A stretch of 47,210 nt of DNA, from positions 97,185 through 144,394 of the forward strand of contig JBCNUW010000003.1 of the NCBI GenBank assembly GCA_039630575.1, in the 5' to 3' direction. The stretch comes from Candidatus Hydrothermales bacterium (lineage in GTDB: Bacteria; Hydrothermota; Hydrothermia; Hydrothermales; JAJRUZ01). The number at the start of each line of letters is the position of its first letter. The first letter of the stretch is position 1. Below the pieces are notes generated by a model. The model did not search any database, was not told the origin of the DNA, and saw nothing but the letters and a program-made list of their open reading frames with translations. Below, piece after piece: positions 1-47,210 of the stretch. Made by a program: the position numbers and the translations under genes.

Positions 1-1660
<1,660 letters not shown>

Positions 1661-2171
1661 ATGTTTCCTCCCTTTTTATTAATTCCCTTAAACTATTTAT
1701 TTTTGTTCTTTTTGATGTTTCAAATATTAATATTCCTCTTTTAGTTTCTAAAATTTTAAAAATACTATTTATGAGATCTATTTTAATTTTGAAATTATAA
1801 GGTGGGTCAGCAAAAATTATGTCAAAAATTTCTTTATTTTTTCTTAAAAAAGTTAATACATCGCCTTTTATTATTTTTACCTTATCTTCTATATTTAACT
1901 CCTTAACGTTTTTCTTTATAGCTTTTATGCATATAAGGGACTTTTCAACAAAGTAGACAAACCTTGCACCTCTTGAAATAGCTTCTATACCAACGTTGCC
2001 TGATCCTGCAAAAAGATCAAGAAAAAAAGCCTCATTCACAGAATCACCCAATATGTCAAAAAGAGCTTTTTTAAATTTCTCCTGTGTAGGTCTTATAAAG
2101 GATGGTACATAAAGTTTTTTTCCTTTAAGAAATCCTCCTGTTATTCTTACACTTGACATTACAAATTTTAC

Positions 2172-2200
2172 TTGACTTTTTTATTTTATTTCTATAAAAT
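2172..2200 (+). promoter_or_regulatory. sigma70-type promoter giving a probable leaderless mRNA
   Basis: TTGACT (2172-2177), 17 nt, TAAAAT (2195-2200), 6 nt, ATG 2207. Confidence 0.7.
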
Positions 2201-2206
2201 ATTAGT

Positions 2207-3175
2207 ATGGCTAAATATAAATTTTTATTATTTCTTTTACTTTTAATTTTTGGTACTCCCTTTATTTTATTTTTTACCTACTTTCAGGGAAATAACACTA
2301 TTAATGTTGAAAATCTTAAATTTTTTTTGACTAACAATTACGGTAATACTCTCTCAATTTTTACACGTAATCTAGTTGATCCAATTTTACTAAACGAGAA
2401 GCAGACAATTAGTGAAATCATTTCTGACCTAAGCAAAATCGAAGGTATAGTTTATGTTGCTGTAGCAGATAAAGATGGTAACTTAATTGCATCTTCAAAT
2501 ATTGAAGATGAGGGTAAAAAAGTAGGAGAGATTTTTGGTAGAGAAGTTAACATAGATCATAATTCTCAATTAGAAACTAATGATAACTTAGGTATATTTT
2601 ATTTAATTACTCCTGTTAAGTTAAAGACCGGAGACTTGGAAAAAGTTGTAGGAGGCGTGTTAATAGGTTTGAGTTCTCAGTTGATAAGAGATATATTTTT
2701 TGCTGGCAAACTTTCAGATACAATTATAATTCTTTTGTTTATGTTAATTTTATCAGCACTTTTTGTCTTTATGTTAGCGCAGGTTCTTATTTTCAGTCCA
2801 ATTTCTAAAAAAATAAAAAATTATGAATTAAGAGAGAAAAAATATGTAACTTATGAGAATTTAAAGAGAGCAGAGGATGAGATAAAAGTTTCTATATCTA
2901 AACTTGAAGAGAAAAAGAAAAATCTTGAAGTTGAAATAGAAGAAGTTAGCAAAAAGTTAGAAATTAAAAGGAGAGAGATTGAGGAATCAGATTTAGGTAA
3001 AATTGTTAAAGAACTTGAAGAAAGAAAAATTATGCTTGAAAATGAGATAGAACAGTTAAAGAGGGAGGAAGAAGAGGTTAAAGCAAAGTTAGTAAAGGAT
3101 AAGATGGAACAGGAAGAATTAAAAAAGAGGTTAGATGTGATAAGACAAAAGATGAAACAGATAATGGGACCCTAA
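2207..3175 (+). CDS. membrane protein: TM, Cache-like extracytoplasmic domain, TM, long coiled coil
   Basis: Two hydrophobic segments flank 'IVYVAVADKDGNLIASS' (Cache/PAS-like); E/K-rich heptad C-terminus; no kinase domain. Confidence 0.7.
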   Translation: MAKYKFLLFLLLLIFGTPFILFFTYFQGNNTINVENLKFFLTNNYGNTLSIFTRNLVDPILLNEKQTISEIISDLSKIEGIVYVAVADKDGNLIASSNIEDEGKKVGEIFGREVNIDHNSQLETNDNLGIFYLITPVKLKTGDLEKVVGGVLIGLSSQLIRDIFFAGKLSDTIIILLFMLILSALFVFMLAQVLIFSPISKKIKNYELREKKYVTYENLKRAEDEIKVSISKLEEKKKNLEVEIEEVSKKLEIKRREIEESDLGKIVKELEERKIMLENEIEQLKREEEEVKAKLVKDKMEQEELKKRLDVIRQKMKQIMGP

Positions 3176-3915
3176 AATTCTTTTATTAGTTTTTGAAAAT
3201 TTTTTAAAAAGTTTTCTCCAATGTAAAAAGAAAAAAATTGTTTTATAAGATTTTCTAAAAAATCGAAATTATTAATTTTTAAATTTTTGCAATAATTATA
3301 TTTTTCCTTAATAAGAAATTTTAATAAGGAAAGAGTTTTGTTATCTAATTTAATTTTATTCTCATTTTCTAATGAGCAGTTTGAGCAGAAAATTCCTCCT
3401 TCACTTACAACAAAATAGCCTTCATAAATTCTTTTTCTACATCTAATACAATGTTCTAACTCAGGACCAAGACCTACTGTTTTTAAAAGTTTTAATAGAG
3501 AAGAAGTTACAACTGATTTATTTATATCTGAAATTGAGTTTATTTCTCTTAAAAAATTTAAAGTATAATGGTAAAGTGAGGGAAAATTCATGTTTTCTCC
3601 AATGTACTTTTCTACTTTGTCAAGAATATATTCCATGAACATAAATTTTTTATAATCATGTGTAACATTTAAGGGTTTCCATAAAAGTTTTGCTCCTCTC
3701 ATTTTTCCAAATTCGGAAGTTTCTCTTTTATGATAAAGAATCTCAACTAAATTTCCAGGCGATATTATGCCCCTATAGGGGTTAGTAATTCTTTTTATAC
3801 CAAAGGCAATTAGCTTTAAACCTCCACTCTTTTCGGAAAAGAATCTAAAAATTAGTGAGCTTTCTTTAAAACTAATAGTTTTTAATACAATTCCCTTTTC
3901 TTTTTTTATAAATAT
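3172..3915 (-). CDS. recO: DNA repair protein RecO; start probably non-canonical (ATA at 3915 or 3909)
   Basis: Frame stays open upstream of the listed ATG 3702 and reads KKEKGIVLKTISFKESSLIFRFFSEKSGGLKLIAFG (RecO OB-fold N-terminus); C-terminal GLGPELEHCIRC...GGIFCSNC zinc finger. Confidence 0.85.
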   Translation of the reverse strand: MFIKKEKGIVLKTISFKESSLIFRFFSEKSGGLKLIAFGIKRITNPYRGIISPGNLVEILYHKRETSEFGKMRGAKLLWKPLNVTHDYKKFMFMEYILDKVEKYIGENMNFPSLYHYTLNFLREINSISDINKSVVTSSLLKLLKTVGLGPELEHCIRCRKRIYEGYFVVSEGGIFCSNCSLENENKIKLDNKTLSLLKFLIKEKYNYCKNLKINNFDFLENLIKQFFSFYIGENFLKNFQKLIKEF

Positions 3916-3922
3916 TAAGCTT

Positions 3923-5488
3923 TTAATAGTTTTTGACTGTTATTATAAATATTATTCTCCTATCTGGATGTACTCTCTCTGATATATTTTCACTATACTT
4001 AGCTAAAATGTATAACATTTCTCCTTTAAATTTTACTCCCAGATACACTCTACTTCCATTTCCATAAAGAGGTTCTAAGTAAAAAGATGTAGGAGGCTCA
4101 GCTTCATAAACGTATATTCTTTTGCTATAGCTGTTTATATTGTAACTGTAAATTCCAAAAAAGAATATCCCCCTTTTTATTTCAATTCCGCCTAAAACAC
4201 CGGGAGAAGTTAAAAGATAGTTATCCCATTCAAAATACATCTTATTTGAAAGTTCAAAATCTTTTGTATCAAATTTTAATTCATTTTTAAATCTTAATCT
4301 GTGCACGGTTGTTTTTCGATCTCTTAGTTCAAAGGTGAAATTTAACGGTTTATTTAATCTCAGGAAACCCCTTATGTAACTTTCATACCCACCTTCCCTT
4401 TCAGATTTTATGAATAACCTTTCATCTATCCTTAGAATCAATCTCTCTACTTTTCCTTCCCATCTAACTCCGGCTCCTATCTCGTCTTTACCCTCTCTTT
4501 TATAATCAAACTTGGTGTTAAAATATGATATATGAGTACTAGGTAGTGAGTAAAAAAACAGTGAGAGTTTTGAAAAATTGTATATCTTTCTTATGCCAGC
4601 GTAAATATACAGATTATTATTGATAAATCCTGTTTCATAAAAGAAGTAAATCGGGCCATATATTGATCCTGTTAGCGAAATAAAAGGTAAGTTCTTTTTT
4701 AGTTTAATATCCCTTAAAAAACCTAAAAGTGATGTAATCTCAAACCTTTCTATTGGAAATGCTACAAAACTTGTCAAAAATGTATCCTTTTTAAAAGCAA
4801 AGGCTAAATTTGTGTTTCTGTATGTTAAAGCTGCACCTTTTATTCCTACATTCCGTGAATAAGAAATTGTAGGATTTATCCTTTTTAAGTTCGAGGGTAA
4901 ATTGAATAGTTCGTTAGAATAGGCAAAATATTTACCAAATAAAAGTCCCTTACCGAATTCAAAAAGATAATCTCCAAGAATAAAGATTATTCCTTTGTAC
5001 TTAATCTCACCGAAAAATTTATCTATATCTCTATAATTATAATGAGATAAACCGAAATCAAAGATGGAATAAAGCCCCTTTACTTTTCCCTTTATACTTC
5101 TATAAAACTTATTCTCACCGTATTTATCATTATAATAACCCTTTGTTTCCTGGTAAAAATTAAATACAAGGATATTAAACTCAAGGTAATTTTCAAGATA
5201 GTCATATTCAGGTGGTAAATTTAATCTGTTTTTAAAGTCTTCAAAATTAATGTAAAAACCATTTTTTCTTTCCTCTAAGATTTTTTTGGCAAGACCCTTA
5301 GAAACTCCGGGAATATTTAAAATCTCTTCAAATTCAGCTTTGTTTATATTAAGTTTAACAAATTCCTTTTCATATATATCTTCTACAAGAATTTCTTCGC
5401 CTGTTTCCTCTTCTTCCATTTCCTGATTGAAAACTGTGTTAATTAAAAGAAAGATTATTAAAATTCCCTTTTTATAATAAAGTCGCAT
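3923..5488 (-). CDS. exported helix-hairpin-helix (ComEA-like) protein with probable C-terminal beta-barrel
   Basis: LNINKAEFEEILNIPGVSKGLAKKILEER HhH motif; LGDY..EFGKGL and RIYVYE motifs; aromatic amphipathic strands. Confidence 0.7.
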   Translation of the reverse strand: MRLYYKKGILIIFLLINTVFNQEMEEEETGEEILVEDIYEKEFVKLNINKAEFEEILNIPGVSKGLAKKILEERKNGFYINFEDFKNRLNLPPEYDYLENYLEFNILVFNFYQETKGYYNDKYGENKFYRSIKGKVKGLYSIFDFGLSHYNYRDIDKFFGEIKYKGIIFILGDYLFEFGKGLLFGKYFAYSNELFNLPSNLKRINPTISYSRNVGIKGAALTYRNTNLAFAFKKDTFLTSFVAFPIERFEITSLLGFLRDIKLKKNLPFISLTGSIYGPIYFFYETGFINNNLYIYAGIRKIYNFSKLSLFFYSLPSTHISYFNTKFDYKREGKDEIGAGVRWEGKVERLILRIDERLFIKSEREGGYESYIRGFLRLNKPLNFTFELRDRKTTVHRLRFKNELKFDTKDFELSNKMYFEWDNYLLTSPGVLGGIEIKRGIFFFGIYSYNINSYSKRIYVYEAEPPTSFYLEPLYGNGSRVYLGVKFKGEMLYILAKYSENISERVHPDRRIIFIITVKNY

Positions 5489-6333
5489 AGTTCTCTCAAA
5501 AATTTTGTTTTATCATTGAATTCTTCTAAAATTAATTTTGCCTTATTAACATGTTCTTTTGCAATCTCAAGAGATTTTTCAACACCATAGGCTTTTACAT
5601 ATGTCATCTTGTTAATATCTTTTTTAATCTTTTTACCTGTTTTTTCCTTTTCTCCTGTTGCATCGAGAATATCGTCTTTAATTTGAAAAGCCATTCCTAA
5701 TTCAATGCCTGCATCCTTTAACTTTGAAATCATTTCTTTATCAGCATTTCCAAGTATTGCACCTATCTCAAAGCAGGAAGAAAAAAGAAGGGCTGTTTTT
5801 TTAAAATGAATGTTTTTAAGATAATGAGTATTTAGTTCCATGCTTTCGCCCTTTATGTCTAGTACTTCACCTTCTATAACACCTCTTGGTCCAAGTGCTT
5901 TTACTAAAGAATTTAAAGCTAAAAGTACCCTTTCAGTCTTTGCTTTTGAATCTAAAAAAACTTCAATTCCAAGGATGAATAAAGCATCTCCAGCTAAAAT
6001 TGCAATATCTTCACCATAAACCTTGTGAACTGTTGGTACACCTCTCCTTAAATCATCGTTATCAATAGCAGGAAGGTCATCATGTATCAAAGTAAAGGTA
6101 TGCACTATTTCAACTGCACAGGCTGGAGGAATTATTTCCTTGTCATCTTCACCACCACATACTTTATATGTCTCGTATGTTATTATAGGTCTTACCCTTT
6201 TTCCTCCAGCTAATATAAGATGCTGCATTGCTTCTCTTAAAGGTGAACTTACATCTTTTAAGGTAATGTATTTTAATAGGTACTCTTCAATTTTTGCCTT
6301 TCTTTTATTATATTCCTCCAAGAAATTTTTCAT
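5458..6333 (-). CDS. ispA: short-chain polyprenyl (FPP/GGPP) diphosphate synthase
   Basis: GGKRVRP, first Asp-rich motif LIHDDLPAIDNDDLRRG, KT, second motif FQIKDDILD. Confidence 0.9.
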   Translation of the reverse strand: MKNFLEEYNKRKAKIEEYLLKYITLKDVSSPLREAMQHLILAGGKRVRPIITYETYKVCGGEDDKEIIPPACAVEIVHTFTLIHDDLPAIDNDDLRRGVPTVHKVYGEDIAILAGDALFILGIEVFLDSKAKTERVLLALNSLVKALGPRGVIEGEVLDIKGESMELNTHYLKNIHFKKTALLFSSCFEIGAILGNADKEMISKLKDAGIELGMAFQIKDDILDATGEKEKTGKKIKKDINKMTYVKAYGVEKSLEIAKEHVNKAKLILEEFNDKTKFLRELCDFIIKREF

Positions 6334-6337
6334 TTTA

Positions 6338-7819
6338 TCAAACTTTAACTCTAAATCCGAAATTAAATCCCAATGATTTTAAAGGATTTATAGCTTTTTT
6401 ACCTTCTCCTCCTATTTTTTCAAACCCTGAAAGTAAACCCAAAAAAGGAATTGTTCCTCCCCCCAGATATAGTGAAATAAATCTTATATTAAAAGAACTA
6501 CCTATACCAAGTGTTACCGTAGGTGGAGTAAAAACTAAAAAATCCTCATATCTTAAGTATCTCCAGAAAAGTACTGAGCCAAAATTAAAGTTCAGTGGAC
6601 CCATTCCAAATCCAGAGGCAAACATTAAGTAGATTCTTCCAAACGCATAACTTGATTGAGGGAAATCTATGTATCCTGCAACATTTATATTAGCAATAAA
6701 ACTTAAATTTAATCCAGCACCAAGTCCAATTAATTTAGGAAATTTTAAATCTTTTTTTAGAATTTCATGTTTTCTCTCAGAATAATAAAACTTTATTGAA
6801 TCAGCCGCAACTGTCCCTGATATAGTTCTATTTACACTATCTACAACTATCTTGCTTGTATCTATCAAGAAACGGTCTATCCCATCTATATAATAATAAG
6901 TTCCCACAATACTCCCAGAGAGAGTAAAAGGTATGTTATAGTTAAGGGCACAACCAAAGGTAATAAATGGTAATTTTATTTTTGTTCCTAAAACTAATCC
7001 CAATTGATTTCCAGAAAATTCTCCATTAATTTGATCACCAAAAAATTTTCCTTTAAAGGGTCCACTTAAATTTATATTAACATCCCATAAGTTACCTAGG
7101 TTATCAGAAACTGTAGTATCAACTTTCAGAGATAAATTTTGAAAGTCTCCTATAATATCATAGAAAAGATTAGTTTTACCTTTAAATCTTTTAAAGTTTA
7201 ATCCAGCACCAACTGCTATGTTACCAAATCCAAAAGAACTTCCTATTGAAAATGGGTAAACTTTAAAGCTCATATCTCCTTTACCCTTAAGATTAAGGTT
7301 TCCTTCGCCTATTATGTTTAGTGGAAAAGGAATTTTGACTCTATTTGGAATTTTAGGATGATCTTCTTTTGAAAAAATATCATGTGAATAAATATCAAGG
7401 GATATATTTTCAGTGTAAACAATATCAAAATCAGAACCGAAAAATTCTTCATTATGATAGGATATTCCGAAGTCAAATATTCCAATTTTAAATTTTGTGC
7501 CTGTGAAATCAAAACCACCTTTATTAACTATTTGCATTTTAAAAGGAACGTAAATTTTTGGAATTGAAGTTCCACCGATAGAATCTATTCCGAAAGGTAA
7601 TTTTAAGTTTAATTCATTTTTAAAACCGCTACTTACGAATAGAGAAAATTCATATTTTGCTCCAAAATGTAAGCAGGCAGGGTTTAAGTTGGAGCCAATT
7701 GTACCTTCAGCTTGTGAGACATCTAAAAATCCCCTGTGTAAGAAGTAAAGATTACTTAGGGTGTTTTTAAAGTGAAAGTTTAAAGAGCTTTGAGATATAA
7801 AAAATAGAAAGAAAAGCAT
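6338..7819 (-). CDS. hypothetical outer-membrane beta-barrel-like protein
   Basis: The listed ORF extends into tRNA-Ser, so the likely start is ATG 7819 (MLFFLFFISQ); G/F-rich alternating strands, NPA motif near N-terminus, ends LGFNFGFRVKV. Confidence 0.6.
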   Translation of the reverse strand: MLFFLFFISQSSLNFHFKNTLSNLYFLHRGFLDVSQAEGTIGSNLNPACLHFGAKYEFSLFVSSGFKNELNLKLPFGIDSIGGTSIPKIYVPFKMQIVNKGGFDFTGTKFKIGIFDFGISYHNEEFFGSDFDIVYTENISLDIYSHDIFSKEDHPKIPNRVKIPFPLNIIGEGNLNLKGKGDMSFKVYPFSIGSSFGFGNIAVGAGLNFKRFKGKTNLFYDIIGDFQNLSLKVDTTVSDNLGNLWDVNINLSGPFKGKFFGDQINGEFSGNQLGLVLGTKIKLPFITFGCALNYNIPFTLSGSIVGTYYYIDGIDRFLIDTSKIVVDSVNRTISGTVAADSIKFYYSERKHEILKKDLKFPKLIGLGAGLNLSFIANINVAGYIDFPQSSYAFGRIYLMFASGFGMGPLNFNFGSVLFWRYLRYEDFLVFTPPTVTLGIGSSFNIRFISLYLGGGTIPFLGLLSGFEKIGGEGKKAINPLKSLGFNFGFRVKV

Positions 7820-7830
7820 TTTAGCAAAAA

Positions 7831-7922
7831 CGGAGAGGGCGGGATTTGAACCCGCGAGACCCCTTTTGAGGGTCTGCACGATTTCCAGTCGTGCCCCTTC
7901 GACCAGGCTCGGGCACCTCTCC
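7831..7922 (-). tRNA. tRNA-Ser(GGA), long variable arm, CCA not encoded
   Basis: Acceptor GGAGAGG/CCTCTCC+G; anticodon arm CACGA-CTGGAAA-TCGTG; T arm GCGGG-TTCAAAT-CCCGC. Confidence 0.97.
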
Positions 7923-7956
7923 CTTTTATAAGATTAATATAAATTTTTTAATTAAT

Positions 7957-8733
7957 TCAAATATACAGAAAATTTTTCTTTTCCTTAGCTTTATAAAGTT
8001 TTTGATCTAAAGTTTTAAGTACACTTTTAATATCTCTCATCTCTTCCCAGGTAAAAAGACCTCCTCCTATACTTAATGTTATTTTTACTTTTTCCTTATC
8101 TACTTTAATTTCTTTTTTCTCAAAATTTTTTCTTAGGTCGTTCATAATTTTTTTTGCTTTTTCAAAGGGTTCATCAAACAAAACAATAAATTCATCTCCA
8201 CCATACCTAAAAATAATATTTTTTGATTCTTTTAAAAAAAATCTAATTTCATTTGAAAATTCTTTAAGAAAATGATCTCCCTCCAAATGTCCAAATCTAT
8301 CATTTATCTTCTTAAAGTTGTCAATGTCAATCATAAATGAAGGTATTTTATCGTTTTTAAAAGTACTTAATAGATCTTTAAAATGCTCCTCAAGGTATAA
8401 AAGGTTATAAAAATTTGTTAGAGGGTCTTTAAAAGCTAATTCTCTTAACTCATAATTTTTAATTGAAATTTCGTCAAAAAGTATAACTGTAAGTTCTTCA
8501 ATTCCCTGAAATATACCCTTAAATCTCCTTATATTATTGGGGAGTTTTTTGTTATTAATAATATAAGCAAATAATTTGTAGAGTTCTTTTTTATAAAAGA
8601 AATCAACAAAAAAGATGTAAAGCATTACAAGAGAATAAAGTAATAAAACTATAATAAATAATTTGTGATTTTTAGCTGCAAAGAGTAGAATAGAAAACCC
8701 AAATACAAAGATAATTCTATTATATAGATTCAT
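7957..8733 (-). CDS. membrane-anchored diguanylate cyclase (GGDEF)
   Basis: Two N-terminal TMs, DPLT..YN, IDIDNFKKINDRFGHLEGD, RYGGDEF; no RxxD I-site. Confidence 0.92.
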   Translation of the reverse strand: MNLYNRIIFVFGFSILLFAAKNHKLFIIVLLLYSLVMLYIFFVDFFYKKELYKLFAYIINNKKLPNNIRRFKGIFQGIEELTVILFDEISIKNYELRELAFKDPLTNFYNLLYLEEHFKDLLSTFKNDKIPSFMIDIDNFKKINDRFGHLEGDHFLKEFSNEIRFFLKESKNIIFRYGGDEFIVLFDEPFEKAKKIMNDLRKNFEKKEIKVDKEKVKITLSIGGGLFTWEEMRDIKSVLKTLDQKLYKAKEKKNFLYI

Positions 8734-8769
8734 TTATTAAGTATAATTATTTTTCTTATAATTTTCCAT
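8734..8769. promoter_or_regulatory. 36-bp divergent region with two back-to-back -10 boxes, both probably leaderless
   Basis: Minus strand: TATACT (8745-8740), 6 nt, ATG 8733. Plus strand: TATAAT (8757-8762), 7 nt, ATG 8770. No SD on either side. Confidence 0.6.
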
Positions 8770-9561
8770 ATGGAATTTATAGGAGAAATTCTAATTTTTT
8801 TTTCTGGTGGAAATAAAATAATTCTTGCCTTTATTGGTGGAGTAATAATTTCCTTTTTAAATTTGATTGGTGCTTCACTTATTTTTTTTATTCGCAAACC
8901 TTCTGATAGGTTGATGGATACCTTACTTGGCTTTGCTGCGGGTGTAATGTTAGCTGCAAGTTTTACTAGTTTAATAATCCCAGCAATAAATTATAACGGT
9001 ATCTTACCTGTGATTATAGGAATTATACTTGGTGCATTAGTTTTAGATTTAGGTGATCATGTTATACCGCATATTCATAAGGTGATTGGTGAAGAGGGTA
9101 TAAAAAGAAAAAGACTAAGGGGTGTTTGGCTTTTAATATTTGCTATTACAATTCACAATATGCCTGAAGGTCTTGCTGTTGGAGTTGGTTTTGGTTCAGG
9201 TAACATGAAAGATGCTATTATCCTTATGCTTGCTATAGGTATTCAAAATATACCTGAGGGTTTTTCAGTTTCAGTATCTGCTCTTGAAGCAGGCTACGGA
9301 AAGAAATTTTATTCAATGTTTGTAGGTCTAAGATCTGGTTTGGTTGAAATTCCATTAGCAGTTTTTGGTGCTTGGTTTGCATCAATAAGTGAATCTATTC
9401 TGCCTTATACAATGGGATTTGCTGCTGGTGCAATGCTTTATGTTATAAGTGATGAAATTGTTCCAGAAACCCATAGAAAGGGGCATGAGAGGTTTGCAAC
9501 TTTTGGGACTATAATTGGTCTTATTTTGATGCTTTACTTAGATGTTGCTATTACAAGCTAA
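8770..9561 (+). CDS. ZIP (GufA/ZupT) family metal transporter
   Basis: GFAAGVMLAASF, AITIHNMPEGLAVGV, IGIQNIPEG, VISDEIVPE. Confidence 0.93.
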   Translation: MEFIGEILIFFSGGNKIILAFIGGVIISFLNLIGASLIFFIRKPSDRLMDTLLGFAAGVMLAASFTSLIIPAINYNGILPVIIGIILGALVLDLGDHVIPHIHKVIGEEGIKRKRLRGVWLLIFAITIHNMPEGLAVGVGFGSGNMKDAIILMLAIGIQNIPEGFSVSVSALEAGYGKKFYSMFVGLRSGLVEIPLAVFGAWFASISESILPYTMGFAAGAMLYVISDEIVPETHRKGHERFATFGTIIGLILMLYLDVAITS

Positions 9562-9567
9562 GGTTTT

Positions 9568-10827
9568 ATGAAAATTTTAGATTTGATTCATATATCTTTT
9601 TATGGAATTAAAACACATAAGTTAAGGTCCATTCTTACAACCTTGGGTATTATAATTGGTGTTGGAACGGTCATATCTATGATATCCATAATAGAAGGTA
9701 TTAATGGTTTTGTATACAAACAGTTTGGAACTATTGGTTCTAATGTGATCTACATACAAAAGTATAAATGGAGAGCTGTAATAGGTTCAATGGATCGGAA
9801 TTGGCTAAAAAAGGTTAAAGATTATCCTGATTTTAATGAGGAAGACGTAAAGGAGATTAAAAAGCTCTATTTTGTTGATAACGTTTCTATTTCAATTGAT
9901 CTTTTAAACATATCTAAAGTTGAGTACAAAAATAAAACATTGGAGAATGTAGAGTTAACAGGTGCAACACCTGAAATTTTTGAAATCTTAGGTTATGAAG
10001 TGGAAAGGGGAAGGAAGTTAAATGAAGATGACGAATTTTATAGAAGAAATGTATGTGTAGTAGGCAAATACGTTGTTTCCAATCTATTTGAATATGAAGA
10101 TCCTCTTGATAAGGAAATTAAAATTGGTGATAGAAATTTTCTTATTGTAGGAATTTTGAAAGAGAGGGGAGAAATTTTTGGATATTCTCTTGACAGAATA
10201 ATAATTATACCCTTTTCTAAGGGAAAGGAAATGAAGGGTATTCCTATTTTTGATTGGCAAGAAGTTTTTATAGCACCAGTGATTGAAGTAAAAATAAAGG
10301 ATAATATTGAGATAGAAAAAGGAATTGAAGAACTCAGGAAATTTTTAAGAAAAAGGAGAGCTCTGTTTTTTACAGATGAGGATAATTTTTATTTTAACAC
10401 ACAGGAGTCTCTTTTACAAATCTATAGGTCAATAACAGGTGGGATATTTGCTGCCATGATAGGTATTGCTTCACTTGCTTTGATAGTGGGGGGAATTGGA
10501 ATAATGAATATAATGCTTGTATCAGTATCTGAAAGGACAAAAGAAATTGGAATAAGGATGGCAGTTGGTGCAAGGAGGAGAGATATTTTGTATCAGTTTT
10601 TACTTGAAACTATTCTTTTAACTTCGATTGGTTCTTTTTTAGGTCTTCTCTTAGGTATAGTGATAGGAAAGCTTGTAGATATCTTAACGCCTTTACCATC
10701 AAGAATTCCACTATGGAGTATTTTTATTGCTCTTTTACTTTCTTTTGTAGTTGGACTTTTTTTTGGTATATATCCGGCAACTCAGGCAGCCAAAAAGGAT
10801 CCTATTGAATGTTTAAGATATGAGTAA
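9568..10827 (+). CDS. MacB/FtsX-family ABC permease
   Basis: KLRSILTTLGIIIGV, VGGIGIMNIMLVSVSERTKEIGIRMAVGA, GIYPA..AA..DPIECLRYE. Confidence 0.95.
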   Translation: MKILDLIHISFYGIKTHKLRSILTTLGIIIGVGTVISMISIIEGINGFVYKQFGTIGSNVIYIQKYKWRAVIGSMDRNWLKKVKDYPDFNEEDVKEIKKLYFVDNVSISIDLLNISKVEYKNKTLENVELTGATPEIFEILGYEVERGRKLNEDDEFYRRNVCVVGKYVVSNLFEYEDPLDKEIKIGDRNFLIVGILKERGEIFGYSLDRIIIIPFSKGKEMKGIPIFDWQEVFIAPVIEVKIKDNIEIEKGIEELRKFLRKRRALFFTDEDNFYFNTQESLLQIYRSITGGIFAAMIGIASLALIVGGIGIMNIMLVSVSERTKEIGIRMAVGARRRDILYQFLLETILLTSIGSFLGLLLGIVIGKLVDILTPLPSRIPLWSIFIALLLSFVVGLFFGIYPATQAAKKDPIECLRYE

Positions 10828-10838
10828 AAGGAGGATCT

Positions 10839-12083
10839 ATGATACTTATTTACCTTTTTTTAATGTCAATTGACACATTAGGAGTTAACTTAGAAGAAGC
10901 CCTCAAAAGGGCTTTAGAGAATTTTTCTGAAATTGTAATCCAGAGAAAGAATTATAACTTAAAAAATATTGAATACATAAATTCACTTTTTAACTTTGCA
11001 CCAAATCTTAGTGCGGAGGGTGGCTACTCTAATACTGAAACAAGGTTAAATACAATTATTCCTGGTTATCCTTCGCCAGTTCTTTCATCTACTAAAAGGG
11101 GGTACACTTTCACTTTTTCTTTATCTCAAAAAATTTTTTCTCCTTCAAGTATTTATAATTTATTTAACTTTTACTCATTAAAGGAAAATAGCGAATTGTC
11201 ATTAATTGAGTTTAAAATGAAGCTTACTTATGAATTAGAAACAAAGTATTTTAATGTCTTGAGATTAAAAAAAGTTCTTAAAATTTATGAAAAGAGCCTT
11301 GAGCGTGCAGAAAACTATTTTCAACTTGCTGAAGAGAAATTTAGAAACGGATTACTTTCTTATTTTGATTATATGAACATTAAATTGGAATTAGAAAATT
11401 TAATCTTAAATAAAAGACAAGCGGAAAAAAATTTTTATGATGCGCTTTATGATTTTAATTATCTGTTAGGAAATGATGGTAAAATTCTCTATGTTCCAAA
11501 GGAAGTAAAATTGGATAGTATAACTGTTATGGATATTGAAAAGGTAAATTTTTATGCTTTTGAGGCAGAAAAATGGATAAAGAGGAATTCAGCATTCAGT
11601 CTAATTTATAATCTATTTTCATTCCTGCCAGAGGTTTATTTTTCCTTATTTTATTCCTATTCTGATTCAACCATCAAAAATCTTTTTAAAAAACCTGAGT
11701 CTTCAAAGGGTATTTATCTTTCATTTTCACTGCGTTTTTGGGACTATCCCTTCAACTTGGTTAAAAGTAAATTAAAAGATGAAATTGAAAGAGAAAACCT
11801 AAAGAGGATATACCTCTTATCAACTTTAAATTATGAAAAATCAAAAAAACATCTTGAAATAGCAAAAGAGGCACTTAAGTTATCAGAAGAAAAACTAAAA
11901 ACTTCTGAAGTCGGGTATAATATAGCTGTTGAAAGCTTTAAGCTCGGAAAGATCTCTTCATTGGAACTAACAAAGGCAGAGGAAAATTTAAGAGTAAGTG
12001 AAATAGATTACATTACTTCTTACTATAATTATAAGTTAGCTATTACTTTTTACTTATATCTAACAGGTAACTTAATTTATTAA
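10839..12083 (+). CDS. TolC-family outer membrane efflux protein
   Basis: NLEEALKRALEN start, two helical repeats (AEEKFRNGLLS / AVESFKLGKISSLEL); AAGGAGG SD; operon context. Confidence 0.85.
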   Translation: MILIYLFLMSIDTLGVNLEEALKRALENFSEIVIQRKNYNLKNIEYINSLFNFAPNLSAEGGYSNTETRLNTIIPGYPSPVLSSTKRGYTFTFSLSQKIFSPSSIYNLFNFYSLKENSELSLIEFKMKLTYELETKYFNVLRLKKVLKIYEKSLERAENYFQLAEEKFRNGLLSYFDYMNIKLELENLILNKRQAEKNFYDALYDFNYLLGNDGKILYVPKEVKLDSITVMDIEKVNFYAFEAEKWIKRNSAFSLIYNLFSFLPEVYFSLFYSYSDSTIKNLFKKPESSKGIYLSFSLRFWDYPFNLVKSKLKDEIERENLKRIYLLSTLNYEKSKKHLEIAKEALKLSEEKLKTSEVGYNIAVESFKLGKISSLELTKAEENLRVSEIDYITSYYNYKLAITFYLYLTGNLIY

Positions 12084-12086
12084 GAG

Positions 12087-13235
12087 ATGAAAAAGTTAAT
12101 TCTTATAGTTTTTTTCGTATTTCTATTAGCAATTTTAATAATTCTTAACATAAAAGCTACTAAGAAAGAAAAGGTTGTAGAAATTGAAGTGGTAAAAAAG
12201 AATTTCATACAAGAAACGGTTAAAGCTTATGGTTTTCTTGAAGCTAAAAGGCAGGTAGAGATTGGATCTGAGGTAATAGGTAAAATTAAAAAAATACTAG
12301 TTTCAAAGGGAGATCTTGTAAAAAGTGGAGACCTTATATGTGTAATAGATCCCACTGAATATCAGGCTCAAAGAGACAGAATTAAGGTAATTCTTGAACA
12401 AGATCTTTATGAGTTAAATTTGGCAAAACTCGATTATGAAAGAGAAAGAAATCTTTTTGAGAAAAAACTCATTTCTCAAAAAGAATTTGAAGTAGCAGAA
12501 GCAAGACTTAAAAGTATTCTTTTCAGAATAAAACAAGATAGTTTTAATTTAAAAGAATCTGAAAACAGGTTGCTGAAATGCTTTATAAGGTCTCCAATTG
12601 ATGGAGAAATTATGGAGATATATAAAAAAGAGGGAGAAACAGTTGTACCTGGAACAATAAATAATCCGGCATCTTTAATAATGGTTATTGGAGATAAAAG
12701 TAAGATGATTGCAAAATGCGAAGTCGATGAAACAGAAATACCCAAAATAAAAAAAGGGCAAAAAGTAAAAATAAAAGTTGATGCTTTTCCAGATACAACT
12801 TTTAGTGGAAGTGTAAGTAGGATTGGAGGAGTTAGGGCTTCTTCCTTTGGCCAGAGTCAAATACAACAGACTACAAAGTTTCCTGTAGAGATAGAAGTTA
12901 ATGAGAAGTTTGATTTGTTTTTACCAGGGATGAGTGTATCTTGTGAAATTATAACAGCTGAAAAGGAAAGTACCATAACACTTCCTTACTCAGCTTTGGG
13001 TAGAGAGAAAGTCGAAAATAAGGAACAGGAGGAATTCAATACTTTTCTTTTTATTTTAAAAAACAAAAGAGCTAAAAAAGTAAATGTAAAAACAGGAATA
13101 AGGGGATTAAAAAGGATTGAAATTTTAAGTGGTTTAAACGTTTATGATACAGTGATTACTGGTCCTGAGGAGGTTCTTAAAAAACTGAAAGACGGAGAAA
13201 AAGTAGTAGTAAAATCCTTGGATAAAAGAAAATGA
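12087..13235 (+). CDS. efflux periplasmic adaptor (MacA-like MFP)
   Basis: N-terminal TM, IGSEVIGKI..ILV.KGD.V, IRSPIDG, VDETEI, PGMSV. Confidence 0.93.
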   Translation: MKKLILIVFFVFLLAILIILNIKATKKEKVVEIEVVKKNFIQETVKAYGFLEAKRQVEIGSEVIGKIKKILVSKGDLVKSGDLICVIDPTEYQAQRDRIKVILEQDLYELNLAKLDYERERNLFEKKLISQKEFEVAEARLKSILFRIKQDSFNLKESENRLLKCFIRSPIDGEIMEIYKKEGETVVPGTINNPASLIMVIGDKSKMIAKCEVDETEIPKIKKGQKVKIKVDAFPDTTFSGSVSRIGGVRASSFGQSQIQQTTKFPVEIEVNEKFDLFLPGMSVSCEIITAEKESTITLPYSALGREKVENKEQEEFNTFLFILKNKRAKKVNVKTGIRGLKRIEILSGLNVYDTVITGPEEVLKKLKDGEKVVVKSLDKRK

Positions 13236-13912
13236 GTCTTATTCAGCTTTTGAATGTGAGGAAGATTTATAAGATGGGTAAAATATTTATAAACGCGATT
13301 GATGGTATTTCATTAAAAATAGAAAAAGGGGAGTACATAGCAATTATGGGGCCATCGGGTTCTGGAAAAAGTACGCTTTTACATATAATGGGTTTTCTCG
13401 ATAGAGTAAGTGAAGGAAAGTATATTTTTAAAGATAAAGACATTTCTGATTATTCAGAGGAAGATCTTGCAAGGATAAGGAATAAGGAGGTTGGATTTGT
13501 TTTTCAGTCCTTTCATCTTATACCGAGAATAACAGCACTTCAAAATGTGGAGTTACCACTTATATACCGTGGTATCCCAAAAAGTAGAAGGATAGAGATT
13601 GTTGAATATTTTCTTAGAGAAGTAGGACTTTTTGAGAGGAGAAATCACAGACCTCATGAATTATCAGGTGGAGAGATGCAGAGAGTTGCTATAGCAAGAG
13701 CTCTTGTTTCAGGGGCAGAGATTTTACTTGCAGATGAGCCAACTGGAAATTTGGATACAAAATCTGGGAATGAGATTTTAGATATTTTCGATAAACTAAA
13801 TGAGAAAAGTATAACCATTATTGTTGTAACGCATGACCATGATGTTTCAAATAGAGCAAGAAGGATTGTTTTTCTGAGGGATGGAAAGATAGAAGGAGAA
13901 AAGTTGAAATAG
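13232..13912 (+). CDS. MacB/LolD-type ABC ATP-binding subunit
   Basis: GPSGSGKST, LSGGEMQRVAIARAL, LADEPTGNLD, VTHD. Confidence 0.96.
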   Translation: MSLIQLLNVRKIYKMGKIFINAIDGISLKIEKGEYIAIMGPSGSGKSTLLHIMGFLDRVSEGKYIFKDKDISDYSEEDLARIRNKEVGFVFQSFHLIPRITALQNVELPLIYRGIPKSRRIEIVEYFLREVGLFERRNHRPHELSGGEMQRVAIARALVSGAEILLADEPTGNLDTKSGNEILDIFDKLNEKSITIIVVTHDHDVSNRARRIVFLRDGKIEGEKLK

Positions 13913-13933
13913 TTTTATTTTAATACTTACAAT
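13904..13933 (+). promoter_or_regulatory. sigma70-type promoter of eno, probable leaderless mRNA
   Basis: TTGAAA (13904-13909), 18 nt, TACAAT (13928-13933), 6 nt, ATG 13940. Confidence 0.65.
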
Positions 13934-13939
13934 TAATTT

Positions 13940-15208
13940 ATGAAAATTAAGGACTTAAAAGCCTTTGAGGTTCTTGATTCAAGAGGAAACCCCACGCTAA
14001 AGGTAGTATGTATTTTAGAAAACGGGGTTAAGGGGTCAGCTTTTGTTCCATCAGGTGCTTCAACAGGTACTTTTGAGGCACTGGAATTAAGAGACGGTGA
14101 TAAAAAGAGGTTTTTAGGAAAGGGTGTTCTAAAAGCAATAAATTCAGTAGAAAATGAAATTGCCCCAAGAATAAAGGATATGAATGTTTTTGAACAAAAG
14201 AAAATAGATGAAGTCATGATAAACTTAGATGGTACTGAAAATAAAAGTAGACTTGGAGCAAATGCAATTTTAGGTGTTTCACTTGCAATCTCAAGGGCTG
14301 CAGCTCATGTTTCTGGAGAGCCGCTGTTTAGGTATTTAGGTGGGGTGTTTGCATCTTATATTCCTATTCCTTTAATGAACTTTATTAACGGGGGAGTACA
14401 TGCAGATAATCCTTTAGATATACAAGAATTTATGATTGTTCCTTTAGGATTTGATTCTTTTAAGGATGCATTACGTGCAGGTTCAGAAATTTATAACACT
14501 CTTAAGGCTATTTTGAAAGAAAATGGATTAACCACAGCAATTGGGGATGAGGGTGGTTTTGCTCCCTATATTGAAAATACGAGGAAAGCACTTGATTTTA
14601 TTCTTGAAGCAATAGAGAGAACTGGTTATAAGCAAGGTGAAGAGGTTTATCTTGCTTTGGATGTTGCAGCAAGTGAATTATGGGATAGTAAGGAAAATAC
14701 CTATAAAATAGATGGAAAGGTTTACAAGTTAGACGATCTAATAAATTTTTATTCAGATATTGTTTCTAATTATCCGATTCTTTCAATTGAGGATCCTTTG
14801 GCTGAAGAAGATTGGTATGGTTGGAAGATTTTTACGGAAGAGTTTAAGGAAAAGATAATGATAGTGGGGGATGACATATTTGTAACAAATATGAAAAGAT
14901 TTGAGAGAGGAATTAAAGAGGAAATAGCAAATGCTATTCTTATTAAATTAAATCAGATAGGTACATTAACCGAGACACTTGATGTTATAAACATGGCAAA
15001 AGCAAATGGTTATAAAACTATTATTTCACATAGGTCTGGAGAGACAGAGGATACATTTATTGCCGATCTTGCAGTTGGGACAAATTCTTTGTTCATTAAA
15101 ACAGGAGCAGTTGCAAGGGGTGAAAGAACTTGTAAATATAATAGACTTCTCGAAATTGAAAGTGAGTATCCTGGGCTTATTTTCTGGGGAAAGAAAATTA
15201 AGATGTGA
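13940..15208 (+). CDS. eno: enolase
   Basis: [46 protein letters not shown]. Confidence 0.99.
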
Positions 15209-15426
15209 GGGGAAGAGATTTTTTTACTTTATTTTTTTTAATTTTAATGAGTATTTATTTACTTTTTTTTGACAATTATGGACTTTTAAAGTTTTTTTCA
15301 CTTAAGGGTAAACTAAAAGAATTAGATGAGAGAAAAAATTTTCTAATGGCTAAGCAAATTATTTATAAAGATAGGATAAAATTTTTAAAGTCCGATGTTG
15401 GTAAAAAAATAAAAAAATATTTTTAA
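15205..15426 (+). CDS. small TM plus coiled-coil protein, FtsB/DivIC-like
   Basis: GTG start overlaps eno stop; TM, then 'FFDNYGLL', then coiled coil; eno-ftsB adjacency is common. Confidence 0.55.
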
Positions 15427-15441
15427 AAGAGGGAGGAAAAA

Positions 15442-16299
15442 ATGGCTAAAATTCTTGATGGTAAAGTTGTATCTTCAGAATGGAAGAAGGAGATTCATAA
15501 AAAGGTGTTAGAACTTAAAAAAAATGGGGTTATTCCATTTTTGAATGTTTTTTTGATCGGTGATAATCCTGCTTCAGTTCTTTACGTGAAGAATAAGAAA
15601 AAATCTGCTGAAGAAATAGATATGAAGTGTGAGATAATTCATTTTGATAATGATATTTCACAAGATAGATTGAAGGATGAGATAAGAAAAAAAGGTGAAG
15701 ATAAAAATGTTCATGGTATTATTGTTCAGCTTCCCCTTCCTTCACATCTTAATTCCGATGAAGTGGCTGAATATGTGGTTCCTTTAAAGGATGTTGATGG
15801 TTTTTCACCTTACAATTTGGGAAGGCTTTTAAGAGGTGATCCACTATTTATTCCGGCAACACCATATGGAATTTTAAAAATTCTTGATTATTACAACATA
15901 AAAGTATCTGGAAAACATGTAGTTGTGGTTGGAAGAAGTAATATTGTGGGAAAACCAATGGCAATTTCATTATTACTTAAGGGAAGAGATGCTACAGTTA
16001 CTATTTGTCACTCAAAGACAGAGAATTTGAGTAAGATAACTAAGGAGGCGGAAATTTTAATAGTAGCTGCTGGTGTAAAAAAATTGGTCAAAAAAGATTT
16101 CGTAAGAAAGGGACAAGTTGTAATAGATGTAGGTATTCATAAGGAGGGTTCATCTTGGGTTGGTGATGTAGATTTTGATGAGGTTAAGGAGATAGTGGAG
16201 TATATAACACCTGTTCCTGGTGGTGTAGGACCGATGACTGTTGCTGGTCTTCTTGCAAACACTTGTAGAGCTGCGGAAATGTTCTTAGAACATGGATGA
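15442..16299 (+). CDS. folD: methylenetetrahydrofolate dehydrogenase/cyclohydrolase
   Basis: ILDGK, YVKNK, VQLPLP, KDVDG, GRSNIVGKP, TPVPGGVGPMT; GGAGG SD. Confidence 0.98.
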   Translation: MAKILDGKVVSSEWKKEIHKKVLELKKNGVIPFLNVFLIGDNPASVLYVKNKKKSAEEIDMKCEIIHFDNDISQDRLKDEIRKKGEDKNVHGIIVQLPLPSHLNSDEVAEYVVPLKDVDGFSPYNLGRLLRGDPLFIPATPYGILKILDYYNIKVSGKHVVVVGRSNIVGKPMAISLLLKGRDATVTICHSKTENLSKITKEAEILIVAAGVKKLVKKDFVRKGQVVIDVGIHKEGSSWVGDVDFDEVKEIVEYITPVPGGVGPMTVAGLLANTCRAAEMFLEHG

Positions 16300-17356
16300 G
16301 ATAAATAAAATAGTTGAAGAAGTTTTTGTTGTACACAATTTTTATCAAAAGAAAAAAATTCCAGTTTACGTTGGCTATTTTAAATCTGACAACATAGGTG
16401 AGAATCTAATCTATTTAAGATCTAAATTAAAAGAAATAAGTTATGTTCCAGCAGTTTATAAACTGAAAGACCTTTACTATGCTATTGAAATTCATCCTGA
16501 ATACAAAATTAAATTTAAAGATCTTGTTTTATCACTTCTTTTATTACTTATGACAGTTTTTACTACAATGTTTGCAGGTTCAATGCATTATATTGGAGAT
16601 TTTGAAAAATTTTTAGAAAAATTTCCCAGATCTTTACTATATGGTTTTCCTTTTTCTTTTTCCTTACTTTCGATACTTTTGTCCCATGAGATGGGACATT
16701 TTTTTTTAAGCAGAAAATTTGGTGTTCACTCGACACTTCCCTATTTTATTCCTGTCCCTCATCCCCTTGTAGGTACCTTTGGTGCCTTTATAAAAGTTAA
16801 GTCACCTATTCCCAACAGGAGAGCCCTAATAAGGATTGGTGCTGCTGGTCCAATATCAGGAATAGTGGTTTCTATACCTTTTCTGATTTGGGGTATAAGT
16901 AATTCGAAGGTAGTTTACTTAAAAGATGAAGGTGGGATTTTTTTAGGAGATCCTCTTCTTTTTAAGTTTTTGTTTTATCTAATAAGAGGTGATTTACCAC
17001 AAGATGCTGATGTTTTACTTCACCCTGTTGCTTTTGCAGGTTGGATAGGTCTTTTTGTAACAGCAATGAATTTACTACCTTTTTCTCAGCTGGATGGTGG
17101 TCATATTATGTATGCACTTTTGGGTGAAAAGTTTCAAATTTTTCAATACATTTTTTTCCCTTTTTTGATTTTAATAGGTTTTCTTTGGCCTGGTTGGTTT
17201 TTTTGGGGTTTTTTGCTTCTTCTTTTTGGACTAAGACACCCACCTCCCATAGACAATATAACTCCATTGGATATAAAAGATAAAATATTAGGTTTACTAT
17301 GTATTTTAATTTTTATCTTAACTTTTCATCCTGTTCCTTTTAAAGTAAGGTATTAA
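16292..17356 (+). CDS. site-2 protease (M50) membrane metalloprotease
   Basis: HEMGH, GTFGAFI, AAGP, NLLPFSQLDGGH. Confidence 0.93.
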   Translation: MDEINKIVEEVFVVHNFYQKKKIPVYVGYFKSDNIGENLIYLRSKLKEISYVPAVYKLKDLYYAIEIHPEYKIKFKDLVLSLLLLLMTVFTTMFAGSMHYIGDFEKFLEKFPRSLLYGFPFSFSLLSILLSHEMGHFFLSRKFGVHSTLPYFIPVPHPLVGTFGAFIKVKSPIPNRRALIRIGAAGPISGIVVSIPFLIWGISNSKVVYLKDEGGIFLGDPLLFKFLFYLIRGDLPQDADVLLHPVAFAGWIGLFVTAMNLLPFSQLDGGHIMYALLGEKFQIFQYIFFPFLILIGFLWPGWFFWGFLLLLFGLRHPPPIDNITPLDIKDKILGLLCILIFILTFHPVPFKVRY

Positions 17357-17651
17357 TAATAAGACTACATAATATTCCCTTTATGTCCCATAAAAGATCT
17401 TTAGTGCTAAAATTATTTTTCTTTTTTTTATCGTAAATCTCTTTAGAAAGGGATAGAAAAAGTGGAATTGTAAATGAAATTAAGATGCTTTTTCTTTCGT
17501 CAATTTTTAAATTAAATTTTGTTTCAAAATAAAAAATATTTGATATAGCCAAATTGAAATAAAAATGCCTAAATTTATCTTCACCCCAAAAGTTATCATT
17601 TAAATTTTTTTCAGAATTTATCAACATAAACATAAAAAGGAAGTTTTTCAA
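17340..17651 (-). CDS. YfiM/DUF2279-like small membrane or exported protein
   Basis: W.EDKFRHF...KEIYD...FSTKDLLWDIKG pattern; TTG start. Confidence 0.6.
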   Translation of the reverse strand: MKNFLFMFMLINSEKNLNDNFWGEDKFRHFYFNLAISNIFYFETKFNLKIDERKSILISFTIPLFLSLSKEIYDKKKKNNFSTKDLLWDIKGILCSLIINTLL

Positions 17652-17652
17652 A

Positions 17653-18237
17653 TTAAATCTTTAAAAAATTTTTACCCTCTTTGAATGCATTTATGTTGAT
17701 TTCAGAAAATTCTGCAGGAGAGTTTTCCCTAATAATTTTTTCCCAAATTTTTTCCTCAAAGGGCAAAAAGTTTGAAAGAACTCCTAAAAGTAAAATGTTG
17801 AAAGACCTTATATTTCCAATTTTTTCAGCTAATTTAACAGCTGGAATAAAATATAACTTTTCTGTAATTTTTCCTAAAGTTTTTTCTATATCCCTTGGAT
17901 ACTCTTCAAGTCCTAAGGATACAATAGGTGGAATAAGTTCAAGATCATTAACAATTATAACAGGCGAGTTTTTCTTTAAATAATGAACCCATCTGAGGGT
18001 TTCTGCTTTTTCAAAGGATAGTAGGATATCACCTTTTCCTATTTCAATAAGAGGAGAATATACTTTTTTTGCAATTCTAACATGAGATACTACACTTCCA
18101 CCCCTTTGAGCCATTCCATGAACTTCACTTTTCTTAACATCAAAGCCTGATTCCATAGCCGAAAGTGCGAGAATTTCTGAGGAAAGGATTATTCCCTGTC
18201 CTCCAACTCCACTTATTATTATGTTAAGTTCCTTCAT
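17653..18237 (-). CDS. iorB: indolepyruvate:ferredoxin oxidoreductase beta subunit
   Basis: GVGGQGIIL, SEVHGMAQRGGSVVSHVR; ATG 18237 overlaps the iorA stop. Confidence 0.95.
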   Translation of the reverse strand: MKELNIIISGVGGQGIILSSEILALSAMESGFDVKKSEVHGMAQRGGSVVSHVRIAKKVYSPLIEIGKGDILLSFEKAETLRWVHYLKKNSPVIIVNDLELIPPIVSLGLEEYPRDIEKTLGKITEKLYFIPAVKLAEKIGNIRSFNILLLGVLSNFLPFEEKIWEKIIRENSPAEFSEININAFKEGKNFLKI

Positions 18238-19970
18238 ACGATAGCAAATACTGGACAGACTTGTGTACAAAGTTCACACCCAACACATAAAAGGGGTGTT
18301 ATAAAGGCTTTTCCATTATAAATTGAGATTGCTGGACAACCAACTCTTATACAAGCTTTACATTTTTCTCCAAGACATTTATCTTCCAAAACCATCTTTT
18401 TATCCCTTTTACCGAAGTAGTCTCTACTTTCCTTTAAAAGAGCACACGGAGCCCTCGCAACTATAACAGAAGGTTCTTCACTTTCAATAGCATTCTTTAA
18501 GATTTTAAGAGTTTCCTTAATATCATAAGGATTAACCTCATAAACCTTTTCAATTCCACAAGCTTTAGCAAGTTCCTTTAAATTTATTTCTTTGGTTTCT
18601 TCACCTTTTGCTGTTCTACCTGTGCCAGGGTGATCTTGGTGACCTGTCATGGCTGTTGTTCTGTTATCAAGAATAATTGTTTTGATACTTCCTTTATTGT
18701 AAGTAATATCTATTAAACCAGTAATACCTGAATGTAAAAAAGTTGAATCGCCTATCACAGCTACCATTCTTTTTGAAAAATCTTTACCTCTTGCCTTTTC
18801 AAATCCTAAGGCATTACCGAGAGAAGCACCCATACATATACAAGTATCCATAGCATTAAAAGGTGGGAGAGCACCAAGTGTATAACAACCTATATCTCCT
18901 GTAACGGTTACCTTCAGTTTTGAAAGACAATAGAAAATACCTGTATGGGGACAGCCTGGACAAAATTGGGGTGGTCTCCTCACTGTTTTGATTGGATCTG
19001 GGTGTGAAAGTTCTTTACCTTTTATTGATTTTCTTACAATATCAGGAGTTAATTCATCACAAATAGGAATATACTTTTTTCCTTCTGCTTTATAACCAAG
19101 TATTTTTATTTCTTCTTCGATAAAAGGCTCATTTTCCTCAATCACGATGATTTTTTTTACCTTTTTATAGAATTTTTTAAATAATTTTTCAGGAAAAGGA
19201 AAAGGCATTCCAATTTTTAGGAACCATGCATCCTTAAACACTTCCTTTGCATAATTATAAGCTACTCCTGATGAAACTATTCCTAATCCATTTTTCCCTT
19301 TTTCAATTCTGTTAAAAGTTGCTTCGGATGAGTATTCTTTAAGTTTTAAAAGTTTTTCTTCGAGTACTTTGTGCCTCTCTCGAGCATTTACTGGTAAGAG
19401 AATGAACTGTTTCGGATTTTTAACGTATTCCTTTATTGGAATTTCCTTTCTTTCGGCCACTTTTACAACACATTTAGTGTGTGAGATTCTTGTTGTCATT
19501 TTAAACAAAACAGGAGTTTCAAATTTTTCAGAGATTTCAAAAGCAAGTTTGATAAAATCATAGGCTTCTTGAGCATCTGAAGGTTCTAGAATTGGTATCT
19601 TAGCAAATTTAGCGTATCTTCTTGTATCTTGCTCATTCTGTGATGAGTGCATACCTGGATCATCACAGGATATGATTACGAATCCACCTTTCACACCAGT
19701 ATATGCAGATGAAAATAATGGATCAGCAGCAACATTTAGACCGACATGTTTCATAGATACTATACTTCTTGCTCCTGCTATAGCTGCACCGTAAGCAACT
19801 TCAAAGGCTACTTTTTCGTTTGTTGACCACTCAGCATTTATTTCAGGGTATTTTGAAAGATTTTCAAGTATTTCAGTTGATGGGGTACCTGGATATGCAC
19901 AAGCAACTTTAACTCCTGCTTCCCAGGCGCCACGTGCAACTGCTTCATTTCCAGAAAGCAGTAATTTCAT
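18234..19970 (-). CDS. iorA: indolepyruvate:ferredoxin oxidoreductase alpha subunit
   Basis: GNEAVARGA, YPGTPSTEI, MKHVGLNVAAD, FCPGCPH, GDIGCY, GDSTFLHSG, C-terminal ferredoxin cysteines. Confidence 0.97.
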   Translation of the reverse strand: MKLLLSGNEAVARGAWEAGVKVACAYPGTPSTEILENLSKYPEINAEWSTNEKVAFEVAYGAAIAGARSIVSMKHVGLNVAADPLFSSAYTGVKGGFVIISCDDPGMHSSQNEQDTRRYAKFAKIPILEPSDAQEAYDFIKLAFEISEKFETPVLFKMTTRISHTKCVVKVAERKEIPIKEYVKNPKQFILLPVNARERHKVLEEKLLKLKEYSSEATFNRIEKGKNGLGIVSSGVAYNYAKEVFKDAWFLKIGMPFPFPEKLFKKFYKKVKKIIVIEENEPFIEEEIKILGYKAEGKKYIPICDELTPDIVRKSIKGKELSHPDPIKTVRRPPQFCPGCPHTGIFYCLSKLKVTVTGDIGCYTLGALPPFNAMDTCICMGASLGNALGFEKARGKDFSKRMVAVIGDSTFLHSGITGLIDITYNKGSIKTIILDNRTTAMTGHQDHPGTGRTAKGEETKEINLKELAKACGIEKVYEVNPYDIKETLKILKNAIESEEPSVIVARAPCALLKESRDYFGKRDKKMVLEDKCLGEKCKACIRVGCPAISIYNGKAFITPLLCVGCELCTQVCPVFAIV

Positions 19971-19993
19971 TTTTCCCTCCTTTTTTAAAAAAA

Positions 19994-20022
19994 ATTATAA
20001 AATCTTTATGTAAATATTTCAA
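19994..20022 (-). promoter_or_regulatory. sigma70 promoter of iorAB
   Basis: TTGAAA (20022-20017), 17 nt, TATAAT (19999-19994); GGAGG SD before ATG 19970. Confidence 0.75.
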
Positions 20023-20028
20023 CATGTA

Positions 20029-20057
20029 TTGAAATTTTTAATTTTTTGTGATATAAT
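20029..20057 (+). promoter_or_regulatory. sigma70 promoter with extended -10 for tRNA-fMet-trxA-gatCAB
   Basis: TTGAAA (20029-20034), 17 nt, TGn-TATAAT (20052-20057). Confidence 0.8.
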
Positions 20058-20068
20058 AAAAAAAAGAT

Positions 20069-20140
20069 CGCGGGGTGTTGCAGTGGTAGCATTTGGGGCT
20101 CATAACCCCAAGGTCGCGGGTTCGAATCCCGCCCCCGCAA
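20069..20140 (+). tRNA. initiator tRNA-fMet(CAT), CCA not encoded
   Basis: CGCGGGG/CCCCGCA with C1-A72 mismatch; anticodon arm TGGGG-CTCATAA-CCCCA; T arm GCGGG-TTCGAAT-CCCGC. Confidence 0.95.
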
Positions 20141-20155
20141 CTTTTTATTTTCTTA

Positions 20156-20476
20156 ATGCATATTCCAGAAATAAATGATTCAGACTTTGAAGAAAAAGTT
20201 TTGAAATCTGATAAACCTTGTGTTGTAGATTTTTGGGCAGAGTGGTGTCATCCGTGCAGAATGATCGAACCATCAATGGAGGAACTTTATCTGAAATATA
20301 AAGATAAAATAAACTTTTTTAAACTAAATGTTGATGATAATTCAGAAACTCCATCAAAATATTATGTTATGAGCATTCCTACCATACTTTTTATTAAAAA
20401 TGGTGAAATTGTAGATAGGATAATAGGAGCTGTACCGAAAAAAACAATTGAAGAAAGAATTATAGAACTTCTTTAA
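20156..20476 (+). CDS. trxA: thioredoxin (WCHPC active site)
   Basis: VDFWAEWCHPC, KLNVD, SIPT, GAVPK; listed start 20093 lies inside the tRNA, so ATG 20156 is used. Confidence 0.93.
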   Translation: MHIPEINDSDFEEKVLKSDKPCVVDFWAEWCHPCRMIEPSMEELYLKYKDKINFFKLNVDDNSETPSKYYVMSIPTILFIKNGEIVDRIIGAVPKKTIEERIIELL

Positions 20477-20478
20477 AA

Positions 20479-20763
20479 TTGGATTTAGAAAAAGAGGTAA
20501 GAAGAATCTCCGAATTAGCAAGAATAAAAGTAGGCGATTATGAGAACTTTTCCAAAAACTTTTTAAAAATTTTAGATTTCTTTAAAAAAATTGATGAACT
20601 TAATTTAGAAAATGAAAGTCCTTTTTTTTACCTTGAGCATTTAAGAACAGAGCTCAGAAAAGACGAAGTTAAAGAATTCACTGATGTAAATCTTTTATTT
20701 TTTAATTCACCTGAAAAAAAGGGGAATTTTTTTGTAGCCGAAGCTCCCATTGAGTCTGATTAG
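20479..20763 (+). CDS. gatC: Asp/Glu-tRNA amidotransferase subunit C
   Basis: VRRISELARI, LRKDEV, NSPEKKGNFF; precedes gatA. Confidence 0.85.
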   Translation: MDLEKEVRRISELARIKVGDYENFSKNFLKILDFFKKIDELNLENESPFFYLEHLRTELRKDEVKEFTDVNLLFFNSPEKKGNFFVAEAPIESD

Positions 20764-22150
20764 AAAAATTATTTCTAACTATAAAGAGGGAAATAATTTT
20801 CCTTCAGAAGTTTTAAATAATTTTTTCAGTAAAGCAAAGGAGAATAAGTTTAATTCTTTTATAACTTTGAATGAAAAGGTCTTTGATGATGCTGATATTT
20901 TGGATAGAAAAGTGAGAGAAAAAAAGATCGAGGGAAGATTATTTGGAATTCCAATATCAGTAAAGGATAATATTCTTGTAAAAAATTTAAGAACTACTTG
21001 TGCTTCTAAAATACTTGAAAACTACATAGCTCCGTATGATGCTACAGTTATAGAGAGAATAAAAAGGGAAGGTGCTTTAATAGTAGGAAAAACAAATTTA
21101 GATGAGTTTGCTATGGGTTCTTCAAACGAATACTCTTATTTTGGTCCAGCTTTTAATCCCTTTGATAAAGAAAGAGTACCGGGTGGATCTTCTGGAGGTT
21201 CTGCTATTTCAGTAGCTAACGATGAGGCGGTTTTATCCTTAGGTTCTGACACAGGTGGTTCTGTTAGATTACCAGCATCTTTTTGTGGTGTATATGGTTT
21301 AAAACCAACCTATGGAGCTGTTTCAAGGTACGGTTTAATAGCTTTTGCATCTTCCCTCGATCAAATAGGTCCTTTTTCAAAGTATGTAGAAGATCTTGAA
21401 ATAATTTTTGACGTTATTAAGGGTAAGGATGAAAAGGATAATACATCTGTAAAATATCCGGATTTAAAAGTAGAAATTGGTTATCCATTAAAAATTGGAG
21501 TTTTGAAAGAATCTTTTTCTGATAAAGTTGAAGATGAAATTAAGGAGAAGTTAGATGAATTTATTTTATTTCTTGAAAAGGAAAATGTTGCTAAAATTAA
21601 AGAGTTTGAGATGGAGTCTTTTGAATATGCCATAGCTGTTTATTACATAATAGCCTGTGCAGAGGCTTCATCAAATTTAGCCCGTTACGATGGTATTCTT
21701 TATGGATTTAAGAAAAAAGGAGAAAATCTTTTATCAATGTATGAAAATACAAGAACACATGGTTTTGGAGAGGAGGTTAAAAGAAGAATTTTGTTTGGTA
21801 CCTTTGTTTTAAAAAGTGGTTACTATGAAGAGTATTACTTAAAGGCACAGAAGGCAAGAACAAAAATTTTAAGGGAATTTTTGAAAAATTTTGAAAAATT
21901 TGATCTTTTGCTTATGCCTGTTTCTCCAACTCTTCCTTTCAAGATAAAAGAGAAAGTAGAGGATCCTCTTAAGATGTATTTATCTGATATTTTTACAGTT
22001 TCAGTAAACCTGGCTGGACTTCCAGCTATTGCTTTTCCCTATACTTTTTCTAAGAACAACTTACCAATTGGATTTCAATTTATTGGGAAGTTTTTTGATG
22101 AATATCTTTTTTTCTCTCTCTTAAAAAAGATAGAAAGTCTTTTAAACTGA
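20750..22150 (+). CDS. gatA: Asp/Glu-tRNA amidotransferase subunit A
   Basis: GKTNLDEFAMGSS, PGGSSGGSA, GSDTGGSVRLPA, EASSNLARYDG. Confidence 0.98.
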   Translation: MSLIRKIISNYKEGNNFPSEVLNNFFSKAKENKFNSFITLNEKVFDDADILDRKVREKKIEGRLFGIPISVKDNILVKNLRTTCASKILENYIAPYDATVIERIKREGALIVGKTNLDEFAMGSSNEYSYFGPAFNPFDKERVPGGSSGGSAISVANDEAVLSLGSDTGGSVRLPASFCGVYGLKPTYGAVSRYGLIAFASSLDQIGPFSKYVEDLEIIFDVIKGKDEKDNTSVKYPDLKVEIGYPLKIGVLKESFSDKVEDEIKEKLDEFILFLEKENVAKIKEFEMESFEYAIAVYYIIACAEASSNLARYDGILYGFKKKGENLLSMYENTRTHGFGEEVKRRILFGTFVLKSGYYEEYYLKAQKARTKILREFLKNFEKFDLLLMPVSPTLPFKIKEKVEDPLKMYLSDIFTVSVNLAGLPAIAFPYTFSKNNLPIGFQFIGKFFDEYLFFSLLKKIESLLN

Positions 22151-23551
22151 ATGGATGAATTCACTATAAAGATTGGTGTTGAAATTCATGTTCAGCTTAA
22201 AACAAATAGTAAAATGTTTTGTTCTTGTAAAGTGGATATGTCTTCTGAACCAAACGAAAATATTTGTCCTATCTGTACTGGACAACCTGGAACTTTGCCT
22301 CTTCCAAATGAAAGAGCTATTAAATATGCGATTATTGTATCCCGAGCCCTTAATTCAAAAATTCCTGACTTATTGTACTTTTCACGAAAAAATTATTTTT
22401 ATCCCGACCTTCCAAAGGGTTATCAGATTACTCAGTATGGTATCTCAACGGGATATGGGGGGCAAGTTCCTGTTATTAAGGGAAAAGAAATTTTATATTT
22501 CCCGATTGAAAGAATAAATTTAGAAGAGGAGACAGCTAAATCTTTTTATGTTAATGGAAAAGTTTTTCTCGACTATAACAGGTGTGGAATACCTTTACTT
22601 GAAATAGTTACTCCTCCTGTTTTTGATTCTCCCGATATTTTAATAAATTTTCTAAAGTCTTTAAGGAGAATATTAATTTACCTTGGTGTTTCAGATTGTA
22701 ATATGGAGAGGGGAGAATTTAGGGTTGATACAAATATCTCGGTAAATTTTAAGGAAGTTTTTGATCACAGGGTTGAAATTAAAAATTTAAATTCATTAAG
22801 TGCAATTAAAGATTCTTTAGAGTATGAAATCAATAGACAAAAAAAAGCTATATTAAATAACGTTAAGCTTACAAGAGAAACGAGGTTATGGGATGATTTA
22901 AAAAAAGAAACAAGGGTAATGAGAACAAAAGAGTTTGTGGAAGATTACAGATATTTTCCAGAGCCAGATTTACCACCCTTTGAAGTTAATAAACATTATC
23001 TCTCAGAAGAGTTGCCTTTACTTCCTGATTATTACTTTAAGGAGTTAATCAATAATGGTGTAGATCCAAAGGAAGCAGAAATAATATTATCTTCACCTTT
23101 TTTAGCAGATTTTACATTAAAAATTTTAGAGAAATTTCCATTTCAAAAATTTAAAGGATGGATACTAACAGAGATTTTACAGTATATTGATGATTTAGAA
23201 AGCCTAAGAGATTTACCCTTTAATCATCTTGACTTCATTTCATTTTTAGAGAAGTTAGAAGAAGGCTTAATACCAAGGCATATAGGTCAGGATATAATAA
23301 GGAGCTCTATGACTAATAGAGTTAACATATCTGAACTTATTAAGGATAAGATAGAGATTAAAAGTGTTTTGGAGATAAATGAAGTAGTAGAGGAAATCAT
23401 AAGGGAAAACATTGATGTAGTAGAAAAGATTAGAGCAGGTAAGGTTTCTGCAATTTCATATCTTGTGGGCCAAACAATGAGTAAATTAAAGGGAAGAGCA
23501 AATCCAAAAGAAATAAAAGATATAATTGAGAAAAAACTCAATCTAAAATAA
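22151..23551 (+). CDS. gatB: Asp/Glu-tRNA amidotransferase subunit B
   Basis: IGVEIHVQL, RKNYFYPDLPKGYQITQ, EIKNLNS, DYRYFPEPDL. Confidence 0.98.
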   Translation: MDEFTIKIGVEIHVQLKTNSKMFCSCKVDMSSEPNENICPICTGQPGTLPLPNERAIKYAIIVSRALNSKIPDLLYFSRKNYFYPDLPKGYQITQYGISTGYGGQVPVIKGKEILYFPIERINLEEETAKSFYVNGKVFLDYNRCGIPLLEIVTPPVFDSPDILINFLKSLRRILIYLGVSDCNMERGEFRVDTNISVNFKEVFDHRVEIKNLNSLSAIKDSLEYEINRQKKAILNNVKLTRETRLWDDLKKETRVMRTKEFVEDYRYFPEPDLPPFEVNKHYLSEELPLLPDYYFKELINNGVDPKEAEIILSSPFLADFTLKILEKFPFQKFKGWILTEILQYIDDLESLRDLPFNHLDFISFLEKLEEGLIPRHIGQDIIRSSMTNRVNISELIKDKIEIKSVLEINEVVEEIIRENIDVVEKIRAGKVSAISYLVGQTMSKLKGRANPKEIKDIIEKKLNLK

Positions 23552-23557
23552 TTTTAT

Positions 23558-23587
23558 TTGAATTTTAAATCTAAAATTTATTAAAAT
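23558..23587 (+). promoter_or_regulatory. putative sigma70 promoter of the SDR gene
   Basis: TTGAAT (23558-23563), 18 nt, TAAAAT (23582-23587); AT-rich background lowers certainty. Confidence 0.5.
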
Positions 23588-23594
23588 TAAAAAA

Positions 23595-23605
23595 GGTTCA
23601 AATCC
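23595..23605 (+). promoter_or_regulatory. free-standing tRNA T-arm-like motif, copy 1
   Basis: AAGG-TTCAAAT-CCTT hairpin, 20 nt before ATG 23626, no SD. Confidence 0.7.
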
Positions 23606-23625
23606 TTATCCATTTAGATAAAAAA

Positions 23626-24405
23626 ATGAAAGGAGAGTATGCACTCATACTTGGTTCATCAAGTGGTTTTGGAAAGGCATGTTCTCTTTATTTTGCTGAA
23701 AAGGGTTTTAATATATTTGGTGTTCATTTAGACAGGAAAAGTGCTTTATCTGAAGTAAATAGTTTAGTTAATAATATTAGGGCAAAAGGAGTTTTTGTAA
23801 GATTCTTTAATGTTAACGCAGCAGATCATGAAAAAAGAAAAGAGATAATAAATGAAGTTGAAAAAGTTTTAAAAAAGGAGAAAAAGATATTAAAGATAAT
23901 GCTTCATTCATTAGCTTTTGGAACTTTAAAGCCCTATGTGGGAGAAAGTAAGATTAGGCCTTCTGATATGGAGATGACTCTTGAAGTTATGGGAAATTCA
24001 CTCGTATGGTGGGTAGTTGAACTTTTTGAAAAAGGTCTTTTAGGAAAAGGTTCAAGGGTTTTTGCAATGACCAGTATGGGTTCACAGAGAGTTTGGGAAA
24101 ACTACGGTGCAATTTCAGCTTCCAAAGCATTACTTGAATCCCACGTAAGGCAACTATCTTTTGAACTTGCAAAACATGGGATTACTGTTAATGCAATTCA
24201 AGCTGGAGTAACTGATACTCCAGCTCTAAGAAAAATTCCCAACTATGAAAAAATGTTAAAGTTTGCCAAAAAAGTGAATCCTTCAGGTAGGATAACAGAA
24301 CCGTTAGATGTAGCTAAAGCCATATATGCTTTATCCTCAGATGATACATACTGGATTACAGGTAATGTAATAAGGGTGGATGGTGGGGAAGCTATTGCAG
24401 GTTAA
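23626..24405 (+). CDS. SDR oxidoreductase, FabL-like enoyl-ACP reductase
   Basis: ALILGSSSGFG, YGAISASK (Yx6K), AGVTDTPAL, WITGNVIRVDGG. Confidence 0.85.
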   Translation: MKGEYALILGSSSGFGKACSLYFAEKGFNIFGVHLDRKSALSEVNSLVNNIRAKGVFVRFFNVNAADHEKRKEIINEVEKVLKKEKKILKIMLHSLAFGTLKPYVGESKIRPSDMEMTLEVMGNSLVWWVVELFEKGLLGKGSRVFAMTSMGSQRVWENYGAISASKALLESHVRQLSFELAKHGITVNAIQAGVTDTPALRKIPNYEKMLKFAKKVNPSGRITEPLDVAKAIYALSSDDTYWITGNVIRVDGGEAIAG

Positions 24406-24407
24406 GT

Positions 24408-25577
24408 TTATATTTTCTTTCTCATTTCTTTTATTAACTCTGAGGCAATAATATTTCTTAAAATTTCATTTGTACCTTCGTATATCTGTGTTATTTTAGC
24501 ATCTCTCATCATTTTTTCTACAGGATACTCTCTAATATAACCGTATCCACCAAAAATCTGAACTGCCTCTATCGTTACACTCATTGCAACATCTGAGGCA
24601 AAACATTTTGCCATTGCAGATTCTTTCTCGGGTTTCTTTCCGCTGTCTAATGCTTTTGCAACTTGATATGTCAAGGCTCTCGCTGCCTCAATCTTTGTTG
24701 CCATGTCTGCAAACTTATGTTGAACTATTTGAAAACTTGATATTGGTTGACCAAACTGTTTCCTTTGAAGTGAATACTCTATAGCTGCATCAAGGGCTGC
24801 CTGTGCAATTCCTATTGCTTGTGCTGCCACTCCAGGTCTTGTGTATAGAAAAGTACTTGTTGCCACAAACAAACCATAACCCTCTTTACCAATAATATTT
24901 TCCTCAGGAACAAATACATCCTCAAAAATAACTTCTCCAGTTGGTGAAGCTCTTATGCCTAATTTATCTTCCTTCTTACCTATTTTTAGCCCAGGTGTTC
25001 CTCTTTCTACAAGAAAAGCACTCATTCCCCTTGCTCCCTTTTTCGGATCAGTTAGGGCAAAAACTGAGTAAAAGTCAGCTACCTGGGCATTTGTTATAAA
25101 TTGTTTAACTCCATTTAAAACATATCCTCCATTTTTTCTTATAGCAGTTGTTTTGATACTTAAAGCATCACTTCCAGCCTCTGGCTCAGTCAAGCAAAAA
25201 GCAGCTATCTTTCCCTCTGCAATTTTAGGTAGTACTTTTCTTTTTAGGTTTTCGTTACCGAATAGTATTACTGGAAAAGAACCAAGAGCTGTTCCTGCTA
25301 AAGCAAGAGAGATACCTGCACAACCCCATGAAAGTTCTTCTATCGCAAGACATAAAGCAAATACTCCCATCCCTAATCCTCCGTATTCTTGAGGTATGTA
25401 TATTCCAAATAGATCCGTATCTACCATTACTTTAACTATCTCATAGGGAAATTCCGCATTTTTGTCATACTTTTCTCTTACTGGAATAATTTTTTCAATT
25501 GCTATTTTTCTTGCAGTTTGTTTTATCATTAATTCCTCTTCAGTTAATTTGTAAAGCATACCCTTCAAATTTTTCAT
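24408..25577 (-). CDS. acyl-CoA dehydrogenase (start may be ATG 25559)
   Basis: FCLTEPEAGSDA, LNGVKQFITN, RKQFGQPI, QIFGGYGY..EYPVEKMMRDAKITQIYEGT. Confidence 0.96.
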   Translation of the reverse strand: MKNLKGMLYKLTEEELMIKQTARKIAIEKIIPVREKYDKNAEFPYEIVKVMVDTDLFGIYIPQEYGGLGMGVFALCLAIEELSWGCAGISLALAGTALGSFPVILFGNENLKRKVLPKIAEGKIAAFCLTEPEAGSDALSIKTTAIRKNGGYVLNGVKQFITNAQVADFYSVFALTDPKKGARGMSAFLVERGTPGLKIGKKEDKLGIRASPTGEVIFEDVFVPEENIIGKEGYGLFVATSTFLYTRPGVAAQAIGIAQAALDAAIEYSLQRKQFGQPISSFQIVQHKFADMATKIEAARALTYQVAKALDSGKKPEKESAMAKCFASDVAMSVTIEAVQIFGGYGYIREYPVEKMMRDAKITQIYEGTNEILRNIIASELIKEMRKKI

Positions 25578-25583
25578 ACTTTG

Positions 25584-25594
25584 GGAATCGAACC
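25584..25594 (-). promoter_or_regulatory. free-standing tRNA T-arm-like motif, copy 2
   Basis: GG-TTCGATT-CC, 5 nt after the mnmE stop; 24 nt before ATG 25559 (6 nt before ATG 25577). Confidence 0.6.
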
Positions 25595-25599
25595 GTTAT

Positions 25600-26964
25600 T
25601 TATTTTCCTACACAAAAATCCGAAAAGATTTTATTAAGGATCTCATTATCTATATCTTTTCCAATAACTATGTTTAAAATACCAAGACAATTTCTTAAGT
25701 GGAGTCCAGCTAATTCATCCATATCTTCACTAAGTAATCTCTTTGCTTCCAAAAGTTCTGATGTCACTTCTTTTAACTTAGACTCTTCAAATAGAGTAAG
25801 AGAGATCTCTGTGGATCCAAATTGATTTTCTGCTAAAATTTCCAGCTCTTTTTTTAATTTCTCTATGCCTTTTTCTTTTAAAGCACTTATCTCAAAAATC
25901 TTTTCAAAATTATTTTTGATAACCTCTTTATCCCACTTAATTCCCTTATCTATTTTGTTAATTACAAGAATCAAGTTTTTTTTACTGTTTAATTTCTTAA
26001 TTTTTTTTATTTCTTTTTCATCAGGCTTTCTTTGGCTGTCAAGCATCCATATAATTATGTCTGATTCTCTTATAATTTTTTTTGCTCTTTTAATTCCTTC
26101 TTTTTCTATTTTTGATGATGTTCTTAATCTAATACCAGCTGTATCGTATATAATTGAATTTATTCCTTTAACTGAAAAATTCTCTGATATATAATCTCTT
26201 GTTGTCCCAGGTTCTTCTGTGACTATAGATCTTTCTTTTCCCAATAGCTTATTAAATAAGGTAGACTTTCCAACATTAGGAGCCCCACAAATAGAAATTT
26301 TTAAACCATCAAAAATTCTTCTTGAATCTTCGGAATTTTTTAAATAATTACTTATTTTACTTTTAACCTCTTCAATCTCTTTAATAAGCTTTTCTTTAGA
26401 AAAAGGTGGTAAATCTTCTTCAGGATAGTTTAGGTTAACCTCAATTTCTGCTAAGATTTCCTTTATGTTTTCAAATAATTCTTCAAATTTTTTTCTTAAA
26501 TTTCCCTCCAACCTTTTTAATGAAATCTCTAATGCTTTTAAATTTTCAGCCTTTGCAATTTGATTTATTGCTTGGGCAGATATCAAATCAATTTTTCCGT
26601 TTAAGACTGCTCTCATCGTAAATTCACCTGGTTCTGCATATCTTGCTCCTAAATTTAAAAGGGTTTTTATTATAAGTTTAGGTATAAAAGTTCCACCATG
26701 AGTGAATATTTCAATCATATCTTCACCGGTATAACTTTTCGGTTTTTTATAGTATACCCATTGTACTTTATCTATAATTTTTTTTGTTTCATTATCAAAT
26801 AATTTTCCAAGATACATTTTTCGGTGTTTGTAGGGTGGAGGAGGTTCAGCAATTTTTGAAAAAATATAAAGGGTTTTTTCACCAGAAATTCTTATAATGT
26901 TAAGAGCTGATCCCTTCGAAATTAAAGTAGCAGGTGCACAGATGGTATCCTCTAATCTTTGCAA
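25600..26964 (-). CDS. mnmE: tRNA modification GTPase MnmE
   Basis: DTICAPAT, PKSYTGED, GAPNVGKST, GTTRD, DTAG, C-terminal FCVGK. Confidence 0.97.
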   Translation of the reverse strand: MQRLEDTICAPATLISKGSALNIIRISGEKTLYIFSKIAEPPPPYKHRKMYLGKLFDNETKKIIDKVQWVYYKKPKSYTGEDMIEIFTHGGTFIPKLIIKTLLNLGARYAEPGEFTMRAVLNGKIDLISAQAINQIAKAENLKALEISLKRLEGNLRKKFEELFENIKEILAEIEVNLNYPEEDLPPFSKEKLIKEIEEVKSKISNYLKNSEDSRRIFDGLKISICGAPNVGKSTLFNKLLGKERSIVTEEPGTTRDYISENFSVKGINSIIYDTAGIRLRTSSKIEKEGIKRAKKIIRESDIIIWMLDSQRKPDEKEIKKIKKLNSKKNLILVINKIDKGIKWDKEVIKNNFEKIFEISALKEKGIEKLKKELEILAENQFGSTEISLTLFEESKLKEVTSELLEAKRLLSEDMDELAGLHLRNCLGILNIVIGKDIDNEILNKIFSDFCVGK

Positions 26965-26965
26965 A

Positions 26966-27559
26966 TTATATTGAAGGAGCGATAATAATATTTTTTCTTT
27001 TACCTTTTCCTGCTGTATAAATTTTTATTCCTTTTTCCCTTTTTAATGCTTTTCTTACTAATCTCTCTTCTTCCTCAGTAAGCACATCAAGAGTTATTTC
27101 TCTTTTTGATTCTCTCACAAGTTTAGCTACGGCTTTTGCTTTGTGAATTATAAAAGCTTGTTTTTTCTTTTTATAATTTGATATATCTAATCTTACTTTT
27201 AGATCCTTAAATTTTTTTCTAAAAGCTTGATATAAAATATGTTCAAGGGCTTTAAGCGTTTCACCTTTTTTTCCTATTAATAAATTATCTGATTTTCTTG
27301 TTGAGAGGTTAACATGTATTCTTGGTGGATGAAAGGCAAAATTTATTTTACCCCTATCCCTCATTATTTCTAAAATTCCATTTAAAAAATTTTCTATAAA
27401 TTCAAATTCCTTGAACTCAAGATAAACTCTTACTTTTGCATTATTTTGATTATCGTTTAAAATTTCCACTTTAACGTCTTCCCTTTTTGCACCTGTTTCT
27501 AAAAGTGCCTTTTCTATTGCCTTTTCAACCGTTTCAGCTTTTGTTTCAATGTATTTCAT
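26966..27559 (-). CDS. jag: Jag/KhpB (EloR) RNA-binding protein
   Basis: Jag_N (AETVEKAIEKAL), KH motif LIGKKGETLKALE, degenerate R3H; lies between yidC and mnmE. Confidence 0.85.
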   Translation of the reverse strand: MKYIETKAETVEKAIEKALLETGAKREDVKVEILNDNQNNAKVRVYLEFKEFEFIENFLNGILEIMRDRGKINFAFHPPRIHVNLSTRKSDNLLIGKKGETLKALEHILYQAFRKKFKDLKVRLDISNYKKKKQAFIIHKAKAVAKLVRESKREITLDVLTEEEERLVRKALKREKGIKIYTAGKGKRKNIIIAPSI

Positions 27560-28956
27560 CTTTGAATCCTTCTTTTTATTAAAAGACTTTCAAAAATTCC
27601 AAGTATATTATAAAGCAACCAATAGTATACAAGTCCAGCAGGTAAGTTTAAAAATATTATTGTAATAAAAATAGACATAAAAATTCCAATTCTTCTTGTT
27701 TGTTCATCCTGAGATGGTTGAAGGAACTGCTGCAATAGTGAGGTCAAACCCATGAGAATTGGAAGAACATAAAAGGGATCTCTTGAAGATAAATCCTTTA
27801 TCCATAAAAATAATTCTTTTCCTCTAAACATTATCTCATTTGTTAAGACCTGGTAAAGTGCCCAAAATACAGGGAGCTGTAATAATAAAGGAAAACATCC
27901 AGAAAAGGGATTCACACCCTTTTCTTTATAAAGTTTCAAAACTTCTTCATTTAATTTTTTAGGATCATCTTTATAAATTTTCCTCAAAGCTTCTAACCTT
28001 GGTTTTAAATCCTCCATCTTTTTCATTGCTCTCATCGACTTAATAGTTAATGGCATAAAAATAATTTTCATTAAAAGTGTAAAAACAAAAATTACAATAC
28101 TGGAAAGTTTAATTGTACCATAAAACCATTTAAAGGAATACAAAATAAATAAAGTAAAAGGTTTTATAATCCAAAAACCAAGTGGATATAACTCGTAAAG
28201 TAAATATCCTTCTTTTTTTAATATAAAATAATCCTTAGGACCTATAAAGGTATAAAATGAATCAACAGTTTCAGTTATAAATTTAAAGAATTTCCCCTCC
28301 CTATAACCTTCAGCTTTAACAATCTTTTTAAAATACTCCGGCTTTATTATAACTTGTATAAAGTACTTTGTTTCACTTCCCACCCAGAGAGTATTCTCTC
28401 CACCAAAATCTATATCAGAAAAATTTTTTAAATTATGTTTTTTAATACTACCTCTTTTATATTCAATTAAGTTATAATTTTTTTCATCAATTGGATCAAT
28501 AGTTGGTAAAAAGGAAAATAAAAAGAAATTAACATTTTTAAATTTAACTTTCAATTTGTAACCATCTAAAAGTAAAAATTCCTTTGAAATCAAACCATCT
28601 TTTGATTTAAATACTACGCTTTTCTCATCAAATTTATTCAATTCCAAAAGAGTATCTAAGGGTGTGATAAAATTTGGAACATATATTTTAAGGTTTTCTT
28701 CATTTTTAAAATCCCGGAATTTTTTAAGTTCAATTTCCTTTATAATTCCACCCTTTTTCAAAAGAAAAATCCTCAGGTATTCATTTTCAATTAAAATTTT
28801 TTCATCTTCTGGAATATTTAAAGATTTTGGCTCAACTTTAATCTTTTTATTCTTTTCTTCTCTCTCAACTTCCTTAGGTAAAAACTTTAAAAGAAGTATA
28901 TTGTAAACAATAAAAAATAAAATAAGGGTTAAAATCAACGCTAAGTTTCTTCTCAT
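27556..28956 (-). CDS. yidC: membrane protein insertase YidC
   Basis: Periplasmic domain, GPK, VNPFSGCFPLLLQLPVFWALY, WIKDLS, PAGLVYYW. Confidence 0.96.
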   Translation of the reverse strand: MRRNLALILTLILFFIVYNILLLKFLPKEVEREEKNKKIKVEPKSLNIPEDEKILIENEYLRIFLLKKGGIIKEIELKKFRDFKNEENLKIYVPNFITPLDTLLELNKFDEKSVVFKSKDGLISKEFLLLDGYKLKVKFKNVNFFLFSFLPTIDPIDEKNYNLIEYKRGSIKKHNLKNFSDIDFGGENTLWVGSETKYFIQVIIKPEYFKKIVKAEGYREGKFFKFITETVDSFYTFIGPKDYFILKKEGYLLYELYPLGFWIIKPFTLFILYSFKWFYGTIKLSSIVIFVFTLLMKIIFMPLTIKSMRAMKKMEDLKPRLEALRKIYKDDPKKLNEEVLKLYKEKGVNPFSGCFPLLLQLPVFWALYQVLTNEIMFRGKELFLWIKDLSSRDPFYVLPILMGLTSLLQQFLQPSQDEQTRRIGIFMSIFITIIFLNLPAGLVYYWLLYNILGIFESLLIKRRIQR

Positions 28957-29195
28957 TTTTTAAAAAGTTTTATGTAATCTTCATACGGATAGTTTATACC
29001 ACCTCTTGAAAAGGGGTTACATCTAAAAATCCTAAAAGCTGAAAGTATAAGACCCTTTAAAACTCCATAATCCCTTATTGACATTTCAGCATAATAGCTA
29101 CAGGTTGGATAAAATCTACAGGAAGGGGGGAAGAAATTAGAAAAAATTCTTATAACTTTTATCAAAATAATCAAAAAATTTTTCATTTCTCCCAA
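28953..29195 (-). CDS. yidD: membrane protein insertion efficiency factor YidD
   Basis: CRFYPTCSYY, RIFRCNPF..GG; start could be ATG 29186. Confidence 0.93.
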   Translation of the reverse strand: MGEMKNFLIILIKVIRIFSNFFPPSCRFYPTCSYYAEMSIRDYGVLKGLILSAFRIFRCNPFSRGGINYPYEDYIKLFKK

Positions 29196-29509
29196 AGTTC
29201 CACCAGTTCTTTTTCAATATCATTAATGTGTGTATTTAGTATTTTACTATTTCCTATCAGAACAACATCATAGCCTTTAAACAAAAGCTTATTTCTTCTA
29301 AAAATTTCTCTTAAGATTCTTTTTATTCTATTTCTATCATGTGCCTTTAATTTTTTTCTTTTAGAAGAGAAAGCAACCTTTCCCTGACCCTTTTTGTAAG
29401 CAACCAGTATCATTTTTCCCTTTTTAAATTCACCAGTTTCAAAAATATCTCTTATTTCATCTTTTTTAAGTCTTTGCGGAAGTTTATAATCTATACCGTT
29501 AATTTCCAC
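29183..29509 (-). CDS. rnpA: ribonuclease P protein component
   Basis: [18 protein letters not shown] (RNR motif); lies between rpmH and yidD. Confidence 0.88.
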
Positions 29510-29625
29510 CTTCCCTTCTGCCTCCTTCTTTTTAAAACCTTTCTACCGCCTTTTGTTTTCATTCTCGCTCTAAACCCATGTCTTCTCTTTCTTTTAATTT
29601 TACTTGGTTGATATGTTCTCTTCAT
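29491..29625 (-). CDS. rpmH: 50S ribosomal protein L34
   Basis: Manual translation [44 protein letters not shown]; not in ORF track. Confidence 0.98.
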
Positions 29626-29644
29626 ATTTATTAATTCAAAAATG

Positions 29645-29655
29645 GGATTTGAACC
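29645..29655 (-). promoter_or_regulatory. free-standing tRNA T-arm-like motif, copy 3
   Basis: GGG-TTCAAAT-CCC, 19 nt before rpmH ATG, no SD. Confidence 0.7.
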
Positions 29656-29675
29656 CCCCTAAGTTAAAATATCTT

Positions 29676-30941
29676 TTAGGGAATATTAACTATTTTATTA
29701 TCGACAGGTTCAACTCCACCTATATTATCTCCGTTAGAATCAAGTTTCAAACCGTCTAAATCTTTTACATTCTTGTTTATCCAAAGCCAGACTGGATTAC
29801 TTTTATTTGAAATAAGGGTAAGTTCTATGTATGTTCTTTTTTCTCCATGATGTTGTATCTTTTTCATATTAAATGGAACAGCATCTTGTAGATAATTTCT
29901 GAACACTTTAACTGTGTTATAGTTTATTGTAGATGTGTCCATAAGTTCGTCAAACCAGAAAACGATTAAATTTTCTGATCTTGAACTATTGAGATAAGAA
30001 GGATAGTCAGTTCTGGTTAAACTTTGGGTAACTGTTGCAAAGAAGATTTGTACTCTATCTATTTCATTCTTTTCTGAAATACCATTGTTATTACCATCAA
30101 GTGAATTTCCTGCTATATCCTTTAAATTTGTATTTATAATAAGTTTATATACTTTACTATAATTTAAAGAAAAGCCTGAAAAAATAATATCTGTTCTATT
30201 TAGTGGAGAATCTATTGTAACTCTTGGATTTCCGATATTTATTTTTAACCCTGATTCATACTCATAAAGTTCAAAAGCTCCATTAACCGAATTCCTATCA
30301 ATATCATTTACATAAAATCTAACATGTATACTGTCATTTATTCCAATTAAACCTCCAAGGCGAAGGGGATTAGGAGATATTAAATTAGCAGGAATTCTGA
30401 AGCTTGGTGGACGGTAATCTGGATCAGGTACAAGGTTTCCTCTTCTTGTCCAAAGGGTATTGTGGTAGTCATCGAGTGAACCCTCTGCATACCCATTTCT
30501 ATTTCCATCAAGAGGGTTTCCTGAAAGATCCTTTGCTGTACTTTTAATTATAACTTCATACTTTGTAGAGTCAGTAAAACCAAAATTTTGTGAAAGTATA
30601 TAGACTGCTCTGTTTGAAGTTTTCTCATAATTCCATGTTCCGTTTGGAACCTCTGTACTTCTTCCTCCTACTACTTTCAGCTCAATAGAGGCGAGAAGTG
30701 ATTTTTCGTCCATGGGCTCTGAAAAGTATATAAAAATTATATCTTGAACATTAGGGTTTAGAGTATCGAAATCCTCTAACACTCTATCGCCGTCTAATGT
30801 AACAACAGATGTAACTGTTGGTAATCTGTTCTCTTTAATTACTTCTTCTCCTAATATACCTGGTTCAATAGGTAAGGATTTTCTTTTACAGGATAAGAAA
30901 ACTAAAGCTATTGACATATTTATTAATACTAACTTTCTCAT
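29676..30941 (-). CDS. lipoprotein with three bacterial Ig-like (Big_5/SbsA-type) repeats
   Basis: Lipobox FLSC; FSEPMD / FDELMD; repeats KDLSGNPLDGNRNG, KDIAGNSLDGNNNG, KDLDGLKLDSNGD; AAGGAGG SD. Confidence 0.8.
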   Translation of the reverse strand: MRKLVLINMSIALVFLSCKRKSLPIEPGILGEEVIKENRLPTVTSVVTLDGDRVLEDFDTLNPNVQDIIFIYFSEPMDEKSLLASIELKVVGGRSTEVPNGTWNYEKTSNRAVYILSQNFGFTDSTKYEVIIKSTAKDLSGNPLDGNRNGYAEGSLDDYHNTLWTRRGNLVPDPDYRPPSFRIPANLISPNPLRLGGLIGINDSIHVRFYVNDIDRNSVNGAFELYEYESGLKINIGNPRVTIDSPLNRTDIIFSGFSLNYSKVYKLIINTNLKDIAGNSLDGNNNGISEKNEIDRVQIFFATVTQSLTRTDYPSYLNSSRSENLIVFWFDELMDTSTINYNTVKVFRNYLQDAVPFNMKKIQHHGEKRTYIELTLISNKSNPVWLWINKNVKDLDGLKLDSNGDNIGGVEPVDNKIVNIP

Positions 30942-30953
30942 ATTTTCCTCCTT

Positions 30954-32666
30954 TTAAAATTTAAAGACCACTGAAACTCTCCAATTTGATAAATTTATTA
31001 AGTTTGAAAATCCCATTAAATCCATTGAAAAATTCTCACCAATTTTATAGGAGAGACCGTAATTAAAATCTACGCCTGAGGATTTACCTTTTGATAGATT
31101 TCTTAATCCTAAACTTCTCTGAACAGGTGTGACTGTTACTGTTTCGGTTCCATCACCCCTTGTTGTTTTTGTGACAATTGAACTTGAGAAAAGAGGGTTA
31201 GAGGTTCTCTCATCTTCAACAAATACAAAGTAAGGATTTGCCCCAATTCTAAAGAATAAGGATTTATTAAGTTTTAACTCACAAGCGACAGGAAGCTCTA
31301 TAGTTATACGAGAAAAAGATGATTCTAATTCGTCTATTCTAAAAAAGGTTGTAGTTGTGGTAAAATCATCGGGATCACTAGGTTGGTTATCACCGTCGTT
31401 AAAGTAATTTACTGTTTGAAAGTTTGAGTCTATTCTAAAGGTTGAATTTGAGAGATTATTAATGAAAAAAAAGCCTAAAGCAAAAAATATCTTTTTCTCA
31501 TTATCGATAAAACCTTTATACCTATATCCCAAAAATAAACCTTTAATTTTATTTTCATGCTCTATGTTTCCTTTTATCTCATCTAGATTCCTTGTTTCCC
31601 TTAAAGTTCCGGTTCCTATATCTTCTCTTAAATAATTATCTTCTATTCTATGAAAGGGGGATGTAGTTTTTGAAATACCTGAGCTTAGAAAGGTAAAGTA
31701 TAAATTGTCTTCTGAGTTAAATTTTTGATTTATTATCCTTCTTGTAAAGAGTCTTAAAAAGTAAGAACTACCACCCGCATTTATGTTTTGATATCTTGTG
31801 TAGTTTCTATCTTCTCTTGAAGTTGTTCCACCTGGATTATAGTCAATATAGGCTGTTGTGAAGATGTCTTCAGAAATTTTCAAGTTGTTTGTTCCATAAC
31901 CAGCTTGTATTCCTAAATCTGAATTTAAGATTAATTCTTTTAAGTAAATACTTCCACCAAAAATATTTTGTTGAATAGAGGTATCTGTAAAACCATTACC
32001 AATCCATTCCTCTTTTTCTAAAAGTATTGAATTAATTAGATCTCTTTCTTCTCTAAGATAGTTGAAGTTTCCATATCTATTAGAAATATGATGACCTGCT
32101 GGTTCATTTATAGAGCTTAATTTTAAATGGAAAAAGAAAAGTCCACCGATTATTTCACCAATTTCTCTTGAAACTCCAATAAAGAAAGGGTTTTCTTTAT
32201 TTTCTGTGTATGAATAAGATTTTGCTCTTTCAGTATGAAGTGAATCATAACTTCCGTTTCCGTCAGTATCATATTTTTCAGATAGAAATAGTTCTCCTTC
32301 TCCCCTTCCATTAATTAAGTTTGGCTGAGGCATTTTTAGGGCTCTATGAGCGTAAAGTAAAGATGTAGGTACCAAATTTCCTAAAGGTTTAAAAGTATTT
32401 TTAAAACCGAACATAAAGTAAGCACCAGGAATTCCAGAAAAGAGGAGATCATTATTTGTTGCAAAGTTAGAAAGACCAGAATACAAGATATTTTTTTCTA
32501 TTTCAAAATATCTACCTGGATCAAGAAGGAGGTCAAAATCATCTTCTATAAGTCCAACTGTTGAAAGATACCTAAAGGATCTAAACCTTTCACCTATAAA
32601 TGGTGGTATTACCTGGCATATAAGGCTAGTATATAAACATAGGAACACAAATTTTTTTATATCCAT
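30954..32666 (-). CDS. hypothetical outer-membrane beta-barrel protein
   Basis: Signal-like N-terminus, amphipathic strands, terminal VSVVFKF, Asp-rich loops DTDGNGSYD and NDGDNQPSDPDD. Confidence 0.65.
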   Translation of the reverse strand: MDIKKFVFLCLYTSLICQVIPPFIGERFRSFRYLSTVGLIEDDFDLLLDPGRYFEIEKNILYSGLSNFATNNDLLFSGIPGAYFMFGFKNTFKPLGNLVPTSLLYAHRALKMPQPNLINGRGEGELFLSEKYDTDGNGSYDSLHTERAKSYSYTENKENPFFIGVSREIGEIIGGLFFFHLKLSSINEPAGHHISNRYGNFNYLREERDLINSILLEKEEWIGNGFTDTSIQQNIFGGSIYLKELILNSDLGIQAGYGTNNLKISEDIFTTAYIDYNPGGTTSREDRNYTRYQNINAGGSSYFLRLFTRRIINQKFNSEDNLYFTFLSSGISKTTSPFHRIEDNYLREDIGTGTLRETRNLDEIKGNIEHENKIKGLFLGYRYKGFIDNEKKIFFALGFFFINNLSNSTFRIDSNFQTVNYFNDGDNQPSDPDDFTTTTTFFRIDELESSFSRITIELPVACELKLNKSLFFRIGANPYFVFVEDERTSNPLFSSSIVTKTTRGDGTETVTVTPVQRSLGLRNLSKGKSSGVDFNYGLSYKIGENFSMDLMGFSNLINLSNWRVSVVFKF

Positions 32667-32684
32667 TAGTTAAAAAAAATTAAA

Positions 32685-32695
32685 GGATTAGAACC
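32685..32695 (-). promoter_or_regulatory. free-standing tRNA T-arm-like motif, copy 4
   Basis: GAGG-TTCTAAT-CCTT abutting the cutA stop, 18 nt before ATG 32666, no SD. Confidence 0.7.
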
Positions 32696-33004
32696 TCATT
32701 TTAATGTCTCATCAATCCATTTTAAGTAATCTAAATTTCCTTTATCAATTTTTAGTGATATAATTTCTGGCACTTCATAGGGATGAATTTTTTTTATAAA
32801 GTCTTTAAGTCTATCAAATTCTTCTTCTTTTGTTTTTATTAAAAGCAGATATTCTTCCTCTTCTTCAATTTTCTCTTTCCATTTAAAGATGGAATCCACT
32901 TTTAAATAGTTAACACATGCAGCCAATTTATTCTCTATGATTTTTTTTGAAATTTCACAAGCTTTTTCTTTTCCAGGTGTAGTGCAGAGAACAAGTATAT
33001 ACAT
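32696..33004 (-). CDS. cutA: divalent-cation tolerance protein CutA
   Basis: KLAACVN, SIFKWK, E.LLLIKT, HPYEVPEII, YLKWI. Confidence 0.96.
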   Translation of the reverse strand: MYILVLCTTPGKEKACEISKKIIENKLAACVNYLKVDSIFKWKEKIEEEEEYLLLIKTKEEEFDRLKDFIKKIHPYEVPEIISLKIDKGNLDYLKWIDETLK

Positions 33005-33016
33005 CTAAATAAAAAG

Positions 33017-33089
33017 TGCACCGCCCGGGAGTTGAACCCGGAACCCTCGGATTAAGAATCCGATGCTCTGCCTGTTGAGCTAGCGGTGC
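33017..33089 (-). tRNA. tRNA-Lys(CTT), CCA not encoded
   Basis: GCACCGC/GCGGTGC+A; D arm GCTC/GAGC; TCGGA-TTCTTAA-TCCGA; CCGGG-TTCAACT-CCCGG. Confidence 0.96.
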
Positions 33090-33117
33090 TTTTAAAAATT
33101 TTAAACTATTTATCTAT

Positions 33118-33151
33118 AAAAAAACAAACCCCAGGGATACTATCCCTGGGG
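33118..33151 (-). terminator. intrinsic terminator
   Basis: Perfect inverted repeat CCCCAGGGATA-N-TATCCCTGGGG (33129-33151) followed on the minus strand by TTTGTTTTTTT. Confidence 0.85.
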
Positions 33152-33207
33152 CAGGAGGGGGTATGGGGTTCTCTTCTTTTCCTACGCTAAGCCTATTACA
33201 CGGGGTA
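33118..33207 (-). ncRNA. candidate ~90-nt small RNA with anti-SD tract
   Basis: GC-rich island between a promoter (33242-33214) and the terminator; contains CCCCAUACCCCCUCCU. Confidence 0.55.
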
Positions 33208-33213
33208 TATTAA

Positions 33214-33242
33214 AATATACAAAAAATATTAAAAAGTTTCAA
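33214..33242 (-). promoter_or_regulatory. sigma70 promoter upstream of the candidate sRNA
   Basis: TTGAAA (33242-33237), 17 nt, TATATT (33219-33214). Confidence 0.65.
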
Positions 33243-33251
33243 GATTTTATT

Positions 33252-33887
33252 TTATTTTTTCTTAAAAAATCCAAATAGACCTTTATCTTTTTTTTCTTCT
33301 TCCTTCTCTTTCTTTTCTGGTTCAGGTGTTTTTTCAATCTTTTCTATTTTTTTAATTCTTATTAATCCTAGACCTATTAAACCAAATAAAATTTTAGCTG
33401 TCTCAATTTCACCCATCCTTAAAATACTTGCAAGATCCTTTATGTTCCTTTTTCCGTCAATCTGAGATAATACTCTCCATTCATCTGCATTTAAATTTAT
33501 AACTTCAATGTCAGTGCTAGGGTTAGGTTCAAGTTCAAAAACTGTCTCTAATGAAGGTATTACTTTTTTTATTCTGTTCCATTCATCTATTTTTCTTGCA
33601 GCTTCCATTATCAACGTAGGGATGGGCATGTTTATTGTTTTTTTTGGTGCTACTTGTCCCACTTCAAATTTAAATTTTCCTTTATTCCATTCAAAAATTT
33701 TTGTTATTGCCAATTCATCATATTCACCTCCACACTCTGCGTGAATAACTTTTGAATTTTCTATATAAATTCTTGCTTTTTCACCAGAAGGATGTTCAAT
33801 AAAAAGTAAACCATCCTTTTTTCCCATTTGAATGATCTGCAAAATATCTGTAAGTTCAAAATCTTCAAGTGTTCCTTCAAGTGCCAT
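33252..33887 (-). CDS. DUF4388 (PatA-N-like) domain protein
   Basis: MALEGTLEDFELTDILQII..GKKDGLL, W.KGKFKF, LIMEAARKIDEW, EWRVLSQIDG. Confidence 0.85.
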   Translation of the reverse strand: MALEGTLEDFELTDILQIIQMGKKDGLLFIEHPSGEKARIYIENSKVIHAECGGEYDELAITKIFEWNKGKFKFEVGQVAPKKTINMPIPTLIMEAARKIDEWNRIKKVIPSLETVFELEPNPSTDIEVINLNADEWRVLSQIDGKRNIKDLASILRMGEIETAKILFGLIGLGLIRIKKIEKIEKTPEPEKKEKEEEKKDKGLFGFFKKK

Positions 33888-34833
33888 TTTCTCCCTCTCT
33901 TATAAATTTTATTTTTAGATACTTTTTTATTCTTCTTTCTTTAATTTCTGATATTGAATAATTTTTTAATTCTTCTAGATCATTTAAAATTATATCTTTT
34001 ACATTTTTATAGACAAAAAAGGGATCTCTATGAGCACCACCTAAAGGTTCTTCGATTATTCCATCAATAATTCCAAGTTCTATTAAGTCACTTGATGTGA
34101 GCTTCAAATACTTTGCTGCTTTCTCTGCCTTTGAGGAATCACGAAATAATATTGCTGCACAACCCTCAGGTGAAATAACTGAGTATATTGAATACTTAAG
34201 TGCATAAACTTTGTCTCCCACACCTATTGCAAGAGCTCCACCAGATCCACCTTCACCTATTATAAAAGTTAAAATTGGTACATTTAACTCTATCATTTTA
34301 TAAATGCTAAAGGAAATAGCCCAAGCTTGTCCTCTTTCCTCTGCTCCTATTCCAGGATAAGCTCCTGGTGTATCTACTAAAGTGATCACGGGAAAATTAA
34401 ATTTCTCGGCAAGACTAAAAGCTCTTATAGCTTTTCTATAACCCTCTGGATGGGGCATTCCAAAGTTTCTCTTTATTTTTTCTTTTGTATCTCTTCCTTT
34501 TTCTTCCCCAACTATAACGAGTCTGTGTTTCTCTAATTTTGCAAACCCGCTGACAATTGCATAATCATCTCCAAAATTTCTGTCACCATGAATTTCAAAG
34601 AAATCGTCAAATATGTTTTTAATAAAGTCTACTGAATGAGGTCTATCAGGATGTCGAGCTATCTGAGTTATATTCCATGGATTTAAATTTTTATATACAT
34701 TCTCTTTAACCTTTATAAGTTTTTTTTCAAGCCTCTCAATTTCTTCAAGAAATTCAGGTCTTGTTTTTGAAAGTTCTTTCAGCTCCTTTATTTTTGTCTC
34801 CAGTTCAATTACAGGTTTTTCAAAATCTAACAT
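33877..34833 (-). CDS. accA: acetyl-CoA carboxylase carboxyltransferase alpha
   Basis: LDFEKP, ARHPDRP, RNFGMPHPEGYRKA, DTPGAYPGIGAEERGQ, GEGGSGGAL. Confidence 0.98.
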   Translation of the reverse strand: MLDFEKPVIELETKIKELKELSKTRPEFLEEIERLEKKLIKVKENVYKNLNPWNITQIARHPDRPHSVDFIKNIFDDFFEIHGDRNFGDDYAIVSGFAKLEKHRLVIVGEEKGRDTKEKIKRNFGMPHPEGYRKAIRAFSLAEKFNFPVITLVDTPGAYPGIGAEERGQAWAISFSIYKMIELNVPILTFIIGEGGSGGALAIGVGDKVYALKYSIYSVISPEGCAAILFRDSSKAEKAAKYLKLTSSDLIELGIIDGIIEEPLGGAHRDPFFVYKNVKDIILNDLEELKNYSISEIKERRIKKYLKIKFIREGENGT

Positions 34834-34835
34834 TT

Positions 34836-35705
34836 TTAAAATTCTATTTTCAAAGAAAATGAATTTATATCTTCAAAGTTTCCAAAAGTTCTATATGAGT
34901 ACATAAATTTCAAAATTTCCTTTAATTTCACTTCAAATCCAGCTCCAATAATTCCATTTTCATCCTTTTTGCAAAGTGTTAAAAAAAATTTTAAAAAATT
35001 ATTAAATTCCTTTTCAATAGATAAAGAAAAACCGTTAAAATAGTCCTTTTTACCCCAAAATCCCCTCCTGTAAGTGAAATTAAACATCATTTCAAACTTC
35101 CTTGAATATGAATAAATTTTCAAATCAGAATATACAGGAATTCTTATATATTCTTCATCATAGAAGGGTTTTGTCCCTATATTCATTAGTGAAATTTCAA
35201 ACTTTGGGTTCCTTAAAATACTCACAAACAAGTTAAAATTTAATGTGAAATTTTTTGCTTTCTTTTCTAAAAACTTTTCTTCATTGTAAAATATTGACAA
35301 AAACAAAGGAAATTTATCGGAAATTGGTATATTTTTTGAAATTCCAAAGGAAAGTCCGAAAGGATTATATGTAATTAAGGGATTGACCACTGGAAAGCTA
35401 TATAATTCAAATTCTCCATAGTCAAAGAATTTAAATATTAAAAGTGTTTTAAAATCGTCAAAATAGATGCTTACTTTACTTAACTTTGAATTTGCAATCC
35501 ATCTTGTGAAACTGAAACTAATAAAAGACTTTTTTTTGAAAAAGTCATTTAATAATTTTTTTCTTTTATATTGAAAGAAGTCTCGTTCAAATAAAAATGA
35601 TATTTCGTCCTTTATTAAAATATCCTCATAGGGTGAATAGGGAACAAAAAGGTGTTGAAAACCAAAGGAAGATACATAGGAAATAAATAATAGTTTTAAA
35701 ATCAA
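34836..35705 (-). CDS. hypothetical outer-membrane beta-barrel (PorV/FadL-like appearance)
   Basis: FDYGEF, SLMNIG, GAGF, terminal FSLKIEF; AAGGAGG SD and TTG start; family is a tentative pattern match. Confidence 0.5.
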   Translation of the reverse strand: MILKLLFISYVSSFGFQHLFVPYSPYEDILIKDEISFLFERDFFQYKRKKLLNDFFKKKSFISFSFTRWIANSKLSKVSIYFDDFKTLLIFKFFDYGEFELYSFPVVNPLITYNPFGLSFGISKNIPISDKFPLFLSIFYNEEKFLEKKAKNFTLNFNLFVSILRNPKFEISLMNIGTKPFYDEEYIRIPVYSDLKIYSYSRKFEMMFNFTYRRGFWGKKDYFNGFSLSIEKEFNNFLKFFLTLCKKDENGIIGAGFEVKLKEILKFMYSYRTFGNFEDINSFSLKIEF

Positions 35706-36697
35706 TTTAGCTCCTCCTTTAGGTATGCTAAGATTAACTTTTTTGTTCTCAAAATATCTCTTATATCAATTACTTCATTTGGTGAGTGCATATACCTTAA
35801 TGGAATAGAAATTAAAGCAGAAGGAACTCCACCGTCTTTTACAAAAAATATATCAAGATCTGTTCCTGTATAACTTTCTAAGACCTCTATTTGATATGGT
35901 ATTTCTTCCCTTTTTGCGATTGCTATTAATTTTTCTGAAATCTTTCCCGTTATGAATGGACCTTTTGAAATGGCAGGTCCTTTGTTCAATTCAATCTCAG
36001 ATTCCTCATCCATTTTAGCCTTTGCAAGGGTTACATCGAAACATAAAACAATATCCGGACTCAACTTTTTTATCAAAAGAGATGCTCCAAGACCACTTAT
36101 CTCCTCCTGTATTGAAAAATAAAAAATAATTTCACCTTTAAAGGTAATATCTTTTAAATCTTTTGCAGTATAAAGCAAAAGAGCCACAGAAGCTCTGTTA
36201 TCAAAAGATCTACCAGCACAAACATATTCACTTAACTCTTTGAACTCGGAATGAAAGACAACAGGATCTCCAGATTTTACATCAATTTCCAAAGGATTTA
36301 TAAGTCCTAAATCTATGTAAATGTACCCATTTTTTTCTTTTTTCTTCAAATGGGGTGGTGTCATCCCTATAATTCCTTTATATTTACCCTTTTCGGTAAT
36401 CAAGATTACTTCTTTTCCCTTCAGTAAATTCTTATCAATCATTCTTGTATCTAAAATTATATAATTTTTATCTATATTTGTTACATAGAGAAGAATCTGA
36501 TCAATATGAGCGGTGAGAACGATTTTTTTCCCTTTTTCCTTTATTAGTTTTCCTGTTATGTTTCCAAAGTAATCTATTTCTGTTTCAAATCCCAATTCTT
36601 TTAGGGATTTTTCTATAAAGAGCGAAAGTTCATTTTCTCTTCCGCTTGGGGCATCGAAGCTTATAAGTTCTCTTAATAATTTTTTAACTTCATTCAT
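35702..36697 (-). CDS. M42 family aminopeptidase / endoglucanase-like
   Basis: APSGRE, AHIDQI, FDNRAS, QEEI, GTD, SIPLRYMHSPNE. Confidence 0.92.
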   Translation of the reverse strand: MNEVKKLLRELISFDAPSGRENELSLFIEKSLKELGFETEIDYFGNITGKLIKEKGKKIVLTAHIDQILLYVTNIDKNYIILDTRMIDKNLLKGKEVILITEKGKYKGIIGMTPPHLKKKEKNGYIYIDLGLINPLEIDVKSGDPVVFHSEFKELSEYVCAGRSFDNRASVALLLYTAKDLKDITFKGEIIFYFSIQEEISGLGASLLIKKLSPDIVLCFDVTLAKAKMDEESEIELNKGPAISKGPFITGKISEKLIAIAKREEIPYQIEVLESYTGTDLDIFFVKDGGVPSALISIPLRYMHSPNEVIDIRDILRTKKLILAYLKEELN

Positions 36698-37491
36698 TTT
36701 AACAGTTCCTCCAGAAGAAATTTAAATTCATCTTCATTTTTAAATATAAACTCTATTTTCCCAGTTTTTCCCTTTAAGTGGATTTTTACATCAACACCCC
36801 ATTTTTTCCTCAATATTTCTTCTTCTTTTTGGAATTCCCTTTTACTATCTTTTTTAAAGACTTTTTTTTCTATTTCTCTAACTGAAATTTTACTCTTAAC
36901 AATTTCTTCAGTTAGTCTAACCATCTCATTTTCGTCCCTTATACTTAAAAGAACTCTGGCATGTCCTTCAGAGATTTCTTTTTTTTCCAGTTTTTCTCTT
37001 ATCTTCTCAGGTAGTTTTAAAAGTCTTAAAAGGTTAGTTACGTATACTCTTGATTTTCCGATTTTTTTTGCTACCTCTTCATGAGTTAAATTGAATTCCT
37101 CTATGAGTTTTTTAATTGCAGTTGCTTCTTCAATTGGATTTAAATTTTCTCTTTGTATATTTTCTATTATTGAAATTTCAGCTGCTTCTTTTTCAGTTAA
37201 CTCTTTTACTATGCAAGGAATCATTTCTAATCCGGCTTCTATTGCTGCGAGAAATCTTCTATGACCAGCTACTATTTCGAATCCATCATCAACAGGTCTA
37301 ACAATTATTGGTTCAATTATTCCTTTTTCTTTGATAGAATCAATGAGTTCCTTCAGTGATTCAGGAGTTAATTTAATTCTTGGTTGGAATTTAGATTTTC
37401 TAATGGTGTTTACTGGAATACTTATTATCTCTTCTCTTTTTGATAGGAGATCATTCAGAGTACGTCCTAAGGGGTTCTTTTTTTCTTTCAA
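36694..37491 (-). CDS. parB: chromosome partitioning protein ParB/Spo0J
   Basis: FQPR, IVAGHRRFLAA, IENIQRENLNPIEEA, HTH; likely start TTG 37491 behind AAGGAGG ([12 protein letters not shown]). Confidence 0.96.
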   Translation of the reverse strand: MKEKKNPLGRTLNDLLSKREEIISIPVNTIRKSKFQPRIKLTPESLKELIDSIKEKGIIEPIIVRPVDDGFEIVAGHRRFLAAIEAGLEMIPCIVKELTEKEAAEISIIENIQRENLNPIEEATAIKKLIEEFNLTHEEVAKKIGKSRVYVTNLLRLLKLPEKIREKLEKKEISEGHARVLLSIRDENEMVRLTEEIVKSKISVREIEKKVFKKDSKREFQKEEEILRKKWGVDVKIHLKGKTGKIEFIFKNEDEFKFLLEELLK

Positions 37492-38209
37492 GTTGTAAAA
37501 CCTCCTTTGCAAGGTTAAAATAACTTTCAGCACCTGATGAATTTTTGTCGTATTCAAAAATTGTTTTACCAAAAGAGGGTGATTCAGCTAATCTTATGTT
37601 TCTTGGAATAACAGTTTTAAAAACTTTTTCACCAAAGGCACCTCTTAACTCTTTTTCTATATGCTTTGATAGTAAAAGCCTTGAGTCGTACATTGTGATG
37701 ATGAATCCCATTATTGAAATAATGGGGTTATAATGGGCCTTTATATACCTTACTGTTGAGAGTAGAGATACCAAACCCTCAAGGGCAAAATATTCACTTT
37801 GAACAGGAATTAAAACAAAGTTGCTTAAGGTTAGGGCAAATATTGAACTATCTCCAAGGGATGGTGGTGTATCTATGAGAATATAATCAAAATCAAGTTT
37901 TTTTAGTTTATCGGAGAAAATTTTTGCTTTTTCTTTTTCAAAGTGTATAGTTTTTTTTCCAGTTGATGGTATAATCCAGAAGCTATCTCTGACTAATATT
38001 GTTTCTTCAAGATCAATATCTCCAACTAAAATTTCAAAAATTCCCATTTTTAAATTTTTAAAACCTAGTCCACTTGTTAAGTTTGCTTGTACATCAAAAT
38101 CAATTAAGAGAACTTTTTTCTCAAGAAGACTTAATGCATGTCCTAAATTCATACATGTTGTTGTTTTTCCGACTCCGCCCTTTTGATTACAGATAGAAAT
38201 TACTTTCAA
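37451..38209 (-). CDS. parA: chromosome partitioning ATPase ParA/Soj
   Basis: [53 protein letters not shown]. Confidence 0.96.
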
Positions 38210-39900
38210 TCTTCTTCCCTCAGCATCGGTATTTTAATTTTATACTCCTTTGCTATTTTTATTGATATTTGGTATCCAGCGTCAGCATGTCTTACTATTC
38301 CTAAACCTGGATCGTTTCTTAAAACTATCTGTAGTTTTTCTTCTGAAAGTTTTGTACCATCTGCAACAATAACTTGTCCAGCGTGAATGGAATATCCAAT
38401 ACCAACACCTCCTCCGTGGTGAAGAGAAACCCAAGAGGCACCTGAGGCTGTGTTTAAAAGCGCATTTAAAACAGGCCAATCAGCAATTGCATCAGAACCA
38501 TCCAACATTCCCTCGGTTTCCCTATTTGGAGAAGCAACAGAACCTGTATCAAGATGATCCCTTCCTATTACTATTGGTGCTTTTAATTTTTTTTCTTTTA
38601 CAAGTCTGTTGAAAAGAACTCCTGCTTTTTCTCTCTCTCCGTATCCAAGCCAACATATTCTTGCAGGTAAACCCTGAAATGGAATTTTCTCCTGAGCCAA
38701 TTTTATCCATCTCCTTAAAGATTCATTTTCAGGAAAAAGCTCAAGTATTAGTTTATCAGTTTCATAAATATCCTCTTTATCTCCTGAAAGAGCTACCCAT
38801 CTAAATGGTCCTTTTCCTTCACAGAATAGAGGTCTTATGTATTCTAATACAAAACCTGGAACCTTAAAGGCATCTTCAACACCTGCTTCTTTTGCTCTTC
38901 CTCTAATATTATTACCATAATCGAAGGCAATGGCACCCCTTTTTTGCATTTCAAGTATGGCTTCCATATGTCTTGCTATTGATTCATAGGATCTTTTTAA
39001 GTACTCTTGCGGGTTTTTTCTTCTTAGTTCTAAAGCTTCTTCTAAAGTGATTTTACCAGGTACATATCCGTTAAGGGGATCGTGGGCTGAGGTTTGGTCT
39101 GTTACTACATCTGGAATTATACCTCTTCTTACAAGTTCAGGGTGTATATCTGATGCATTTCCAACAAGTCCAATTGATCTTGGTATTTTCCTTTTAAGAG
39201 CTTCATCAACAAGTTTTAAAGCTTCATCAAGGTTTGATACCATAAATTCACAGAAGCCTTGTTTTAATCTTCTTTCTATTTTTCTTGGGTCAACTTCTAC
39301 ATCTAAAATTACTCCTTCGTTCATAGTAACAGCAAGAGGTTGGGCACCTGACATACCTCCCATACCTGCTGTTAATACAAATTTTCCCTTAAGGGAGGAT
39401 CCAAAGTGTTTTTTTGCACAAGCGGCAAAAGTTTCATAAGTCCCTTGAATTATACCTTGTGTTCCAATATAAATCCAAGAACCGGCGGTCATTTGTCCAA
39501 ACATTATAAGACCTTTAGCTTCAAGCATGGTAAAGTAGTCCTGGGTAGCCCATTTGGGGACAAGTAACGAATTAGCAATTAGAATCCTTGGAGCCCATTC
39601 GTGGGTTTTAAATACGCCTACAGGTTTACCTGATTGAATTAAAAGTGTTTCGTCACTTTCAAGTTCCATAAGTTCTCTTACTATTGCATTAAAGCATTCC
39701 CAGTTTCTCGCTGCTTTTCCTGTTCCTCCGTATACGATGAGTTCTTCTGGTTTTTCAGCTACTTCAGGATCTACATTATTCATTAACATTCTTAGAGCAG
39801 CTTCTTGAATCCATCCTTTTGCATTCAGTTTATCACCACGGGGTGCCCTAATTTTGCCTGGCTCCATTTTAAAAAGTTCCATGATCTTTTTCTTTTTCAT
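38206..39900 (-). CDS. hutU: urocanate hydratase
   Basis: [55 protein letters not shown]; exact start uncertain. Confidence 0.98.
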
Positions 39901-39950
39901 ATTTTAACTTATAAATATTATAAGTAGAAGTTTACTTTTTTTTCTAAATT

Positions 39951-40919
39951 TTAATTTATTATACCAGCCATCTGTTTTAGGATTTTTATTCTTTTCTCTA
40001 CAGGCGGATGGGTTGACATAAGGTTTGCAAAAATGTTTTCAGCTTTTTCTATTTTTGATTTTAATGGACTTACGATACACATATGGGATATTCCCTTTGT
40101 TTTCCACCTATCGGGTATTTGAGAGGAAGAAATTTTTTCAAGAGCCTTTGCTAATGCTAAGGGGTTTCTTGTTAATTCAGCTGAACTTGCATCAGCAAGA
40201 TACTCCCTTGAGCGGGATATTGCAAAAAATGTTAATCTTGCAAACAGTGGACCTAAAATTGAGAAAATAAAAAGTAAGACTATAATTAAAAGGACAAACG
40301 CAGAGTTTCTTATTACTCTCCTTTTAAAAATTTGATTTCCCTTTAAAATTTGTGATCTGAGTAATCTATATGATAGATCAGACAAAAGTACCACAGTTCC
40401 AACAAGTGTTGCTGCCACGGTCATAACAAGGATGTCTCTATTTCTAATATGTGAAATCTCATGTCCTATAACACCTTGAAGTTCCTCTCTATTCAGTAGT
40501 TCTAAAAGTCCCCTTGTAACTACAATGGAGGAGTTTTCTGGATTTTTACCAGTAGCAAAGGCATTAGGAATTTCTATGTCAAGTATATAGATTCTTGGCA
40601 TCGGAATACCAGAGGCAATTTTTATTTCTTCCACAACGTTTAAGAGGATTTTTTCCCTAAGATCTGAAAGGTTTGGGGTTCTTGCACCAATAACTTTTAA
40701 AATAATGCTATCTCCAAATTTGTATGAAATAAAAGAGTTTATAATTGAAAAAATAAAGGCAACAATAGTAAACAAAGGTATTTTTGTAAACACTGGGAAG
40801 TATAAAAAGTAATAATCTATCAAGAATCCGAAAAGGGTGACAATAAGGATAAAAAGTGCTATAAGAATATATGTTTTTCTTATGTTTTTCTCTTGGATAA
40901 AGTAAAAATTTTTACTCAA
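39951..40919 (-). CDS. htpX: HtpX-like M48 membrane metalloprotease
   Basis: PNAFATG, HEISH, SRSREYLAD, STHPP; follows lemA. Confidence 0.9.
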   Translation of the reverse strand: MSKNFYFIQEKNIRKTYILIALFILIVTLFGFLIDYYFLYFPVFTKIPLFTIVAFIFSIINSFISYKFGDSIILKVIGARTPNLSDLREKILLNVVEEIKIASGIPMPRIYILDIEIPNAFATGKNPENSSIVVTRGLLELLNREELQGVIGHEISHIRNRDILVMTVAATLVGTVVLLSDLSYRLLRSQILKGNQIFKRRVIRNSAFVLLIIVLLFIFSILGPLFARLTFFAISRSREYLADASSAELTRNPLALAKALEKISSSQIPDRWKTKGISHMCIVSPLKSKIEKAENIFANLMSTHPPVEKRIKILKQMAGIIN

Positions 40920-40927
40920 AGCTTATT

Positions 40928-41494
40928 TTAAAATTCAAGACTTACCCTTGGAACTTCTTTGTCTTTTTCTTCTATTATGAAGAAGTCAAATGTTTTAAAT
41001 TTAAAAATACTTGCTATAATATTCTGAGGAAATACCTGGATATAAGTATTATAAATCATGACTGAGTCATTAAAGTGTTGTCTTGCAAATGCAATCCTAT
41101 TTTCCGTGTGTGTTAATTCTTCTTGGAGTTTTAAAACATTTTCGTTTGCTTTTAATTCAGGATAGTTCTCAAATAGTGCAATAAGCCTTGTTAATAGACC
41201 TCCTAATTCCCTTTCAGCTTCTTGTATTTTCCTTAAGTCATTAGTTTCAAGGGCTCTAACTGCTTTTGACCTTGCATCGATTATTTTCTGTAAAGTTTCC
41301 TGTTCATATTTCATATACCCCCTTACAGCATTAACAAGATTAGGAATAAGGTCGTGTCTCCTTTTGAGCTGTACATCTATTTGAGACCACGCATTTTCGA
41401 CTCTTAACTTAAGTTTTATAATTTTGTTATATATGCCTATAAAGAGAAATAATAATAAAAAAGACGCAATTAAAATTATTAGAGAATAAACCAT
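40928..41494 (-). CDS. lemA: LemA family protein
   Basis: NAWSQIDVQLKRRHDLIPNLV, ENYPELKAN; likely start ATG 41494, since the listed TTG 41530 coincides with the -35 box. Confidence 0.95.
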   Translation of the reverse strand: MVYSLIILIASFLLLFLFIGIYNKIIKLKLRVENAWSQIDVQLKRRHDLIPNLVNAVRGYMKYEQETLQKIIDARSKAVRALETNDLRKIQEAERELGGLLTRLIALFENYPELKANENVLKLQEELTHTENRIAFARQHFNDSVMIYNTYIQVFPQNIIASIFKFKTFDFFIIEEKDKEVPRVSLEF

Positions 41495-41500
41495 TTCTGA

Positions 41501-41530
41501 ATTATAATAAATTCTATTTGAAAACTTCAA
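41501..41530 (-). promoter_or_regulatory. sigma70 promoter of lemA-htpX, probable leaderless mRNA
   Basis: TTGAAG (41530-41525), 18 nt, TATAAT (41506-41501), 6 nt, ATG 41494. Confidence 0.7.
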
Positions 41531-41580
41531 TTTAAATTTAATATTATTAATTTACCGTTAGTTTTAAAAAGGAGAAAAAA

Positions 41581-42327
41581 TTGGGTTTTGACAGGGACAC
41601 TTTAGAAAAAATACTTGCCTTGCAGGAAGTTGATAGGGTAATTTTTTCTTTAAAAGAAAGACTTTTAAAGCTACCGAACTTAATCGAGAATAAAAGAAAA
41701 GAGATAGCTGAAATAGAAAAGAAAATAAAAAGTGAAGAAGAAGAAATAAAGGTTATGGAGAAAGAAATTAAAGGTTTATATCTTGACCTTGAAGATACAG
41801 AGGAAACTATAAAGAAATATATGAGGGATCTCATGTCTGTTAAAACAAACGAGGAATACAGAGCTGTTCAGAATGAGATTGAATATTCAAAGAGAAAGAA
41901 GTTAGAGCTTGAAGAGGATATCCTTTTAAGAGAGGAAAAATTAGAGGAGAAAAAGAAATTGTTTTATAATTTCAAAAATAAAATTCTAAAAGAAATAGAG
42001 GAGGAAAAGGAAAATTTAAGAAAGATGGAGGAGGAAAAAACAGAAATTCCAAAAAGGCTTGAAGAAGCAATTGATTTAAGAAAAAGGAGAGCATTAGCTA
42101 TTGATAAGATTGCTCTTGAGGAATATGAAAGAATTTTGGATGGAAGAGGTTATCCAGCAGTTTGTGATATTGAGATAAAAGTTGAAGGAAATGAAAAAAA
42201 ATTTTTCTGCACTGGATGTAGTTCTCAGATTCCCTTTTTTACTATTGATGAAATTATAAAAAAAGATAGTACAAGTTATTGTCATTATTGTGGAAGGATA
42301 ATTTTTATGAAAAAAGGTATTATATGA
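41581..42327 (+). CDS. coiled-coil / C4 zinc-ribbon protein (DUF164, CT398/HP0958-like)
   Basis: LQEVD, VKTNEEYRA..EI, YERI, CTGC...CHYCGRI; AAGGAG SD and TTG start. Confidence 0.88.
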   Translation: MGFDRDTLEKILALQEVDRVIFSLKERLLKLPNLIENKRKEIAEIEKKIKSEEEEIKVMEKEIKGLYLDLEDTEETIKKYMRDLMSVKTNEEYRAVQNEIEYSKRKKLELEEDILLREEKLEEKKKLFYNFKNKILKEIEEEKENLRKMEEEKTEIPKRLEEAIDLRKRRALAIDKIALEEYERILDGRGYPAVCDIEIKVEGNEKKFFCTGCSSQIPFFTIDEIIKKDSTSYCHYCGRIIFMKKGII

Positions 42328-42806
42328 AAAAACTTTGGGCTCCTTGGAGAATAAACTACATAAAGACTATTGAAACAGAAAAGGGATGTATATTTTGTTC
42401 AAAACCAAAAGAAAACAATGATAAGAAGAATTTAATTTTAAAGAGAGGGAAAAAAAGTTTTGTAATACTTAATAAGTTTCCCTACAATTCAGGACATTTG
42501 ATGATAGCTCCCTTTAGGCATATTGGTAGTATAGAAAATTTAAAAGATGAGGAAGTATCTGAGATGATGAAGTTTCTCAAACTTTCTATAAAAGTTCTAA
42601 AGAAGAAACTTAAGCCACACGGGTTTAATATAGGAATTAACATAGGAAAGGTTGCAGGAGCTGGTTATCCTGGTCATGTGCATATTCATATAGTTCCAAG
42701 ATGGAGCGGAGATACAAATTTTATGCCAATAATAGGAGATACAAAGGTCATTCCTGAAGAGATAGACAAAACTTTTGAATATTTGTTCCCTTTATTCAAT
42801 GAATAG
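42324..42806 (+). CDS. HIT family hydrolase (Ap4A phosphorylase-like)
   Basis: LWAPWR, CIFC, NKFPYNSGHLM, HVHIHIVPRW.GD; ATG 42324 overlaps upstream stop. Confidence 0.93.
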   Translation: MKKLWAPWRINYIKTIETEKGCIFCSKPKENNDKKNLILKRGKKSFVILNKFPYNSGHLMIAPFRHIGSIENLKDEEVSEMMKFLKLSIKVLKKKLKPHGFNIGINIGKVAGAGYPGHVHIHIVPRWSGDTNFMPIIGDTKVIPEEIDKTFEYLFPLFNE

Positions 42807-43809
42807 TTTGGAAAACAGACTGATAAGTCTTGTTAAGGATTTTAAGGGAAAAAAAATTAAAGTTATAGGTGATATAATTCTGGATGAATATCTTTTTGGA
42901 GATGTGGATAGGATTTCTCCTGAAGCACCTGTTCCAATTGTAGTTGTCAAGGAAAAAAAGTATAATCTTGGTGGTGCTGCAAATGTTGCCTGGAATATAA
43001 AAGCCCTTGGAGGAGAACCTGAACTTTATGGAGTAATAGGAGATGATTATTCTTCAGAGATTCTTTTAAGTTTGATGGATGAAAGGAAAATTAAAGCACA
43101 AGGAGTTATCAAGATTCCATCGAGACCCACAACAAGAAAAACAAGAGTAATAGGTCAACATCAGCAGATTGTAAGGATAGATGAGGAAACAACGGAGCCT
43201 ATTAAGCTTTCTCAGAGAAAAATTATCCTTGAAAAATTTTTAGAGAACGAAGATTTTCTAGCTGTAATATTTGAAGATTACGAGAAAGGAACAATTTCAA
43301 GGGAACTTGTAAGTGAAATTTTGAAGAAGAATAAAAAGAAAGTTATTACCTGTGATCCCAAAAAGCACAATTTTAATTATTATAAAAAGATCACTATGCT
43401 AAAACCTAACAGAAAAGAACTTGAGTTTGTTGCGAAGAAAGAGTTAAAAAGTGAGGTTGAGATGGTGAGGGAAATTGAAAAACTTTCTAAAAAGTTAAGT
43501 ATACCTATGATTCTCTTAACATTAGGTGAAAAAGGAATGATATTAAAGTTTAATGAGAGAGTTTATAAGATTCCTTCTCTTGAGGTTGAAGTTTATGATG
43601 TGACAGGTGCAGGAGATACAGTAATCGCATCCTTTACGTTATCTATGGTCTCGGGCGCTAATCCTATTGAGGCAGCACTCATTTCAACAATTGCGGCAGG
43701 CATTGAAGTAACGAAACTTGGTGCCTCAGCTGTGTTTCCAGAGGAACTTATGGAGATGATTAGGAAAAGATCTTCAGAGATTTATAGGGGAGTTCAAAAA
43801 ATAAAATGA
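42799..43809 (+). CDS. D-glycero-D-manno-heptose-7-phosphate kinase (HldE/RfaE kinase domain)
   Basis: GDIILDEY, RISPEAPVP, GGAANVA, DYEKG, DVTGAGDTV. Confidence 0.92.
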   Translation: MNSLENRLISLVKDFKGKKIKVIGDIILDEYLFGDVDRISPEAPVPIVVVKEKKYNLGGAANVAWNIKALGGEPELYGVIGDDYSSEILLSLMDERKIKAQGVIKIPSRPTTRKTRVIGQHQQIVRIDEETTEPIKLSQRKIILEKFLENEDFLAVIFEDYEKGTISRELVSEILKKNKKKVITCDPKKHNFNYYKKITMLKPNRKELEFVAKKELKSEVEMVREIEKLSKKLSIPMILLTLGEKGMILKFNERVYKIPSLEVEVYDVTGAGDTVIASFTLSMVSGANPIEAALISTIAAGIEVTKLGASAVFPEELMEMIRKRSSEIYRGVQKIK

Positions 43810-45119
43810 AAGTTTTAATAGTGGAGGATGATGAGATTCAAGGGAGAAATCTTGAGGCAATATTAAGGGAAAAGGGATTTAAAGTTAGATATACTTCTGA
43901 TCCTTTAAATGCTATGTATCTTTTTAGGAGAGGGTATAAAACAGTTTTGTTAGATTTGAGAATGCCAGAAATAGATGGGATAGAGCTTATGAAGAAGATG
44001 AAGGAGGAAAGTGAAGGTAAATTTTTGATAATAACAGCCCATGGGACGATAGAATCTGCTGTTAATGCTCTAAAAGAGGGTGCGTTTGATTATCTTACAA
44101 AGCCTCTTGATATTGAAAAACTATTAAATACCTTAAGACAGTTGGAGGAGAGAGAAAAGTTAGAGTTTGAAATAGAGTACTTAAGAGATGAGCTTAAAAA
44201 GTTTAAAGGTGAAGATTTTATAGTTGTTAGTGATAAGATGAAGAGAATTTTTTTAGATGCCGAGAAAGTTGCCCAAACAGATGCAACGATACTTATAACT
44301 GGTGAAAGTGGTGTTGGAAAGGAAGTTCTTGCAAGGTACATACATGCAAAGAGTGGAAGAAAGGGAAATTTTGTTACAATTTCTTGTACAGCTATTCCAT
44401 CTGAATTATTAGAAGCTGAGCTTTTTGGGTATGAAAAGGGGGCTTTTACAGGGGCTGATAAAAGTAAAAAAGGCAAGTTTGAACTTGCAGATGAGGGAAC
44501 TTTATTCCTTGATGAAATAGGGGATATGCCTTTAAGTTTACAGGCAAAGCTTTTGAGATTTTTACAAGATAAGAGTATTGAAAGGCTTGGGTCTCTTGAG
44601 AGTTTTGAAATTAATACAAGAATTATTTGTGCAACAAACAAAAATTTAGAGAAATTAGTGAAAGAAAACATATTCAGAGAGGATTTATATTATCGTATAA
44701 ACGTAATAAGTTTTAATATACCTCCTTTAAGGGAAAGAAGAGAGGAGATTTTACCTCTTTTTGAGTTTTATTTAGATAGATTTTCGGAGAAGTATAATTT
44801 AGAAAAGCCCTTTCTTTCTGATAAGGTAAGAAGGAAGTTATTTTCTTATTATTTTCCTGGCAATATAAGAGAACTTATAAATTTAGCTGAAAGGATTGTT
44901 CTTTTGAGACATGGTGAGGTTATAGAGAATATACCTGAGATAGAAAAAGAAGAGGAATACGAATCGTTAACACTTGAGGAGGTTGAAAAAAGGCATATTG
45001 AGAAAGTTTTAAAGATGGTTAAGGGTAAATTGACCAAAGCTTCAGAAATTCTTGGTGTTCACAGAAATACGTTGAGAGAAAAGTTAAAAAAATACGGAAT
45101 AAAATTTGAAGAAAGTTAA
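43806..45119 (+). CDS. sigma54-dependent response regulator (NtrC/AtoC family)
   Basis: Receiver VEDD..LDLRMP, GESGVGKE, GAFTGA, FLDEIG, PGNIREL, Fis-type HTH. Confidence 0.96.
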   Translation: MKVLIVEDDEIQGRNLEAILREKGFKVRYTSDPLNAMYLFRRGYKTVLLDLRMPEIDGIELMKKMKEESEGKFLIITAHGTIESAVNALKEGAFDYLTKPLDIEKLLNTLRQLEEREKLEFEIEYLRDELKKFKGEDFIVVSDKMKRIFLDAEKVAQTDATILITGESGVGKEVLARYIHAKSGRKGNFVTISCTAIPSELLEAELFGYEKGAFTGADKSKKGKFELADEGTLFLDEIGDMPLSLQAKLLRFLQDKSIERLGSLESFEINTRIICATNKNLEKLVKENIFREDLYYRINVISFNIPPLRERREEILPLFEFYLDRFSEKYNLEKPFLSDKVRRKLFSYYFPGNIRELINLAERIVLLRHGEVIENIPEIEKEEEYESLTLEEVEKRHIEKVLKMVKGKLTKASEILGVHRNTLREKLKKYGIKFEES

Positions 45120-46906
45120 TGAAGGTTTATATTAAGTTATTTAGTTTTTTTAGGGAGCATTTAACTCTATTAATTTTGACGATTATTTCTACAATTTTGT
45201 TTTCACTTGTTAATGGGTTTTCTCTTACGATGATTTCACCTTTTTTGCATATAATTTTTGGAGGGAAAGCAGAATCTGAGGGATTTGTTATCGATAGGTT
45301 TATAAATATAGTTGAAAAATTTCTTTTAGTTGAGAGTAAAATTGAGTCAATAAAGAGGTTATGTTTTATTTTAATTATTGTATTTGCATTGAAAGCTTTT
45401 TTAGGTTATTTATCAAAATTCTTATCTTTTGTATTTCAGGAGAAAATTTCAAGAGATTTAAGAAATGCACTTTTTTCAAAATTTCTTAGCTTACCACTTA
45501 TTTATTTTTCGAAAAAAAAGACAGGTGCTCTTGTTTCAAGATTTACTCATGATTTAACAATTGTAAGGTACGCTTTATCAGAGGGGATAGTTCAATTTTT
45601 TAGGGAATTCTTAAATGTTTCAGTTTATTTGATAGTAGCTTTTTGGGCTTCACCTTTACTTACTTTAATTTCATTAGTTATTTTTCCTTTTGCTTTTCTT
45701 TTTATACAGATTTCTTCTAAGGTATTAAGAAGAAGAGCAAAGAGAGCGCAGGAGAGAATGGGAGAAATTGGGTCAAGGGCACAAGAGGTTCTTTTAAATC
45801 TTAAAATAGTTAAGTCTTTTTTAAGGGAAAAGGAGGAAACAGAAAAATTTAAGTTCGAAACTGAAAAATTTTATAAGGCACATGTGAAGTATGAGAGACT
45901 TTCAATTTTGACTCCTCATATTACTGAGTTTGTAGGTGCGATAATGGCAGCACTTTTACTTTACTTTGGTGGGGTTATGATTTTTAGCTATAAGCTTTTA
46001 ATTCCTGACAAATTTTTTATTTTTATAGCAGCAGCACTTTCAATGCTTCAACCTTTAAAGGGATTAACACTTTCCTATGCTAACTTACAACAAGGAATTA
46101 TGGCTTTAAATAGGACCTTTTCTATTTTGAAAGAAAAGGAAGAGAAAGGTGGTAATGTTTTATTTAAGGGATTAAATAAAAGTATAGAATTTAAAAATGT
46201 TTCTTTTTATTATGAGAAAGATAGATGGGTTTTAAGGAACATAAATTTAGTTCTTGAAAAGGGAAAGGTATATGCCTTTGTAGGTCCATCAGGAGCAGGA
46301 AAGTCAACTCTTTTATCGCTTATACCAAGGTTTTATGATCCACAAGAGGGAGATATATTTATTGATGGTATAAATTTAAAAGATTTTGATCTTGGTTCAT
46401 TAAGATCAAAGGTTGGTATTGTGACTCAGGACATATCACTTTTTTCCGGAACTATTAAAGATAATCTTCTTTATGGAGATCCTAATGCAAGTGAAGATGA
46501 TTTAAGGATGGCTTTGGAAATTGCTGTTCTTTCAGAATTTGTGTCAAAGCTACCTAAAGGAATTGAAACAGACATAAGGGAGCTTGGAAAAAGTCTTTCA
46601 GGTGGTGAGAAGCAGAGGATATCAATAGCGAGAGTTTTTGTTAAAAATCCAGAGATTCTAATTCTTGATGAATTCACTTCGCAGCTTGATGCTCATTCAG
46701 AGCATTTAATAAAGGAGGCTATTTATAATTTATTTAAAGGTAGAACAGCTCTTGTAATAGCTCATAGGTTATCTACTATTTTAAGGGCAGATGAGATAAT
46801 TTTGATGGATCAAGGGAAAATTTTAGATAGGGGGAAACATGAAGAGCTTCTTAAAAGATCTACCCTTTATTCTAAGTTATATGAATTACAATTTGAAAAA
46901 GTTTAG
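45119..46906 (+). CDS. MsbA-like ABC exporter (fused TMD and NBD)
   Basis: N-terminal TM domain, GPSGAGKST, LSGGEKQR, LDEFTS, IAHRLST; near heptose kinase. Confidence 0.9.
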   Translation: MKVYIKLFSFFREHLTLLILTIISTILFSLVNGFSLTMISPFLHIIFGGKAESEGFVIDRFINIVEKFLLVESKIESIKRLCFILIIVFALKAFLGYLSKFLSFVFQEKISRDLRNALFSKFLSLPLIYFSKKKTGALVSRFTHDLTIVRYALSEGIVQFFREFLNVSVYLIVAFWASPLLTLISLVIFPFAFLFIQISSKVLRRRAKRAQERMGEIGSRAQEVLLNLKIVKSFLREKEETEKFKFETEKFYKAHVKYERLSILTPHITEFVGAIMAALLLYFGGVMIFSYKLLIPDKFFIFIAAALSMLQPLKGLTLSYANLQQGIMALNRTFSILKEKEEKGGNVLFKGLNKSIEFKNVSFYYEKDRWVLRNINLVLEKGKVYAFVGPSGAGKSTLLSLIPRFYDPQEGDIFIDGINLKDFDLGSLRSKVGIVTQDISLFSGTIKDNLLYGDPNASEDDLRMALEIAVLSEFVSKLPKGIETDIRELGKSLSGGEKQRISIARVFVKNPEILILDEFTSQLDAHSEHLIKEAIYNLFKGRTALVIAHRLSTILRADEIILMDQGKILDRGKHEELLKRSTLYSKLYELQFEKV

Positions 46907-46944
46907 TTTTTTAAATGTCCTAAATTTTCTAAGAAATTTTTTCT

Positions 46945-47210
46945 CTATTCTTTTATTTTGTAATGTCCTTCATTATCAAATTCTACTATAGGAATACTTT
47001 TTCTTTCCTCAAAGAATTCGTATACTTCCTTAAGCCATCATAAAATCTTTTTAAAGATGGGTTTGATTCGGTCATTTTATTTATTAACTCAATACCTTTT
47101 TCTTCATCCATCTTACAAGGGAATATGTGAACAGGAATTAATTTGTTATTGGAATATACATCAACTGCAATTATGTAAAGCTCCTTTATATTATCCTCTT
47201 CAATAGGTAT
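46945..47210 (-). pseudogene. 3' part of a YafK/DpaA-like L,D-transpeptidase-family gene with an apparent 1-nt frameshift
   Basis: IPIEEDNIKELYIIA...IPVHIFPCKM...RFYDGL, then the family-like tail KEVYEFFEERKSIPIVEFDNEGHY continues in a shifted frame. Confidence 0.55.

What the first reader, a model, noticed from the sequence alone, without database searches (positions are those of the whole stretch)
7819..33089. All three tRNAs sit as 5' leaders of SD-less protein genes, with the same T-arm spacing as the free motif
Seen: tRNA-Ser, tRNA-fMet and tRNA-Lys are each followed after only 11, 15 and 12 U-rich nt by an ATG (7819, 20156 trxA, 33004 cutA), with no hairpin terminator and no SD. Their T-arm GGTTCRANTCC ends 22, 26 and 23 nt before the ATG, overlapping the 18-24 nt range of the free copies. 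Inference: either the tRNA T-arm doubles as the initiation signal, which would suggest an origin for the free motif, or tRNA 3' cleavage generates the mRNA 5' end, as in mitochondrial tRNA punctuation.
Basis: partly seen in the sequence, partly recalled or inferred. Interest (0 to 1): 0.75.

Follow-up and report, generated by a model that had tools for sequence, protein, structure and literature searches.

The report
tRNA genes serving as mRNA leaders
In this uncultured WOR-3 bacterium and its relatives, over half of the single tRNA genes are followed about 12 bases later by the start of a protein gene that has no ribosome-binding site, and a free copy of the tRNA's T-arm often takes over when the gene drifts away, so the tRNA may itself act as a translation-start signal.

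Summary
23 of 40 non-tandem tRNAs have a start codon 9-17 nt after the discriminator and none at 0-8 nt; after protein stop codons the figure is 118 of 1569. Such spacers almost never hold an SD (2 of 70, against 51 of 79 gene-gene gaps). T-loop-to-start spacing overlaps that of the free motif but is about 3 nt longer (median 23 vs 20). The arrangement also occurs in sister families that lack the free motif, so it is probably older. In this family, genes displaced over 30 nt from their tRNA carry a free T-arm in 15 of 22 cases (background 16%; other families 0 of 24). Flush mitochondrial-type punctuation does not fit here, but it fits one other genus of the class. No armed RNase Z, RNase E/G, RNase J or HARP was found in this genome. 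Best reading (0.42): the attached tRNA or T-arm positions the ribosome. Rivals: an elbow-anchored cut about 12 nt downstream (0.30), passive compaction (0.22). No RNA data. The scan reported the free motif before on other DNA of this genome, and flush tRNA-gene junctions in another genome.

The parts
7831..7922 (-). tRNA-Ser(gga), no encoded CCA; T-loop motif at 7842-7852
7820..7830 (-). 11-nt SD-less spacer
6338..7819 (-). 493-aa gene of no known family; behind the same tRNA at 12 and 14 nt in G001 and G005
20029..20057 (+). sigma70-type promoter (11 of 12 matches), 11 nt before tRNA-fMet
20069..20140 (+). initiator tRNA-fMet; T-loop motif at 20119-20129
20141..20155 (+). 15-nt U-rich SD-less spacer
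20156..20476 (+). trxA; behind tRNA-Met in G001, G005, G006 and G008 (14-15 nt in three of them); gatC and two more co-oriented genes follow
23595..23605 (+). free T-loop motif, 20 nt before a FabL-like gene (ATG 23626)
25584..25594 (-). free T-loop motif, 6 or 24 nt before in-frame ATGs of an acyl-CoA dehydrogenase gene
29645..29655 (-). free T-loop motif, 19 nt before an ATG at 29625 (small basic ORF upstream of rnpA; rpmH by recall, not scanned)
32685..32695 (-). free T-loop variant (one mismatch), 18 nt before ATG 32666
32696..33004 (-). cutA; behind tRNA-Lys(ctt) at 10-15 nt in G001, G005, G006, G008
33005..33016 (-). 12-nt U-rich SD-less spacer
33017..33089 (-). tRNA-Lys(ctt); T-loop motif at 33028-33038
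33128..33152 (-). intrinsic terminator upstream of tRNA-Lys, so the tRNA heads its own unit

Best explanation
The tRNA gene heads a tRNA-mRNA transcript. Shown: fixed 9-17-nt SD-less spacers, conserved tRNA-gene pairs, and free T-arms at displaced genes. Inferred: most transcripts stop or are cut in the AU-rich trailer and are trimmed to mature tRNA (RNase PH, PNPase and RNase R are present), while transcripts that keep the folded tRNA are translated. The T-arm/elbow is held by the ribosome or by a bound factor and sets a start codon about 23 nt past the T-loop, without an SD and even at UUG, GUG, CUG or AUU. In family f1 this cue became detachable: an 11-nt T-loop hairpin about 20 nt before the start (3 nt closer, as single strand replaces the acceptor helix) does the same job at over 100 other genes. 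The binding partner is unknown.
For: 23 of 40 tRNAs lead a gene at 9-17 nt and none at 0-8, against 113 and 172 of 422 gene-gene gaps of 0-60 nt (Fisher 1.6e-9, 1.6e-6). SD in 12-17-nt spacers: 2 of 70 after tRNAs (7 genomes), 51 of 79 after genes. Genes over 30 nt from their tRNA carry a free T-loop in 15 of 22 f1 cases; background 94 of 596; other families 0 of 24. Same-gene swaps: tldD-like, IF-2B-like and sdhA-like genes are tRNA-led in some genomes and free-motif-led in others. G005 holds a copy of a tRNA-Ala 3' end (21 of 22 matches) and a probable decayed tRNA-Pro, each with an intact T-arm 22-23 nt before ATG. In 23 of 33 genes with both free motif and SD, the SD begins within 17 nt of the motif and an obligate downstream cut would destroy it. 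The promoter-made leaderless class shows an excess only of ATG, while 8 of 25 tRNA-led genes use other codons. In C. crescentus short leaders and near-cognate codons strongly lower leaderless initiation (PMC8459731, passages). Generic strong hairpins show no 9-17-nt peak (low power).
Against: No RNA, ribosome or binding data. Genus g14 of the same class has flush starts (19 of 35 at 0-7 nt, 8 of them TTG), which implies cutting there and weakens the start-codon argument. Weak codons and missing SDs could simply damp expression from strong tRNA promoters. Aquifex HARP cuts trailers 13 nt after nt 72, exactly at the peak spacer length (PMC12217051, sections 10 and part 1 of 11). Families without free motifs show the same spacing, so no T-arm-specific factor is needed for them. 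Orthologues that lost tRNA contact are not enriched for the motif. The relaxed motif used was set after I had seen the sequences, and the three f1 genomes are not independent (about 11 of 17 separate loci). The anti-SD is intact.
Confidence: 0.42

Rival explanations
1. Offset punctuation: a nuclease anchored on the T-arm/elbow cuts about 9-12 nt past the discriminator (17-20 nt past a free T-loop). This releases a pre-tRNA for exonuclease trimming and a leaderless or nearly leaderless mRNA.
For: The single-copy tRNAs lack CCA (1 of 46 has it) and must be released. Aquifex HARP needs tRNA structure, binds the T-arm and cuts between +85 and +86, which is where the AUG begins in a 12-nt spacer (PMC12217051); 12 nt is the commonest SD-less spacer (28 cases over 7 genomes). 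HARP is in f4 (8 of 8), f8 (3 of 5) and f9 (7 of 7). A leaderless class exists here (-10 boxes 5-7 nt before 75 starts among 291 genes). No RNase E/G or J was found that would destroy a 5'-monophosphate product. The gene behind tRNA-Leu(taa) sits at 3 nt in G023 and 10-12 nt in three other genomes.
Against: HARP was not found in f1 (0 of 6) and gave one weak hit in 5 f2 genomes, though these have the strongest signal. The RNase-Z-like protein of f1 lacks the arm and f2 has no orthologue. SDs lie inside the part that would be cut off (23 of 33 free; 5 of 9 tRNA+SD in f1). Many free motifs sit about 1-11 nt from a predicted start of transcription, where cutting gains nothing over a leaderless promoter. 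CUG and AUU starts.
Confidence: 0.3
2. Passive co-transcription: compaction pushed genes up to tRNAs; 9 nt is only the clearance a ribosome needs beside a stable structure; AU-rich open RNA and bS1 allow SD-free starts; weak codons damp output. The free motif is a separate matter.
For: Coding density about 91%; full-length bS1 present; the layout exists in families without free motifs; U-rich trailers are generic; accessibility models of start choice are in print (PMC8459731 introduction).
Against: Does not explain free T-arms at displaced genes (15 of 22) or T-arm remnants at tRNA spacing. The small, compact g14 genomes chose 0-7 nt instead. No like peak behind other hairpins (low power). 61 Bacteroidota genomes show no excess (183 vs 252), but these are mostly larger genomes.
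Confidence: 0.22
3. Mitochondrial-type punctuation at the discriminator by RNase Z, leaving a 9-17-nt leader.
For: CCA-less tRNAs; an RNase-Z-family protein in 6 of 6 f1 genomes; flush junctions in g14.
Against: That protein skips about 50 profile positions that form the arm and is fully covered only by armless YhfI-type structures. Deleting the arm abolished processing of a canonical tRNA by ELAC2 (PMC11996679, passages). A flush cut should favour spacers near 0; none under 9 occurs here. Primary 9-17-nt SD-less leaders are not enriched.
Confidence: 0.06

Closest known systems
Mitochondrial tRNA punctuation (RNase P and RNase Z/ELAC2 release leaderless mRNAs; model recalled, enzyme details from PMC11996679 passages)
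   Same: tRNA genes placed directly before SD-less protein genes on one transcript.
   Different: Spacer is 9-17 nt, not flush; no armed RNase Z found; anti-SD intact and SD genes common. Only genus g14 has flush junctions.
Bacterial tRNA-mRNA operons such as E. coli metY-nusA-infB (cited in the reference list of PMC12217051) and thrU-tyrU-glyT-thrT-tufB (recalled)
   Same: tRNA and protein genes share a promoter.
   Different: Those are single loci with long leaders (recalled). Here over half of the tRNAs lead a gene, at a fixed short distance, almost always without SD.
HARP 3'-trailer cleavage (Aquifex, Hydrogenobacter; PMC12217051)
   Same: A T-arm-anchored ruler whose cut falls 12 nt past the discriminator, the peak spacer length here.
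   Different: In-vitro activity not linked to mRNA starts in the sections read; HARP not found in this family.
tRNA T-arm / T-loop motif (part of Rfam RF00005)
   Same: G53-C61, U54, A58 kept in the free copies; flanks pair more than swapped flanks (1.36 vs 0.93 extra pairs, 0 of 2000 swaps reach it).
   Different: Free copies lack D-arm, anticodon arm and acceptor stem; no Rfam family matched two free copies.
tRNA-mimicking viral IRES and TURBS ribosome-tethering elements (recalled, not searched)
   Same: A structured RNA sets a start site without SD pairing.
   Different: Here the element would be a real tRNA or its T-arm upstream of an ordinary start codon in a bacterium.

Membership tests
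Mitochondrial-type tRNA punctuation | Start codon flush or nearly flush with the tRNA 3' end | tested here: not met
   0 of 40 tRNAs at 0-8 nt in G000; met in G023, 19 of 35 at 0-7 nt.
Mitochondrial-type tRNA punctuation | RNase Z with a flexible arm cutting after the discriminator | tested here: not met
   No match over the TIGR02651 cut-off in 31 genomes; the best f1 protein (245-248 aa) lacks the arm. G000 is 95% complete.
Mitochondrial-type tRNA punctuation | Co-transcription of tRNA and gene | tested here: inconclusive
   No terminator or promoter between them in the three window cases; no RNA data.
Mitochondrial-type tRNA punctuation | Processed 5'-monophosphate mRNA ends | not testable with these tools
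   Needs 5'-end sequencing.
HARP-type trailer cleavage | HARP (PF08745) gene present | tested here: not met
   0 of 6 f1 genomes; over the cut-off in 28 of 61 class genomes.
HARP-type trailer cleavage | Cut 12-15 nt after the discriminator matches start position | tested here: inconclusive
   Peak spacer 12 nt, but 43 SD-less spacers of 9-11 nt would be cut in or past the start codon by the Aquifex rule.
Canonical leaderless mRNA | -10 box 5-7 nt before the start | tested here: not met
   The class exists in G000; for the three window genes no promoter lies in the tRNA or spacer.
Canonical leaderless mRNA | AUG start codon | tested here: inconclusive
   The three window genes use ATG; 8 of 25 tRNA-led genes in G000 do not.
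Structured-RNA ribosome recruitment element | Fixed distance to the start codon, SD not needed | tested here: met
   Interquartile 22-24 nt (tRNA) and 19-22 nt (free); SD in 2 of 70 spacers.
Structured-RNA ribosome recruitment element | Direct binding of ribosome or initiation factor | not testable with these tools
   Needs toeprinting or structure.

The most novel reading that the evidence does not exclude
A bacterial lineage uses its own tRNAs, still joined to the message, as Shine-Dalgarno substitutes, and one family has cut this signal down to a portable T-arm hairpin: a further bacterial initiation mode beside SD-led, leaderless and coupled starts, with its evolutionary source and intermediates visible in the genomes.
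Probability: 0.4. Interest if true: 0.9.

Novelty: new variant of a known kind. Interest (0 to 1): 0.72.

Why it matters
How bacteria choose start codons without an SD is an open question. Here the cue would be defined (an 11-nt T-loop at a set distance) and can be tested by point mutation. Even under the cutting model this is bacterial tRNA punctuation on a genome scale, in two spacing regimes within one class (flush in g14, about 12 nt elsewhere), in organisms whose CCA-less tRNAs have no recognisable RNase Z, RNase E or RNase J. That points to an unidentified tRNA 3' nuclease or to an in-vivo role for HARP trailer cleavage. It also corrects gene starts: CUG and AUU starts behind tRNAs would be missed by annotation.

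Tried and rejected
RNA reads: no RNA holder listed for window 19900-29800; no reads were laid. No 16S in G000, so the anti-SD comes from relatives (intact in all 14 loci printed, of 16 examined). Motif as a -35 box: rejected by spacing (a -10 would fall on the start codon) and because -10 boxes lie upstream of the motif. U-runs as part of the start signal: no difference between leading and other tRNAs. RNase Z explaining the flush genus: its best hit is an unrelated metallo-beta-lactamase. HARP explaining the flush/shifted split: it is present in both kinds and not found in f1. Free motifs as relics of tRNAs at orthologous genes: not supported. G005 tRNA-Ala(cgc) derived from tRNA-Val: rejected. 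The decayed tRNA-Pro copy in G005 beat 200 shuffles (57 vs maximum 44.5) but was not matched by the Rfam tRNA model, so it is only probable; three other G005 spacers tested the same way did not beat their shuffles. Searches for tRNA-led SD-less bacterial genes returned no paper. The library omits most subscription journals. No Aquificota or Thermotogota control could be run. No supplements were read.
Full report
Observation. ARAGORN and Rfam find three tRNAs in the window. Counted from the discriminator, the next ATG is 11 (Ser), 15 (fMet, trxA) and 12 nt (Lys, cutA) away, or 22, 26 and 23 nt from the end of GGTTCRANTCC. No terminator or promoter lies between tRNA and ATG; fMet has a near-consensus promoter 11 nt upstream and Lys a terminator upstream. 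The closest named trxA relatives are WOR-3 genomes at 83-87%; 'Hydrothermales' comes from earlier notes.

Genome-wide. G000 (1.89 Mb, 30% GC, 95% complete) has 46 tRNAs. Genes were called with my own dicodon script (1641 genes), so single starts can be wrong. I set aside 5 tRNAs followed by another tRNA and 1 near a contig end. Of the other 40, 23 have an ATG/GTG/TTG opening at least 70 codons 9-17 nt downstream, 0 at 0-8, 3 at 18-30 and 1 at 31-60. Gene-gene gaps of 0-60 nt fall 172/113/54/83 in the same bins (Fisher 1.6e-9 for 9-17). After all stop codons 118 of 1569 meet the test; a mirror control on the other side of the tRNA gave 0 of 43. Two more genes start at near-cognate codons and are not in the 23: a phosphohexomutase at CTG +16, aligned with a TTG start in G005 and with ATG/GTG starts at 10-12 nt in four other genomes, and a FkbM-type gene probably at ATT +12. 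Spacers of 12-17 nt hold an SD in 2 of 70 cases after tRNAs (7 genomes) but 51 of 79 after genes; part of that contrast is expected, because such gene-gene gaps exist to house an SD. With an SD the tRNA spacer is mostly 17-27 nt.

Free motif. 94 exact copies lie outside tRNAs. SD-less ones (exact or one mismatch) end a median 20 nt before the start (IQR 19-22, n=80) and tRNA T-loops 23 (22-24, n=22; p=5.5e-5): overlapping, not identical. The motif is confined to family f1: 134-219 exact hits in 5 genomes, 25-75 in 146 others of the phylum.

Relatives. All tRNA loci of six more genomes were fetched. Starts at 9-17 nt: G001 24 of 43, G005 15 of 42 (f1); G006 8 of 39, G008 19 of 35 (f2); G012 8 of 35 (f4); G016 17 of 38 (f8, loci 61% GC). 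fMet-trxA and Lys-cutA are kept across f1 and f2, while f4 and f8 mostly use other partner genes. A pattern count (ATG 20-24 vs 33-37 nt after the motif) gave 266 vs 123 in 38 class genomes outside f1, 478 vs 416 in 108 other phylum genomes (by subtraction) and 183 vs 252 in 61 Bacteroidota. The far window includes SD-led starts, and kin are not independent. So the tRNA-led layout is wider, and probably older, than the free motif; I built no rooted tree.

Swaps. Among f1 genes starting more than 30 and under 200 nt after a tRNA, 15 of 22 have a T-loop motif 15-45 nt before the ATG; the G000 background is 94 of 596; other families 0 of 24. G000 alone is 1 of 4. Six rows were dropped first: four near-cognate starts, one short ORF and one gene on the other strand. 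The relaxed pattern was post hoc, and my hand count of separate loci is about 11 of 17 (p=6e-4 at a 25% background). G005 has a tRNA-Ala 3'-end copy before the tldD-like gene that follows tRNA-Ala directly in four other genomes, and a probable decayed tRNA-Pro, both with the T-arm 22-23 nt before ATG. Against a general tRNA ancestry: 22 G000 orthologues of genes tRNA-led elsewhere (from 76 queries) carry the motif in only 3 cases.

A second regime. In G023 (genus g14) 19 of 35 non-tandem tRNAs have starts 0-7 nt away, 8 with TTG, many aligned from residue 1. The flush pattern scores 10-20 in the four g14 genomes and 0-8 in the other 147. There the tRNA must be cut off first (inference), so cutting exists in this class.

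Machinery. Only 1 of 46 tRNAs encodes CCA. No genome of 31 passes the RNase Z cut-off; f1 (6 of 6) and f8 (3 of 3) have an RNase-Z-like protein without the arm (model pLDDT 88). RNase E/G 0 of 5, RNase J no real hit in 5, beta-CASP 2 of 5 and not G000. HARP 0 of 6 in f1 but present in f4, f8, f9 and others. G000 has rnpA and an rnpB-like motif, RNase Y, RNase R, RNase PH, PNPase, TruB, TrmI, a TrmFO-like protein, bS1 and bS21; no RNase III hit. The anti-SD is intact in three f1 relatives.

Mechanism. Ribosome positioning on the uncut RNA (0.42) best explains the swaps, the SDs that lie inside the would-be cut-off piece (23 of 33), motifs next to predicted transcription starts and CUG/AUU starts beside an ATG-only leaderless class (PMC8459731 passages). 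An elbow-anchored cut (0.30) has a close precedent: Aquifex HARP cuts between +85 and +86, where a 12-nt spacer puts the AUG (PMC12217051, abstract, section 10 and first part of section 11 read), but HARP was not found in f1. Passive compaction with damping (0.22) cannot be excluded for families without the motif. Flush RNase Z punctuation (0.06) fails on spacing and enzyme (PMC11996679 passages). The models may combine, since the tRNAs must in any case be released.

Novelty. Paper searches found no description; passages of PMC10783764 did not mention it. A recalled Dictyoglomi motif remains unchecked. Earlier scan notes described the free motif in this genome and flush junctions in another; the tRNA link, its spread, the swaps and the two regimes are what this report adds. 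Verdict: a real, lineage-wide new variant of tRNA-headed transcripts, with a 40% chance of being a new initiation mode. Interest 0.72.

Noticed in passing
G023 tRNA loci (L419-L448, L457-L465); G028, G122, G149 by pattern: Genus g14 has flush tRNA-to-start junctions (19 of 35 at 0-7 nt) without an RNase Z; its divergent HARP gene lies shortly downstream of a tRNA gene in all four genomes (tRNA-Lys(ttt) in G023). Looks like true bacterial tRNA punctuation by an unknown enzyme.
   Followed up: partly
G000 C34:20282-21607(-) (L334) and C56 (L335); G001 L157, L164: Probable CTG start of a phosphohexomutase gene and ATT start of a FkbM-type gene, both directly behind tRNAs and kept in two genomes.
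   Followed up: partly
G000 C78:10557-11294 (L324, L373): Armless RNase-Z-like metallo-hydrolase in all six f1 genomes and in f8; its gene has a -10-like box 6 nt before the ATG, so it looks leaderless.
   Followed up: partly
G000 whole genome: CCA-less tRNAs but no armed RNase Z, RNase E/G, RNase J, beta-CASP, HARP or RNase III found; the 3'-processing endonuclease is unexplained.
   Followed up: partly
G000 C3:56139(-); G001 L161; G005 L023: In f1 the tRNA-Trp to L33-like (rpmG by recall) spacer is 27-29 nt and holds a conserved short inverted repeat covering the ATG; f2 and f4 have 13-16 nt. Possible autoregulatory leader.
   Followed up: no
G005 L027, L030: A tRNA-Ala 3'-end copy and a probable decayed tRNA-Pro, each right after an intact tRNA and both starting with the same five bases.
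   Followed up: partly
G000 whole genome: A promoter-made leaderless class of roughly 60-70 genes with only ATG in excess.
   Followed up: partly
G000 C46, C48, C70, C83: Small contigs with second copies or pieces of tRNA-fMet, tRNA-Thr, pnp and a tmRNA-like end; probably strain or contaminant pieces.
   Followed up: no
G006 L198: A tRNA that ARAGORN reads with a four-base anticodon, at the tRNA-Ala(cgc) position before the tldD-like gene.
   Followed up: no

What the first reader, a model, noticed from the sequence alone, without database searches (positions are those of the whole stretch)
23595..32695. Free-standing tRNA T-arm motif (GGTTCNANTCC) at a near-fixed distance upstream of SD-less start codons: candidate new initiation or processing signal
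Seen: four intergenic copies, each on the sense strand of the next gene: GGTTCAAATCC (23595 +, SDR), GGTTCGATTCC (25594 -, acyl-CoA dehydrogenase), GGTTCAAATCC (29655 -, rpmH), GGTTCTAATCC (32695 -, beta-barrel). They end 20, 24, 19 and 18 nt before an ATG (the 24 nt figure uses the second in-frame ATG at 25559). Three have AU-rich spacers and no SD; the acyl-CoA dehydrogenase has only a weak GAAGGG. By eye, the only other matches are the three tRNA T-arms and one antisense coding hit. A rough estimate at ~30% GC gives about 0.1 chance hits in the whole window, and intergenic DNA is only a few percent of it. Two copies directly follow a stop codon inside operons, so they are not simply promoter parts. 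Stems are only 2-4 bp, so the sequence itself seems selected. Established: this is the T-psi-C arm consensus, recognised by TruB, T54 and m1A58 methyltransferases, RNase P/Z and the L1 stalk. Inference: a T-loop mimic may replace the SD in ribosome recruitment, or mark a cleavage, modification or stabilisation site. I do not recognise it as a described bacterial 5'-UTR element.
Basis: partly seen in the sequence, partly recalled or inferred. Interest (0 to 1): 0.92.

Follow-up and report, generated by a model that had tools for sequence, protein, structure and literature searches.

The report
tRNA T-loop hairpin replacing Shine-Dalgarno sites
One family of uncultured hot-spring bacteria puts a tiny hairpin that copies the T-loop of tRNA about 20 bases before the start codons of roughly 130 mostly highly expressed genes, exactly where their relatives have an ordinary ribosome-binding site, so it looks like an undescribed gene-expression signal, probably for starting translation.

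Summary
The window has 8 matches against 0.12 expected.

They belong to a genome-wide set. There are 116 exact copies outside tRNAs, and 91 lie on the sense strand 13-40 nt before a long ORF. With two tolerated variants the set reaches 137.

Only the T-loop-invariant positions are fixed, and a third stem pair covaries. The motif tracks start codons, not promoters.

It is confined to one family of candidate division WOR-3: 6 of 6 genomes, against 0 of 245 others sampled.

At five genes, 29 of 29 family orthologues keep it. Outside the family, tuf has GGAGG in 21 of 21 genomes; sister-family orthologues of three other genes have it in 10 of 10.

Carriers include EF-Tu, EF-G, IF3 and ribosomal proteins.

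About a quarter of motif genes keep an SD, and most genes here lack one anyway.

I found no description in Rfam or in four literature searches. This scan noted the same element before on other DNA (e1-7028513, e1-1172608, e1-6981224, e1-5318325).

The parts
23595..23605 (+). T-loop hairpin copy 1 (AAGG-TTCAAAT-CCTT), 20 nt before ATG 23626 of a short-chain dehydrogenase (23626..24405)
   Evidence: Pfam adh_short_C2 (protein 63). The motif is kept in 6 of 6 family orthologues; the one sister-family orthologue found (G006) has AAGGAGG instead.
25584..25594 (-). T-loop hairpin copy 2 (GG-TTCGATT-CC), 24 nt before the conserved ATG 25559 of an acyl-CoA dehydrogenase and 5 nt after the stop of the upstream ORF 25600..26964
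   Evidence: Pfam Acyl-CoA_dh domains (protein 65). The motif is kept in 6 of 6 family orthologues; 5 of 5 sister-family orthologues have AAGGAGG and start at the aligned ATG.
29645..29655 (-). T-loop hairpin copy 3 (GGG-TTCAAAT-CCC), 19 nt before ATG 29625 of rpmH (ribosomal protein L34, 29625..29491)
   Evidence: The motif sits 19-20 nt before the ATG in 5 of 5 family genomes in which rpmH was found. None of 22 other genomes has a free copy there.
32685..32695 (-). T-loop hairpin copy 4 (AGG-TTCTAAT-CCT), directly after the TGA of ORF 32696..33004 and 18 nt before ATG 32666 of a 570-aa protein with no Pfam match
   Evidence: protein 64. The motif is kept in 6 of 6 family orthologues, with loop changes only at the free positions. 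4 of 4 sister-family orthologues whose starts I read have an SD-type site (AAGGAGG in three, GGGAGG in one).

Best explanation
The four copies are members of a family-wide class of about 130-140 mRNA leader hairpins per genome. Each has a 3-bp stem (N-GG / CC-N') closing the 7-nt loop UUCNANY, which is the T-loop of tRNA without the rest of the tRNA.

The hairpin ends 17-24 nt before the AUG of SD-less genes, separated from it by an 84% A+U spacer. Where an SD is kept, the hairpin lies about 13 nt (range 1-22) upstream of it. It marks mostly highly expressed genes. In this lineage it has taken the place that a canonical GGAGG site occupies in all sampled relatives.

I think it most likely acts in cis on the RNA as a translation-start signal. 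A component that normally recognises the T-loop or elbow of tRNA would bind the hairpin and hold the unstructured A/U-rich spacer and the AUG on the ribosome. That component could be part of the ribosome or a T-arm-binding protein riding on it.

Shown: existence, strand, spacing, conservation, stem covariation, the mutational tolerance pattern, restriction to one family, replacement of the SD at orthologous genes, and the kind of genes involved.

For: 1. Excess and placement.
- 116 exact non-tRNA copies, against 7 for the backwards-read control pattern.
- 91 of 116 precede a start codon of an ORF of at least 60 aa by 13-40 nt on the sense strand.
- Of the other 25, 13 are inside genes (8 antisense, 5 sense) and 12 are outside. 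By my reading of the printed sequences, 7 of those 12 precede a short ORF or a second ATG, and 3 look like tRNA 3' halves that ARAGORN missed.
- I saw no intergenic copy that is only antisense to a start.

2. Tolerated changes. Of all single mismatches, only T60>C (21 of 26 upstream of a start), T60>G (7 of 12) and changes at C56 (17 of 54) are tolerated. Every other change falls to background (0-18%), against 85 of 116 for exact copies. The fixed positions are those that are invariant in tRNA T-loops (recalled).

3. Stem covariation. The pair flanking the two G-C pairs forms in 90 of 137 copies, against 62.3 +/- 4.5 in shuffles (0 of 2000 shuffles reach 90). Pairs further out show nothing. 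Orthologues switch A-U to G-C.

4. Spacing. In 99 SD-less copies the spacer is 20.9 +/- 3.9 nt, and 80 of 99 fall within 17-24. The 38 copies with an SD lie 21-40 nt from the start.

5. Tied to starts, not promoters. 34 of 137 copies are within 10 nt of, or inside, the end of the upstream same-strand gene; 17 more are 11-40 nt from it. No flank is conserved.

6. Lineage.
- 145-242 matches per genome in the 6 family genomes, against 29-140 in the 245 other WOR-3 genomes sampled.
- The two highest of those others were checked and are unlike. Motif plus 17-24 nt plus ATG gives 12 and 16 hits there, against 120 in family genome G005 and 8 in sister genome G006.

7. Orthologues.
- The motif is kept in 29 of 29 family orthologues of five genes: 6 of 6, 5 of 5, 6 of 6, 6 of 6 and 6 of 6.
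- tuf has GGAGG and no motif in 21 of 21 genomes outside the family.
- The sister family has an SD-type site (AAGGAGG, or GGGAGG in one) at the 570-aa gene (4 of 4), the dehydrogenase (5 of 5) and the SDR (1 of 1).
- In 200-kb samples of two relatives, 13 of 17 orthologues of motif genes have an SD, against 0 of 17 in this genome. For non-motif genes the figures are 75 of 141 and 50 of 141.

8. Genes. Pfam on 113 carriers finds EF-Tu, EF-G, IF3, RRF, Fmt, S6, S12, S15, S20, S21, L31, L32, L35, HPF, Rho, RpoA, DnaK, HU, CspA, ACP, GAPDH, ferritin and AhpC, among others. Carriers are shifted on one codon-usage axis (p = 6e-7). 18 of the top 74 genes on that axis carry the motif, against 115 of 1493 overall.

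9. The 16S 3' end is canonical in 3 of 3 family genomes that have a 16S, so the hairpin is not the partner of an altered anti-SD.
Against: - No RNA data exist, so transcription of the hairpin, RNA 5' ends, modification and ribosome contact are all unobserved.
- No reader was found. TruB is single-copy in 31 of 31 genomes. TrmI is single-copy in 5 of 5. There is no PUA or tRNA_bind paralogue common to both family genomes searched. The 16S has no family-specific insertion.
- A 3-bp stem cannot be stable on its own in a hot-spring organism.
- 38 of 137 copies coexist with an SD, so the hairpin is not a plain substitute.
- About 1000 genes have neither signal, so SD-less initiation here does not need the hairpin.
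- TATAAT-like boxes are enriched 9-18 nt upstream: 24 of 61 promoter-requiring copies, against 11 and 10 of 61 in control windows. A role at the mRNA 5' end would fit that equally well.
- High expression of the carriers fits a stabiliser as well as an initiation signal.
- My gene calls are crude (first ATG of long ORFs), so the SD percentages are rough.
Confidence: 0.5

Rival explanations
1. mRNA stability or processing mark. The hairpin would be bound or modified by the cell's T-arm enzymes (TruB making pseudouridine 55, a U54 methylase, TrmI making m1A58). It would form a protected 5' end for primary transcripts and for segments cut out of operons, raising mRNA half-life without touching initiation.
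For: - The sequence fits GUUCNANNC, the TruB/TRUB1 consensus.
- In PMC13492117 (sections 8 and 9 read) E. coli TruB modified a stem-loop with a 3-bp stem at 0.3 times the rate of a tRNA, and TRUB1 is cited there as needing at least 2 bp.
- TruB and TrmI genes are present.
- -10-like boxes are enriched 9-18 nt upstream (24 of 61 against 11 and 10 of 61), which would put the hairpin within a few bases of many 5' ends.
- The carriers are highly expressed genes.
- In 8 genomes of three other families a real tRNA gene ends 21-41 nt before rpmH, so in those genomes a tRNA and the rpmH message lie close enough to share a precursor.
Against: - A stabiliser needs no fixed distance to the AUG, yet 80 of 99 SD-less copies sit 17-24 nt from it.
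- It does not explain why these particular genes lost their SD: 0 of 17 against 13 of 17 in relatives.
- The enzymes are universal and single-copy, while the element is confined to one family.
- There is no acceptor-like stem for RNase P or RNase Z.
Confidence: 0.25
2. Global regulatory operator. A factor that also binds tRNA T-arms would occupy the hairpins. Expression of about 130 growth-related genes would then follow the amount of that factor left free by the tRNA pool, giving growth-rate or stress control.
For: - The gene set is dominated by translation, chaperone, redox and central-metabolism genes.
- The motif is an exact tRNA look-alike, which invites competition with tRNA.
- Copies are kept at the same genes across both genera of the family.
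Against: - No candidate factor was found.
- The set also holds secreted proteases, lipoproteins and beta-oxidation enzymes.
- Nothing in the sequence points to a switch, such as alternative pairings. The stem signal stops at the third pair.
Confidence: 0.1
3. DNA-level signal. The motif would be a promoter element of an alternative sigma factor, or the site of a DNA-binding regulator, read on duplex DNA.
For: - It is strand-specific and lies at a set distance from starts, as promoter elements are in organisms with short leaders.
- The motif is a partial palindrome.
- Internal promoters could explain the copies inside operons.
Against: - The third-pair covariation uses changing identities (A-T 37, G-C 31, T-A 14), which suggests base pairing and not protein contacts.
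- The tolerated positions are those free in T-loops.
- 12 copies lie wholly inside the end of the upstream ORF.
- -10-like boxes lie upstream of the motif.
- Sigma-70-like promoter matches in the region are no more frequent than in shuffles: 41 against 41.0.
Confidence: 0.07
4. Non-functional remnants: scars of tRNA genes, integrase attachment sites or a tiny mobile repeat.
For: The sequence is identical to part of a tRNA gene. tRNA 3' halves are common integration sites (established knowledge).
Against: - There is no tRNA-like flank; information content is near zero outside the motif plus one pair.
- Sense orientation and spacing are near-exclusive.
- 29 of 29 orthologous copies are kept while the flanks diverge.
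- Rfam and ARAGORN find no tRNA there.
Confidence: 0.02

Closest known systems
tRNA T-arm / T-loop RNA motif (part of Rfam RF00005)
   Same: The sequence consensus is the same: G53, U54, U55, C56, A58 and C61 are fixed, and 57, 59 and 60 are free. The loop is 7 nt and is closed by G-C pairs.
   Different: It is free-standing in mRNA leaders. The stem is 3 bp, not 5. There is no acceptor, D or anticodon arm. Neither ARAGORN nor Rfam calls it. T at position 57 occurs in 13 of 91 copies, which is unusual for tRNA (recalled).
Shine-Dalgarno ribosome-binding site
   Same: It is a short sense-strand leader element at a set distance from the start codon, strongest at highly expressed genes. It occupies the orthologous place of GGAGG in relatives.
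   Different: It is not complementary to the 16S 3' tail, which is canonical here. It ends about 20 nt before the AUG, not 5-10. It needs a hairpin. It can coexist with an SD placed downstream of it.
TruB / Pus4 / TRUB1 (and TRMT6/61, TrmI) target sites in mRNA: GUUCNANNC stem-loops
   Same: Same consensus and the same minimal stem. PMC13492117, sections 8-9, reports that 3-bp stems are modified in vitro. The abstract of PMC5340967 states that TRUB1 acts on mammalian mRNA by a predictable code.
   Different: Those sites are scattered through eukaryotic mRNAs without a fixed relation to the start codon, and their function is unsettled. Here there are about 130 copies, all in leaders at a set distance, in one bacterial family. 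Modification was not tested.
SD-independent initiation of Bacteroidota and other FCB-group bacteria (A-rich, unstructured leaders); AU-rich S1-binding enhancers
   Same: SD use is low genome-wide: 26% with crude calls, against 46-50% in two relatives. The spacers are A/U-rich (84% A+T).
   Different: As I recall them, those systems have no discrete structured motif. Here a specific hairpin is added at a subset of genes. This comparison rests on recalled literature.
tRNA-mimicking ribosome-entry elements of eukaryotic viruses (for example the dicistrovirus intergenic IRES) and viral tRNA-like structures
   Same: The idea is the same: an mRNA element engages the translation machinery by looking like part of a tRNA (recalled).
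   Different: Those are large folds that mimic the anticodon stem or whole tRNAs in viral RNAs of eukaryotes. This is a 13-nt T-loop mimic on cellular bacterial mRNAs. No ribosome contact is shown.
ops element read by RfaH (non-template-strand DNA hairpin in leaders of SD-poor operons)
   Same: It is a short strand-specific leader element that forms a small hairpin and is associated with genes lacking an SD (recalled).
   Different: ops occurs in a handful of operons at variable, longer distances from the start and has a different sequence. NusG paralogues were not searched for here.

Membership tests
tRNA T-loop motif | 7-nt loop with U at loop position 1 and A at loop position 5 (the U54-A58 pair) | tested here: met
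   Both are invariant by construction in exact copies. Single changes at either drop the fraction upstream of a start to 0-18%.
tRNA T-loop motif | Closing G53-C61 pair, and U55 and C56 in the loop | tested here: met
   Changes at G53, C61 or U55 fall to background. C56 is partly tolerant: 17 of 54 variants still lie upstream of a start.
tRNA gene (RF00005) | Full cloverleaf: acceptor, D and anticodon arms with a 5-bp T stem | tested here: not met
   ARAGORN and Rfam call only the three true tRNAs in the window. The stem signal ends at the third pair. The flanks carry no information.
Shine-Dalgarno site | Complementarity to the 3' tail of 16S rRNA (CCUCC) | tested here: not met
   The tail is GGATCACCTCCTTTCT in 3 of 3 family 16S genes. 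The motif has no GGAGG core. Its best 16S match is to the 5' end (10 of 11 pairs for one variant), but the strictly kept T at motif position 3 is the mismatch there.
Shine-Dalgarno site | Ends about 5-10 nt before the start codon | tested here: not met
   The spacer is 20.9 +/- 3.9 nt in the 99 SD-less copies.
TruB / TRUB1 mRNA substrate | GUUCNANNC in a stem-loop with a stem of at least 2-3 bp | tested here: met
   Sequence; a 3-bp stem. The requirement is taken from PMC13492117, sections 8-9.
TruB / TRUB1 mRNA substrate | Pseudouridine actually present at the position equivalent to U55 | not testable with these tools
   No RNA runs are listed for this organism.
Any described RNA family (Rfam 15) | A match to a curated covariance model | tested here: not met
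   There is nothing at the four sites at gathering score, nor at E up to 10 over 23400-33200.
Sigma-70-type promoter element | A fixed position relative to -35/-10 hexamers, and absence from operon-internal junctions | tested here: not met
   There is no fixed-position flank signal. 34 of 137 copies are at or inside the end of the upstream gene. Promoter-like matches equal the shuffles.

The most novel reading that the evidence does not exclude
The hairpin is a minimal bacterial internal ribosome entry signal that works by tRNA mimicry. It would dock as a T-loop on a site of the ribosome that normally holds a tRNA elbow, for example the L1 stalk at the E site. The roughly 20-nt A/U spacer would span the distance an E-site tRNA body spans (about 70 angstroms, recalled), so that the AUG drops into the P site without any SD pairing. 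That would allow direct entry of 70S ribosomes, including at junctions inside operons.

If so, one bacterial family would have swapped the universal rRNA-mRNA pairing for an RNA-shape signal at its most expressed genes.
Probability: 0.12. Interest if true: 0.97.

Novelty: categorically new. Interest (0 to 1): 0.86.

Why it matters
SD pairing is the textbook way bacteria choose start codons. The known exceptions (leaderless mRNAs, A-rich leaders of Bacteroidota) lack any discrete replacement motif.

Here the best-expressed genes of a lineage, including tuf, fusA, infC and many ribosomal protein genes, have lost GGAGG and gained a tRNA T-loop look-alike at a fixed distance. If the hairpin recruits the ribosome or a T-arm-binding factor, it is a new class of start signal and a natural case of tRNA mimicry on cellular bacterial mRNAs.

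It also matters in practice. Gene finders that model only SD-type sites will misplace starts in these genomes. And the element is a compact, portable candidate part for expression in thermophiles.

It makes one open question testable: how SD-less mRNAs are selected by ribosomes.

Tried and rejected
- **RNA evidence.** No RNA holder is listed. There are three DNA runs of hot-spring metagenomes from one study.
- **Altered anti-SD.** Rejected. The 16S 3' end is canonical in 3 of 3 family genomes with a 16S. G000 has no 16S.
- **Pairing with 16S elsewhere.** The best site is the 16S 5' end. That site is universal, and the invariant T at motif position 3 is the mismatch there. Rejected.
- **Family-specific 16S insertion.** None. 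There are 33 scattered substitution columns among 3 family and 3 other sequences.
- **Family-specific paralogues of T-arm binders.**
  - TruB_N: 1 copy in 31 of 31 genomes.
  - PUA: no hit in G000 and one sub-threshold hit in G005.
  - TrmI: 1 copy in 5 of 5.
  - tRNA_bind: 2 and 3 copies in the two family genomes, against 2, 2 and 2.
  - No lead came from these.
- **23S helix 68.**
  - Between GGTTAA and AAGCCCCGG the tip is 48-53 nt in 3 of 3 family genomes, against 25 nt in the 5 genomes of four neighbouring families first read.
  - The phylum-wide pattern search found long tips in many genomes without the hairpin. In-class examples are G018, G068 and G195, which have 57, 68 and 58 motif matches.
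  - Length alone therefore does not track the element. I keep it only as a weak lead.
- **First-AUG rule.** ATG is depleted in the spacers (16 observed, 51 expected). It is equally depleted upstream of non-motif genes (190 observed, 496 expected), and the result is partly built into my start calls. Uninformative.
- **Promoter scan.** Matches equal the shuffles.
- **Two other WOR-3 genomes with raised motif counts** (G204, G131). They are not the same phenomenon.
- **Unknown proteins among the carriers.** 20 of 113 have no Pfam match. From their N-termini, printed, most look secreted or membrane-bound to me. None was followed up as a reader.
- **Literature.** Searches for 'WOR-3' with 'Shine-Dalgarno' (0 papers), for T-loop, SD, translation initiation and tRNA-like together (6 papers, none relevant by title or abstract), for GUUCNANNC (20 papers, all on eukaryotic or in-vitro modification), and for non-canonical RBS with GeneMarkS-2 (36 papers held the terms; the 12 listed were read by title and abstract only). 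None describes this element.

Full report
**The observation**

The pattern GGTTCNANTCC occurs 8 times in the 47-kb window, where dinucleotide-preserving shuffles give 0.12 on average and never more than 1. Three matches are the T-arms of tRNA-Ser, tRNA-Met and tRNA-Lys. One is antisense inside an ORF.

The other four are intergenic, each on the sense strand of the next gene. They end 20, 24, 19 and 18 nt before ATG 23626 (a short-chain dehydrogenase), ATG 25559 (an acyl-CoA dehydrogenase), ATG 29625 (rpmH) and ATG 32666 (a 570-aa protein without a Pfam match).

All 11 orthologues found in the family and its sister family start at the aligned ATG. Two copies follow a stop codon directly or after 5 nt.

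**Genome-wide picture**

The window lies in a 1.886-Mb, 95-contig, 30.3% GC assembly. The one named record retrieved by a protein of the window is a MAG of candidate division WOR-3.

The genome has 157 matches. 41 are in the 45 tRNA/tmRNA genes found by ARAGORN and 116 are elsewhere; the pattern read backwards gives 7.

Of the 116:
- 91 have a start codon opening an ORF of at least 60 aa 13-40 nt downstream on the same strand, most often at 18-23 nt.
- 13 of the other 25 are inside genes (8 antisense, 5 sense), about what chance predicts.
- 12 are outside genes. By my reading of the printed sequences, 7 of these precede a short ORF (rpmH among them) or a second ATG, 3 look like tRNA 3' halves that ARAGORN missed, and 2 are unexplained.

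**Which positions matter**

I scored every single-mismatch variant by how often it lies 15-35 nt before a long ORF:
- Exact copies: 85 of 116.
- T>C at the ninth base: 21 of 26.
- T>G at the ninth base: 7 of 12.
- Changes of the fifth base (C): 17 of 54.
- Every other change: 0-18%.

In tRNA numbering, G52, G53, U54, U55, A58, C61 and C62 are required, C56 is preferred, and 57, 59 and 60 are free. As far as I recall, that is the conservation pattern of the T-loop fold and of the identity set of T-arm enzymes.

With the relaxed pattern GGTT[CT]NAN[TCG]CC there are 204 non-tRNA sites, 137 of them before a start.

**RNA or DNA**

The bases flanking the two G-C pairs can pair in 90 of 137 copies. 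Shuffling the partners gives 62.3 +/- 4.5, and no shuffle out of 2000 reaches 90. The pairs are A-T (37), G-C (31), T-A (14) and G-T (6). Pairs further out show no signal.

The element is therefore a 3-bp stem with a 7-nt loop. Covariation with changing identity suggests base pairing in a single strand, not protein contacts on a duplex. Nothing outside these 13 bases is conserved. That excludes tRNA-gene scars and repeat elements.

**Relation to start codons, SD sites and promoters**

- Without an SD (duplex energy with the 16S tail above -7 kcal/mol): 99 copies. The spacer is 20.9 +/- 3.9 nt, 80 of 99 are within 17-24 nt, and short spacers are 84% A+T.
- With an SD: 38 copies. The SD lies between hairpin and start, the hairpin is 21-40 nt from the start, and it is a median 13 nt (range 1-22) from the first SD-like tetramer.
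- Operon context: 34 of 137 copies lie within 10 nt of the stop of the upstream same-strand gene or inside its last codons (12 wholly inside). 17 are 11-40 nt from it. 38 follow a divergent gene. The hairpin follows the start codon, not the promoter.
- Promoter-proximal copies: TATAAT-like boxes ending 9-18 nt upstream occur at 24 of 61 copies that need their own promoter, against 11 and 10 of 61 in two control windows. Many hairpins probably sit within a few bases of the mRNA 5' end.
- A consensus promoter scan of the region finds no more matches than shuffles do.

With crude gene calls (the first ATG of 1493 non-overlapping long ORFs), 22.6% of 115 motif genes have an SD, against 26.3% of 1378 others. 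This genome uses SD little overall: 26%, against 46% and 50% in 200-kb samples of two relatives. Shuffled-upstream controls give 10%, 19% and 17%. Most SD-less genes here have no hairpin.

**Where it occurs**

Among the 31 nearest genomes, the six of the window's own family (two genera) have 145-242 matches. The 25 genomes of nine other families of the same class have 41-71, the tRNA background.

In 251 genomes sampled across the phylum, all six family genomes exceed 140 and only one other, G204, reaches it. The two next highest (140 and 116 matches, in larger and more GC-rich genomes) give 12 and 16 hits for motif plus 17-24 nt plus ATG. A family genome gives 120 and a sister-family genome gives 8.

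**Orthologous comparison**

| Gene | Family genomes with the motif | Relatives |
|---|---|---|
| 570-aa protein | 6 of 6 | 4 of 4 sister-family genomes have an SD-type site (AAGGAGG in three, GGGAGG in one) |
| rpmH | 5 of 5, at 19-20 nt | 0 of 22 other genomes have a free copy |
| tuf | 6 of 6, at 21-24 nt, no SD | 21 of 21 genomes of nine other families have GGAGG 7-10 nt before the ATG and no motif |
| acyl-CoA dehydrogenase | 6 of 6 | 5 of 5 sister-family genomes have AAGGAGG |
| SDR | 6 of 6 | the 1 sister-family orthologue found has AAGGAGG |

For rpmH, the sister family couples the gene to the preceding ORF. In 8 genomes of three further families a real tRNA gene ends 21-41 nt upstream.

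Within the family the loops differ only at the free positions, while the flanks diverge.

In the 200-kb samples, 13 of 17 orthologues of motif genes carry an SD in the relative, and 0 of 17 do in this genome. For non-motif genes the figures are 75 of 141 and 50 of 141. In evolution the hairpin has replaced the SD at these genes.

**Which genes**

I ran Pfam on 113 of the 137 carriers, those covered by 40 fetched regions. One overlapping alternative ORF was dropped. The carriers include:
- Translation and transcription: EF-Tu, EF-G, IF3, RRF, Fmt, ribosomal proteins S6, S12, S15, S20, S21, L31, L32 and L35, the hibernation factor, Rho and RpoA.
- Chaperones and abundant proteins: DnaK, HU, a cold-shock protein, ACP.
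- Metabolism and redox: GAPDH, FBPase, transaldolase, malate dehydrogenase, ferritins, AhpC, H+-pyrophosphatase, ATP synthase c.
- Others: DnaN, SecD, beta-oxidation enzymes, subtilases, cytochromes.
- 20 proteins have no Pfam match.

Carriers are shifted on one codon-usage axis (Mann-Whitney p = 6e-7). 18 of the 74 most extreme genes carry the motif, against 115 of 1493 overall. The set looks like the cell's highly expressed genes.

I did not find it.
- The 16S 3' tail is canonical.
- The best complementarity to 16S is at its universal 5' end and is contradicted by the invariant T at motif position 3.
- 16S has no family-specific insertion.
- TruB is single-copy in 31 of 31 genomes. TrmI is single-copy in 5 of 5. 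There is no PUA or tRNA_bind paralogue shared by both family genomes searched.
- The distal hairpin of 23S helix 68 is 48-53 nt in 3 of 3 family genomes, against 25 nt in five genomes of four neighbouring families. It is the main family-only indel in a 7-sequence 23S alignment; the only other run of three or more columns is an 8-nt lengthening of a variable hairpin. Long versions also occur in many WOR-3 genomes that lack the hairpin, so this is a weak lead at best.

In PMC13492117 (sections 8 and 9 read) E. coli TruB modifies GUUCNANNC stem-loops with a 3-bp stem at 0.3 times the rate of a tRNA. The hairpins are thus plausible substrates of TruB, and by analogy of TrmI. Nothing here shows that they are modified.

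**Interpretation**

The data establish a selected, sense-strand, start-linked hairpin that has taken the place of the SD at highly expressed genes of one lineage.

I favour a role in translation initiation (0.5), for three reasons:
- The distance to the AUG is as tight as for a ribosome-binding site when no SD is present, and it relaxes when one is.
- The SD was lost specifically at these genes.
- The hairpin is found at junctions inside operons as well as near promoters.

A stabilising or processing mark read by T-arm enzymes (0.25) explains the gene set and the closeness to 5' ends. It does not explain the spacing or the SD loss.

The remaining readings are less likely:
- A regulatory operator that competes with tRNA: 0.1.
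- A DNA-level signal: 0.07.
- Inert remnants: 0.02.

**Comparison with what is known**

The element shares its sequence with the tRNA T-loop and with TruB/TRUB1 target sites, and its place with the SD. It fails the defining tests of a tRNA gene, of an SD (complementarity and spacing) and of any Rfam family.

Four literature searches found no description. I read one paper in part (PMC13492117: outline and sections 8-9). The others I saw only as listings and abstracts.

Earlier notes of this same scan describe the same element on other pieces of this genome and in related genomes. I treated them as leads and re-derived every count here. Their agreement is not independent evidence.

**Limits**

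- There are no RNA data.
- Gene starts are crude.
- Relatives share ancestry, so the family restriction is one evolutionary event, not six.
- The SD comparison in relatives rests on 17 motif-gene orthologues plus five hand-checked genes.
- The location and contacts of helix 68, the T-loop identity elements and the dimensions of tRNA are recalled, not computed.

Noticed in passing
L036, L041, L045, L047 (family f4), L044, L046 (f5), L034, L043 (f6): upstream of rpmH: In 8 genomes of three other families a real tRNA gene ends 21-41 nt before the rpmH start (by eye its anticodon loop reads GAC, which would be Val). In the window's family the same place holds only the free T-loop hairpin. This could hint at how the element arose, or at tRNA-mRNA co-processing. 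It may also be coincidence.
   Followed up: partly
23S rRNA loci L143, L144, L146 (family) against L145, L147, L148, L149, L152: The distal hairpin of 23S helix 68 is 48-53 nt in 3 of 3 family genomes and 25 nt in five genomes of four neighbouring families. It has a conserved internal loop (GTGAGCC / GGAGGTAGC) and a variable tip showing compensatory changes. Long tips of other sequence occur widely in the phylum, so a link to the hairpin is unproven.
   Followed up: partly
L146 (G005) and L147 (G006), 23S rRNA: Both 23S genes carry an insertion of about 830 nt just after the conserved GTAACTATAAC stretch (3862 and 3925 nt, against about 3040 nt in the others). It is probably an intron or intervening sequence. 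It is not specific to the family.
   Followed up: no
G010:C38:4996-5069 and G010:C2:56434-56484: The sister-family assembly G010 (67% complete) holds two different 23S helix-68 types, one identical to the window's family type. That assembly probably contains a contig from a family member.
   Followed up: no
G000 contigs C22:16378, C78:37039, C83:173, C67:18525: Four motif copies have GC-rich flanks that look like tRNA 3' halves. One ends in CCACCA-like sequence and others follow long variable-arm-like stretches. ARAGORN did not call them; they may be unusual or truncated tRNAs.
   Followed up: no
G000 C13:15612 (-), ribosomal protein S21 gene (L089:6-212): The bS21 gene carries the hairpin and also keeps a strong SD (AAAGGGAGG) in a genome that uses SD little. 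In Bacteroidota rpsU is recalled to be one of the few SD-led genes, linked to occlusion of the anti-SD. The parallel is worth testing.
   Followed up: no
window 29644-29657 (-): The consensus terminator scan lists the rpmH hairpin (GGGGTTCAAATCCC followed by ATTTTTGAAT) as terminator-like. Automatic terminator finders may mis-annotate these leader hairpins.
   Followed up: no
G000 C23:30068 (-) and C40:1041 (+): Two exact intergenic copies have no start codon within 40 nt. One is followed by a run of seven T. They are unexplained.
   Followed up: no
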